DNA of 64,000 nucleotides from Octopus sinensis (GCF_006345805.1 NC_043009.1:20460001-20524000); one strand, 5' to 3'. Positions 1-64,000 are shown, counted from the stretch's first letter. Translations and numbers: made by a program. Notes: generated by a model from the sequence alone, not told the origin.

Positions 1-270
1 TTCTGTTGTGGCTGCATGGAAATGATTGTGTGGTCGTTTCTTGCATAATTCTTCTTCATGTCCTTTCTGTACTGCTTTCATCATTCTTCCTTCTTTCTCT
101 GCTCTCAATACTCCCTTGTTCCTGACTGACACTAGCATGGTTTCCTTAATTTGGGATAGGTATCTCATTAGGCTCTTGAATTTGATACAGATACAATCTT
201 TCACACTTATCAGTCCTCTTCCTCCATTTGCTCTCTCCCTGTATAGGCAAACAGTGTCTGCATGTGACTA
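1..270 (-). mobile_element. R4/Dong-clade non-LTR retrotransposon fragment (post-RT region)
   Basis: Minus strand reads CLYRERANGGRGLISVKDC, the R4-type LY..R..GGRGL motif. Confidence 0.75.
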
Positions 271-506
271 ATGGGCTCCTATTATTATTATTATTCTATG
301 TTTGACTTTTGCTTTATGTCTGTACAAGTTGGCTCCAAGTCTCATCCAGAGACCTCAAGAGACAACAGGTTGGAAGTTCTGTGCCATATATTTAGGGTTT
401 TTTTTTCTTTTTTTCTTTTTTTTTTTTGGTGTTGTACTAGTGAATGTCTAATACATAAAAAAAAAATAAATGAATAAAAAAAAAAAGTTTGTTTTAAACC
501 TTGGGA

Positions 507-765
507 TTACATAGAGAGTATTTTGCGTAGGATATGAGCAGTTCCCATGAGCACTATCTTTTGAATTTCTGCCATTTTGGGGTTTCCTGGTATCTGAGTT
601 AGGTAGCAATCAGTCCCTTTCGCTATCATTCCCAGGGCACCTATGACAACAGGTATTGTTTTAGTCTTCAGCTTCCACATTTTGCTGATTTCTATTTCAA
701 GATCTTTATATTTGCTCAGTTTTTGGTAGGTCTTGACAGATACGTTTATATCGATTGGGACAGTC
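507..765 (-). mobile_element. R4/Dong-clade LINE 3' fragment (restriction-like endonuclease)
   Basis: KLSKYKDLEIEISKMWKLKTKTIPVVIGALGMIAKG...IQKIVLMGTAHILRKILSM*; abuts the (ATT)n run. Confidence 0.85.

Positions 766-833
<68 letters not shown>
766..833. repeat. (ATT)n microsatellite
   Basis: About 22 perfect units, ~43 nt upstream of ACSF2 exon 877. Confidence 0.97.
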
Positions 834-834
<1 letters not shown>

Positions 835-876
835 TCACATCTCATTGCACAAATCTATTCTTTATATATCTTGTAG

Positions 877-972
877 GGAACCACTGGTAAACCTAAAGGG
901 GCCACTCTGTCACATTTCAGTATTCTCAACAATAGTCACTCTGTAGGTTTTCGTTTAAGATACAATGAAATG
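877..972 (+). CDS. ACSF2: ACSF2 internal exon (1st in window), AMP-binding P-loop region
   Basis: ttgtag|GGAACC...GAAATG|gtaagt; translates GTTGKPKGATLSHFSILNNSHSVGFRLRYNEM, completing the (TS)GTTGxPKG adenylate-forming motif; 96 nt, phase 0-0. Upstream exons lie before the window. Confidence 0.92.
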
Positions 973-1329
973 GTAAGTACATGTTCCAATATAGCATCCT
1001 CAAGTACTTTATTGCCAATTTAGGTATTTTGTTTACTTTGAGAAATAATTATTTTATTGCTTTTTTTTAAAAAAAAAATGAGTTTATTTATACACTGTAA
1101 GATTAAAGTGCTGAATAAAACGTCCAGATTGTTAAAATACTGGATCCAAGATGTTGATGTTATGAGTATTATTGTTATTATTATTGTCACCAAGGTGGAC
1201 TTTGCCTTTCATCCTTTCAGGGATGATAAATAATATGGAACAGTTGAACACTGGGGTCAATGTAATAGACTTATCATCTACCTCTGAAATTGCTGGTCTT
1301 GTGTCAAAATTATCATCATTATTATTATT

Positions 1330-1705
1330 ATTATTTCTTTTTATCTCAGGTTTTGTTGGAACTCCTGGAGTCTTGCATGTGTAATGGGTTTGCTACCTGC
1401 AGCCTACAGTACCATGTTATCCATTCCTTCAGCTATCTAATATTTTCCTGATTATTCTGGCCGTGCCAAGGAGGCAAACCTTTTGTAACAGTTCCACTGG
1501 GCAACCTATTCCAATTTCCTTCATGTTCCCCTTGATGTCTTCTGATACTGTCCCCTAGGACCCAACAATAATTGGCCCTATCTTCACCTTCTTCATTTCC
1601 AATAGTCAGACTATTTTGTACTTAGGAGGGTTGTATTTATCTATTTTTTTGTCTTCCTTCTTGACTATTCGTAGGTCAAAGGGGCATGAAACATCAATTA
1701 TATTA
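1330..1705 (-). mobile_element. Second R4/Dong REL-domain fragment, degenerate
   Basis: IIDVSCPFDLRIVKKEDKKIDKY...LLQKVCLLGTARIIRKILDS* with internal stops; ATT-type repeats on both sides. Confidence 0.8.
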
Positions 1706-2164
1706 TCATTTTTATTATTATCATTATTATTATTTTAATTTTTATTATTATTGTTATTATTACAAAATACCTTATGGTTTTTAATTAGGACTGTTTACAT
1801 TCTGAGTTTAAATCCCTCCAAAGTCATCTTTATCCTACCAAGCTCAATAAAACTAGTTAAATATTGTAGTTAGTGGTATCAATTAATCCCCCCCCCCCTC
1901 TCAATTACCAGTCTTGTGCCTAAATCAGGAAACAATGAAGTTGACAGAATGTCAGGCAAAATGCTTAGCAACATTTCTTCAGAGTTCAAATTCAACCGAG
2001 GTAGACTTTGCTTTTCATCCTTTTGTGGTCAGTGATATAAGTACCAGTTGAGAGCACTGAGTGGGGTGGGGGGTGGGGGATCCATATAATCAACAATCCA
2101 CCTCCCACAAAATTCCAGGCCCAGAGTAGAACAGCACTTATTCACTTATTTATTCATTTTTTAG

Positions 2165-2313
2165 AAACACCGTGTGTGCATGCCAGTTCCATTGTACCAT
2201 TGTTTCGGTTCCGTTGTTGGTGCATTAACAATGATTACTCACGGAACCTGCTGCATCTTCCCATCTCCTGGATTTGAAGCAAAGACTGTTCTGACAGTTG
2301 TCGAAAACGAAAG
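2165..2313 (+). CDS. ACSF2: ACSF2 exon (2nd in window)
   Basis: tttag|AAACAC...GAAAG|gtagac; KHRVCMPVPLYHCFGSVVGALTMITHGTCCIFPSPGFEAKTVLTVVENE(R), with the PLYHCFG motif; 149 nt. Confidence 0.93.
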
Positions 2314-2954
2314 GTAGACTTAGTCAATATTTATTCAACATTTTTAAATCACACACACTTCATCAAGAATTATTCTACCATATTGATCACATCCCATGCG
2401 AGAGTCTTTCAATAATTCATTAACCAAAGTGTGACTACATCACTACAACATCATTTATCTTCAATGATGGATATGTGTGTGTGTGTGTGTGTGTGTGTCT
2501 GTGTGTGTGTGCTATCAAAGCCACTGTGCACCTGATGACATGCAGGTGCACAATGGCTTCCAGATCATATCTATTTATATGATATTTTAAGTAAGAGCAT
2601 GAATATGGAATACTCGGCCACCAACAGCCATTACCAATGCAGAGAAATAATTGTTGCAATTAGTGATTAAAACTTTATCATTCCATCTTTTATTTATATG
2701 TTTCTATCTTCTGTGGTATCATCAGCCAAATCTTCAAATCATACCATACCATGTTAAAAAAAGGACACATTAATTGATATAGTCCTAGATACACTGTATC
2801 TGAATAAAAGATGTGATGGTCATAGCCCGAACATCTTTGATTGTAGATTTACTGGATTGGGACTGACCTCCTGTCTTAATAAGATGAGATTATCGTGGTT
2901 GGCTTTAATTTGCATGTTATTCACATCCTTAACGTTTTCTGTTTCGTCCATTAG

Positions 2955-3123
2955 GTGCAATTCCATGTATGGTGTTCCAACCATGTTTATAGACATTTTG
3001 AGTCATCCAGACTTCCCAAAATATGATCTGACATCATTAAGGACTGGAGTCATGGCAGGCTCTGTCTGTCCCATATCCCTTATGGAAAGAGTCATGAGAG
3101 ACATGCATATGCCTCACATTACA
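2955..3123 (+). CDS. ACSF2: ACSF2 exon (3rd in window)
   Basis: cattag|GTGCAAT...ATTACA|gtaagt; (R)CNSMYGVPTMFIDILSHPDFPKYDLTSLRTGVMAGSVCPISLMERVMRDMHMPHIT; 169 nt, phase consistent with neighbours. Confidence 0.94.
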
Positions 3124-3187
3124 GTAAGTATTTGTATGAAAGATGATGATGATTAGGACAGCTCTGATAGAAAAGATCCATGTTTAA

Positions 3188-3394
3188 CCCTTTAGCATTC
3201 AAGTTATTCTGTCAAATGTCAAATTCCCATTGTTTTGAATTAATCTTACATTATTTCATAGCTTTGAGATTTCAATGATGTGATTGTATATTTTCAGAAA
3301 GCCATTGTAGGATAGGTGTGAAAGACTGGATCTGGCTGGTTTGAACACAGGCAGAATATTTGGGCCAGAAATGGCCTGTTTCAATGCTAAAAGG
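3188..3394. mobile_element. piggyBac-type MITE
   Basis: TTAA|CCCTTTAGCATT...AATGCTAAAAGG|TGAA; related copy at 63492-63712. Confidence 0.7.
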
Positions 3395-3440
3395 TGAAAG
3401 GTATCCCAGCCAATTTCAGTCATATTTCTTGTGTTTTCAG

Positions 3441-3548
3441 ATATGTTATGGAAGTACTGAAACGAGTCCAGTGACATTTCAGAGTGATTATAATGATACG
3501 GCAGAAAGGAAATGTTCAACAGTGGGTCAGGTTTCATCCCATACTGAG
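3441..3548 (+). CDS. ACSF2: ACSF2 exon (4th in window)
   Basis: ttttcag|ATATGT...ACTGAG|gtaggt; ICYGSTETSPVTFQSDYNDTAERKCSTVGQVSSHTE, with the YGxTE motif; 108 nt. Confidence 0.94.
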
Positions 3549-3689
3549 GTAGGTTTATGATCCATGGTGAGAGATGCTTAGATACCGTAGTGGAGGGAGT
3601 CTTTATAACAGAGTGTATCAGATGCTTTTTCATGTTATTCAAGTGAGGCCACCAAGTAGCTCAGACCCTTTCATTGAAGGAGGCAGCTT

Positions 3690-5345
3690 CAATGTTGAGA
3701 TGTCTTGCTGTAGAAGAGGTACATAACTAGAGAAAGGAGAGAAACTGGTGGGAGAGATAGGAGGGGGAATGTGAGAGGGATGGGGACAGGAGCAGGTATG
3801 TTTGCTGGAATGTGAGATGAGTAACAGTTGGTTGGAAGTAAGGAATGCAGTGAACAACAAAGGGGACAAAGTCAGTGGTGAATATCAGGTTTTGAGTGGT
3901 GGGAGGTGAAAGAAAAAGAAGTGGTTCGAGGAGGAGGAGAAGGTTGATAAGTGGAAGTATGCGGGGTGAGGGGGGACAAGAGCAGTGGGAAGAGTGAAGG
4001 TGGGTGTGAGTGCACAATTATGTAAGAAATAACAGAGAGAGAGAGAGAGAATGACGAGCACTGGTGGAGACGATTGTCGACCGATATGAGATGGTGTTCA
4101 AAAACAGTTTGGGATAATATTAAGAGTGCGAGGTGGGTACCATGTAGAATTGACTCCAGGGAGCTGGGAATTGGTAGCACAAAGATATGGGGAGGGGAAT
4201 ATGTGCACTTCTACTGTCGCATAATTATTTAATTACAACAACTGAGGAAGTACTGTACTTAGAAGAGTAATGGAGGGCTAGATGTTGAGAAATGACTTGA
4301 ATATGGGGGTCAGTACATAAATGATAGGACCTCCTTTTTGCTGGGGTGGGCATGTCTTCTCAAGCACAACAAATAGCCAATCATCTCAGTCCTTTGTCAT
4401 TTCTTTCGTGAGGCTCAACATCCTGGGGTCAGACTTCACTGCTTGATTCCATATCTTTCAGGTGTCTCCCTCTTCCACAGGTCCCATCCACATTTAGCGA
4501 TGCAGCTATCCTCCTTCATATGCATTGCTTGACCATACCAACACAGTTTTCATGTCACAGTTTTCTTTTCTCTTTAGTTTTTGCATCTACTCTACATTCA
4601 CAGCCTATATTTCGCTACCATATCGCTTTACTGTTCATACACAATAATCATACAGTTTGCCTTTTACTTTGAAACGGAAGTCTTTTATTAGCATCAGAGT
4701 TAAAAACTCTCTCCATCCTCTTCTTATTCAAGCAACTACACTTTTGGAACACCACTCTCCACTACTAATAAGGTCACCTGGATAACAGAAGCTATCTACT
4801 ACTTCCAGCAAACCTTTTGGGTGTTTCAGAGAACTCGTTTCCATTTCCTGGTTGTTCCTCTGCATCTACCATAAAGTCTGCTTTCTCTGTAAACCTTTTT
4901 GTGATTCCACTGCATCTTTTATGAATCCATAGTTTACACTGAGTACATTATATGGAAGTTCTACCTTTTGCTTTCTTACATATCAGGGGTCATTTATTTG
5001 GTGGATCCTGTCTGTTTTCTTGCTTAGTAGAACTTTGGTCTTTATGAAGTTAGTTTTAAGGCCTTTTGATTTCAGGTGTTGCTTGCACACCTGAAATTTC
5101 TTTTCCAATTCCACTACAGATTCAGCAATGAAATAAGGTCATCAGCATAGAGGAGTTCCCATGGGATTCAGTCTTAAACTCCTGTTATGAATAGGAGGGG
5201 ACTGGGAACTGAGCCCTGGGAAACTCCTATTTGTACTATAAATTCATTGCTATATTCATTGCCAACACCTTTGTACATGGCTTGAACAGTTCTCAGCACT
5301 CATTAGTTTAAAAATGGAGATTCCTAATCAAGGTGAGTCTCAGAT
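3690..5345 (-). mobile_element. RTE-clade LINE, 5'-truncated and degenerate
   Basis: Minus-strand remnants GVSQGSVPSPLLF, ELLYADDL and KSKGLKTNFIKTKVL, followed by the C-terminus and a CT-rich 3' UTR. Boundaries approximate. Confidence 0.8.
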
Positions 5346-5530
5346 CAATACATAATATAGAGGGAAATAATGTTTAATTAATAATAGGTTAATTGTTTCA
5401 TCAACTCAATAAATGTTACTGAATATTCAGTGATAGGAATATTTCATATTATTTTAAATGCGTTATTAATTTGTTGTTAAATCAACATAAAAAGCTGAAT
5501 TATACACCAAGTACCCATTTCATTGGACAG

Positions 5531-5679
5531 GCAAAAATTGTAAATCTTGATGGCAAATTACTTCCTGTAAATGAACCTGGTGAACTTTATACTCGAGGTT
5601 ACACAACAATGTTAGGATACTGGAATGAAGCCCAGAAGACATCAGAAGTGATTAAAAGTGGAGGATGGTATGCAACAGG
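5531..5679 (+). CDS. ACSF2: ACSF2 exon (5th in window)
   Basis: ggacag|GCAAAA...ACAGG|gtaaga; AKIVNLDGKLLPVNEPGELYTRGYTTMLGYWNEAQKTSEVIKSGGWYAT(G); 149 nt. Confidence 0.94.
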
Positions 5680-6008
5680 GTAAGATTTTATATTATTTTC
5701 TTTTATTGATAATAAAATTGATTTCTGGAAGCATTTTAAGCCTTTTAATATTGTCTCTGGTTCTATAAGAAACCAAGAACTTCCTTTAAAATATTGAAAT
5801 TTGTGACTATAATTTTAACTAAGAAACATGTTAAACACCAATTAAGTAATGTCTTTTTTTTTTTGTTTCTTTTATATTCACTCAAAGCCACACATTTTGA
5901 AGGAATTTATGATTGATTACATCACTAAAGGGCCAAGTTCTGAGAAGATGAAATGTCAAGTTGACATTGGTAGGATTTTGTCTCAGAATATAAACATTTA
6001 TAACTAAA

Positions 6009-7586
6009 CTAGCATTATGACCTGTCATTACCGGGTCACAGTGCTAGTGCATGTATATATGTGTATATATATCTGTACATATTACATGTACATCTATATA
6101 TATACATCTACACATAAAATACAAAATACAAAGTTATATCTTACTATCGCTAGTGATAACAATACTCAAAATATATAACAGAATTGTAGGCCCGTCTCTT
6201 GCAATTTCGATCAATTGTATCTTGTCCTCCCTCTTGTATAGAAGTGTGGCTACAATCCAGCCTACCTCTACTTCTGGGGGAACATTTTTAATTTTTATCC
6301 GGGACGTCCTACGTCCCAGATATAAAGGTAAAAATAAAATATTTCCACTTTGCAAGGTTCGAGTCGAGTACTCCCTTGCACACTCCATTGACTCGAACCT
6401 TGCTTCTATTGTGGTAAATTTACCGCCTCTGGTTAGATACTTGATATCTTTCATAGCCGCACCAAGACTCTTTTCGATGGTGCTTTCCTCCAGGTGTTCA
6501 AATCTTTTTTTTTTTCTCGACATTGTATACTTTATAGACAATAGTCTTTTCTTTAATTTAATTTTTTATTTCATTTGGTGGTGTTATCCTAGATTCATCG
6601 TCTTTGTCGGTGATCAGTCCGAAATAGGTTTGTATTTCTTCCATTTTAATTTCAATGAGTTCATGCCCGCTGACGGCTGCAGCGAAATTCATTTTTGGAC
6701 TTTCTTCTATCAAAAGCATTTTAACAAAAATGCTTCTGTATAAACGGTGAAAATATTGTCAATTTCCCCAAACAGGGACACAATTCAATTTTTAAACAAT
6801 AAGCAAAGCTCCTTCTCCCAAAGGGGGAGGGCTACGGTTTACAATTATTTAACAAATGCAACACAACAACGTTTCCCTTTCGAGGAACCAACAAGCGTGA
6901 TAACAATAGTTAAACAGTAATAATAATAACAACAAACCTTACAGTGAATCAAAAAGCAGTACGCAGTTGAAGCTATAGTCCTTTATGTATAAGAAATAAA
7001 CCAACAGCAGTACTCAGTAGAAGCGGCTGTTCAAGAAAACTGACATTACATACAGCCAAACTTCATATAGATACTTAATGCTAGCTAATTAGCAGATAAT
7101 CTAGTGTAAAAGCCGTGGTAAACAGTATGTGCACACCTCCATCTGGACTATTCCATTTCTGCACACTAATTTTATTTTCAATTTATTCCCATTCATGTGA
7201 AACCACTTATTCGATTTCAAGTCATTGATGCAATTTTATACCAATTGCTATTTTTGCTTTTGTTATGTTACGATTATATCATACTTTAGTTTGATTTTAA
7301 TTATTACTTACCACATATTCAATTTTTATTGTTAAAGTGAAAGTATCTGACATAAAATAGAGAAATGTTTTTGTTTCACTTTTAACACGTAATGCTGAAA
7401 TAGTGGAGAAGATATGATATTGCTGTGGGCTCACCCTAGGCAAGAAGTTGAACATTTTTTTGCCCATGAAACTACATGGACCCTATGTAAGGCATGTGTA
7501 AAATTTGAATGAAATTGGTTGTGTAGTTCTCAAGTTTTAGGGAAACACACAGACAGATACACATTCTCAGTTTATATATATAGAGA
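6009..7586 (-). mobile_element. Non-autonomous Helitron, copy A
   Basis: 5' A|TCTCTATATATATAAACTGAG; 3' hairpin (TGACC..GGTCA) then CTAG|T; A/T target with no TSD; near-identical to 13662-16516. Confidence 0.85.
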
Positions 7587-8753
7587 TAGCAGAGGATATT
7601 TTACATGAGAGCATAATAGTTGTGAGTCCACTGCCTTTAGACATCTATTTGATCTCAAACTAATGAGAGGAGCCTCTAAAAGGTTGCTTGACTTTGAGAA
7701 ATAGCAACCAAATCTCCCTCAAATCACAACCCTACTCTGATAGGAAAAAAAATACATTGGACATCATGGTCCTAGGTTCTCTTCACATAGAGGCAGGATG
7801 GTTATGGATGGAATGCCTTTAATAATAGGTGTTGGTAGTTTAGTAGGCAATACATCTGTCCGAATTTTGAGAACTACATTATCTAATGAATCATTCCATT
7901 TTTGGAGGTACTGAACTATTGTTTCAGGGGAAATTGCTACTATTTTTAGCAGGTTTAATGACCAGATAGAGGTTCTTTAGTTGGCCCATCTTAAAGATTG
8001 ACGAGTGATGGATTAAACCCTAAATGACATTGAGAACCTCCCAGACATTGATTTTTTTTTGCGTATTAAAGGTTCATCATCATCTCTATGTTATCATTAT
8101 TATCATGTTGTTGCTATTATTTTTCTCATCTTTCAGCAAGGAGGACTGGTACTATCCATGACCTTTCTACAGGGCACCTGGGGTAGATGGGTGGGAGAGA
8201 AGGAGGAACTTAATCTCAAACCAGAGATTTGGCCAAAATGCTTACAACAGAATCGACTCTACTAAAGAATCAAAAAGTATCCAGCTGTGACCTTTTTTTT
8301 CATCTTTTTATCTCAGACTTCTTGGGAACTATCTGCTTTATTCAGCTTGGCATTCTTTTATATAAGACAGTAAATTGTAATATGAGGAAGATTTGGCTAC
8401 TATTTCTAGCAGGTTGTTGGTTTATGATATTATTTGACACTCTGTGTTGGTAGTGTAACAGACAACATATCAGTCACAAGACCAGATTCTTATGATATTA
8501 AATGCCTGTTTCATTACCTAAATAATGATGGTTCCTTTTCTTGGGTGCATTATTTTAGAGCCAATATTTCTGTTTCTGAGGAGTTTTATTTTTATTTGTG
8601 ATTATTGTGTGAATATTTCAATGTTGTGTGGTCTTATATAACTTACATTGTTAATCCCTGAAAACATAACAATTTATCATTGGCCTTTAACAAAAATTTG
8701 TTTTTCCTTAAGTTATGCTGTTTTAAATGACCCATAATCAGTTATTTGTAAAA

Positions 8754-8805
<52 letters not shown>

Positions 8806-9510
8806 ATGTGTGTGTGTGTGTGCATTATAATACAAAATTTACTGTTAATTCTTGTATAATTCATCAGTCAAAAGGATAATATTTTATGTGGTAAGATTCT
8901 GATATTAATGTCCCATGAGAAGCTGGTGTTAGTCTATTTCATAAACCATTTCACATTATTTTGATAGCTCACTTCTGCTTTCATCATACAAAAACCTCAC
9001 ATTTTAAAGCAGTCATATCTAAATTAAAAAGCTTCCATTCATCATAACATTATGCAAGAACTTTTCAATAATTTATGTTCCATGATAAAGAATATTTCCA
9101 CATTCATGGCTGAGGTGCTGGAAGTTATCCCCCCCCCCCATCACACATTCTCACATTGTACTACAACTGTACTTTCCTCTAAGGTCTTCCCCATCCAGAC
9201 CTTGAAGTTATCCATTTGTGTTGTACTGAGTTCAACTAAGCTGATTTCACTAAGTTGTGTTGTTCTGAGTTCAAATTTCACTAAGGTTGACTTTACCTTT
9301 CATCCTTTTGGGGTTGATAAATTAAGTACCAGTTACACACTGGGGTTGATGTAATAATACCAAAGTCGGCTTTGTGTTGTTCCATTTTTACCTTTGTCAT
9401 CCATGTGTCCATTTCCCAGCCAATCAGCCTCCAATCATGTCATTGTGCTTCTGGGTACCAATAACATAACCAAGATATTCCATAACACCATCAATGAAGA
9501 AGTTATTTTA

Positions 9511-9601
9511 TTGAATCTCACTTTAAATTGTTAATTACTTACAAAATTAATTGAATCCCACTTTAAATTGTTAATTACTTACAAAATTAATTGAATCCCA
9601 C
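9511..9601. repeat. 40-bp tandem repeat, about 2.3 copies
   Basis: TTGAATC(T/C)CACTTTAAATTGTTAATTACTTACAAAATTAA repeated. Confidence 0.93.
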
Positions 9602-9729
9602 GTACTGAGTCTGTCATAAGAAATATGGTCACAGAAGCTTGTGTCCATATAAGGAATTCCAATCTTGATTAAAACATCAATGCTTGAAAAAGGAATTATA
9701 ATTTAATGAAAATGTTATCTTCATTGCAG

Positions 9730-9871
9730 TGATATTGGCGTTTTGGATGAAAATGGGTACTGCAAAATAACTGGCCGAATCAAAGACATGATTATTCGAG
9801 GAGGTGAAAATATTTATCCCAGTGAAATTGAAACCTTGCTATACAAACATCCGAAGGTGAAGGATGTTCAG
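9730..9871 (+). CDS. ACSF2: ACSF2 exon (6th in window)
   Basis: ttgcag|TGATATT...GTTCAG|gtatgc; (G)[47 protein letters not shown], with TGD and [16 protein letters not shown] motifs; 142 nt. Confidence 0.95.
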
Positions 9872-12800
9872 GTATGCAACATTTATCCTTATACACATTC
9901 CATCTATTTTTGCTTTAAAATCACAGAAATTATTCACATTATTCCTCATTCTTCTATGCTGGCACATCATCATCATCATCATCATCATCATCGTTTAACG
10001 TCCGTTTTCCGCGCTAGCACGGGTTGGACGGTTTCGACCGGGGTCTGGGGAGCTAGGGACTGCCCCAGGCTCCAGTCTAGTCTGGCAGTGTTTCTACAGC
10101 TGGATGCCCTTCCTAACGCCAACCACTCCACGAGTGTAGTGGGTGTTTTTTACGTGCCACCTGCACAGGTGCCAGAGGGGTCTGGCATCGGCCACGTTCG
10201 GATGGTGCTTTTTATGGGGGGGGGGCAGAAATATAGGGGAGCACCAGTGGGGAGGGGTGGTTCAAAGAAATGATGACAGGTTCTAGGCAAGTAGAACGTA
10301 GGATATCAAGAGAGGGGTAATGCATGGTGAAATAGCGTATTGAAAAGGGGGGGGTTCGAAGAGTAGACACCTATAATGGTGGTGGGAGAAGCGACATCCG
10401 GTATAGATGGAGCAAAAATATAGAGATATCCGCTATTGGTGGTGGGGGTGGGCAAGGGCGGGTGCACCGGGAATATGACGGGCTGGCTTAAAAATGCTCT
10501 TAGCAAAGGAAGAGGGGGGATTGCAGACAGCGTAAAAGAGGGAGAGAGAGAGAGAAGGGGGAATAGCGGAAATGGGCCGCCATTGAAAAAAACCCCTGTA
10601 TGGAGAAATAATATGCAATACGAGGCGAAGCTGAAAATAGTAATAATAATAAATAAATAATAAACAGCTCAACCACAACATTAGATTAGAAAGACTCTCT
10701 TATCTTGGGAATATTTCGTTCTTCGGCCTGACACGGGAATATGACGGGCTGGCTTAAAAATGCTCTTGCAGACAGCGTAAAAGAGGGAGAGAGAGAGAGA
10801 AGGGGAAATAGCGGAACCCCGCGGAAATGGGCCGCCATTGAAAAAAAACCCCTGTATGGAGGAATAATATGCAATACGAGGCGAAGGACGGGCTTCTTTC
10901 AGTTTCCGTCTACTAAATCCACTCACAAGGCTTTGGTCGGCCCGAGGCTATAGTAGAAAACACTTGCCCAAGGTGCCACGCAGTGGGACTGAACCCAGAA
11001 CTATGTGGTTGGTAAGCAAGCTACTTACCATACAGCCACTCCTGTGCCTATGCAGATCCATCGAATATAGGCCAAATATAATTTCAAGATGAAACATAGT
11101 GATAATAGTAAAAGTTAATATTTATGCCCGCTTAAAAGTGTATGTTGTGTCTGACTCTAGTGCTTGATTGGTACATTATTTTATTGATCCCTTAGGGATG
11201 AAAGACAAAGTTGACATTGGTGGGATTTGAGTTCAGAATGTAAACAGCTGAAACAAATACCACAAGGCATTATTTCTGATGTTGTAACGATTCTGTCAAC
11301 TCACCAATATTAATAATAAAGGTTTAAAATTTTGGCACAAGGTCCACAATTTATTTTGGTTGGGGGGTGGGGTGGGGGGGATATGTTGATTGCATCAACC
11401 CCAGTGCTCAACTGGTACTTGTTTTATAGACTCTGAAAGAATGAAAGGCAAAGTTGACCTCAGTGGAATCTGAACTCAGAATATAAAAGATGAACGAAAT
11501 GCCATGAAGCATTTTCCCTAGTGTACTAACGATTCTACCAGGTCACCACCTTAGATAATAATTTCCACTGCTGATGTCACCCTTTCCACTACTACTAGTG
11601 CCCTTTCAGGGTCTACGTTCCATTTCCATGTTGACACAGGTTCAAAAGGATCTGATGTATTGTTTAGGCATGGTTTCCATGGTTAGACATCCTTCCCAAT
11701 GCCATGCATGTTTTTCCACAGATGGTTGGGTTTTCTGCAGCACTGCATATCACCAATTAATTTGGTGTCCTTTGTTATCTCCTATGTATGACACAACATC
11801 TTTGGGCACAAGGCCAGTAGCGGAAGGTGAGGGGTTAGTTGTCTGAATTACCCTTAGTATTTGACTAGTACTTTTTATTATTTTTTATCAATCCTGGAAA
11901 AATTAAAGACGAAGATGACTTCATCACAATTTGAACTCAGGACATAAGGAACCAGAATAAATACTGCAAGGCATTCTGTGTGATTTTCTACTGAGTTTGA
12001 TACCACCACATAATAATCCTTTCTACTAAAGGTAGAAGACCTGAAATTTCGGGGAAGATGGGAAGTTGATGACATTGACCCCAATGCTCAACTGGTACTC
12101 ATTTTATCGATTCCAAAAGGACGAAAGGGGAAAATCGACAAAGATAGATAAAATGCCTCAAAGCAGTTTGTCCACTAACAGTTCAGCCAGCTTGCCACAA
12201 CAATAACAACAATTAGTTTTTGCTGTTTTTTTTAATAAATAGAATGTTAAATAAGTGAAGCAGTTACACAAAGAAAAGAATCCCATGTCAACAGCTAAAT
12301 TAGAGCACTATAATATTATCTAGGTCAGGAGAGAGGGAGAGCTGGCAGTGACTTGTTGTGTGAGTAGAGGTTTCATGCCTTTGGAAAAAACAGCTACTTT
12401 CAATTGTGTTACCGCCCCAACAGTTACTGGACCTACAAGGAGCAGCTGTCAAATCTCCCTCAAATCATATCCTACCATCTTGAAAAAGGCACACATAGGA
12501 TATCGTAGTAACACTAGATTCACTATGTTACTAAATGAAACCCAATAAACAAGATAGTCATCAACCGGAGTATCATTGAAAGATAAACCTGCTCTATTAT
12601 AGCTCCCCTGAAACAAAACGACATATGTAAGAGCGTGGTTGACTAGTCACATTTGCAAATGAATTACATGAGAACTAGCATAGTTCACTCTATATACTCC
12701 ATGACTATTTATTTCTTAAGCTCTTGGTCTAGGTTATAGTTCAGTCTGACATTGACAGACATGGTTGATTATAATTCTTTATGTCTCTGTTGTGTCAGGT

Positions 12801-13024
12801 TCACTCTGTGACAACAGGTGATGTGCAGGAGCGGGAATTATCCTTATAAACATATCTACCTTGATGTTAATAGAGCACAGTAGGGCTACTGACATATATC
12901 ACCACACTAACATTTAAAAAAAAAAAAAAATCAATAACTGAAAAAGGAAGAAAAATAATTTTAAAAATCAATGTAGAATATATGGAAAAAAAAACGCTCA
13001 GTAAATTATTGCGAATGAACTAAC

Positions 13025-13192
13025 CTTTATCTCAACTCCAGCTGGTACCACAATAGGTCGGAAAGACAATGAATGAGGGCAGATGGGGGTTATCATGATG
13101 GAAGGAACACTAGGATGCATCATAGAGGCACCTGCAGCAACAGCATAGGCTGTACTTCCAGTAGGAGTAGATATAATAATACCATCACCTTG
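13025..13192 (-). pseudogene. NADK: Orphan NAD kinase (NADK) exon fragment, antisense in an ACSF2 intron
   Basis: 56 uninterrupted codons, [56 protein letters not shown] (NADK signature), followed by a donor AAG|gttagt. No other NADK exon was found in the window. Confidence 0.85.
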
Positions 13193-13661
13193 GTTGGACA
13201 CAAATCCTCCTGCACAGCCTCACCTCTCATTTGGGTCCCTTATCAGATTCAGCCTCTCAGATTATTGTTTCATATCCACTTTCAAGCAAGGACCCAGAGA
13301 GGATCTGTTGAGGCAGATTTTCTATGGCTGGATGCCCAAGCTGTCACCAACCCTCAACTGTTTCCAAGCTAGATGGTATTTCCCCGTGGCCAGGCATGTT
13401 TTTTCACAGAAGAATGGTAACAACCAACCTCACTTGTGTGAGGGTGATGCTCATTTACAACCATTATGTGATATTTAGACAAGGGTAAACACACACAGGA
13501 CAGGCTCCTTTCAATTTCTGTCCCCACAATTTACTCAAGAGGCTTTGGTTGGTCTGAACTGTAGCAAAAAAACACCCAAAGTACTGCACAAGTGAGACTG
13601 AATCCAAGAGCACAGGATTGGGAGGCAAACTTCTTTAACTACCCAGCCCGATATATTTATA

Positions 13662-16516
13662 TCTCTCTATATATAAAACTGAGAATGTGTATCTGTCTGT
13701 GTGTTTCCCAAAAACTTGAGAACTACACAACCAATTTCATTCAAATTTTTCACATGCCTTACATAGGGTCCATGTAGTTTCATGGGCAAAAAAATGTTCA
13801 ACTTCTTGCCTAGGGCGAGCCCACAGCAATATCATATCTTCTCCACTATTTCAGCATTACGTGTTAAAAGTGAAACAAAAACATTTCTCTATTTTATGTC
13901 AGATACTTTCACTTTAACAATAAAAATTGAATTATATGTGGTAAGTAATAATTAAAATCAAACTAAAGTATGATATAATCGTAACATAACAAAAGTAAAA
14001 ATAGCAATTGGTATAAAATTGCATCAATAACTTGAAATTGAATAAGTGGTTTCACATGAATGGGAATAAATTAAAAATAAAATTAGTGTGCAGAAATGGA
14101 ATAGTCCAGATGGAGGTGTGCACATACCGTTTACTACGGCTTTTACATTAGATTATCTGCTAATTAGCTAGCATTAAGTATCTATATGAAGTTTGGCTGT
14201 ATGTAATGTCAGTTTTCTTGAACAGCCGCTTCTACTGAGTACTGCTGTTGGTTTATTTCTTATACATAAAGGACTATAGCTTCAACTGCATACTGCTTTT
14301 TGATTCACTGTAAGGTTTGTTGTTATTATTATTACTGTTTAACTAATGTTATCACGTTTGTTGGTTCCTCGAAAGGGAAACGTTATTGTGTTGCATTTGT
14401 TAAATAATTGTAAACCGTAACCCTCCCCCTTTGGGAGAAGGAGCTTTGCTTATTGTTTAAAAATTGAATTGTGTCCCTGTTTGGGGAAATTGACAATATT
14501 TTCACCGTTTACACAGAAGCATTTTTGTTAGAATGCCTTCGATAGAAGAAAGTCCAAAAATGAATTTCACTGCAGCCGTCGGCGGGCATGAACTCATTAA
14601 AATTAAAATGGAAGAAATACAAACCTATTTCGAATTGATCACCGACAAAGACGGTGAATCTAGGATAACACCACCAAACGAAATATAAAATTAAATTAAA
14701 GAAAAGACTATTGTCTATAAAGTATACAATGTCGAGAAAAAAAAGATTTGAACACCTGGAGGAAAGCACCATCGAAAAGTGTCTTGGTGCGACTATGAAA
14801 GATATCTAACCAGAGGCGGTAAATTCACCACTATAGAAACAAGGTTCAAGTCAACGGAGTGTGCAAGGGAGTACTCGACTCTAACCTTGCAAAGTGGAAA
14901 TATTTTATTTTTACCTTTATATCTGGGACGTAGGACGTCCCGGATAAAAATTTAAAATGTCCCCCCAGAAGTAGAGGTAGGCTGGATTGTAGCCACACTT
15001 CTATACAAGAGGGAGGACAAGATACAATTGATCGAAATTGCAAGAGACGGGCCTACAATTCTGTTATATATTTTGAGTATTGTTATCACTAGTGATAGCA
15101 AGATATAACTTTGTATTTTGTATTTTATGTGTAGATGTATATATATACGAGGGACGTTCAATAAGTAATGCCTCTGACCCACTTGCAGTTGTTGGATCTA
15201 GCTGAAATTTTGCATGTGCTATCATTTATATCTCTATAGAGTAAGTGGCAAATTACAGCACTGAATTAATTGTGGTTTCTGATTTACAGGTGTTTGAACC
15301 GAGTCAAGTGTGAAATGGAGCCTGTTGAATGTCGAGCAGTGATCCGGTTTTTGTATTTGAAAGGACGCACACCACGGGAGACTTTTGATGAAATGAAAGT
15401 AACTTATGGTGATGATGCCCCATCATATGACCTTGTAAAACACTGGCATCGTGAATTCAAACATGGTCGGAACTCTGTGGAAACAGCTTCCAGATCTGGT
15501 CACCCCTTCTGCCATTGATGAGGCATCTGTCCGTCAATTTGAGGCTGCTATTTTGGAAGATCAACGCATAATTATTCGCCAAATAGCCCATGAGGTCAAG
15601 ATTAGTACCGGGTCTGTGGAAACTATCATTCATGACCATTTGCATATGCAAAAGGTGTCTGCCAGATGGATTTCCAGGTTGCTCATGCCTTTCCAGAAGC
15701 AAGAACGCGTCGAGTGCTCGAGGGTGAATTTGGAGATGTGCCAAGAAGATGAGTCAAAATTTTTCAAAAGACTGATTACACAGGATGAAACCTGGGTCCA
15801 TCACGATGATCCAGAGACCAAAGCCCAGTCAATGCAGTGGAAGCACCGTGACTCACCCCCTCCAAAGAAGGCAAGGGTGCAGCCCTCCGCTGGCAAGGTC
15901 ATGCTCACAGTCTTCTGGGACCAGGACGAAGTAGTGATGACAGATTTCCTGGCAAAGGGTACCACAATTGCAGGAGCCTATTATGCTTCACTTTTGAGGA
16001 AATTAAGAGAAGTTATCAAAATCAAGAGGCGGGGCAAGATCAGCAAAGACATCCTCCTCCTGCAGGACAACGCTCCGGTCCACAACTCGCTTGTCACCAG
16101 ATCAGAAGCACAGGCGTATGGCTATGAACTCCTCCCCCATCCCCCTACTTTCCTGACCTTGCACCCTCTGATTTTCACCTCTTCCCAGTCATGAAGTTGT
16201 TTTTGAAAGGAAAGCGTTTCCCAGATGATGCAGCCTTGATTTCTGAAGTCACGTTCAGGTTGGAGGACCAAGCTGGGGTCTTCTACAAAAACGGTCTCCA
16301 GAGCTGCATCAAACAATGGGAGAAATGCATAACTCTGGGTGGTTCCTATGTAGAAAAAGACTAATAACTGTGCCAAGTTTCGTTGCTCTACTGCTATGGG
16401 AAGTGGGTCAGGGGCATTACTTATTGAACGCCCCTCGATGTACATGTAATATGTACAGATATATATACACATATATACATGCACTATGACCCGGCAATGA
16501 CAGGTCATAATGCTAG
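13662..16516 (+). mobile_element. Non-autonomous Helitron, copy B (interrupted by mariner)
   Basis: A|TCTCTCTATATATAAAACTGAG...TATGACC-cggcaatgaca-GGTCATA-atgCTAG|T; reverse complement of copy A. Confidence 0.85.
15148..16437 (+). mobile_element. Mariner (DD34D) transposon, full length (1290 bp), with pseudogenised transposase
   Basis: About 37-bp TIRs CGAGGG(A/G)CGTTCAATAAGTAATGCC(T/C)CTGACCCACTT; left TA; transposase 15315-16364 with WISRLL, DETW, QDNAPVH and YFPDLAPSD (34-residue spacing); frameshifts near 15505 and 16145. Confidence 0.95.
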
Positions 16517-16555
16517 TTAGTTCAATAAATTTCTGTCTAATCATTGTTTTTTTTT

Positions 16556-16840
16556 TGTTTGTTCCTTCTCGAGCCATGCCTGGCTCATAAGGGCCGGTTT
16601 CCTTGGCATATAGGTTCCCCACCTGGACGGGACACCAGTCCATCGCAGGTGAGCTGCAAGATGCAGGAGGAAAGAGTGAGAGAAAGTTGTGGTGAAAGAG
16701 TCAGCAGATGTTCATCATTACCTTCTGCCAGAGCTGCGTGGAGCTTAGGTGTTTTGCTCATAAACACACACATTGCCCGGTCTGAGATTCGAACCCACGA
16801 CCGCGAGTCCGCTATTCTAACCACTAGGCCATGTGCCTCC
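16556..16840 (-). mobile_element. tRNA-derived SINE (GGAGGCACATGGCCTAGTGG head)
   Basis: A and B boxes; sister copy at 18115-18399. Confidence 0.85.
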
Positions 16841-17372
16841 ACCCATCTAATCATTCAAATACTCATATGCAGTGATTGCTACCATAACATTTATTTTCTT
16901 GAAGAGATGGGTCAGGTATGTCTGCTATACAGCGACATCCAGTATCCTGTCATCTGACAACACCTCATTGTCACCCTGTCATCAGTTACCCTCCACCAAA
17001 ATTATACACTGAAGATCGATGGCTCGGTCATTTGGTCATTCACAGAGTTGTTTACTATCAAATCAGCCATGATTGAGAAGACTTACCATCAAAGATGCTC
17101 CAAAAATGACCATCACTTTTATTCAGAGTATACATAGTGTAATGTTTGACATTATTGTGTCCTTCCTCCGTTAAGACAACAGGAGGTATTGAGGAAAACT
17201 TTTAGTGGGTAGAGTCACCAATTTGAGGGTTGACCATTAAATCAGACTTCAAAAAAGCTTTCAGTAGAATTTCCAGACATATTTTATGAGCAACACTAAG
17301 GGAGTCTGCAGAAAATAGTTGAAGTACTCAGAGGAAGTGGTACAGTTTATTAAGCATTCTCTCTTTTTATAG

Positions 17373-17483
17373 GTTGTTGGGTTACCAGATCCACGAATGG
17401 GAGAAGAGGTGTGTGCCAGTATTCAATTGAAGGAAGGTGTAGAATGCAGTGAAGATGAGATTAAAGATTATTGTGTTGAACAT
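17373..17483 (+). CDS. ACSF2: ACSF2 exon (7th in window)
   Basis: ttttatag|GTTGTT...GAACAT|gtaagt; VVGLPDPRMGEEVCASIQLKEGVECSEDEIKDYCVEH; 111 nt. Confidence 0.93.
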
Positions 17484-18114
17484 GTAAGTAAATGATTGAT
17501 AGAACAAAATTACTGAACAATTCATATTGTAGTGTTGCAAACTTGGCAGATTTGCTGCTGTCCTGTGGTGAACCACCTGGTGGTCATTTAATCCATGTGA
17601 GTTCAATGTGGAGACTTGATTAAGCAGTTGAATAAATCTTTCAGAGGAAGAAAAAAGACCTCTTGTGACATGGATGAATACTTTTTGATAGAGTTTAACA
17701 GAACTGGAAAGTTCTAATAGCTTTGGCACAGGAAGAAGGGTAGAACTCCTTTTTTAAGATCTCCAATATTGATGGAATGACAGAAGGAACTCACAAATGG
17801 ATCAAATACTTTCAGCAGAATACACTCTGCTAATAAAACATGTCTTTTAGCAGCAGACCCTGTAACAGAAAAAAAAGGGTTTTTTTCTTTTACATCAGTT
17901 GTAGGCCTGTGTGGATGCATGGCAGAGGCATGGGTGCATGGATAAGACAGAGGTGTGGGTGCATGGATAAGATGGAAGTGTGGATAAGTTCATTTGTTTT
18001 ACCTACATAATTTCAGGTTCAGTCCCATGCTAAAGCACTTGGGAGTAATTATCTTCTTCCACCTTGAATCCATTAATGCCTATCAAGTGAAAATTCTCCA
18101 TAGGTGCAGGAGTG

Positions 18115-18399
18115 TTTGTTCCTTCTCGAGCCATGCCTGGCTCATAAGGGCCGGTTTCTTGGCATATAGGTTCCCCACCTGGACGGGACGCCGGTGAGCT
18201 GCAAGATGCAGAGGAAAGAGTGAGAGAAAGTTGTGGCGAAAGAATCAGAAGTTTCGCCATTACCTTCTGCCGGAGCTGCGAGCTGCACGGAGCTTAGGTG
18301 TTTCACTCATAAACACACACATCGCCTGGTCTGAGATTCGAACCCACGATCCCTCGACCATGAGTCCGCTGCTCTAACCACTAGGCCATGTGCCTCCAC
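18115..18399 (-). mobile_element. tRNA-derived SINE inserted at the head of another SINE
   Basis: 13-bp TSD AGGTGCAGGAGTG at 18102 and 18400. Confidence 0.87.
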
Positions 18400-18725
18400 A
18401 GGTGCAGGAGTGGCTGTGTGGTAAGTAGCTTCTTACCAACCACATGGTCCCGGGTTCAGTCCAAAGGCTTGTGAGTGAATTTGGTAGACGGAAACTGAAA
18501 GAAGCCTGTCATGTATATATATGTATGTATGTTTGTGTGTTTGCCTCCCACCATCGCTTGACAATTGATGCTAGTTTATTTATGTCCCTGTAACTTTGTG
18601 GTTCGGCAAAAGAGGCCAATACAATAAGTACTAAGGCTTACAAAGATTAATTCCTGGGGTCGATGTGTTCGACTAAAGCCAGTGCTCCAGCATGGCTGCA
18701 GTCAAATGACTGAAATAAGTAAAAG
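18400..18725 (+). mobile_element. tRNA-derived SINE (GGAGTGGCTGTGTGGTAAG family)
   Basis: Similar copies at 10887-11049 (-) and 53092-53670 (+); decayed ones near 28600, 36590, 46890 and 62190. Confidence 0.8.
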
Positions 18726-19052
18726 AATCAAAGAAAATTGTTTATGAATGTCTGACTTTGACTCTTTCAATACTCCTGCCTGGCTCCCATTAGTGGAGTT
18801 CATACTGTTACAGTTAAAGGCTGATCAATGTTACTGAAGTGAAAAAAACCATTGCAGGTTTATTTATAGAAAATGTTGACCAACTGAATATACAGAACAA
18901 GCAGTTTAATTCTAAGTGAGATGTTCATGGTCGCTAATGTCTTTCTCAGAAATGCAACCTGAATGACGGATGTTAATTTTATGAAGTGACTCAAGATAAC
19001 GAATGCCTAACCAATCTAATCTTTCAATTAATTAATATTTTCTCTTTTTCAG

Positions 19053-19175
19053 TTGGCTAAATTCAAGAGACCTCGATATGTTGATTTTGTTAACAGTCAT
19101 CCAATGACTGTAACTGGGAAAATACAAAAGTTCAAAATAAAAGAAAATCTTATAGCAAAACTTAATCTGAAATAA
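19053..19175 (+). CDS. ACSF2: ACSF2 terminal coding exon
   Basis: ttttcag|TTGGCT...; LAKFKRPRYVDFVNSHPMTVTGKIQKFKIKENLIAKLNLK*, with the catalytic Lys in GKIQK; AATAAA at 19171 and 19196. Confidence 0.94.
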   Translation: MAKFKRPRYVDFVNSHPMTVTGKIQKFKIKENLIAKLNLK

Positions 19176-20322
19176 ACAGTTGACTAATGATAAAGAATAA
19201 AAAAAACATTATCTGGACTCTAAATGCATTTTTCAATTTACTAATGTTGTCATTTTTCTCATCTCTTTGTCCAGACATGGTGTAAATAGTCTCTTATTAA
19301 TAATTTCCACATCAATTTTCAACGACACCTTGCTTGAGATTGTTCCCAACTCGACATTGACTAATAAATTACCTTCACCTTGCAACACATTCAAATAATG
19401 ACTTTGGACACCTCAGAATTCTAGCTTGCCTAGCTTTTTCGTGTTTTTTAACCATTCAGCAGATCATCACTTGTTTCTTTTACCTCTCTTCAGTGCCAAA
19501 TATTCGCTAACATTGAGATTTGAAAATCAGTATTTTGAAGTAGAATGGTAAGAAACATAACAGACAAATGTGATATGAAGAAAATGATTTATGAAATGGT
19601 TCGATGAAACTGTTTAACCAATATTTAATACAGTCTTTTTTATTAAAAAAAAAAATCCTTGGAAAAATGTACATTCTAAAAATAAATTCAGGGAATTAGT
19701 TTTAAAACAATTGAAATGCAAAGAAATAATTCAATTAGATTTTGTAAGTCATAATTTTATAAAATTCTAACTTTCAAATGTTTTTTGTCTTTTCTTTTTT
19801 TAAGAAAATATTTTCAGATAAAACGGGAAATTATTAAAAACTCTTCAGTTTTCAATTATTAAAACTTTTTTTTTTCCAAAGTCAGTAAATTTTACTGAAA
19901 TACGTCTTCTGTAAGGTTTCGCTTTATTTTCCATAAAGCTTCAGAAATTTGCCCGTTTGTGCAGACGAAGGGAAATAATTAGGTCAACACAGAAACTAAT
20001 TGTTCATTGAACGAAAAAAGGTTTACCAGCTCCAGATTAAATCACCATCATATGCAACAAACACACATATATGTGTGGGTACATACACATATATACGCAC
20101 GCACATGCTAATGACTATTTACCATTGCAGTTCAGTTGTGTTCTCAAACGATGAGAATATATAATTTACACTCCTATATTGCTTATTGCCAGAAAAGAAA
20201 ACGTTTGAAGAGCAGTGAGTATTAGTGGCAGTGTGTAGAATGAACGGTCATATCTGAGAATTTGTTGAAACAGCAGTAACAAGTACAAGAACATAAAAGT
20301 AGGGGCTGGGAATGGGGGCCAC

Positions 20323-20592
20323 TCAACCCCCTAAGCGGCTGGCCACCAGTTCCCTGTAGGCAATTGTGATATAAACAACCATCAAAGAAAGAACAAAGAC
20401 ATCGTCTAAGAGTCCAAACAAACCAAAAGCAGCTTCGGGAATTATGTCTAAGGGTGAAATAAGATAACATATCCCAAATACGGCACAGATCGTAATTCGC
20501 ATACGAAATATTATCATAAGTCCATTCCACGAGAAAAGTTCTTGTAGACAGTGTCGTAGAAGAGTTGGGATATCATTGAGATAGTCCATTAT
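20323..20592 (-). CDS. RNF170: RNF170 terminal coding exon (DUF1232-type C-terminal TM region)
   Basis: ttacag|ATAATG; IMDYLNDIPTLLRHCLQELFSWNGLMIIFRMRITICAVFGICYLISPLDIIPEAAFGLFGLLDDVFVLSLMVVYITIAYRELVASRLGG*. Total CDS 747 nt = 248 aa plus stop. Confidence 0.96.
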   Translation of the reverse strand: MMDYLNDIPTLLRHCLQELFSWNGLMIIFRMRITICAVFGICYLISPLDIIPEAAFGLFGLLDDVFVLSLMVVYITIAYRELVASRLGG

Positions 20593-21039
20593 CTGTAACA
20601 GAAAATAAGCATTGAGTGTTGAAGAATTAAAAGCTGGAAGGGAATCAAATATATTTATGCATCAATAAATATACATGTAGTGATACACTTACACACAATC
20701 TTACATGTGTGTCTGTGAAGACAATGTTTAAAATAAAGTTGTCACCCACCCCTTAAGACAGGTGAACGCATTCGAGGAAATGTTGGCTGCTATTTCTTCA
20801 GGTTTAACAATCAAATAGAAAAATGTTTCAGTTTTCTGTAGTCCCCTCCATTTATCAGATCTACTCCCTTACATAGAAGAAAAGAGTCTTCGACACAATT
20901 CATTATGTAACATTAACTTCTTTACATTAATCTTATATACACTGCTGTTATTACGTAAAGGGCAAAAAAAAAAACTAAATGAGAGAATCGTTCAACTTTA
21001 AAACAATTTTCCCTGGAATCAACAGGCAAAGGAGATGCC

Positions 21040-23300
21040 TTAGAGAGAATTACAGAGGAATCAAATAGCTGGACAAGGTCATGAAAGTTACAGAAGCAGT
21101 TATAGCCAAGCTAATTAGAAAAAGAGTTGCAGTAGTGTGGTTTTCTACCAGGGAGAAGCACTACTGATGCTTTCTTCCTAGTAAACCACCATAATTGGCT
21201 TTCATCAACCGGGAGAAAGTGTTTGGCAGGGTCACTCACTGCCTGATTTGGTGGTCATTAGAAAAGCTAGGAGTAAATAAATGGCTGACAAGTGGAGTCC
21301 AAGTTGTGTAAGAGGTACTGTCAGTAAGGTGACAGTGATATAATATAATATGTAATGAAATTATTGTATACAGTGCTCAGGTGCACAACAACTTGTCAGA
21401 AAGTGCATATAGAGTATATGCAGTAATGTACAAATGTCTGGAAAGCGAACAATGTATGAGTCAGATACATGCTTGTGTGTGTATGGAGGGGAGAAAATCA
21501 GGTGTAGTGCTGGCGAATCTCAGAAAGCATGGAAGTTTTGAAGGATGCAGTGCTCCGACAACTAACAACTGATGCCGGCAGTTTGTTCCATGCTTCAGCA
21601 ACACTCAGCGTGAAAAAATGTTTCCTAAAGTCATGGGAGCTGTGCTGTTTTCTGACTTTATAAATATGTCCACGGGTGTTAGATGGGTGGAGTTTGAAAA
21701 GGTGCTCAGAGTTATTGTTTGTACGATGGTTGATAATTTTATGGGTGTCTGCCAAGTCAGCTGCCAGACATCGGAGGTAAACAGTCACCAGGGCTTGGCT
21801 TTCAGTAGCCCCACTATTTATTATCATCCTCCAGGACATAGCAAGAGTTTTAAGACCTGGTGCCAGTGGGAACTCCTCTATACTGATGACATTGTTTGTA
21901 TAGCAGAATTAGAAAAGAAATTCTAAGAGTGGAAGCAAAATCCAGATTCAAAGTTAACTTTGCAAAGACCATATAAGTAGGAATACAAACAATATTCTAG
22001 TTCTCTCAGGAAAATGACCCTGTTCAATATGTAGAAAAAGTGTAAGGAGGACTTCTATACAATGTACTCAGGGTAAACTATGGCCATGAGAGGTACAGCG
22101 GAATCACTGAAAGATTTACAGTAAAAGTAGACTTTGTGTGTACATGCTAGGAATAAAACACCAAGCATACATTGGAAATAAATTTTCTCAAATGCCCAGA
22201 AGGTTTGCTAGAACCTTCTGTTATCCAGGTGACCTAATTAGTAGTGGAGAGTGTAGTTGCTAGAATAGGATGGCGAGAGTTCAGAGAGCTTTACTTGTAT
22301 TGGTAATAAACGAGCTCTTCCTCAGATTGTATGAGGTTTGTGTATGAACAGTAATGCTACATGGCAGTGAAACATAAGCCATGAATGCAGAGGACATGTG
22401 ATAACCAAAGAGAAAAGAAGTTTGCATACTTTTGCAGGTGTGCAATATCAATGTAAATTTATGATAAAGTACAAATAAGTTGAGAAAGAAATTGGACATA
22501 AGATGCATTAGATGTAGTGTGCAAGAGAAGACTGTGCTAATATGGTCATTTGGTGCACATGAATGAGGCACTAATAGCTAGATGTGGATAAAATATATGG
22601 AAGAGGGAAATCTAAAAAGATACAGAAGGGAATAGTGAAGACCAACCTCCAGATGATGACAAAGAACCAAAATGCTTGGCAATTTGCTAGGCTTGAGAAG
22701 ACCCATTCATCTCAGCCAAAAAGCACATCATCCATACCTCTAACCCCTTCACCCAGTTTGTACCTGTCAAGCCTTCCCAACAACTCATCTTCATAATAAG
22801 TGATTCCTCCTTATTCAATCTTTATACACCTTATTGTACCATGAGGGTACTTCATGGATAAAGAGAGAAAATTAAGAATGGCTAGGGGAATAAGTTGATC
22901 AGTGTGAAAGGAAAGTGGCAGATGGTTAGAGATGGAGCTAGAGATGAATGCAGTGAACATGGGTGGAAGCGTGATCAATGGTGAATCTGTTTGTAGGGGA
23001 GGATAAAGGAAAATAGGAGCAGGCAAAGATGAGCTGCAATATAATAAAACTGTAGGTAGGTGATGTGAAGTGTGGGGGAGAGATAGTGACAGAGTGAGTG
23101 GCAAAAATAAAGTCATCCTTTCCCACAATAAAGAGGGAAAGGAGGATATCGAGAATGAAGAATGGGTTTTTAAAAGGGTGTGGACACTGAGAGTGAAGAA
23201 AGGGAGTGGTTCCAGAGAGAGGGAGAGGTAACTGGTAGCACATACAAGGAATGATATATATGCGAGCCATAGTTAGAAGAGTGGAGGGATGGATATTAGG
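21040..23300 (+). mobile_element. Degenerate RTE LINE split by the CR1-type insertion
   Basis: KVFGRV..LIWWSLEKLG before the insertion and WELLYTDDIV, LHGSET after it. Boundaries approximate. Confidence 0.75.
21340..21777 (-). mobile_element. CR1/L2-group LINE 3' end inserted into an RTE
   Basis: LRCLAADLADTHKIINH...TRGHIYKVRKQHSSHDFRKHFFTLSVAEAWNKLP; same family as 60360-60700. Confidence 0.88.
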
Positions 23301-23329
23301 AAGATAAAAGAAGGAGAAGGATGGATGAA

Positions 23330-23900
23330 TATCGATTGGGTACAAAGCAGGAACCAGTGAGCATCTAGACACAAGCATAAGACTTTTAAGACCTTATATT
23401 CTACTGAGACAGAATGGTCTTTATGAGCACAGCAAACTGCAAACCATTTCACTCGTTTGTCATCTCCTTCATGAAGTTCCACATCTTGAGATCAGCCTTC
23501 ACTAATTCATCTCAATCTTCCTGAGTCTCCCTCTTCCACAAGTTTCATCTACATTTAATGACTGGCACACCACACAGCTGTTACCATACAGGTGCATCAC
23601 TTGAGAAAACCAGTGCCATATTCCCTCTTGTACACTACACCTGGTGTCTCTTGTGCCTTGTCTCATTCTAGTTTCCACATGCCTTCTGCATTCACAGCCC
23701 ATGTTTCACTACCATGTAGCATTGCTGTTCATATACAAGCATCATACAGCCTGCCTTTCACTCAGAGAGAGGTCTTTTATTACCAACAGAGGTAACAGCT
23801 CTCTGAACGCTCTCCATCCTGTTCTTATTCTAGCAACTACACTCTCAGAATATCCTCCGCTTCCCCACAAAGACACCAACCACTGTCAGGAAATGTTATT
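23330..23900 (-). mobile_element. Degenerate RTE fragment, tail-to-tail with the preceding copy
   Basis: Minus-strand LHGSET-type and TCGRGR..K motifs. Confidence 0.7.
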
Positions 23901-24196
23901 ACATCTGATTTCACATCTGAAAAGAAAACTGATAAGTAGGAACTACCACAGAATAATTAAGACTACTACAGCTATGAGAGAGAGTGTGAGAGAGGAAGAG
24001 AGATCTTATAGCCTTCATTCTCAGGTAAACATTATAAATGGCAGTAGTATAGACTATAGAAACAATAGCTTTGGGGCTAAAATAACAGACAGCTCAACTG
24101 TGTGTGTCTCTAATAAGATGGAAAACAACATGAACAAACCCGAGACTAAAACAACACATGATGTTTTGAAAGTGTAAATGCTTGAAAATTACTTAC

Positions 24197-24316
24197 AGAT
24201 CGAGGTTCTCCTGAGAATCTTCGATTATAATCATGAATTTGATTAAGTATATCAGCTCGTTCTTGTGTCGTAGAACGAGTTTCTGCATCGGTGAAACAAA
24301 GTAATAAAAGAGTAAC
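24197..24316 (-). CDS. RNF170: RNF170 exon
   Basis: tttcag|GTTACT...CGATCT|gtaagt; VTLLLLCFTDAETRSTTQERADILNQIHDYNRRFSGEPRS, with the DYNRRFSG.PRS motif; 120 nt. Confidence 0.95.
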
Positions 24317-25285
24317 CTGAAAAGAAATTAAATTCAGAGTCTGTCAGGAACTATTCATAGCAAAGTATCATTAAAGAATGTCACAAATACAACACCTGAG
24401 CATCTCACATTCGATTCAAAGATATTTGCAGTTGTCTCCCCTTCCTTTATAGACAGGAGTTCATTATTCAACATTTAAGAATTACAACAATGAGCTTAAT
24501 GTCTACAATGCTCAGGTGCACAACAGGTGTATAATGCAATAAATCTAATAGAAAAATATTAGCGGCAGGTAACATTACATTTGAATATTTAAGCAAAAGA
24601 GACAAAATGATAAAATATATTATTGGGGAGGGGAGGTCGTGATATTTTCTGTGAAGATGTGCAGCCTGATGGTTAGGATGTTAGGTTCACAATGATAAGG
24701 TCATAGGTTCAATTCCTGAATTCAACAGCATGTTGTATCCTTTATTTCGTGTTGCTCCAGTCTACTCAGCTGGAAATGAGTAACAGTCATATACTGGTGC
24801 AGCTTTCTCACTCTCTCCTTCCTTCATGCTCAGCAAAGTCAAGTGTAGGAGGGACAACAAGATATCTATATTGACCCACAACTACATAAAACACCCAAAA
24901 CAAGTGGCCAAAGTCTGGTACAAGCTTTCACATCATACTCGTCTGTGACTGATGGCTAAACTTTTTTAAGCTTTTAGCATTCCAAGTCAAATTGCACTGG
25001 GCAAAAAGAATTTTAATTACTGTAATTAATTATCTAATTATATAAAACTTCTTGATTCACAATATCCACTTATGCTAACACCGACTTAATGGTTTGTTTT
25101 TAGAAAATATTGTTTTGTATATAAAATTAATTTAAAATATAACTGATAGAACATAAGTTGATGACTTGAAAATAAACTTTTATAGTTACAAATATCTTTA
25201 AATTTAACTATTTTTCAACAATTTTCAACACAATAAATCAATTGTTTTATGTGAAAAATGGAATTCATTATGTTGTCAAACTTAC

Positions 25286-25359
25286 CTTTTGTCTACAAAC
25301 TGGACACTTAATTCCACCTAGCCATGATCCATAATGCCAATAAGCAATGATGCAGCTAG
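25286..25359 (-). CDS. RNF170: RNF170 exon, second half of the RING domain
   Basis: tttag|CTAGC...CAAAAG|gtaagt; (A)[24 protein letters not shown], completing the C3HC4 RING; 74 nt. Confidence 0.94.
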
Positions 25360-28300
25360 CTAAAAATAAACAATGAGTATATATATGGATGTGTATATAT
25401 ATGTGTATGTATATATGTAGACAGACAGATACAGTTATCTAGCTATCTATATATATGTATAGAAATGATGGCATAAGTAATTAGCGCAATAAATATGTTG
25501 TATCTTAATGAATAAATTGGTTTGATTCTAAGACAAGAGTAAGCAGCTGAAGTGTTTGTAAAGTGACAATAACTTGCCCAGCTACAGCAATACAACAGCT
25601 GACAAATACTTAATAAAATGTTTCATATCTCCCCGTGTCCTTGTAACAACGCACCTGGTGATTGAACTTCTACATGGCTCACTAGAAATGTTAAAAACAA
25701 CAGCTTTGTCCCCTTTAAATCATTTCCCTTCTGTCTTAAAAGGAAAAAAGATATTGAATGATATAGTCCTGAATAAAAGACAGGATGGTCATCACTGGAA
25801 TGCCTTTGGTTATAGGTTTATCTCTATTGCAGGGCAGACCTGGGGTTACCTGATCCCACCCAACCCCTCCCTCACTAAAAACAATAACAACCACCATAAA
25901 TAGATCAATTATTAGGACAAAATGTTGTAAGGGTAGATACAATAAATAAGGGTGCACTCTCTAAAGAAAGGTACATACTATAAATTATAATGGTAGATGT
26001 TATAAATGATAAAGGTACAACTGTAAATAAGGGTAGCTGTTACAAAAAGATATGGGTATACACTATAAATGAGAATATAAAATACTTAATAATTGCAAGT
26101 GGATTTAATGAACTATACCTCCAGCCTACCCCACAAAATACCAAAATGTGAATGGAATGAGAATAGAAACGCCTACTCCCACCCCACCACCAATGTACCC
26201 CACCGCCCTAATATGTAGCTTAGTGCTTAAGTTAGAAATCAATACAGTATTGATTATTAAAATTTAATATATCTAATCAATAGTGTTGTTTATAAAAATC
26301 TAACCTAACTGATCAATATTATATTGACTAACAAAAATCTTCTTAATCCAGTTAATAAGCTAAGCTGTAAACATTAATCTTGCCCTTAATTATATAAACA
26401 CTTAACCCTTCTCCGTTTATAAACAACAAATCAGTTATTTTTATCATAATTGGCTTGGGTTCATGAGGCTCTACATGGTCGCTAGAAATAGCAGTCAAAT
26501 GTTCCTCAAACCAAACACCACTGTCTTGAACAAAGAAGAACACACTGGATGTGTAATGCTGGACAATCCTCACAGAAGATGGTCATGGTTTGAATACGTT
26601 TTATCGCATGTTTATTGAACCGAAACTAAACTTCACTAGTATTAATGCCATGATAAAAATGGGTGTTCGTTTATGCCTAATGGTTAGGGTGTTGATCATG
26701 GGTTTGATTCCCAGACCAGATGGCACATTGAGTTCTTGAGCAAAACACTTCATTTCACATTGCTTAGTGATCATTTCAATATCTGACATGTGGCATACAT
26801 GTGGCACCTGTAGAGGCAGTGTTTATTTGATGGAAGTGAGCTTGAGTAAACACAAATTCTTCATCACCAACAACAAATCACCTGTGTGATTGTTCAACGA
26901 CAAACTGCAGAACCCTCATTCATCATCTAATGACAGGAGAGTTCATAATACACATACACCCACATACATATGGCGGTTGGTGTCGGAAAGGGCATCCAGC
27001 CGTAAAAACCCTGCCAAAACAGACAGTGAAGCCTGGTGCAATCTTCTGCCTAGCCAGCCCATCAAACCATCCAACTGATGCCAGCATGGAAAAATAGATC
27101 TTAAATGATGATGATGATGATACACACACACATGCATAAATAACTGATATTTATTCATTGTTAATGAACTGCACAGATGATTATGCAACTAAACATTATA
27201 TAAACAAACCCACCTGCTCTGTTTTATCTTCTATGTGTATACTGTGGCCTACACAACTGTACAGTCCAACTAAATGAAATTCAGACCACAATAATGCAAG
27301 TCCTTCTCAAAGTTATTCTTTGCATAAAAAGGAATACACACGGAATTCTAAATACTGGTTGTCATCCAATTTAAATCTAAATTGCACTAGATATAAAAAT
27401 ACATATATTTGGGGATATGCAGTGCTTGAGAAGATCCAGCAAGCCAAGTGAGATCGTAGCCATGGCCGATGCCAGTGTTGCATAGCTGGCCCATTTAAAA
27501 GCATCCTTTAATCATTGGGCAATATACTGTGCTTGTGGAGACCTGTTGAACCAAGTGAAATTGGAGTTGTGGCCAATGCCAGTGCCGCCTATGCTGGTGG
27601 CATGTAAAAAGTACCATTCGAGCATGGTTGTTGCAAGTGCTGCCTGACTGGTACCATACCAGAGGCACATAAAAAGCACCCAGTCAAACCCTCCAACCAT
27701 GCCAGCATGGAAAGCGAACATTAAATGACAATGATGATGGTATATATATATTATAAATGCAAAGTATGGATGTAAAATCTGCATTTCAATACTTGCAGCA
27801 GTGAAACAAAATTTGTTAAGGTAGAAACTGATAAAAGTAAATTTTCTATGGCTGAATAACATTCCTGTTACCAACCCTCACTTGTTAGGCAATATTCCTC
27901 CATGGCCAGACATGTTTTTACGAAAGTTTGGAGAAAAAAGGATATTGCTTGTATGAAGGTGACACTCATTTACAACTTTCATGTGATGCCAAGACAAAGG
28001 GACACACATACCGCCACATAATTATCATCAACTCTCAACATCTATCTTCCACACCACAAGGACTACAGTAATAGACACTTGTTCAAGGTACTATGCAGTG
28101 GAACTGAACCCGAATCCATTTGATTGAGAAACAACTTCTTAACCACACAGCCAGATGAGAACTTATTTTATGAAAGAATAGTGAGTAGTGTTTGTTGATC
28201 GAACTCTCATCTTTTTGTTGATCAAGCAAGCCATGAATTAAGAGTTAATAAGATGATTCCCACCTGACAATCAGTTGAAGAATTCACTGCCATCATATGA

Positions 28301-29961
28301 CCATATGGCCATTTTGCCTTCCCCACCACCCACCCCCTACTTTTGGTTAAACACATACAGGAGAAGATGTTGCACTGCTTGGTCAAGTGATTGCTACAAA
28401 AAAAAAAACTTGGCAAAAAGATATATTGGGGGACAAACCTGAATAAGGGAACCAGTGAGAAATCAGGAATGGAAAAATCAAAAAAGATTAGAATAAAAAT
28501 GATGAGCAACATTACTAGATGGTGTCCTCCTCTTATCTCTTCCAACTCTACTATGACAGTCTCCTATTTCCTCAACTTGTCAACAATAGGTTGAAGCAAT
28601 GCTTTGTAATTCTGTAGGTTTGGGTTCAATCCCATCCCGTGACATCCTGAACAAATGTCTCCTACCATAGCCTAAGGTCAATCAAAGCTTCCTAACTAAA
28701 ATTAAGTAAATGGAAACTGTGGAGAAGCTTGATGTGTGGACCATTTCTCTTTATAATCCAATACCCTATTTAGCACCATCATCTGACCCTTGGCTAGTTT
28801 TGAGTTCACTGTTGAGCTCAAGTGAGGTCCCTATTTCAAGATAACTTCTTCCCTTCTTCCTTCCAGAAACCCTGACAAAAGGATCTGATTCAGTCGTGTA
28901 ACCAACCAGTTCTACTTCAACACACCCACCCACCCCTCACGCAAAACTTTTGTTGTCTCCTCTTTCTACCCTCCCTCCCTCCCACCCAATATTTCATCCT
29001 CAAACATTCAAGCAAGCTGCAAAGTCCTTCCCTCTGCTCTTCCTAACATTAACAGTTCAACAATTTACGTTATTGTGGTTGATGTAATAATAATGAATGG
29101 ACTCTTCTGTCGAAGATGATGTATGACTGTCCAGCTTCTACAAAAACAACCTGCAGCAAAAAATGATTTGTTTAAAGTGATCAAGTGCATGTGCCATACA
29201 TTAGCTCACTTCCTCCAACAAATCAATGTTGCCTGAACAGGTGTATGGAGTACCATGTGGCAGGTGTCAAAGTGATTGCAAAGCAACGTGAGGTGAAGTG
29301 TTTTGCTCAAGAACACAATGCACCACCCGGTCTAGGAATTGAAACCACAATCTCGCAATCATGAGTACAATACCAAAACCATAAGGCCATGCATCTTCAT
29401 GCATGGCCTTGGTGTTGGGAAGGACATCCAGCCATAAAAACCCTGCCAAAACATACATTGAGACATGGTGCCGTCTTCTGCCTGGCCAGCTCCTATCAAA
29501 CTTTCCAGCATGGAAAGTGGACGTTAAATGATGACGATGTGAATGTAAAGAGTTATAAGAGATGGAGGATAGTCATGTTGGACTTTTGTATAAATTTCAT
29601 GGAAAATCAATCTTCACAGAAATGAAATTTTAAATGTATCAAATGTTATGATCCACAAGAACAGTTACCAAATTTTTCCCTGTTGCAGTGTGCCAAATGA
29701 CAAAGGGCTCTAAGGAATGGCAAGTTGCTCTGAGATCCATTCAATCCATAACAGCCTGAGAAAATGGACAGATGATGATGATGTGTATACAGAGAGAAAT
29801 TATTAGTATCTGTGAATTAACTGTAAAATATACATCATCTTCATCAGTTGTCTGTGAGTTTGTATAACATCTTTAAAAGCAGACTGTAAAATGTGTACTG
29901 GTGTTCCATTTATTTGTCTGTTTAGTGAAACAGTCTTTATTTGATCTGGAATTAAACTTAC

Positions 29962-30137
29962 CACAAAATACATGACCGCAATTTGTTTCAACTCCAAAAG
30001 AAAGATCATCAAGACAAACAGGACAATTCGATTCATTCTGCCTTCGATTAGGATTGCTTACAGGTACGCGGTTCAGGTGTTCTCGAGCTGTTTGGACATT
30101 TTCTAGACTATCAGGATGGATTATTTGATGGTTATAA
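29962..30137 (-). CDS. RNF170: RNF170 exon, first half of the RING domain
   Basis: tttag|TTATAAC...TGTG|gtaagt; YNHQIIHPDSLENVQTAREHLNRVPVSNPNRRQNESNCPVCLDDLSFGVETNCGHVFC; 176 nt. Confidence 0.95.
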
Positions 30138-32413
30138 CTAAAATATAAATGAAACAGACAAGACATTAACAGATTTATTTTAGGTTTCAATCAAGACATC
30201 ATAGAAAAGATACTTTACTCATTTTGAGTCACAAATTATTAACAGCATTCATAACAACAACAACAACAACAACTACAAATACCAAAATATTCTAACACCT
30301 TGCAACCAGGTTAAGCATAAAAAAATAAAAAGGCCTCAAATTTTTTTTTTTCTCATAGGCAACAATAATTATGACAACAATATACTTGAAATAATTAAAA
30401 TATTTGTGACTGATTTTGGTAATCTTTGTAATTAGTAGAAGGTAATGAGCTGGCATAATCATTACTACTTTGGACAAAATGTTAAACAGCATTTCTTCTG
30501 ACTACATTCTGAGTTCAAATGCTGCCAGGTCAACTTTGCCCCTTTCAGAGTCAATAAAATATGCACCAGTTGAGCACTAGGGTCAATTCCATCGTCCCCT
30601 ACCCTACCCCCAAAATTGCTGGCCTTGAGCCAAAATTGGAAACCAATATTTGTAATTTGTAAATAAGTTAAGAAAATTTGTAACATTAAAATGAAATGAT
30701 TAAAACCAACATCTGAAAGCAATTTTCGGCCGTGTCATTTTTGTGTTCTTTCTCAAAGAAGTGGAGCTGGGGTTAAAAATGTGCACAAAATCAGTTGTAG
30801 TAAAAGAGAAAACTGTACAGGTATGGAAATGTTAATGCGTATGAAGAGGGGCCAAATTATCTAAAGAGAAAGAACCTGCAAAAAAGGAAGAGGTGGGAAG
30901 AAATGACTGAAGCCAGAAGGCAGATAAGGCACCACAATAAATGGTAAACACTGTTCTGGGGAAGACCTGTCAAACCCCTGCCATCAATTGTTCTGATTAC
31001 TTAGGATTCATCTGAAAAACAACTGATAAAGAATCAATTTATTCTTTATTGTCACATCTGTTTCTAAAGATGGTAACATATTAGGTGATGTACCAAGTCA
31101 AATGGTGAAGTACTAGGTGAAGTTACAACACCATTCAGAGAAACAAAATATACAAACAAATCTGATGAATGACCAAGCTTTAATACAGTAAAACTGACAT
31201 CAAAATTATATAATTCTTCAAACCATTTCCTTTTGATTCCCAAACTTTACTCTTGTCATTTTAACAAATTGCATAAACTTATAATCAATCATTAGTTAAA
31301 ATGCAAAATTTTAACATTCCTCGTGTTTACGGACAGTGGACGACAGAATCAGCAGAACACTGACCAAACTAGCTTAGTTAAACTTTGATTTTAAATGTTC
31401 TTGTTGTTGTTCCAGTTCCAGCCCAGATCAAGCAGGCCCAGGATCAAAGCTATTACAGCCTTGATCCACCTTGTCTCAGACGACGCTGTCTAAAAACGTT
31501 CTTTTGACAACCCTTTATAGTATAGAACAATTTCTGACAGTCCTTTCTAGTATAAAATACATTTTGATAACCCTTTATTGTCCCCATAATCAAGACATAA
31601 AACTAAAGAGAGAGAGAGTGAGAGAGAGAGAGAGTGTGTGTGTGTGTGTGTGTGTGTGTTATAAAATGGTTTTCCTGATTCTTCCGCCTGTTATTGTTTT
31701 AATACATGAAGTCAAATCAAGTCACTTGTCAAAGAAATACAACACCGAAATGCATACATACATATGTAAACACACACAGATATATGTATGTGTGTGTATA
31801 TATATATACACACACACATTCATGGAAGTGGCCGGTTCAAAGGAACAGTGTCAGGCCACTCCAAACAAGGAATCTGAGAATCAAGGTTTTTAATGCATAA
31901 CCGTCAGTCCGGCAAAATATATTTTTGTCGAACTGAGAATAAGTGTGTGAGGTAATAAGACATTTTTGTTAAGTTGAGATATCTAGCGGTTTCAAAATGA
32001 TGATAGGATCATCGACGTAGATACGATTTACACTAGTATGGTGCTGAACCGACTACTCTTATGTAATAATCATTACCCAAAAAACGGATGCAGAAACTTT
32101 CTGGTCGTTTCTGTTGATCACATATCTAGGTTGATGACCAGAATATATGATGTTTGTGTAAGAGCAGGAAGTATTATCTGGAAAATAACCCTCTTTGGCA
32201 GATGTGTAGTACTCCCCTAGAAGGCCGAAAATAGACACCTTCTGATGCATAATTATATCAAAGTAAAACGTGGGCAGATGTGTTATAAAAGTTGAGGGCG
32301 AGGCAAGGAGGGCACGACGAAATATTAATAGATGTTTATTTATGAAATTAACTAACAACAGAAATGAATCAGTTATTTTCACTATCAACTTATATAAAGT
32401 GACAATAGCTCAC

Positions 32414-32520
32414 CGTTTTTTCATGGTCGCAAAAATTGTAATTAGAATGAATGGCAATATAGTGAGGAGACATGCATAGATGACTTCATCGCCAACGCCT
32501 TCAAGGAAAGTTGATGACAT
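32414..32520 (-). CDS. RNF170: RNF170 first coding exon (N-terminal transmembrane helix)
   Basis: ATG at 32520; MSSTFLEGVGDEVIYACLLTILPFILITIFATMKK(R), matching the RNF170 'EGV.D.V' plus TM motif; donor gtgagc; 107 nt. A likely acceptor near 32625 suggests a non-coding upstream exon. Confidence 0.9.
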
Positions 32521-32624
32521 TGCTAATCCAAGAGAGAAGAAATAGTAGAAGGAACTTCAGAACTGTGTTGCTTTACAGGTTTAGAAGAAAGATGTTTCTA
32601 ATTTTACAGTAATTATAAACCAAC

Positions 32625-33681
32625 TGTAGATTAAATTTATAGCTTCAATTTATTTTACAAACTGGTCTAGAAAATGGAGAGGAGAATGGCATTAAAAGGT
32701 TTTATAAAATGTATATAAAGAAAGTTGTCAAGTCTTGTCTTTAATTAAACGCTGTGGATGACAGGAGAACACCGTTTGTGACACGTTTAATTAGAAAGAC
32801 TTGTCAGAAATAGAAAACTTTCCCTCACTATTTAAACTTCCAACTTTCTTTGAGCAAACACCTTGTTGACATTTAGTATTAAAAAATAAATAAAACATTT
32901 TAAACTCCTAAAGAATTAATAAACAACATCTCTGTAAGAGAAATATATCAAATAAGTTAAATATTTATAACATTGTGACAAATAACTTTGTAATTTACAC
33001 AAAAGTCTCTATTTGTTTACGACAAACTTAAGTTGCTCAAACAATTAACAAACTCTACTAACATTTCAGTTTCTGTTGCCCGATTATAGCTATATAAACT
33101 AATAAAGTAGTTCAATAACTATTTATATATAGAGAGAGAGATGTTAAATTAATTCAGACGATGATTAATAAATAATTCTACCCCAAAATAACTTGACAGT
33201 CTTCGGTGTTGTTCAACTTTTAGCGGAACTCGCTACAGTTATCTCCCTTGAAACAACCTTTTCTTTCTTTTTTTCTTTTATACTTTCTTCATTTCAGGCT
33301 GATGAAAAAATACGGAACGCTTCTCGTGCAATATATTTTCTCAGCTTTCATATAAGTATTGAAAAATGTTTACATACAAATACAAAAGGATAAGTTTATT
33401 TGCTATTATTTTACATCATTTTAATATTTCATTAATATTTACTGGCAACATGAAGTCAGTATTGATGTTGTATCTTCCTTTGTGAAGTAATGTTTATGAC
33501 AAAGTTACTACTCCATACATTTAACAGGTCGTTGTCATCAGCCAAGTCGACGACTTCCACTTTGGAGAAACGTCTTTAAATAATAAAAACCTCCAGGGAT
33601 GCTCGCTGATAATAATTCCATACTTTAATATATAAGAGTCTACAAATAATTACCTGACTACGTTGTCAATAAACTGACAAA
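32625..33681. promoter_or_regulatory. Putative bidirectional promoter and 5' UTR region shared by RNF170 and Hook
   Basis: Divergent ATGs at 32520 (-) and 33682 (+); no recognisable TE in between; local CpG clusters near 33200-33330 and 33530-33690. TSSs cannot be determined from sequence. Confidence 0.6.
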
Positions 33682-33720
33682 ATGGACCGAACCTACTCTT
33701 ATTCAATGTTAATTAAATGG
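33682..33720 (+). CDS. HOOK3: Hook-family protein, first coding exon
   Basis: ATG...TGG|gtaagt; MDRTYSYSMLIKW, ending at the conserved Trp in phase 0 and joining exon 51115 in frame. Short, so less certain. The symbol is nominal because vertebrate HOOK1-3 orthology is unresolved. Confidence 0.72.
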
Positions 33721-34199
33721 GTAAGTTGGTTAATTATTATTAAAACTCTTAATTACTCCATCTCTCTCCTCTTTTATAGACTTTGTACATTTGCTTACTC
33801 AACTTTTTTGGCCGTTTTCTTTCTTGATCTTTTCATTTATAATTAAATTAGATTGGGATTCTTTAAAAATACTCAAATTCAGAATCTGTTATTTCATATA
33901 AACTAAATTTAAAGCAATGTTAATTACTGTTTTTTGATAAATCTTGCCTAGAGATAGTCAAATCTTGTCTATAGAAACATTGAAGTACCACCCATTATTC
34001 GTCCTCCTAGCAACTGTGTACATAGTTTTAAGGCACACAAACCTTATATTTACTTTATAAACACTCAATCACATTAATGTCTTGCGATTGATCTAAATTA
34101 CCATTTTTTTAACTATTTCCTCTTGGAATATTTCACTCTGTTCTACGAATAGCTGTAAATTATGACCTACCGTAATTCTCTTAATCGTATATAAATATA

Positions 34200-34345
34200 T
34201 ATATATAGAGAGAGAGACAGATAGATAGATATGGTTAGATAGATAGATATGGATAGATAGATAGATAGATATGGTTAGATAGATAGATAGATAGATATGG
34301 TTAGATAGATAGATAGATAGATAGATATGGATAGATAAATAGATA
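34200..34345. repeat. Compound (GATA)n minisatellite with ATGG/ATGGTT interruptions
   Basis: Read directly from the sequence; in Hook intron 1. Confidence 0.93.
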
Positions 34346-35997
34346 GAATTTTGCCATTTCATAGAATCTGCTGTTATTGGGTTACTTTATGTATGATTAT
34401 CGCCAATCTTGACAGATCTTTCACCAAGTCCAATATTCTCGTGGGTTGTCTTGAAGCTCACTTCATTAATACAACTCCAAGAACGTGGCATTTCCACCGA
34501 CGACTCTCTATTAGACAAATATTTACTGAATCCTCGTTTTGTTTTGGATAAAATTCCATTTTAATTTAGTTTAATATTGTGGCAGCTATAAATAGAATTT
34601 ATGTGTTGTTTGTATGATGACATTTCTTTTTGGTGCTGGCACTTTTTTGATAGTTTGAGGAAATAACATGTAATGTTATGTAATTTTTACTAAAACACTT
34701 CTCGTATTAAATCCCTTCTGTTAACTAAAATATTTTGTAGTGCCTCTTCATGTCTCAATCAGTGATTAATACGCTTTTGGTTTCATATAACGGTAATTTT
34801 GATGAATATTATCATATTGTTTACTGTTCAATGTTCTTAATCATCATTTCCTTCGTCCAACGACCCTTTTTTATGACGCTAACCTCCCTCAGATCACACT
34901 CGACTACATGATGTAATCCGAGAGAGGATGGTCATGGCTGGAATACTTTGATCATACCTCTACTGAGGGTTGACCAGCAGGATCAACGTCCCTTCGTCCA
35001 CTTATATAAAGTGTCAACTCCGTTTGCCTCTCGAAAATTTTGTCGACTTCCCTCTTGCTCAGTTTTCTCCTATATTCGTCGAATACTTTTCTCAGAATCA
35101 AGACTGATCAAAACTGTTAGTGTGTGTGTGTGTGTGCGTCAGTCAGTCACCTAAATTCTTCGTCAAACTTTTTTAAAGTTTGTAGAGAGAGGAATGGAGA
35201 GAGTTTGTTTGCCATAATATGTAAAAGAGAGAAAAAATATAGAAGTGACATACCATGGCAACACAAAGTTCTCTGTTCTTCAGACTCATCAATAGGTTGG
35301 TTATTTATATGGGACATGGTTGGAGAAGAAGATTTACACAACATGAATTATTTCAGCAAAAACAAAAATTATCCAATTTATTATTAACAGGCTTTTATCA
35401 AAATATGTATTTTAGTTTCGTTCATATATACAGAAATATTTATTAGAACCCCCCCCCCCCTCTCTCTCCTAGAATATCATCTGATCCTGTAGACTGACCC
35501 TTCCACTGGACCCTGGTTATATATGATTTTCTTGAGGTATCAGAGGAGCCCATACATATTGCCAGTGGACCTATTAAAAATACCAGCCAAAATCCCTTAC
35601 ATCACGCTTTACTGTCTTCAAAAAAACGAAGGACATGAGACAGTCATTGCTGAAATGTATGTAATCATAGGTCTGCTTGATCAGGACTGATCTATCGCTA
35701 AACAACCATTAGATTTAGTTTGCTTTGTTTTTGTTAATTGAAAACATGAAACCTACAAGTTAGTGCTGGAGATGCCCTGCTAGAAATAGCAGATCTCTCC
35801 CGCCCCCCCACACACACACACAAATCACACCCTATGGCCTTTGGTCATAGGTCTACACAGTCAGAGCTCAACTGGAGTTCCACAATACTTCCACATTTCC
35901 CTCTTTCATTCCTTGATCTGATTCAATGACCCACCATGTGTTTCTGTTTGCACTCCACCTTAAAACCTTGAGATCACTGATGAAGGAACCTCTACAG

Positions 35998-36067
35998 TAG
36001 GGGTCCCCAAACTTTTTAGACCATTGACCCCCTTAAATAGTCCCATCGACCACTTTGGAGAACCCTG
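35998..36067. mobile_element. 70-bp hAT (Charlie-like) mini-MITE
   Basis: Imperfect TIRs TAGGGGTCCCCAAACT and CAGGGTTCTCCAAAGT; perfect 8-bp TSD CTCTACAG at 35990 and 36068. Confidence 0.8.
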
Positions 36068-37947
36068 CTCTACAGGGTTGTATAATTTTTTAGAAGTAGC
36101 AGCAAAATTCTCTCAAACCATTCCCTACTGCATCAGAAAGCAACATGTTACAACATCCATGACTGGTGCCATGTTTCTGCTCTACTTGTCGTTGCATAAT
36201 CAAAATTAAAAAACCAGGGACTTTTGTTTAGATTTTAGATTTTGAAGTAAAATTATTATTTCTTGCTCCCTAAAATCTCTTTCATTCCCCATAGGTTAGG
36301 GATGTAGTAGCTCCACCACAACCCCCAGCACCACAATTAGCGTGTTGGGAGGTCCTACCTACAGTGTTTAGTTGTATGTATATATTCTTTTATAACTGTA
36401 ATTACTTTCGCACACACAACCATGCCCCAATGTGGAGGAGACACAGTTTGGTGCTGGACTGAAATGTCAAATCTCTCTTTCTGTAGCAACATTGTTGAAA
36501 ACAAGTAGGGATAGAGGTGGGGCATGTAGAAACCATGTGAAATAGATTTACCACTTTGATGATCGTAGCCTTACTCTGTGTGTGTGGTTAAGAGGCTTGC
36601 TTCCCAACCATATGGTCTTGCATTTGGTTTCACTGTGTGGCATTTTGCATAAGGGGTCTTCTACTAAAGCCCTTGAATTTGTACATGTATGTAGTAATGG
36701 CAGAAGCAGCTGAGAAGAATTCCAACTGGATCTGGTCTAAGAGGAATGGAAATGAATTAGAAAAGGCATAATTTAGCCAATAGGCGATTGGTGTGTTAGA
36801 GTGAAGTAGTTACAACACCCAAGGTACCTTGGGTCCAGGGTACTTAAACCATCCATGTGGGTTGTCATGCAGGTGGTAGCACAGAATGTGATGGCAGAGG
36901 AGTATCCAGGATTTATGACATGAATACAACGTGGGCCCCCTTTAGAATGTAAAAAGTTAAGGGCTAAAACACTTGCATGAGGGTGAGTGGAGAGTCTTCT
37001 CTGAAGACCTTCTGCTCTTCAGTTGTCTCTGCCATCACCCACTTCAACACGACAAGCCTTTCCATCACTCAGTTATCAGTGTGTGGCATTGCCACACCCC
37101 ATGGCACTATACTCTCAAGGAAACAGAGGGAATAACTTCATATTCAAACTTGGTACCATGTCACTGGTCCGTTTTTCCTTCTACACCCCCTCCCCTTATT
37201 TCATTAAACCCTTTCTGATCCTTCATCTCCCCCTTCCCTACACCTCATTCTTAATTTCTTCTTTTCTACTATCTACCTCTCTCTTTCTTTCTCTCTCTCT
37301 CTCTCTCTTTCCCCCTCTCGTCCTATTCACATATGAAGCTCCCAGATCTTTGCATTTCTTATAGTTGCAGCCATTTTTTTCATTTTTTTTTTTTCACTTA
37401 GAGGATGTAAAATTCTGCTGTTTCTTTAATTTCTCTCTCAACTTTTTCTTGAAGAAAAAAATCTGAGACATTAGATTTTCCACTCCTCACACCAATTTCA
37501 TTCTTTTTGTTAATTTTACTAAATAATACAAGTCTTGCCGACACAGACCAACACCAATCTCTTTAGTGTCTGCTTTATTCTATATAAATCATCATCATTA
37601 TCATTTAATGTCCATTTTCCATGCTGGTTTGACAAGAGCTGGCAAGGTCAGGTACACTACCAAGCTCCATTGTCTGTTTTGGAATGGTTTCTGCAGAGGA
37701 GTACCCTTCTTAATGCCAACCACTTTTCAGAATGTAAATGGGTCCTTTTTCATGGCACTAGCACACACATGAACATCATCACTACCACCACATATAAAAA
37801 TATGAAACTGGTGCAGCCTTCTCACTCACCAACATTCAGTCAAGCCATCCAACCCATGCCAGCATGGAAAGCAGATGTTAAACGATGATGATGATGTTAA
37901 TATTTTTATATATTTATGTCTTTAGATATATATATATCTCCCCAAAA

Positions 37948-37980
<33 letters not shown>

Positions 37981-38127
37981 CACACACACATATATACATA
38001 CATATATATATATACACATATATATACATACATATATACACACACATATATATACACAAATATACATACATAAATATATATACTTATATATATACATATA
38101 TTTGTATATGAAGCCAGTATGCTCCGA

Positions 38128-39010
38128 TGGATGTGTAATGTCAGTGTACATACTCGACAGAGTGTAAGTACCTTGAGAGAGAAGTTGGACCTAAGAAGCA
38201 TCAGTTATGGTGTGGTCATGTGGCAAGAATGGATGAGGATAGCTGTGTGAAAAAGTGCCACACCCTAGTGATTGAGGGAACCTGTGGAAGCGGTAGACCC
38301 AGGAAAACCTGGGTGAGGTGGTGAAGCACAACCTTCGAACATTAGGCCTCACCGAGGCAATGACTAGTGACCAAGACCTTTGGAAATATGCTGTGCGTGA
38401 GAAGACCTAGCAAGACAAGTGAGACCATAACTCATGACCTTTACCAGGGGTGTAGGCAGCCCACTTATGCATTCCTTTCCTTCTTTGGACACTAAACTCT
38501 GCTTGCGAAGACCTGTTGGGGCAAATGAAATCGAAATTGAAACAAATTTGATGACTGGCACCCGTGCCAGTGGAGCGCAAACAGCTCCATCCGAGCGGGA
38601 TCACTGCCAGAGCAGCTGTCTGGCTTCCGTATCAGTGGCTCATAAAAAGCACCATTTGAGCATGATCGTTACCAGCGTCGCCTTACTGGCACTTGTGCTG
38701 GTGACACGTGAACAAAATATTCAAGCGAGGTCATTGCCAGTGCTGCTGTACTGACTCCTGTGCAGGTGGCACATAAAAAACGCCATTTGAGCATGGCCGT
38801 TGCCAATACTGCCAGACTGGCCCTTGTGCCGGTGGCACGTAAAAGCACCCACTACACTCTCGGAGTGGTTGGTGTTAGGAAGGACATCCAGCTGTAGAAT
38901 CTCTACCAGATCAGATTGGAGCCTGGTGCAGCCATCTGGTTCGCCAGTCCCCAGTCAAATTATCCAACCCATGCTAGCATGGAAAGCGGACGTTAAATGA
39001 TGATGATGAT
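38128..39010 (+). mobile_element. RTE LINE 3' end with long 3' UTR and (GAT)n tail
   Basis: WCGHVARMDEDSCVKKC...TCGSGRPRKT, continuing into the abundant '...CATGGAAAGCGGACGTTAAATGATGATG' sequence. Confidence 0.85.
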
Positions 39011-39070
39011 GAAATACATGCATACATATACATACATATATACATATGTATATATATGTGTGTGTGTGTG

Positions 39071-39128
<58 letters not shown>

Positions 39129-39145
39129 AACGTATATAAATACAT

Positions 39146-39428
39146 AGTGAAAGTATTAATAGTTTCACTATTAAAACTGAAAGTATTATCTCACATTACA
39201 ATTGAGATGTTATTGTTTCACTTTTGACACATAATGCTGAAATAGTGTAGGAGATAAGAGATTGCTCCAAGCTCGCATTAGGCAAGAAGTCAAAAATTTT
39301 TTGGGCCCATGACACTGCATGGACCCTAAGTAAGGCATGTGTAAAATTTGAATGAAATCAGTTGGGTACTTCATGAGTTATAGTGATGCACACAGACAGA
39401 CACACATTCTCAGTTTTATATATGTAGA
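39146..39428 (-). mobile_element. 5' fragment of the same Helitron family as copies A and B
   Basis: A|TCTACATATATAAAACTGAGAATGTG start; ~280 nt similar to 7330-7586. Confidence 0.75.
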
Positions 39429-40789
39429 TTACATTTTTATTTTTTGAGACAGACTTCTGTACAATTCTTGTTTCAAAATAATATTCTGTCACTCTCTCAT
39501 ATCTTTCATACCTTGCTTAAATGAGAAATCTTATCTTTTTTAGTTATCAAAATTTATTTTATAGGCTTTACTTTCTTTCTTCTTTTCATTCAGACCATGT
39601 CTTTTTACATATAATTATAGCGAAATTCTGTCTCTGTGCGAACCCTGTATCTCAATCTACATTTGCTCTTCATAGACATATTATACCTTTTTGGAATCAG
39701 GATGATCCCAGGATTGAAAATCTGCCTTTCATTTGATTCTTAAACATCCAGCATTGGGATCTGATTTAAAAGCATTTGGGTTGCTATTTCTAGCAAGCAA
39801 AGCTTGGCTGATTCACGTCATCCTGGTTGGCGTTTGTCAGATGACATCAGAATCAATGGGGAGATAAACAACATTTGTTTCATTAATTTTATTGTCGAGA
39901 TAAGAACTTTGGGGCAAACTGGCCTACAGTTGGAAATCAACTTGGGACTGGGAATGATTGCACTACAGAATTAATTCTCATCTGCCTCTAACCTCTGATC
40001 AAACACCACCAGGGCCTATGGTCATTATAGTCATGTTATTTAGCTCTCTTTATTTTTGATCCACCAGCCCAATTAGCCCTTTGCTGGAGCCAGGCTAAAA
40101 GTCTGCATGCAGTGTGGCTATTAAGCTAGTTTTATATAATCTTATCTTGATCATCTTACCTCTGATGTTATAGTATTTGTGTCATTCTTCTCTGCATATT
40201 ACAGTTCCATCCCTAAACCCTTCAGTTCTCTATTTCTCGTAGAACACATCATCCTATGACAACAACATTAAGACCAGCCAATGACATTCACAGTAAGCCA
40301 GCACCTTGTTTGTTTGGTTTTTGTTTTAAAGAAATGTTATGGTTTAATGTTAAATTAAGGACAAATCATTTCTGAGAGTGGCTCTTGCGAATTATTATAG
40401 CCTAGAGGCATTGTGCCAACAGCTTTGATCACACACAATGCCGTTAAATAATCTCGCTGGTTATATTAGGTTATTGTTGCTGTTGTTGCAGTGATGATGA
40501 AAGAATTAGAACAAAACATAGGCTGAAGTTATAAATAAATGATGGTCCAATTCCTGCCTCAGGAAGAGAGAAGCTTGTTTCAGCAGGATTGGCCATCAGG
40601 AGTAGGAGGAAGCTGTCCTAAACCATCAGAAATGGGTGTGGAGGTATAACTGGTAGACAACAACAGCAGCAGCAGCAAGGAGATTAATTTTTTTTTTTTT
40701 TTTTTATTGCTAGCATTAGGTGAGGATCAGGCTTAACATGAATTATTAATGAGCACGTTATCATATAGTAAGACATCAATATTTATATG

Positions 40790-41280
40790 GAGGGAGGCAA
40801 GCTAGCAGAATCGTTAGGATGCCAGGCAAAATGCTTAGCAGTATTTCGTCTGCCATTACATTCTGAGTTCAAATTCTGCCAAGGTCGACTTTACATTTCA
40901 TCCTTTCGGGGTCAATTAAATAAGTACCTATTTCTTTACTACCCACAAGGGGCTAAACACAGAGGGGACGAACAAGGACAGACAAACGGATTAAGTCAAT
41001 TATATCGACCCCAGTGCGTAACTAGTACTTATTTAATCGACCCTGAAAGGATGAAAGGCAAAGTCGACCTCAGCGGAATTTGAACTCAGAATGTAGCGGC
41101 AGACGAAATACCTCTAAGCATTTTGCCCAGTGTGCTAACGTTTCTGCCAGCTTGCCGCCCTGGGGTCAATTAAATAAGTACCAGTTACACACTGGGTCAA
41201 TGTAATCAACTTAATCCCTTTGCCTGTCCTTGTTTGTCCCCTCTATGTTTAGACCCCTGTGGGCAATAAAGAAATAACTA
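40790..41280. mobile_element. SINE with a same-family antisense SINE nested inside (40929-41161)
   Basis: 21-bp duplication GGGGTCAATTAAATAAGTACC at 40908 and 41162; decayed relatives near 1190, 1960, 9280, 11170, 11340, 11820, 30500 and 62540. Confidence 0.85.
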
Positions 41281-41628
41281 TCTATATGGAGGAGGTAGAG
41301 GGGTATAAGGGTAGGTAGAAGGGTACATCAGTGTTTGGTTGTGTTATCATGATGGCAGTGGCTGTGACAACAACTGTATTGTCATGTCTACCTACCCCGG
41401 GTGTTTTCAATGTGTCTCTTTATAATGTCTGCTTGTCCTTTGGAGTTGATTTGGACAATATCTGGTAAGGGGGAAAAGGAGAAAAGTGTGGTCTCCACAT
41501 AGGAATGAGGGGGGGTGTCATTAATGTAGAGAAGATTGTGATAGATATAACTGATTCTTAGGGAGAACTAGAGTTGATAGAGCAGTGGTGTGTGTATGTG
41601 AGAAAGAGAGAGAAAATACAGTTGGAGA

Positions 41629-41663
<35 letters not shown>

Positions 41664-42548
41664 ATTGAAAAGGTTGACAATTTAGTCAAGAAGTTGTCAG
41701 AATAAACTTTGAAATAAGGGTGAGAGAACAAGAGGTCTGTTAGTAAAAATTATGATTAAATAATCTGGTGATCATCATCATCATTATCAGCCAAACTTTT
41801 TAGCTTACATTTATTGACATAGAAATGAAGATTAACAGAATTTTCGGCTGATTGGAACTGCAAGCTCTGCTGAGTATGTTGGACATACCATACATCAGTA
41901 GAACCAGAGTTAAAAGCACAAACTTTGGAATACACAAGATGAAGGATTTATTAGTTTGTCCTTTATCTTTATTCTTTGAATTCATGACCAATGAGGGAAG
42001 TGTCCAGTAAAGAACTTTGTTTTAATTTTAGAATAAAAAAAACAGACCTCACCAGTACTGGTGCCCCATAAAAACCACCCAGTCCACTCTATAGTGGTTG
42101 ACGTCAAGGACATCCCACTATAAAAATCATGTCAAAACAGACAGTTGGAGCCTGGTGCAGCTTCCAACCTTGCCAGCTCATTCAACATATGTCAGCATGG
42201 GTTGGGCGGCCATTAAATCCAAGAACTTCACAAGTTTGCAACTAGAACAGATTCAAGATTTTGAAATTTTACCATGTCTTGGTTACAGTAATAACATAGA
42301 AATGATTATTTGCTAAATATGGGACAGAAAATTACAATAAACTGAATAGAAAGCACACATCTGTAGCCAATTGAGCATCTGAAAAGTCAAGTTCTTCTTC
42401 AGCTGTGGAGAGTTATTTACTCTTCGTAAGCCACAAGTATAGCCTACATTAGAATGTTTACCCACATCTCTGAGACGGTAAAACTATTACACATCCCCAA
42501 AATAGGTAAACCTTCAGTGACCAACATAACACTACTCAAACACTGTGC

Positions 42549-42552
<4 letters not shown>

Positions 42553-42612
<60 letters not shown>
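42553..42612. repeat. (CT)n microsatellite
   Basis: About 30 units; other (TA)n/(CA)n arrays lie at 8757-8822, 37925-38105, 39020-39130 and 59114-59180. Confidence 0.95.
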
Positions 42613-42614
<2 letters not shown>

Positions 42615-43949
42615 CCCCTGTTATATTTACAGACAAATCAGCACCGACCAACACACTACAAACACTGGTACAGTCATCTTTCTTTCCTTTTCTCTCATTC
42701 ACACTAACTGTTATATTCAGACAAATCTTCACTGACCAACATTACAGACACTGGTACATTAAAATGTTCTATTTTCTCTTTATCACCACCACTGCCACCA
42801 CCACCACCACAGTTCCTGTCCTTCTAATAAACCTTACCTGAGACTATTTACCCAAACCTTTGTGCTTCCATACTGACATTCTCCCCACAGTCTATATCAG
42901 TCCATAGGAAGTTCAAACTAAACGTCAATGCAATCAAGTTTAACAGTTTGGAATTGGGAAAGTTTTGTGTATCGTCTGTGTTGATGAGCCAGGTCTGTCT
43001 ACTAAACAGATTTATGATAAAAATGCTACAGCTATGACCATTCTGTCTTATCATTGTTGTTTAGCACCAGGTCAGCCCCAATCCACCAGATCAAGTGTGT
43101 TAGAGCCCTGGCCATCCTCTCTTGTTCAGCCCTGGACCTTCTCTAGCACACCAAAAAGACCTATGGCCACTCCATTGTGTTGTTGTCCCAAGTCATTGCT
43201 CATCTACCAGACAGATCTGTCATTAATTCTGTTTTGGGGCAATTGTGTTTTTAGAACCAAAAGTTTAGAAATTGGAATTAATTTGTTATACTGTATGGAG
43301 ATGAAATGAAGGTTGGATTGTTTAGTTCAAAGCCCATCATCAAAGAGAATAATGGGTTTTTTTTGGGTTTTTTTACAAAAAAGAAAAATATTTTTCCTGT
43401 TCCAACAAAGATTTTCTTTAAAATGTCAGAAATCCCACTTGGTTTCTTCAACTCTTTTTATTGTTTGTATATTTATAATCAATTATAAAGATTAATATTT
43501 ATGAGAAAAAAGTAAAAACTATCCATTAATTTTACTTGTAGAGAGGTAGAAAGTGACAGGAAATGTGCGGAACTCAAGATGAAAGTCAGTTAAATCAACT
43601 TTGAATTTACATTAGAACTGCAGGGTTGGTAGTTTCCAAGATTAATTCTAGAAGCAGTTGTAACTGAGTATCTCAGAGATTCAATAACAATTTCTGTTGT
43701 TAACAGAAGGGTTTGTAATTTACAAAGCCAGCCTTCCCCCACCCCATCCCACCCCTAGGATCAATAAGATAAAATGAAAAAAAAGTATCAGTCAACTGAA
43801 AAGTTGGCTTCAGCAGGAATGGAACCCAGAATGTAAAGAACCAGGAGAAATATTACAAGACTTTTTTCTGATGCTTTTAGGATTTTGTCAGTTTGGCAAT
43901 TTAACAATTTATTCTCTGCTTCCCAACTCCAAATAAAAATGTGAAATTA

Positions 43950-45280
43950 TTAGAATTGTACAGGTAGGAGTTCATCAAGGTTCAGTCTTTAGTTCCCTCC
44001 TTTTCATTATTATCCTCTAAGCCATAACAGGAATTCAAGAGTGGCAGACCCTTGCCTTCATAGCAGATTCCATATCAAAGCTAGACAAGAAATCCTAGGT
44101 GTGGAAGCAAAATGTAGAATCTAAGGGCCTCAAGATTAACTTAACAAAGACTAAGGTCCTAGTAAGCAAGAAAACTGACAGGACCCCACCCGCTCACATA
44201 GGTGGCCCAGTTCAATTTGTAGGAAAGGGTTTCAGCTGGAACTCCATATAGTGTACCCAGTGTAAACTATGGACACACGAGATGCAGTGGATTAACAAGA
44301 ACATTATCAGAGAAGATAGTTTTTGTATGTGGAAGACACACAGGATCCATGGAAACTTTAGAGACTCGGGAAATTTATTCTTTCAAATGCCCTGGTGACT
44401 CATTAGAGGTACGAAATGATTTCTGCTACCAAGGAGACCAAATTAGTTGTGGGAAGGCTAGAATAAGACTAGGATGGAGGAAATTCAGAGAGCTGTTACC
44501 TTTGTTGGTCATGAAAAGTTTCTGTCTCCAGGCAAAAGGGAGATTGTATGATGCATGTATAGGGACAGCAATTCTACATGGTAGTGAGATGTGGGTCCTG
44601 AATGGAGAGGACATGCGAAGGGTGGAAAAGAATGAGGCAAGTATGCTCCACTGGATGTGTAATGTAAGTGTACATGTTCGACAGAGTGCTAGTGTTTTGA
44701 GAGAGGAGTCAGGCATCAGAAGAATTAGTTGCTGTGTGCAAGAGAGGAGACTGCACTGGTTTGGTCATGTGATGCAGATGGATGCCAACTGCTCCATAAA
44801 GAAGTGTAGATCTCTCAGAGAAGGTGGAACATGTGGAAGTGGAAGACATGGGGTGAAGTAGAGAAAAACAACCTCAGGACTCTGAACCTGTCAAGCAATT
44901 TGACAAGGATTGAGATGCCTGGCACTGGACCCATACTCTGCAGCAGAAGTGTTAAGACCGCTCCCTCTAATGGTACCATGTAAAAGCACCCATGTGGTTC
45001 CACATAAAAGCGCCCATGTGAAGCCTCATAAAATCACCTGTGTGGTTCCATGTAAAACTGCCCATGTGGCACCATGTAAAAGTGCCTGTGCAGTGCCACA
45101 TAAAAGTACCCAGCACACTCTGTAGAATGGATGGTTTAGGTAGGCATCCAGCCATAGAAACCAGGCCAAATCAGACTGGAGTCTGGTGCAGCTCCCCAAC
45201 TTGCCAGCTCTGGTCAAACTGTCCAACCCATGCCAGCATGGACAATGGACCTTCAATGATGATGATGATGATGATGATTA
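43950..45280 (+). mobile_element. RTE LINE 3' portion with (GAT)n tail
   Basis: ORF 44349-44861 (RLGWRKF, LHGSEMW, WFGHVMQM) followed by the same 3' UTR family. Confidence 0.88.
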
Positions 45281-48200
45281 AAAGATGAAATTTAAGTATG
45301 GTTTCTTACAAATAAGACTCAGATGTTATTGTTTAACCCAACGATCTACCCTGGTTTTGCTGATTTTACAATGATCACAGGCGTTCCATAGTTTGATCGT
45401 CCCATTTTTTTTTAACATAGTATATCTTGGAGTACATCATCCAAAATGTCCTACATTAAAATAGTAGGGTGTGATTTGAGGGGGATTTGGCTGCTATTTT
45501 TACCAAATCAAGCAACCACTTAGAAAATGTCTCCTTGTTATTGAGGATGAATTGAGAAGTGATGTTCGTTTATTTCCCAGGAACATTAATAATCTTAAGT
45601 AAATGAAACAGCAGCTGTTATTTGAGAGCCAAAGCTGGTTTGAGAAGCGAGTAAAGAATTGAAAGTGACCCACTTTTATTGGACATTGAAGTGTGTCTAA
45701 CTAAACATATGTTTCACTTAGTCATGAATGTAGCAGTTTGTGGCAGCACTAATCTTTTGATAATCTATTATTAGTATTAACAACCTTGAAGAATTTTGGC
45801 ATTTTGTCCTTTATACAAGATATAGTCCATGAATCTATCAACAAGGAACTTATAGAGGAGGCTGTCTCTCTATAAACTGCTAGAAACACAAGCTGAACCT
45901 CTTTTAGATCACACATTACTGTCTTTAAAAAAATAAAATGAAGGATATATTTTATATTATGTCTGAAAAAACAGGCAAAACGATGACTACGTGCAGAAGA
46001 GCATCAGTCCTAAGTCTGCTGGACGAAGGTTAAATTGTGGCTAGAACACTTAATTTTTATGGAGGACTGTAACTCTGGATAACAATTCACTTGGACTGAC
46101 AATCTAACTTCTCTCATCACTAAAATCTGGATATAAAATAATGATGGTGTTTTTTTATTGTCCAATTTGTTCCTAGTTTTGAGAAATGTAACAATTTGCA
46201 CACGTCATCAAATAGTTTGGGTGTTTTGTTTTTTTTTCCATAAATTTTTAATTTTTTACTCCTCTCACACCTCCCCATAAAAATGTTTAAATTCTCAACT
46301 TGGTGATACACCTGGTTAAAGTTCATGTTTTATAAATCTCTGTTTATAAAATATACATTAGTTTCATTCTAAAGTAATCTTTTTTTTTTTTCAAGTCATG
46401 TGACATTTTTAAGATGCAGACATTTTAATATTTTTTTTTTATTAGATTACATTACAAAAAAAAAACTATTTTAAACTTTAAAAAGTAGGAATTGTAAATA
46501 GCCACTGTGGTGAAGGAGTTATTAAATCTGTTTTTACCCGTGAGGAATTTCTGGCTTTCATAGGTTTATGTATATATATGTATGACATATAGTTATGACA
46601 TTCAAATAATTGTATTGTTTCCTTCAATTGTTTGCTATATTTAACTTAAGAATAAACAGCTAACAATGGAGTGCTTTGTGATGGAAACAGCATTTGTGCT
46701 AGCAAAGAACATTTACTTGTAAAATTCTCCGTGCAATTTAGGTCTATATAAATATGTCAGGGACCAAAGGTAATTTTAATTGACTCTGCCTTCTGTCCTT
46801 GAAAAAAAATGTTGACGTTTTGTGCCTATGGGAGGACTCAGTAGATATGTCAGCATAGGGAAAAAATGAGATGAGTGAACAGACAGGCATGGCTATGGGG
46901 TTCACTTCACAATCCTGTGGTTTCGGGTTCGATCCCCCTGCACAGCACCTTGTCCAAGTGTCTTCTGCTATAGCCCTGAACTAATTAATACCTTGTGAAT
47001 GAATTTGATAGACATAAGCTGTTCAAAGTTCATTGTTAGGATTGGGGGGTCTATACATGTACTTGTGTGTCAATGTTTACATTCTACAGTCATCCAAAGA
47101 TTTTCATTGCTATGGATGGTGACATTTGTTGACGTTTCCCTGCCAACAAATCCCCCAGAAGCTCTGTACTTTCTAAGACAAGTGGAATGAGAATTCCCTT
47201 ACCTGACTTTCAGGTAAGGGTTAGAGACTTGAAGGGCATCTCGTTGCAAAACAATACCTCAGTAATATGTATTTGTCTAACCCAAGCTAGCATGGAGAAA
47301 AAGGCATATCACAAATGACTGATAGTGTCGAAGGAGATTTCAAATGAGAAATACCAGAGAAGTAGTGAAGATCAATCTTGGGATGTTGGACTTCACTAAG
47401 GAGTTGAAATGGACCTGTCCAACTCATAGTGGCATGGAAAGGTAGCCATGAAATTATTATTGTTGATGAGGAGGACCTCACTTTAATAATCCCCACCCTC
47501 ATATAATTACCCCTACCATCACCACCCCTATACTCCATATATTTTTTTGTACTTCCTATATTCATCTTCTCCACATTAACACAGTGTGTAACAATATCAT
47601 CACCATCATCATTCAGATGGAATTCATTGAGAAAGATTTTCTACGGCCAAATGCCTTTCTGTTGCCAACTTTCACCTGTTTCCAAGCAAGGTCATATTTC
47701 CCCATGGCCAGACATTTTTTTCTTTTTTCAGATAATGAATGATATTGCTTGTATTGTGGTAACACTTGTTTACAACCATCACTTGATGTCAAGACATGTT
47801 CTTTCAGTTTTCACCGTACCAGATTCACTCACAAGGCTTCAGATGGCCCAATGCTATAGTAGAAGACATGTGCCCAAGATGCTGAACAGTGATTGAAATC
47901 GAACCTGCATGGTTAATGATGATGTTGCTTGGAAGGGCAATGAAGGAACATATGGAAAACTGAAATAAAGCCAGCATGTATATGGCTGCTGGTTGACAGA
48001 TCAAATGAGGATATTTTATCCTGACACCATTTCCATACTTGATGCTAAAACACTTTTATATTTAAATTATAAGGTTAAACTTTCTAGAAATAGTAAAATA
48101 GTTTTATAAAGTTAATCTGACATTTACATATTTACAAGAATCTGTGTTGAAGACTTATCAGTAAAATACTAAATACTCTCTCTACTTTATACATTTGTGT

Positions 48201-50148
48201 ATGTTACTCTGGTACTGAAAATATATAAAAGCCTCCTATCCTGTTTATATTTTCTATGGCTGATATCCCAATAATTTTATGTTAAGTCTGTTTTGGGGCT
48301 CCTTTAGTCCTCCCACCTCTGTTGTAATGCCAATGATAGCATGAGGAAAAGGTACCTCACTCACACTGTATGACATACACTGCACAAACAAAGTTGACTG
48401 GGTGTTTCTCTGTCGTTGCTGTTGTGTGAACTGGATAACATATGGACCGTGACCAGAGTGACTAGAAAAGACCGGTGGGGGGGGGCATGGAAAGGAAGAA
48501 GGAAAAAAAACAACTGACATAAATTGACGCTAATGATGTGTGTGTGTGTGTGTGTGTGTGATCACAGTCATCATTTAACATCCATTTACCAAACTAGTAT
48601 GGGTTGGACAGTTTGACAGGAGCTGGCAAGTCAGAAGACTATGCCAAGCTTGATTGTCTGCATAAACACGATGTGTATCGTCACCATCATCATCATTTTA
48701 CACCCTGCATCCCATGCTGGCGTGCCTTGGAGTACATATACATATAATGTATATGTGCTTAGGAAACTGTCCCCAACATACTCTCAGCTGGCCCATGGAA
48801 GTATTAAAATGATGACGATGATGATATACAAAACACACACATACACATCATGAAGTATGTCTACATGTGTATGTTTGTGTGTTATCATCATCCTTATCAT
48901 CGTTTAACATCTGCTTTCTATGCTGGCATGGGTTGGACATACCCGATTATTCTGTCCGTTTTCCTCCCCCTCCTTCCCTTTCTCCCTCCTATCATTATAT
49001 GTATTCATCCTCTTGATTCCTCCAACACATACACACACAATATCTTCTCCACAAACCCATCCTGCATACACACTTTAAATTTTTTCCTCTTCATTTCCTC
49101 CCAGTACTTTCCTAACAACAAGGTCTGATGGACACAATGTAAAAGCATGACTTTGATGCAAGTCTGACAAGGTGCCTCTCCAAGGCCCAAAAACACGAAT
49201 ATTACATAATTTTTCTTTTAAATAAACTGGCATTACAAATGGAGACAATACGAAAACATGTGTAACTTATAACTAAAGATATGTTAAAGAATTTTCTTTG
49301 TCTTCTTCTTTTCATTGGTCATCATCATCATCATCATCATTTAAAGTCTGCTTTCCATGCTAGCATGGGTTGGACAATTTGACTGAGGACTGACGAACCA
49401 GATGGCTGCACCAGGCTCCAATCTGATCTGGCAGAGTTTCTACAGCTGGATGCCCTTCCTAACGCCAACCACTCCAAGAGTGTAGTGGGTGCTTTTACAT
49501 GCCACCGGCACGAGGGCCAGTCAGGCAGTACTGGCAACGGCCACGTTCAAATGGTGTTTTTTACATGCCACCTGCACAGGAGCCAGTCCAGCGGCACTGG
49601 CAACGACCTCACTTGAAACCTCTGTGTTCCATGCTAGAGTGGGTCAGACAGTTGAACTGGTTCCAATGGGCCCAAGGACTGCATCATGTTCCAATGTCTG
49701 TTTTAACATGATTTCTCTGGCCTGATGTTCCTGATAATGCAAAACAGGAGAATAGTAATGATGACCCTTCCCAATCTCCTAGGTAACAAAACTTACCAGC
49801 TTCTTCTAGCGAGTCATCCAAGCATTTAAGAGAAACTATTTCCAGTGTGCTTCTAGTGCATACTGCTCCAGTGCGTCCCTCACAAAGTTTACCTTCTCAG
49901 ATAGTCTGCTTGTGGCTCCACTGCATCTCTTATGTGTCCATAATTTCTATTGGGTACAATGTATACTTATCACAGGAGACCTACTTTTTCTTTGTGTCAC
50001 CAATAGCCTCACTATGTTAAGGAGATTTAATAAGACTGAAATATAACCAGAGTTATCACCCCTGTCTACTAAATGTCAAACTATTCTCACTGTATATTTC
50101 CAATTTCAATTTTAAAAGACTCTGGAGTGTCATCTCATTACAGTTTTA

Positions 50149-50575
50149 CAGCCAAAACGTTGTGTTAACAAACAAGATGAGGACAAATATCTATCAAATG
50201 TAAATAATTCCTCATCTCTTAAATATAGAACTGTATTATCTAATTGGTACGGAGCCGACATTAGACTTTGGAACCAAAACTAATACCACCTGGCTTGAAG
50301 GAAGGATAGGAAAATATTAGATTTATAAGCCCTAAAATTCACTCCATAATTGCATATGGCATAGTGGTTAAGAGCACGGGCTACTAACCCCAAGATTCCG
50401 AGTTCAATTCCAGGCAGTGGCCTGAATAATAATAATAGCAACAACATTGAAACATGCCCAGGTTCAAAACTTCCCCAAGACATCTGATGAAGACCGGAGG
50501 GTATATATCAGCCGAAACATTATGTTAACAACAAATAAGATGAGAACAAATATCTGTCAAATGTAAATATTGTAC
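50149..50575 (+). mobile_element. tRNA-like head plus hammerhead repeat unit (candidate retrozyme or Penelope-type pLTR derivative)
   Basis: ~57-nt direct repeats 360 nt apart (50149 and 50509); A box TGGCATAGTGG at 50357; B box GAGTTCAATTCC at 50400; hammerhead core at 50479-50526. Confidence 0.7.
50479..50526 (+). ncRNA. Minimal type I hammerhead ribozyme motif (decayed copy)
   Basis: GACAT-CTGATGA-A-GACCG-(loop)-CAGCC-GAAAC-ATT-ATGTT; stem I GACAT/ATGTT; stem II has two mismatches; the upstream repeat keeps the CGTT form of stem III and the cleavage triplet. Confidence 0.65.
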
Positions 50576-51114
50576 ATTAGTTAGTTATCTCCCTTTGCGT
50601 TTATTAAACAATGTTCACCAATGTTTACCTCACACAGTCTTGATAGTGTTGGTTCATTGATGTTATTGTGCTGGCTACAGTATGTTAGCCCATATTTTCA
50701 GTATTTGGGTTGTTATATGATATCACGGTATTTGTAGGCTCCTTGATAACAGCATTCAAAAGAAATCAATCACAAAATATTCTGATTGATCTGTGTTGAA
50801 TATGAAAACATTACGGACATAATTAAGATGGCTTAATATATTCTACCTCACTTACCTGAAAAGCTAACATTAGATTCAATGTGTTTTAAGAAATAATTTG
50901 TGATGACTGTTTCTTAGTATTAAAATTCAATAATGGAGTATTCAAATGGAGTGGTGAGCACCCTTAGAATGATTGACGTTTGTCGAGAAGCTAAATTCTT
51001 CATTGCAGTCTTTGAGAATATAATGAAAAATTTAACTTCTTAACAAGGTTGTTTGAGCTTGTTGATTTTTGTTATTTTTTTTTTTAATCCTTGACTATTT
51101 TGTCTCTTCCTCAG

Positions 51115-51200
51115 CTTGATACCTTCAATATTGAAGCTCCATACCACAATACGGAAGAATTAAGCACTGGAATTGCCATGTCGCAAATCTTAAATAAAAT
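51115..51200 (+). CDS. HOOK3: Hook-family protein exon 2 (Hook/CH-like domain)
   Basis: ttcctcag|CTTGAT...AAAAT|gtaagt; LDTFNIEAPYHNTEELSTGIAMSQILNK(I), comparable to human HOOK3 IQTFNVDAPCQTVEDLTNGVVMAQVLQKI (from memory); 86 nt. Confidence 0.92.
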
Positions 51201-53030
51201 GTAAGTTTCACTCTTTTTGTTTTTACCATTTACTCAGCTGAGTGACACTCGTGTGCAGTAAGTGCCACTTAGTATAGAGAAAATACTAAAATAATGATGA
51301 CAATTACAAAGAAAAACAAAATGATGATAATTACAATAGTTTTCTTGGTGCTAATTAGAATTGTTTAATGAAAGATGGTCATGTGTTTACATGTAACTAT
51401 GGCAGAATTGTTACAGCTTCAGAGAAAATGCCTTATGGTACACTCGTTGAGGTCAATTTTAACTTTCATTCTTCTGGGGTCAGTAAAATAAATGACCAGT
51501 GAAATACTGAGTCAATTTATTCAGCTTGCCCATCCCTTTCATTCAGTTTATGATCCTGTGTCCTATATTAGAAACCATAATTACTGGATATAATTAATTA
51601 TTTTATGTCAATTTAATTTACTTTTATGATGATGATGTAATCATAACTGTCTGAGAGAGAATGTATGTCAGCCTGCAGAACACCTGTACAGCAATGAGCT
51701 CTTGGATAAGACACAGTCCACTTAGCTGTACATGGGTACCATGAGGTGGTACAGGCCTGTAGCAGCAATTTTTAGCTTGTAATATCAGGTTCAAATTATT
51801 CCATGAATGTGGAATTATTTGAATTTTATTTTCAACACGAAAAGACACATTAGATAATGTAGTCCTCACGCACATGCACCCCCCACCTAAAAATGAGTTG
51901 GTCACAAATGGAGCACTGTTAATCATAAGTCTGTTTAAAGGTGAATCTTGATTTATGTGAAACAGTGATAACATGATCCTGTTGCTTATAAGTTTGCTAA
52001 ACCTCACCAACTCCCCATCCTATACAGAACTTGAGGCTAGTAGAATTGTGTTTATGATGGCTGGGCTCTAAATACATTAGTGATTGGTCCTTTAGTAACT
52101 GATGTGGCACTCTTCAACATGGTCGACTACACCTGTTTCTACTACAGTATAAAAACATTCAACAAAGATACCTTGTTTTTTTTAATCAGTACAGAAAAAA
52201 AAATGAAGGAAGAAGCAAGTCTTTGGTACCAAAGTACCATCATCATCATAAATGTTCTTTAGTTACAACCCACTCGTGGTGTGATGTCTACTATTTATAT
52301 CATTTAGATTGCTGGTCTCCTCATCTTGATTGTTGATTTCACTACATTTCAGCACTATTGTATGTCTTGTGTTGAATTTGGTTGTTGTATCAGAATCTCA
52401 AGCCTAACCGTTTCTTTGATCCACGGGGAGTCCACTGTCTTCATTCCACTCTCTGTAATGAGATGCAAAGAGTGAAGTGAGAACAGGGGACCCCTGTAGA
52501 TTATATAAAAGATTTTTAGGTATGAAATTCCAATACAACAACCAAGTTCAACACAAAACACCTGAAGCAGGCTGGAGCATACAACAGCCAAAACGTCATG
52601 GAATCAATAATCAAGATGAAGAGAGCAGCAATCCGACTGATATAAACTATGGACATAATATCAATTCCATGTCTCAGCAACATAGAATTGTAACACTTGC
52701 TCTGGATTAAATCAAGATAACAGCTCGTTAATCTGAGGATGGGATCTAAGCATATTTTGTTCCTATTTCTAGCATGTCAGGCTCTCATTGGCTCAATAAA
52801 TCTTGAGGAGTGTTTGGTGGAATTTATTAATCTTAGATAGAAAATGTTGATAATTTTTGGAATGAGTTATTAAGAGAACCATCTTGTCAGTGCCATGATG
52901 TATATATTTGTCAAATTAAGAATAAAACTGGAACAGGAAATCAGCTGTCACGAAATAAATGTGTTGAAGCTGGCACCTGCGTGATAATTAGTTGTGTTGT
53001 GTTGTGTTGGTTGGAATATACGGAGAAAAC

Positions 53031-53430
53031 ACTGAAAGAGCCCAATATATTTGGGTCTGTGATCTTGCCTCTGCAAATGCAAAGTATTCAATGAAGTGGC
53101 TGTGTGGTAAGTAGCTTGCTTACCAACCACATGGTTCTGGGTTCAGTCCCACTGCGTGGCACCTTGGGCAAGGGTCTTCTGCTATAGCCTCGGGCCAACC
53201 AAAGCTTGTGAATGGATTTGGTAAATGGATACTGAAAGAGCCCCATATATTTGGTCTGTGATCTTGCCTCTGCAAATGCAAAGTATTCAATGAAGTGGCT
53301 GTGTGGTAAGTAGCTTGCTTACCAACCACATGGTTCTGGGTTCAGTCCCACTGCGTGGCACCTTGGGCAAGTGTCTTCTGCTATAGCCTCGGGCCAACCA
53401 AAGCCTTGTGAATGGATTTGGTAAATGGAT
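53031..53430. repeat. 200-bp tandem duplication (flank plus SINE head)
   Basis: ACTGAAAGA occurs at 53031, 53231 and 53431. Confidence 0.92.
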
Positions 53431-53448
53431 ACTGAAAGAAGCCCGTCG

Positions 53449-53491
<43 letters not shown>

Positions 53492-53798
53492 ATGTGTGTC
53501 TGTGTTTATCCCCCAACATCGCTTGACAACCAATGCTGGTGTGTTTACGTCCTCGTAACTTAGCGGTTTGGTTAAAGAGACTGATAGAATAAGTCCTGGG
53601 GTCGATTTGCTCGACTAATGGTGGTGCTCCAGCATGGTCACAGTCAAATGACTGAAACAAGTAAAAGAGAATGTATACCTAAGATGTGTACATGTTCACG
53701 CGCGCGCACACACATACACACACACACATCTATGATGGTGATGACATATACGTATGTACATGTGTATGCCTGTGCATATGAATGTATGTATGAATATT

Positions 53799-54030
53799 GA
53801 TACTAACACCTGGGAAGGTGTTGTATCAGATGGGGAGTTGTGGAGGAATCTGATTGCTATTGATGTTAAAGAATTCATGAATGACAGGGTAGCATACATT
53901 GAGTTGAAAAAGTGTTGGTAAATATACGGAAGATATGAATCCTCTCCGTGAGAAGGGTAGGAAAGAGGCTGTTTTGTGTGATCAGTGTGGTCATGTCTGC
54001 TTTTGAAAGGCAGGCTTACTCAGCCACCAA
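53799..54030 (+). mobile_element. RTE (BovB-like) C-terminal fragment
   Basis: IDTNTWEGVVSDGELWR...CDQCGHVC..KAGLLSH, a terminal zinc-finger-like motif; degenerate. Confidence 0.6.
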
Positions 54031-55269
54031 GCATTGTCACAAAGGTCACCTGTCTACCATTGTGATATCTGGCATGTTTTCTCGTGCACCTTATGTGAGG
54101 AGCAGAATGTGAAGATGTGTTGCTCAGTGGTTAGGTTCATGCGTTCGACTCTCAGCAGGGCATTGTGTCCTTGAGCAAGACACTTTATTTCACATTGCTG
54201 TAGTCTACTCAGCTGGTAAACTGAATATTACCGTGGGTGATTTTTTGAAGGGCCAACGTGTCACAAACTTACTGATCTCCCTAAGTAACTAATTGAGAGG
54301 GGATGGGTTGACTTGTAATCCGTGTGGAATGACTTGTTGACCTTGCAGACCATATGAGATGACATCAGTTTGGTGGGGACCAATTGTGAGATGTTTCTTA
54401 GAGTGAAATGGGCTTAGGAAGTGGTTTTACTGTCATGAATCAACTTCTACCATGTATGTATGTGGATGCATGTAACAAAATCGTATTTTAATATTATTTT
54501 GTTTTATTTTTATGAAAAACATTTTGAAAGAAGGTATATGTACCCTTGCTGTATGCACCATGCTTCAGTTATATGCTCTGACTTAATCAGAGCCTAGAAT
54601 CGGTACCAATCCAGCATCTGTTTAAAGGAAAGCAAATAATTTTGATGTGCGATAGAGCATAACCACAAATTTGTGTCATCATTGCTGATAGGTGTTAATC
54701 CATTATCCAAAATACACTAATTAGTTCATCAGTAATTAATTAAACTAATAATGGTAGACAGCCTAGCATTTTGTCATCAACACATATTAAAATACAATCT
54801 TGTTATCATGGCCAACATTATATGTTACTATACAAAGTAGACCATAGAGCCTCTATATGGTCACTAGAAATAGCAGTCAAATCTATTTCAAATCACATTC
54901 CATTATTGTAAACAAGAAAGGACTTATTAGATAATGTTATCTTACATGCATACCTCATAAAATGGGGAGAAAGTCATGGTTGGCTCCCACCTTAAACATC
55001 TTAAGTTTGTTGAATCAGAACTGAACAAGGAGTAACCAACAACAACAAAATCCACTTCTAATTAACAAATTGCTGATAGACTAATCAATTAACAAGAAGA
55101 ATGTCATTATATACGAAAATGTTTTAGCCTTGTTTTGTTGATCTGATTAACAACTTGCTAATTTAATCCTCTCCAATAATCAACCTTGACATGCTTAGTT
55201 ATTATGATTTTATCATAGGAAGTCTTTGTTTCTTGTTTGATTTCCATTCTGATATGAGGTTTATTTCCT

Positions 55270-56720
55270 GCCCACGCTGCGAGACTCTACACACAGCATA
55301 CATCTCCCTCATCACCTTGCTTCCTACTGAAGCGGGAATTAAGAAATGCCTTTAACAGCGTTAGGTATGGCCTTGTCCTGAAGATGTGTCTAAGATGTAC
55401 TCCCTCTTTACACCCACTTACATACATCTCAGGTCACTCATGGCTGCTGACAGCAGGATCACTTCTTTCTCAGGTGTCCAGTATGGTCATCCTCTTGGTC
55501 TGCTCCTTTTCACATTGTCTGTTGTTGATATTGCCTAGTCAGTCTACTCATCCTTCAATGTCTAGTACCTGGATGATGCGACCCCGGGTGGCTTGCCTGA
55601 GTCTGTTGTTGGAGACCTTCAGCAGGTTATCCCAGCCCTAAAGCTTCTCAGGCTTGAGATAATCCTGTCCAAGTTGGAGGTGATAAATGTGAGCTATGGT
55701 GAGGCTGAATTCCAGGATGTCCTTTGCAGCACCTTGTCTGTCTTGACAGGGGCTCAGCTGACACCAAAGGATGCCATCTGCATTCTTAGCTCCCCAATTC
55801 TCCCGAAAGCCATAATGGAGTTCCTGAAGACCAAGCTTGTGGTCTTGTCCAGGATGACTAACAACTTGCACCTTATTGACATGCACCTGTGCTCTTCCTC
55901 TTGAGGAAATGTTTTGTGCTACCCAAGCCCCCCCCCCTTTTTTTGCTGTGCAGTATACCATGCCACCCTCTCAAAGACTACCTCGATATTAATAACACCA
56001 TCTGGCACTGTGCTGAGCTGATCTACAATGTTAGTTTTGACAGTGCCAACTGGCAACAGGCTAAACAGCCTGTTAAATTTGGTGGCCTTGGTCTCTGTTC
56101 CACATTGGACCTGGCTCTGTTTACCTCTCTTTCCTCAGTCTCCTTCAGCTATGCTCTCGTTAGTGAGATACTCCACAGGATGGCCAAAGCAGCTGTGGCC
56201 CAGAAACTGGAGACAGCCCTAGCCGATTGGACCACTGAAGACCTTGCTGTCTCCCAGAATACTGATGCCCAATAGAACTGAGATGACACCAGATGCAAGT
56301 CAGTCTTGGGGCAAATTCAAACATCATTAGACCAGCACTGCCTTGCATGTCTCAATTCATTGCCCTCCTCATCTACCAGTGCCCTTCTGGATGATGAGTG
56401 CACTCATATCGGACTGACCCAATGCATAGTCTTTGCATTTTTGAGCTACTCAAATGGCATTGTGGAGCAGTAATTGATGAATTTGGCCTACATCCATTAT
56501 TCTGAAGCCTCTCAGCATGGGCCAGTTCCTCTGACATGCCACTCTGAAGAACATTATTAGAAGGAATTTCAATGCAGCTGACTTCCTGTCTCAACTGGAG
56601 CCAGTAGATCTTGACCACAGGTATGGTAAGTGCCCCAAGCCTCTTCCCATCCTAGTGGGGCAGATCCCTAGTCTGGGATGCGACATGCAGCAACACATTC
56701 TGTGGTTCCAACTTTGCTGC
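55270..56720 (+). mobile_element. Degenerate CRE-clade non-LTR retrotransposon
   Basis: NAFNSV, SGVQYGHPLGLLLF, FNV*YLDDAT, PVKFGGLGL and LVWDATC motifs, with many stops and frameshifts. Confidence 0.72.
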
Positions 56721-56959
56721 ACAGGCTGCAAACCCAGGTATCACCATCTGTAATGCAGTTCATTATGGAACTGAAGAATAAATTTGCTTTGCTTGAGGCA
56801 ATTCCAAACTCCTTTTGGTTGTTTGATTTTATAGTTTGCAAGTGTCATATTTTGTTCTTGGGTTTGTCTTTGCCTTGTACAGGTGTTTTCAAAGTTTCAG
56901 CTTCACTTGTGACCTTACAAGCTGATGATCACTTGCAACATCAGCGCCTCTTATGACTC

Positions 56960-57400
56960 AGGTGTCTTTTATTTACATTGGATGAGTGTGTGGTTAATTT
57001 GATTTGTTGTTCTTTTATCTGGAGAGGTCCAGGTGTTTTTGTGAATGTCCTTGTGTGGGAATATAGTTCCAGTAATGACAAGATCATTCATCCTACAGAA
57101 TTTTATGAGCCTTTTGCCATTGCTGTTGATGATTCCTGTTCCATGTTTACCCATTATTCTCTCATTCTCCTTATTATCTGCTCCAGCCTTGGCATTCATA
57201 TCTCCAGTTACAATAACCATTTCATGTTTGTGCACATTCTCGACTACAGTTTTGCAGATGTTCATAGATGTTGTCTTTCACCTCATCCTTTGCATCCATT
57301 ATACACATGGATGACTGTTAAATGAATTTGGAATAAAATCTGGCTGTGATGATTCTCTCATTCACTGGTTCCCATTCCATGAATTCAGCAGCTTTGGACA
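56960..57400 (-). mobile_element. RTE APE-endonuclease fragment
   Basis: GDMNAK...NSNGKRLIKFC..NDLVITGTIFPHK...TWTSPD..TTNQI. Confidence 0.85.
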
Positions 57401-58148
57401 TCATAAAAGCTACTCCACTGTGGTGTATTTCGTCTTTCCTACCAGAATAGATGACAGCTTCACCTGAGCTTACTCTGTGTAATATCTACAGTGCCCAGTG
57501 GTGCTAAAGTCCTCCCCTATTCTATATAATAATGTGTATGTGCATGGTACCTAGTGGTTCTATGTCGTATATGTGTAAGTCCTGAAGGTTTGATTGTGTA
57601 TTTCTCTGCCCCATTCATTGTTAAGACTCGGTGTCATTATTATATACGTCCCTTAAATAATATCCAGCTGTCATTTTGAGGATTTTCTAACTGAACCAAA
57701 CATTTTGCCAGTCGTCTTGGGAGACTGTTGTTGACTGCTTGTTAGACCATGCCTCTCAGTCAGTTAGGAAATCTGGTTAATATTTCACAGATGAGGCTTC
57801 ATAAAACTGAAGCAGGTTCACAGTTGTTCCAAAACAGAATTATTTTCCACTGCTTTCTTCCTTCAGCACCATTCACTTTTTAATGAATTTACATTTTAGA
57901 CTTTTCTTCCATGACCAAACTTAATATGTTAATGAAGCTAGTAAATTTCTTCCTAAGATCAAATTGTGTAGTAAGCGCACGCATGCACACACAGACACAC
58001 GCGCACACACACACACAGAGGCAACAAGTGTAGAAACTACATATTTTTAAATTACATGTGTTGATAAATGTGGTAGTATTATGATTTCTGTTTACACTAG
58101 TGCTCTGTGTGTGTGTATTTGTATGTATGTTTGTATATATATACATAT

Positions 58149-59113
58149 GATCACTTTGACCGACCAGTCCGTCAGGCGTCCATTTGACACCGCTGGTCAC
58201 AGCACGCTGTCCACTCCTCTCTGGATCGCACCTTTCTCATCCACGTGATCCCAATCGTCCTCTTGAAATCGTCACTCCACTGTCGTGGAGGTCTTCCGGG
58301 TGGTCTATTCCACTCACGCGGGTACCACTTGACAACTGCGTGCGTCCACCGATTATCGGTGAGCCGGGCGACGTGTCCAGCCCATCTATACTTGCTGTGA
58401 GTATACTCTGCGATGACATCTCTCACGCCGGACTTCTTTCTGTTGATGTTGCTATTTATGTGCTCTCTCAACGAGATACCAAGCATTGACCTTTCCATGG
58501 CTCTTTGAGCCGTTATCAGTCTTTGCTCTTCTCTCTTTGTGGTAGCCCATGTTTCACTACCATATAACATTGCAGGCAGAACTGCACTGTTAATGAGGTT
58601 GGCGCGGGTGGTCCTGTCCAACCTTCCCTTGAGCACATCCCTTATGCCATTGAACGCCTTAGGCAAATTCCGGATGCACCACCGACATAGCTCTACTGTC
58701 ATCACCCATACGAGTGCCGGTCGAGAAGGGAGTGAAGCATGGAGATACAATCTCCCCAAAACTTTTCACTGCATGTCTCGAACAGATCATCAGAGGCATC
58801 GAATGGCAAGGTGGTGTCAACATCAATGGCGAGCTCCTCACTCACCTCCATTTCGCTGACGACATCGTACTCATCGCTGAAAACATGGATCAGCTTCAGA
58901 CCATGCTGACAGAGCTCGACATCAAAAGTTCTGCAGTAAGTCTCAAGATGAACCGCATGAAAACAAAGTTCATGCGGTCAGACAACGTACCAACAGGTCG
59001 AATGGTGATCGGCAGTGATGAAATAGAGGAAATGAGAGAATATGTCTACTGGGACAGGAAGAAAATATGTGCCAGGATATCAAAAAGGAGATCTCACGGA
59101 GAGTAAGGGCCGG
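58149..59113 (-). mobile_element. RTE-1-like LINE insertion with inverted 5' segment
   Basis: 3' part on - (58149-58660: YGSETW, WAGHVAR, GRPPRQW); RT part on + (58661-59113: GVKHGDTISPKLF, FADDIV); 12-bp TSD ATATATACATAT at 58137 and 59114. Confidence 0.88.
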
Positions 59114-59181
<68 letters not shown>

Positions 59182-59273
59182 CTATGTCTCCGTGCATGAT
59201 ACAGCCTTAAGCCTTAAGAGAAAAAAAAAACTACACATTTATTGGATGGCCATTGACTCTCAAGAGTTCCATA

Positions 59274-59308
<35 letters not shown>

Positions 59309-59350
59309 GTATGTATATATATGTAAAAGTATATATATATATAAGTATAA

Positions 59351-59382
<32 letters not shown>

Positions 59383-59637
59383 ATGTATATATATATTTAT
59401 ACCGGAGTAAACACATAAATGTGAAACAAGGTGGAAAAAAGAGTACTCAAATACCAGTGGTAGAGTAATATGCTTTATTTTAAGCAGCAGAAAATTCAAC
59501 AAATTCAACAAAATCTGTAGATTTTGTTGAATTTTCTGCTGCTTAAAATAAAGTATATATATTTATATATATATATATGCATATATATATGTGTGTGTCT
59601 GTGTGTGTACATATGTATATATATGTAAAAGTATATA

Positions 59638-60863
59638 TCTTTATATATAAAAGTGAGGTTGTGTGCTGTCTGTCTCCTACGATTTAGATTCCTAACTACT
59701 CCCACAGTTCTAGGACAGCACTCTACACCATATGAGATGTCATCGGGTGTACCACAGGGATCTGTCCTTGGTCCCCTCCTGTTTGTGGCATACATTAATG
59801 ACATAGATGCCAATTTAAAGAATGCCACAGTATTGAAATATGCAGACGACATCAAGCTGTACCTTGAAATCAAGAGGACTGATCCTGATGTCTACAACTC
59901 TTTCCTGCAATCAGACCTAGACACAATGCAGCAATGGATCACAGACTGGCAACTGAAACTGGCTGTGGACAAGTGTACCACCATGCATTTTGGGAGAAAA
60001 AACCCTGCGTCCACATACTCCCTCCACAACACTGATATCAAGAAATCCTCTTGCGAGCGTGACCTAGGCATCACTGTCAGCAGTGATTTGCGTTGGACAA
60101 AGCATATCTCTAAAATTGTCAAGAAGGCCGAGGGTGTCTTGGCATCACTCAGCAAGACTTTTGTTAGCCGCTCTCCAGCCATCTATTTAAAACTGTATAC
60201 AGCTCTGGTACGACCACACTTGGAATTCGCATCATCAGTTTGGAATCCCTATCTTGCTCAGAACATTGACCCTGGAATCTGTCCAGAGACGTGCAACCAA
60301 ACGCATACCCTCCATCAGACACCTACCATATTCTGAGCGCCTTGTTTCCCTGGGCATGGATTCACTGAAGCTCCGGCGTCTGGCGACGGACTTGGGTAAA
60401 CACCACTAGGTTATCAACCACCCACAACAACACTGAACACCTTTTGATCTCCATGTGTCTAACACACGTGGACATGCCTACAAAGTCAGAAAACAGCACA
60501 GCTCCCATGACTTTCGGAAACATTTTTTCACGCTCAGGGTTGCTGAAGCGTGGAATAAACTGCCTGCATCAGTTGTTGACTGCCATGACACTACATCCTT
60601 TAAGGCCCTCATGCTTCCCGAAATCCGTCGAAACTACACCTGATTATATATACACTTTAGATGAATTGTAGTGCACCTGAGCACTGTACACAATTATTAT
60701 TATTATTATTATTATTATTAAATCTCAGAACGTAAAAAGCTACAGTAACCCCCCCCCCTTTGTGGTTAGCCATATTGAGATGGCTATTATACTTTACATC
60801 TCTAAAAATGCTTATATAGTTATTTCCCTTACAAACCCGAGCAACGCCGGGCGATACTGCTAG
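59638..60863 (+). mobile_element. Second non-autonomous Helitron family, with a nested LINE
   Basis: A|TCTTTATATATAAAAGTGAGG start; CCCG-agcaacgc-CGGG hairpin then CTAG|T end. Confidence 0.8.
59706..60722 (+). mobile_element. CR1/L2-group LINE 3' fragment (RT plus C-terminus)
   Basis: GVPQGSVLGPLLF, YADDIKL and RPHLEFASSVWNP, then TRGHAYKV...RKHFFTLRVAEAWNKLP; ends in an (ATT)n tail. Confidence 0.92.
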
Positions 60864-60883
60864 TATAAATATATATATATATT

Positions 60884-60922
<39 letters not shown>

Positions 60923-61159
60923 ACATATGTATATATATGTAAAAGTATATATATAAATATATATATATATTTAATTTATATATATATATATATGTGTGTG
61001 TACGTGTGTACATAAGTATATATATGTAAAAGTATATATATAAATATATATATATTTATATACATATGTGTATATATGTTTGTGTGTACATATGTATATA
61101 TATGTAAAAGTATATATATATATATATATATTTAATTTATATATATGTGAAAGTATATG

Positions 61160-61201
<42 letters not shown>

Positions 61202-61875
61202 ATCATTATCATCAGCATGATCAACATTTAACATCTGTTTTCCATGCTATCATGGGTTGAATGGTTCAACAGGGGTAGTAAAGCCAAAGAACTACACAAA
61301 GTTTCACTGTCTGCTTTGACATGGTTTTTCTAACTGAATGCCCTTTCTAATGTTGACCATTTTACAAAGTGGACTGGATGCTATGTGGCACCAGCACCAA
61401 CAAGGTCACCAAACAACTTACAAAACAAAAAATATGTAAGTATATATATATATATATGTTGTTATGTCCTGTTATTATTATTATTTTTATTCTATTTTTG
61501 TATTTATATTCGTGTAACATTATCTGTTTTTCCATCCTTGTCTTCATATACATTCGATGCTTTTTTCCAAGGAATCTAATACTCTTAGCTTAGTTTTTCC
61601 TTGGTGCTGGCCAGATTGGAGCAATCTCAAGATTAATCAGCCGAAATTGCGAGGATGATCCAGTTCTTGACTGAGGATAAAAGGCTTCGAATGACTCGTC
61701 CTTGTTTTTTTGTATCGTCTATCTGGATGTTTTGTTGTCCCTTTTTGTATCACCTAGTTGTCTGAATGTTTTGCGTTCTTGTCCCCTTTTGTATTTTATT
61801 TTGTACATATATATATATATATATTGTTTAAATTATCCAGGTTATCTGAATGTTTCTCTCTGTTTTCTCTCCTAG

Positions 61876-61948
61876 TGACCCCAAATTCTTCCATGACCAG
61901 TGGTTAATGTCCATGTATTCAGATCCAGGAAACAATAGAAAACAACGG
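61876..61948 (+). CDS. HOOK3: Hook-family protein exon 3
   Basis: ctcctag|TGACCCC...CAACGG|gtaact; DPKFFHDQWLMSMYSDPGNNRKQR, comparable to DPAYFDENWLNRIKTEVGDNWRLK; 73 nt, phase 2-0. Confidence 0.88.
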
Positions 61949-63061
61949 GTAACTTTTCACTTTTTTATTCTTTTTTTTTTTATATTTATTTACTTTGCAT
62001 TCAGCTTTCTTCTTTTACCACCACTTCTTGCGCTACCGCCATCACTATTTCTTCCCCTCTCTACTATCACCACTACTATATACAACTACTGTCACCATCA
62101 CTACTACTACAGTTGCTGCTGTACAGTTATCTCTGTACACACACACACACACACACACATTATACAATGCTTGCAGGCATAGCCATGTTAAGAAGTTTGT
62201 TTCCCAACCATGCCATGCTAGGTTCAATCCAACCACATGACAACTTAGGCATGGTGTTTTACCCTAGCTTTGGGGCAGTCCAAGACAGTGTGTAGAAGCC
62301 TGTCAGATGGACTCCACCTCTAATTCAAAGCTACTTCTTGTTACACTGTCACACCGATTCTACTCTGGGATTCCATTGAGAATAAATGTGTCTGTGGGAT
62401 ACTCAGCCACTTTGCATGTTAATTCAATGAGTTCTGTTGATTGAACAATTGGATGTTCCTACATCAATCCCAGTGGAAGGGTCCATTATAATCCTATATA
62501 CACTACAGGTTTATATAAATATTGATTTCAAATTCCAGCACAAGGCCAGCAATATCAGGGGTGGGAGTAAGATGATTACATCAACTCCAGTGTTCTACTA
62601 ATTTTATCGACCCTGAAAGGATGAAAGGCAAAAATCAACCTTGGCAGAACTTGAACTCGGTAACTAAACATTTGATGAAATGCTGCTAGGCATTTGGCCC
62701 AATGTGCCAACAGTTCTGCTGACACACCACCCTGGTTTTTATAAATATTAAAACGAAGGAAGACCTATCAGTTTGATGTCATTCCTGAATTTGTAGCATT
62801 TAATCATAAAGCAGGAGACCTTGTCAAAAAGGTTAAACCTTTGAGTGGGATTCTAGTTACATGAAAAATATTTAAAGGGTAAACAATGCTAAATTAGGGA
62901 TTTCTTTACTTTACGATCTGTATTGTTTTATGCTTCTGCCAAATTCCACTCCCAAGGCACCATTCAATAAAAGAAACATTCACCCAAATCTGTGAAGTTG
63001 TGAGGCAAACTTTTTCACCTCAGCTGATACCTATGTTAATATTTTCTGTTTAATTTTTCAG

Positions 63062-63112
63062 ACAGCAAATTTACAAAAGATTCTGAACAGAGTTCAAGAG
63101 TTTTTTTCCAGT
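63062..63112 (+). CDS. HOOK3: Hook-family protein exon 4 (gene continues beyond the window)
   Basis: tttttcag|ACAGCA...TCCAGT|gtaagt; TANLQKILNRVQEFFSS, comparable to ISNLKKILKGILDYNHE; 51 nt. Confidence 0.88.
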
Positions 63113-63491
63113 GTAAGTAATTATTTCATACATTTTAACATTTATTATGTTCCTACCTTCTACTGTTGTTTTACGTCAAATTACCTGAGTGCTCAGAAAT
63201 ATTCTGATATTTACCATTTCAATAGAACTAGAATTTATTTACTCCTAGGGCAACTCTGCCGACAGACTTTGACCTGTAATTGAAGATGTTCCATCTGTGA
63301 CCATCTTGTCTTTTGTTTGAGACATAGTGTATCAAGGACTGTCATACTTTTTTTTTCAAGACAGCAGTTAAAAACTTGTCTTCTATTTCTAACAAGTCAA
63401 GTAGCCACATAGGGACTTCCATGTCAGCTCATTATAAGTAGAATTTGTAAAAAATGATGCAGTTTTATCTAATATCAAATATATGGAATAA

Positions 63492-63712
63492 CCCTTTAGT
63501 GTTCACATTATTCTGCCAAAGTTAATGTTTATTTATTCTCTTTGTTTTGAACTAATCATGCATTATCTTGTAGTTATGAGATTTTGATGAGGTAGCTATT
63601 AATTTTTAAGATGATATTGTAGGGTTGGTGTGAGAGACCAGATATGGCCAGTTTGAACATAAAACAAGCAGAATACTTTTGGCCGGATATGGCCAGTTTA
63701 AATGCTAAAGGG
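63492..63712. mobile_element. piggyBac-type MITE
   Basis: (A)TAA|CCCTTTAGTGTT...AATGCTAAAGGG|TTAA; internal similarity to 3188-3394. Confidence 0.72.
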
Positions 63713-64000
63713 TTAATATGAATATCTGTACAGTTTCATATGGAATAACTAGATTTTTGTATGAATAATTGTAGAGTTTTATAGGGTATGTTTGTACAGT
63801 TCTATGTAATATATTCTGTGAAGAAATGTTTTTCATTCTGTCCTTCATTATTTCTACAGATTGTAGAATTTCTTTTGCTTAACCCTAGGTCAGCCATCAA
63901 TGAGCAGACCTTCAAAGAAAGATGTTCCAACCAGGACTAACCCTATCTTTTAAGGGATGTTTATGAATACATTTTTTCAGTATGTCCTTCCTATTTTCTT

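What the first reader, a model, noticed from the sequence alone, without database searches (positions are those of the whole stretch)
20323..63112. RNF170 and Hook are head-to-head, as human RNF170/HOOK3 are: ancient microsynteny
Seen: RNF170 (-) and a Hook gene (+) diverge, with start codons 1161 bp apart, although Hook intron 1 is 17.4 kb and full of TEs. Established: human RNF170 and HOOK3 are divergent neighbours on 8p11. Inference: the pair has been retained since the bilaterian ancestor, despite heavy cephalopod genome rearrangement, through a shared promoter that co-regulates an ER IP3R ligase and a dynein adaptor. A minus-strand donor-like site (CAG|GTAATT, 33653) could mean the first exons overlap.
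Basis: partly seen in the sequence, partly recalled or inferred. Interest (0 to 1): 0.7.

Follow-up and report, generated by a model that had tools for sequence, protein, structure and literature searches.

The report
Ancient head-to-head RNF170–Hook gene pair
In this octopus chromosome segment the ubiquitin-ligase gene RNF170 and the dynein-adaptor gene Hook sit back to back about 1.2 kb apart, as they do in oyster, an annelid, an acorn worm, a gar and a mammal, so the pair is real and ancient but is an ordinary example of a well-described class of conserved divergent gene pairs.

Summary
The window is Octopus sinensis CM016871.1:20460001-20524000. RNF170 (minus strand, 5 coding exons, 32520 to 20323) splices to a 248-aa protein 100% identical to the annotated Octopus RNF170-like protein. 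Four Hook exons (plus strand, 33682 to 63112) encode a HOOK_N domain (E 1.5e-22). The start codons are 1161 bp apart and Hook intron 1 is 17,394 bp.

The same divergent arrangement, with no gene between, occurs in O. vulgaris, Argonauta, an oyster, the annelid Owenia, the hemichordate Ptychodera, a gar and a pangolin (CDS-start gaps 146-5443 bp). No Hook lies within 10 kb of RNF170 in two echinoderms and a scorpion. Descent from at least the bilaterian ancestor, with some losses, is well supported.

The shared-promoter explanation is plausible but not shown. The only non-coding sequence conserved between Octopus and Argonauta lies around Hook exon 1 (33181 to about 33810), where CpG is not depleted. 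An acceptor-like site 2 nt before the RNF170 ATG is conserved. No transcription start data were available.

The minus-strand donor at 33653 is no better than chance and is not conserved. The pair meets the criteria of Irimia et al. 2012 for conserved ancestral microsyntenic pairs (595 described). Interest is low to moderate.

The parts
20323..32520 (-). RNF170 coding region. The five coding exons are 32520-32414, 30137-29962, 25359-25286, 24316-24197 and 20592-20323 (stop included). The product is 248 aa, with a RING C3HC4 domain and DUF1232.
   Evidence: Sequence reading. The product is 100% identical to P0001, RNF170-like of Octopus vulgaris. Pfam hits. The gene range in the public annotation matches.
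32521..33681 (.). Spacer of 1161 bp between the two start codons. It is 29% G+C and has no sequence repeated elsewhere in the window.
   Evidence: About 15% of random 1161-bp stretches of the window are also repeat-free, so the lack of repeats alone is not significant.
32521..32550 (-). Acceptor-like site on the RNF170 strand, a polypyrimidine tract plus TAG ending 2 nt before the ATG (TTCTTCTCTCTTGGATTAG|CAATG). It may mark an upstream non-coding RNF170 exon.
   Evidence: Conserved in Argonauta as TTTTCTCTTCT...GCCTAG|CAATG. Similar sites occur at about 0.75 per kb per strand, so this is suggestive only.
33181..33810 (.). Conserved non-coding module around Hook exon 1 and the candidate promoter region. 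The best blocks are 33215-33252, 33298-33339, 33492-33549 (88% identical) and 33654-33681.
   Evidence: It is the only orthologous non-coding alignment between Octopus and 24 kb of the Argonauta locus. CpG observed/expected is about 1.0 at 33001-33700, against a window median of 0.26.
33648..33656 (-).
   Evidence: Present, with PWM score 7.9 against 4.6-11.8 for the eight real donors. Sites this good occur about 1 per kb per strand, and it is not conserved in Argonauta.
33682..33720 (+). Hook coding exon 1 (MDRTYSYSMLIKW), with a GTAAGT donor.
   Evidence: It is identical in position to the annotated CDS start, conserved in Argonauta, and matches the equivalent short '...W|GT' first exon in five other species.
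33721..51114 (+). Hook intron 1, 17,394 bp. It contains dispersed repeats and a retroelement-like ORF at 44349-44858.
51115..51200 (+). Hook coding exon 2 (LDTFNIEAPYHNTEELSTGIAMSQILNK, then two bases of the next codon).
   Evidence: It forms part of the HOOK_N match and is supported by Argonauta P0121.
61876..61948 (+). Hook coding exon 3 (DPKFFHDQWLMSMYSDPGNNRKQR).
63062..63112 (+). Hook coding exon 4 (TANLQKILNRVQEFFSS). The gene continues beyond the window; the annotated product is 723 aa.

Best explanation
RNF170 and the single invertebrate Hook gene (orthologue of vertebrate HOOK3) form a conserved ancestral microsyntenic pair in 5'-5' orientation. The pair was inherited from at least the last common ancestor of spiralians and deuterostomes.

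The most likely reason it persists is that the 5' ends of both genes use one compact promoter region. In octopods this would be the conserved, CpG-undepleted module at about 33181-33810, next to Hook exon 1. Any rearrangement breakpoint between the genes would then strip at least one gene of its promoter, and the target for such a breakpoint is only a few hundred to about 2000 bp.

Shown: the two gene models, their orientation and spacing, the same arrangement in four phyla, and the position of the only conserved non-coding module.

Inferred: that transcription of both genes starts in or beside that module, with RNF170 possibly using a non-coding first exon spliced to the conserved acceptor-like site 2 nt before its ATG, and that selection on this arrangement, not chance alone, has kept the genes together.
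For: Gene models:
-.

Conserved divergent adjacency with no gene between (gap between CDS starts):
- O. sinensis and O. vulgaris, 1161 bp.
- Argonauta, 1873 bp.
- Saccostrea, 828 bp.
- Owenia, 200 bp.
- Ptychodera, 605 bp. Its neighbour had no Pfam entry on record; translation shows it is Hook.
- Lepisosteus, 5443 bp.
- Manis, 146 bp.
- The Hook first exon and its intron position are conserved in all of them.

One regulatory module:
- Across the 24-kb Argonauta locus, only the exons, a dispersed repeat and the 33181 to about 33810 region align to the octopus window.
- CpG observed/expected is about 1.0 in that region, against a window median of 0.26.
- The acceptor-like site just before the RNF170 ATG is conserved in Argonauta.
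- The 200-bp Owenia spacer contains ETS, NRF1, YY1 and CRE-like motifs, and the 146-bp Manis spacer is 75% G+C with CpG observed/expected 1.0.
- Transcripts from another cephalopod (species not identified) carry 415-467 nt of RNF170 5' UTR. If the octopus UTR is similar and unspliced, the RNF170 TSS lies within about 750 bp of the Hook ATG.

Fit to a known class:
- 54.8% of conserved ancestral pairs in human are 5'-5', with short spacers and raised co-expression (PMC3514665).
Against: - No TSS, RNA-seq or co-expression data for octopus could be reached, so 'shared promoter' is untested.
- The octopus start codons are 1161 bp apart, which leaves room for two separate promoters.
- The half of the spacer next to RNF170 (32541-33180) is not conserved with Argonauta. 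A fast-evolving separate RNF170 promoter could lie there.
- No sequence motif is shared by the spacers across phyla.
- The RNF170 5' UTR of the other cephalopod does not align to the window (score 18 against a shuffle mean of 15.1, SD 1.7).
- No Hook lies within 10 kb of RNF170 in two echinoderms and a scorpion. The linkage is therefore dispensable.
- The gar spacer is 5.4 kb.
Confidence: 0.7

Rival explanations
1. Neutral persistence. The pair is ancestral but has been kept mainly because the spacer is a very small target for rearrangement breakpoints. There would be no selection for co-regulation, and the two genes would have independent adjacent promoters.
For: - CDS-start gaps are tiny in most species, 146-1873 bp.
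- The pair has been lost in some lineages without obvious consequence.
- No cis-motif is shared across phyla.
- The repeat-free state of the octopus spacer is not statistically unusual (15% of random stretches).
- The two proteins have no known functional link (my own knowledge).
Against: - Retention in at least four phyla over more than 550 million years, always in the same orientation, is the pattern that Irimia et al. found enriched beyond random expectation and associated with co-expression.
- Octopod introns and flanks expanded greatly (17.4-kb intron 1) while the spacer stayed short.
- There is a single conserved non-coding module, not two.
- This rival and the best explanation are not mutually exclusive.
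Confidence: 0.25
2. Regulatory entanglement of the genomic-regulatory-block type. Enhancers for one gene would lie inside the introns of the other, so the genes cannot be separated.
For: - Hook intron 1 is very long, 17.4 kb.
- A patch of CpG observed/expected 0.8-0.94 lies in RNF170 intron 1 at 31700-32400.
- This is one of the two mechanisms proposed for conserved pairs (PMC3514665).
Against: - Neither gene is a developmental transcription factor or signalling gene.
- No orthologous conserved non-coding sequence was found in RNF170 introns, or in the first few kilobases of Hook intron 1 that the Argonauta locus covers; the rest of intron 1 was not compared.
- The apparent extension of similarity to 34332 is microsatellite.
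- Blocks of this kind typically show long spacers and mixed orientations, not a fixed 5'-5' pair at under 2 kb.
Confidence: 0.04
3. Independent (convergent) juxtaposition, or an annotation or assembly artefact, rather than common descent.
For: None found. Only the patchy distribution (absent within 10 kb in echinoderms and a scorpion) could be read this way.
Against: - The same two orthologues, in the same orientation and with no intervening gene, occur in eight genomes from four phyla produced by different projects.
- The exon sequences were read directly from the DNA.
- The chance of two given genes among roughly 20,000 becoming direct neighbours repeatedly is negligible.
Confidence: 0.01

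Closest known systems
Conserved ancestral microsyntenic pairs (CAMPs) of Irimia et al. 2012, Genome Res 22:2356 (PMC3514665), co-regulated 5'-5' subclass, for example HSPE1-HSPD1
   Same: - The two genes are unrelated and are direct neighbours in at least four major animal lineages.
- They are divergently transcribed, the orientation is conserved in every species that keeps the pair, and the spacer is short.
- The pair is inferred to date to the bilaterian ancestor, like 593 of the 595 CAMPs.
   Different: - I could not check whether this pair is among the 595, because the supplementary tables are not held.
- Co-expression and a bidirectional promoter have been shown for HSPE1-HSPD1 but not for this pair.
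- Presence outside Bilateria was not tested.
Mammalian bidirectional-promoter gene pairs (Adachi and Lieber 2002, cited in PMC3514665): head-to-head genes with TSSs less than 1 kb apart, usually sharing a CpG island
   Same: - Orientation is divergent.
- The mammalian (Manis) spacer between CDS starts is 146 bp, 75% G+C, with CpG observed/expected 1.0.
- The octopus region next to Hook exon 1 is the local CpG-undepleted patch.
   Different: - The octopus spacer is AT-rich (29% G+C) and is 1161 bp between start codons.
- TSS positions are unknown, so the <1 kb criterion is untested.
- No TATA-less or CpG-island architecture can be claimed for octopus.
Metazoan microsyntenic blocks retained in coleoid cephalopods (Schmidbaur et al. 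2022, PMC9023564)
   Same: An ancient linkage that survived the coleoid genome reorganisation. Such blocks tend to be co-expressed.
   Different: - In my recollection that study scored blocks of three or more genes, so a two-gene pair would fall outside it.
- RNF170 and HOOK do not occur in its held supplementary files.
- The third gene here (AMP-binding, ACSF2-like) is linked only within octopods.

Membership tests
RNF170 orthologue group (E3 ubiquitin ligase RNF170) | An N-terminal membrane segment, a C3HC4 RING finger and a C-terminal DUF1232 membrane region, in a protein of about 250 aa that best matches RNF170 of other animals. | tested here: met
   Pfam zf-C3HC4 family hits at residues 73-121 and DUF1232 at 195-229. 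It is 100% identical to annotated Octopus RNF170-like and 44-54% identical to RNF170 of molluscs, annelids, echinoderms and vertebrates over at least 97% of its length.
Hook family (dynein/dynactin activating adaptors; HOOK1-3) | An N-terminal Hook (calponin-homology-like) domain. | tested here: met
   The 83 aa from the four exons hit HOOK_N at 1.5e-22, profile positions 3-78 of 146.
Hook family (dynein/dynactin activating adaptors; HOOK1-3) | A central coiled coil and a C-terminal cargo-binding region. | tested here: inconclusive
   These parts lie outside the window. The public gene call that starts at this ATG gives a 723-aa product with PF19047 and PF05622, but I did not read that part of the gene.
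Conserved ancestral microsyntenic pair (Irimia et al. 2012) | The two genes are not paralogues. | tested here: met
   Their domain content differs: RING plus DUF1232 against HOOK_N plus HOOK.
Conserved ancestral microsyntenic pair (Irimia et al. 2012) | [quoted passage not shown] | tested here: met
   Direct neighbours in Mollusca, Annelida, Hemichordata and Vertebrata. Not within 10 kb in Echinodermata or in the one arthropod examined.
Conserved ancestral microsyntenic pair (Irimia et al. 2012) | Listed among the 595 published pairs. | not testable with these tools
   The supplementary tables are not held. No open paper mentions the pair in this sense.
Bidirectional-promoter gene pair | Divergent (5'-5') orientation. 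| tested here: met
Bidirectional-promoter gene pair | Transcription start sites less than 1 kb apart. | not testable with these tools
   No octopus transcript or CAGE data were reachable. Start codons are 1161 bp apart. The only transcript evidence is from another cephalopod, whose 5' UTRs (415-467 nt) do not align to the window.
Bidirectional-promoter gene pair | Correlated expression of the two genes, or one element driving both. | not tested
   This needs expression data or reporter assays.
Genomic regulatory block (developmental gene plus bystander) | A developmental regulator whose conserved non-coding elements lie in the neighbour's introns. | tested here: not met
   Neither gene is a developmental regulator (my own knowledge). 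No orthologous conserved non-coding sequence was found in RNF170 introns or in the few kilobases of Hook intron 1 that the Argonauta locus covers.

The most novel reading that the evidence does not exclude
In octopods the two genes may be driven from one roughly 600-bp element beside Hook exon 1. RNF170 transcription would start there, or even beyond Hook exon 1, so that the 5' ends overlap in antisense. It would run through a non-coding first exon spliced over about 1 kb to the conserved acceptor 2 nt before the RNF170 ATG. The same single-promoter design could be the ancestral state and could predate Bilateria; a Hook-like gene is annotated in the cnidarian Exaiptasia, but its neighbours could not be examined. 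That would make this one of the oldest obligate bidirectional promoters linking two functionally unrelated housekeeping genes.
Probability: 0.2. Interest if true: 0.35.

Novelty: new member of a known kind. Interest (0 to 1): 0.25.

Why it matters
This is a clean example of a divergent gene pair kept together for more than half a billion years, including through the coleoid genome reshuffling and repeat expansion.

Such pairs are useful as anchors for orthology and synteny analysis. They are also natural test cases for two questions: whether bidirectional promoters constrain genome rearrangement, and how a promoter can keep its architecture while its sequence turns over completely (29% G+C in octopus against a 75% G+C CpG island in a mammal).

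It does not open a new question. Hundreds of such pairs are already catalogued, and nothing here points to a special functional coupling of IP3-receptor turnover with dynein transport.

Tried and rejected
1. Transcript evidence for the RNF170 5' end. Public RNA-derived contigs encoding the 77%-identical cephalopod RNF170 (P0002) carry 415-467 nt of 5' UTR. This UTR does not align to the octopus or Argonauta spacer (best local score 18 against a shuffle mean of 15.1, SD 1.7). An apparent similarity that I saw by eye to 33540-33620 is therefore rejected.

2. I scored it with a simple donor matrix written from recalled human splice-site frequencies. Its score of 7.9 lies within the range of the real donors, but such sites occur about 1 per kb per strand, and it is not conserved in Argonauta. 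Other minus-strand donor candidates (34171, 34102, 34043) lie in non-conserved or microsatellite sequence.

3. Shared cis-motifs across phyla. Only AT-rich 8-mers are shared, and classical bidirectional-promoter motifs appear only in Owenia.

4. Repeat-free spacer as a sign of selection. 15% of random stretches of the same length are also repeat-free.

5. Apparent Octopus-Argonauta conservation extending to 34332. This is (GATA)n/(TA)n low-complexity sequence.

6. Widening the species sample.
   - A protein search with the octopus Hook N-terminus found one protein.
   - The same search with the oyster Hook N-terminus returned 13 short proteins.
   - Neither gave full-length Hook proteins whose contigs could be matched to those of RNF170.
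   - The Lineus look-up found nothing on record.

7. Published lists. RNF170 and HOOK are absent from the held supplements of PMC9023564 and PMC8851819. The supplement of PMC3514665 is not held.

8. RNA genes. Rfam and tRNA scans of the window found nothing.

I replaced this with local translation and tblastn.

Full report
**What the window is.** The RNF170 protein spliced from the window is identical to a public Octopus protein. The gene that encodes it lies at CM016871.1:20480323-20492520 of assembly GCA_006345805.1 (Octopus sinensis), which is 12,198 bp, exactly the span 20323-32520 of the window. The window is therefore CM016871.1:20460001-20524000 on the plus strand. The O. vulgaris assembly GCA_951406725.2 has the same locus. 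Over the 1.4 kb that covers both first exons and the spacer, the two species are 99.86% identical.

**RNF170 gene model.** On the minus strand the ATG has its A at 32520 and is followed by a GTGAGC donor after 32414. The further exons are 30137-29962, 25359-25286, 24316-24197 and 20592-20323, each with AG/GT boundaries. Together they make 747 nt, coding for 248 aa plus a stop. The product is 100% identical over its full length to 'E3 ubiquitin-protein ligase RNF170-like [Octopus vulgaris]'. It is 44-54% identical to RNF170 from bivalves, gastropods, annelids, hemichordates, echinoderms and vertebrates. It carries a RING finger and DUF1232.

**Hook gene model.** On the plus strand the exons are:

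- 33682-33720, MDRTYSYSMLIKW with a GTAAGT donor;
- 51115-51200;
- 61876-61948;
- 63062-63112.

The resulting 83 aa match Pfam HOOK_N at 1.5e-22.

**Spacing and splicing.** The public gene calls in both Octopus assemblies put a 723-aa (or 716-aa) HOOK_N+HOOK protein and RNF170 head to head with exactly this 1161-bp gap.

Two lines of evidence argue against that:

- The Argonauta Hook model reads MDRTYSYSMLIKW-LDTFNIEA through the same junction, and the exon with its donor is conserved in Argonauta DNA.
- A short first exon ending '...SL(L/M/I)xW|GT' sits at the equivalent place next to RNF170 in oyster, Owenia, Ptychodera, gar and pangolin.

**The side remark on transposable elements.** 'Full of TEs' is only partly borne out. 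22% of intron 1 has further copies inside the window, no more than the window average. One ORF (44349-44858) resembles an ORF at 58175-58765 that I take, from recall, to be a retrotransposon ORF tail; neither has a Pfam hit. The Pfam reverse-transcriptase hits lie in intron 2.

**Is the arrangement ancient?** I used RNF170 orthologues to fetch their genomic neighbourhoods with 10-kb flanks. A Hook gene lies immediately upstream on the opposite strand, with nothing between, in these species:

| Species | Group | Gap between CDS starts |
|---|---|---|
| O. sinensis, O. vulgaris | cephalopod | 1161 bp |
| Argonauta hians | cephalopod | 1873 bp |
| Saccostrea echinata | oyster | 828 bp |
| Owenia fusiformis | annelid | 200 bp |
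| Ptychodera flava | hemichordate | 605 bp |
| Lepisosteus oculatus | gar | 5443 bp |
| Manis javanica | pangolin | 146 bp |

- The Ptychodera neighbour had no Pfam entry on record, so I translated it and found the Hook N-terminal exons.
- The pangolin neighbour is a 718-aa Hook whose first exon MFNVESVERVELCESLLTW is, from my recollection of the human sequence, of the HOOK3 type.
- Human gene order THAP1-RNF170-HOOK3-FNTA is reported in PMC4527799.

In contrast, no gene is called upstream of RNF170, and no Hook exon is detectable within 10 kb, in the starfish Asterias, the crinoid Antedon and the scorpion Centruroides. Whether Hook is further away or on another chromosome in these animals could not be determined.

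By parsimony the pair was present in the common ancestor of Spiralia and Deuterostomia, that is, at least in the bilaterian ancestor. It was broken, or stretched beyond 10 kb, in the echinoderm lineage and in at least one arthropod. Non-bilaterians could not be examined.

**What keeps the genes together?** This part is inference.

I compared the window with 24 kb of the Argonauta locus. Only three kinds of sequence align: the exons of the three genes, a dispersed repeat of about 170-200 bp, and one non-coding region around Hook exon 1.

- Upstream of the Hook ATG this region runs from 33181 to 33681 at 60% identity overall. The stronger blocks are 33215-33252, 33298-33339, 33492-33549 (88% identical, including 36 consecutive identical bases) and 33654-33681.
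- Downstream it fades by about 33810. The apparent extension to 34332 is microsatellite.
- The same stretch is the local patch where CpG is not depleted, with observed/expected about 1.0 at 33001-33700 against a window median of 0.26. This is the usual mark of a germline-unmethylated promoter.

Next to RNF170 exon 1, conservation extends only about 20 nt upstream of the ATG. Those nucleotides form a polypyrimidine tract plus TAG that ends 2 nt before the ATG in both Octopus and Argonauta. This pattern fits a model in which RNF170 has a non-coding first exon further upstream, near the conserved module. It does not prove it, because sites of that quality occur at about 0.75 per kb per strand.

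Further indirect support comes from other species:

- The spacers in Owenia (200 bp, with ETS-, NRF1-, YY1- and CRE-like motifs) and pangolin (146 bp, 75% G+C) are too small for anything but a common promoter region.
- Transcripts from another cephalopod (species not identified) show RNF170 5' UTRs of 415-467 nt.

Evidence against a strong claim:

- No octopus TSS or expression data were reachable.
- No motif is shared across phyla.
- The repeat-free state of the spacer is not unusual.
- The linkage has been lost in some lineages.

The main rival is neutral survival of a pair whose spacer is simply too small to be hit by breakpoints. It cannot be excluded and is not exclusive of the promoter model.

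**The overlap hint.** The minus-strand site CAG|GTAATT (last exon base 33654) exists and scores 7.9 on a simple donor matrix, where the eight real donors score 4.6-11.8. The window holds 126 sites at least that good, about one per kb per strand. The Argonauta sequence aligned to it reads differently. It is therefore not evidence for overlapping first exons. That question needs transcript data.

**Comparison with what is known.** Irimia et al. 2012 (PMC3514665) defined conserved ancestral microsyntenic pairs as unrelated genes tightly linked in at least four major animal lineages.

- They found 595 such pairs, 593 of them dating to the origin of Bilateria.
- 54.8% are in 5'-5' orientation in human, with short spacers, conserved orientation and raised co-expression, which the authors attributed to shared or bidirectional promoters.

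The RNF170-Hook pair meets the two defining criteria that I could test: the genes are unrelated, and they are direct neighbours in Mollusca, Annelida, Hemichordata and Vertebrata. I could not see the published list. No open-access paper discusses this pair in an evolutionary or promoter context.

A squid retains 275 ancient microsyntenic blocks, against 216 in a scallop (PMC9023564).

**Verdict.**

- The evolutionary inference is supported.
- The mechanism is plausible but untested.
- The donor-site hint is not supported.

This is a new, or at least not explicitly described, member of a well-known kind. It is of modest interest as a clean example and as a possible test case for promoter-constrained synteny.

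Noticed in passing
window 13025-13205 (minus strand): An isolated exon-like ORF encodes the NAD kinase C-terminal domain ([61 protein letters not shown]). It hits Pfam NAD_kinase_C at 3e-22 and has a good donor (AAG|GTTAGT). It lies antisense inside an intron of the AMP-binding gene, and no gene is called there in the public annotation. It could be a nested gene, an unannotated gene or a pseudogene fragment.
   Followed up: partly
window about 2750-19289 (plus strand): An AMP-binding (acyl-CoA synthetase, ACSF2-like) gene of 608 aa ends at 19289, tail to tail with RNF170 and 1033 bp from its stop codon. The same three-gene order (AMP-binding, RNF170, Hook) is present in Argonauta. In Owenia the downstream neighbour is a BSMAP gene instead, so this linkage is seen only in the octopods examined.
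   Followed up: partly
window 15270-16361 (plus strand): A mariner-type DNA transposon remnant lies inside the AMP-binding gene. The ORF at 15439-16191 hits Pfam Transposase_1 at 2e-22.
   Followed up: partly
window 58663-59103 and 59629-60333 (plus strand), Hook intron 2: Two reverse-transcriptase fragments (Pfam RVT_1, 3e-13 and 6e-17) point to non-LTR retrotransposon remnants. They are flanked by long (TA)n/(TATG)n-type microsatellites at about 59100-59560 and 60660-61250.
   Followed up: partly
window about 9965-10140, 26970-27140, 29409-29548, 37834-37916, 38853-39076, 45115-45290, 49286-49490; also many copies in L003 (Argonauta): A dispersed repeat of about 170-200 bp is shared by Octopus and Argonauta at 65-80% identity, so it is an old SINE-like family in octopods. 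It is the most abundant repeat in the window. It has no tRNA-like or Rfam match.
   Followed up: no
window 31700-32400 (RNF170 intron 1): A second patch with little CpG depletion (observed/expected 0.8-0.94, against a window median of 0.26) lies just downstream of RNF170 exon 1. It is not conserved with Argonauta.
   Followed up: no
L015 (Manis javanica) 9855-10001: The pangolin RNF170 model is 408 aa, against about 258 aa in other vertebrates, and starts only 146 bp from the HOOK3 start codon inside a 75% G+C stretch. The N-terminal extension is probably an over-prediction through the shared CpG island.
   Followed up: no
L007 (Asterias), L016 (Antedon), L009 (Centruroides), positions 1-10000: In these three species the 10 kb upstream of RNF170 holds no called gene at all and no Hook exon. 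The pair has been broken or stretched in echinoderms and in at least one chelicerate.
   Followed up: partly
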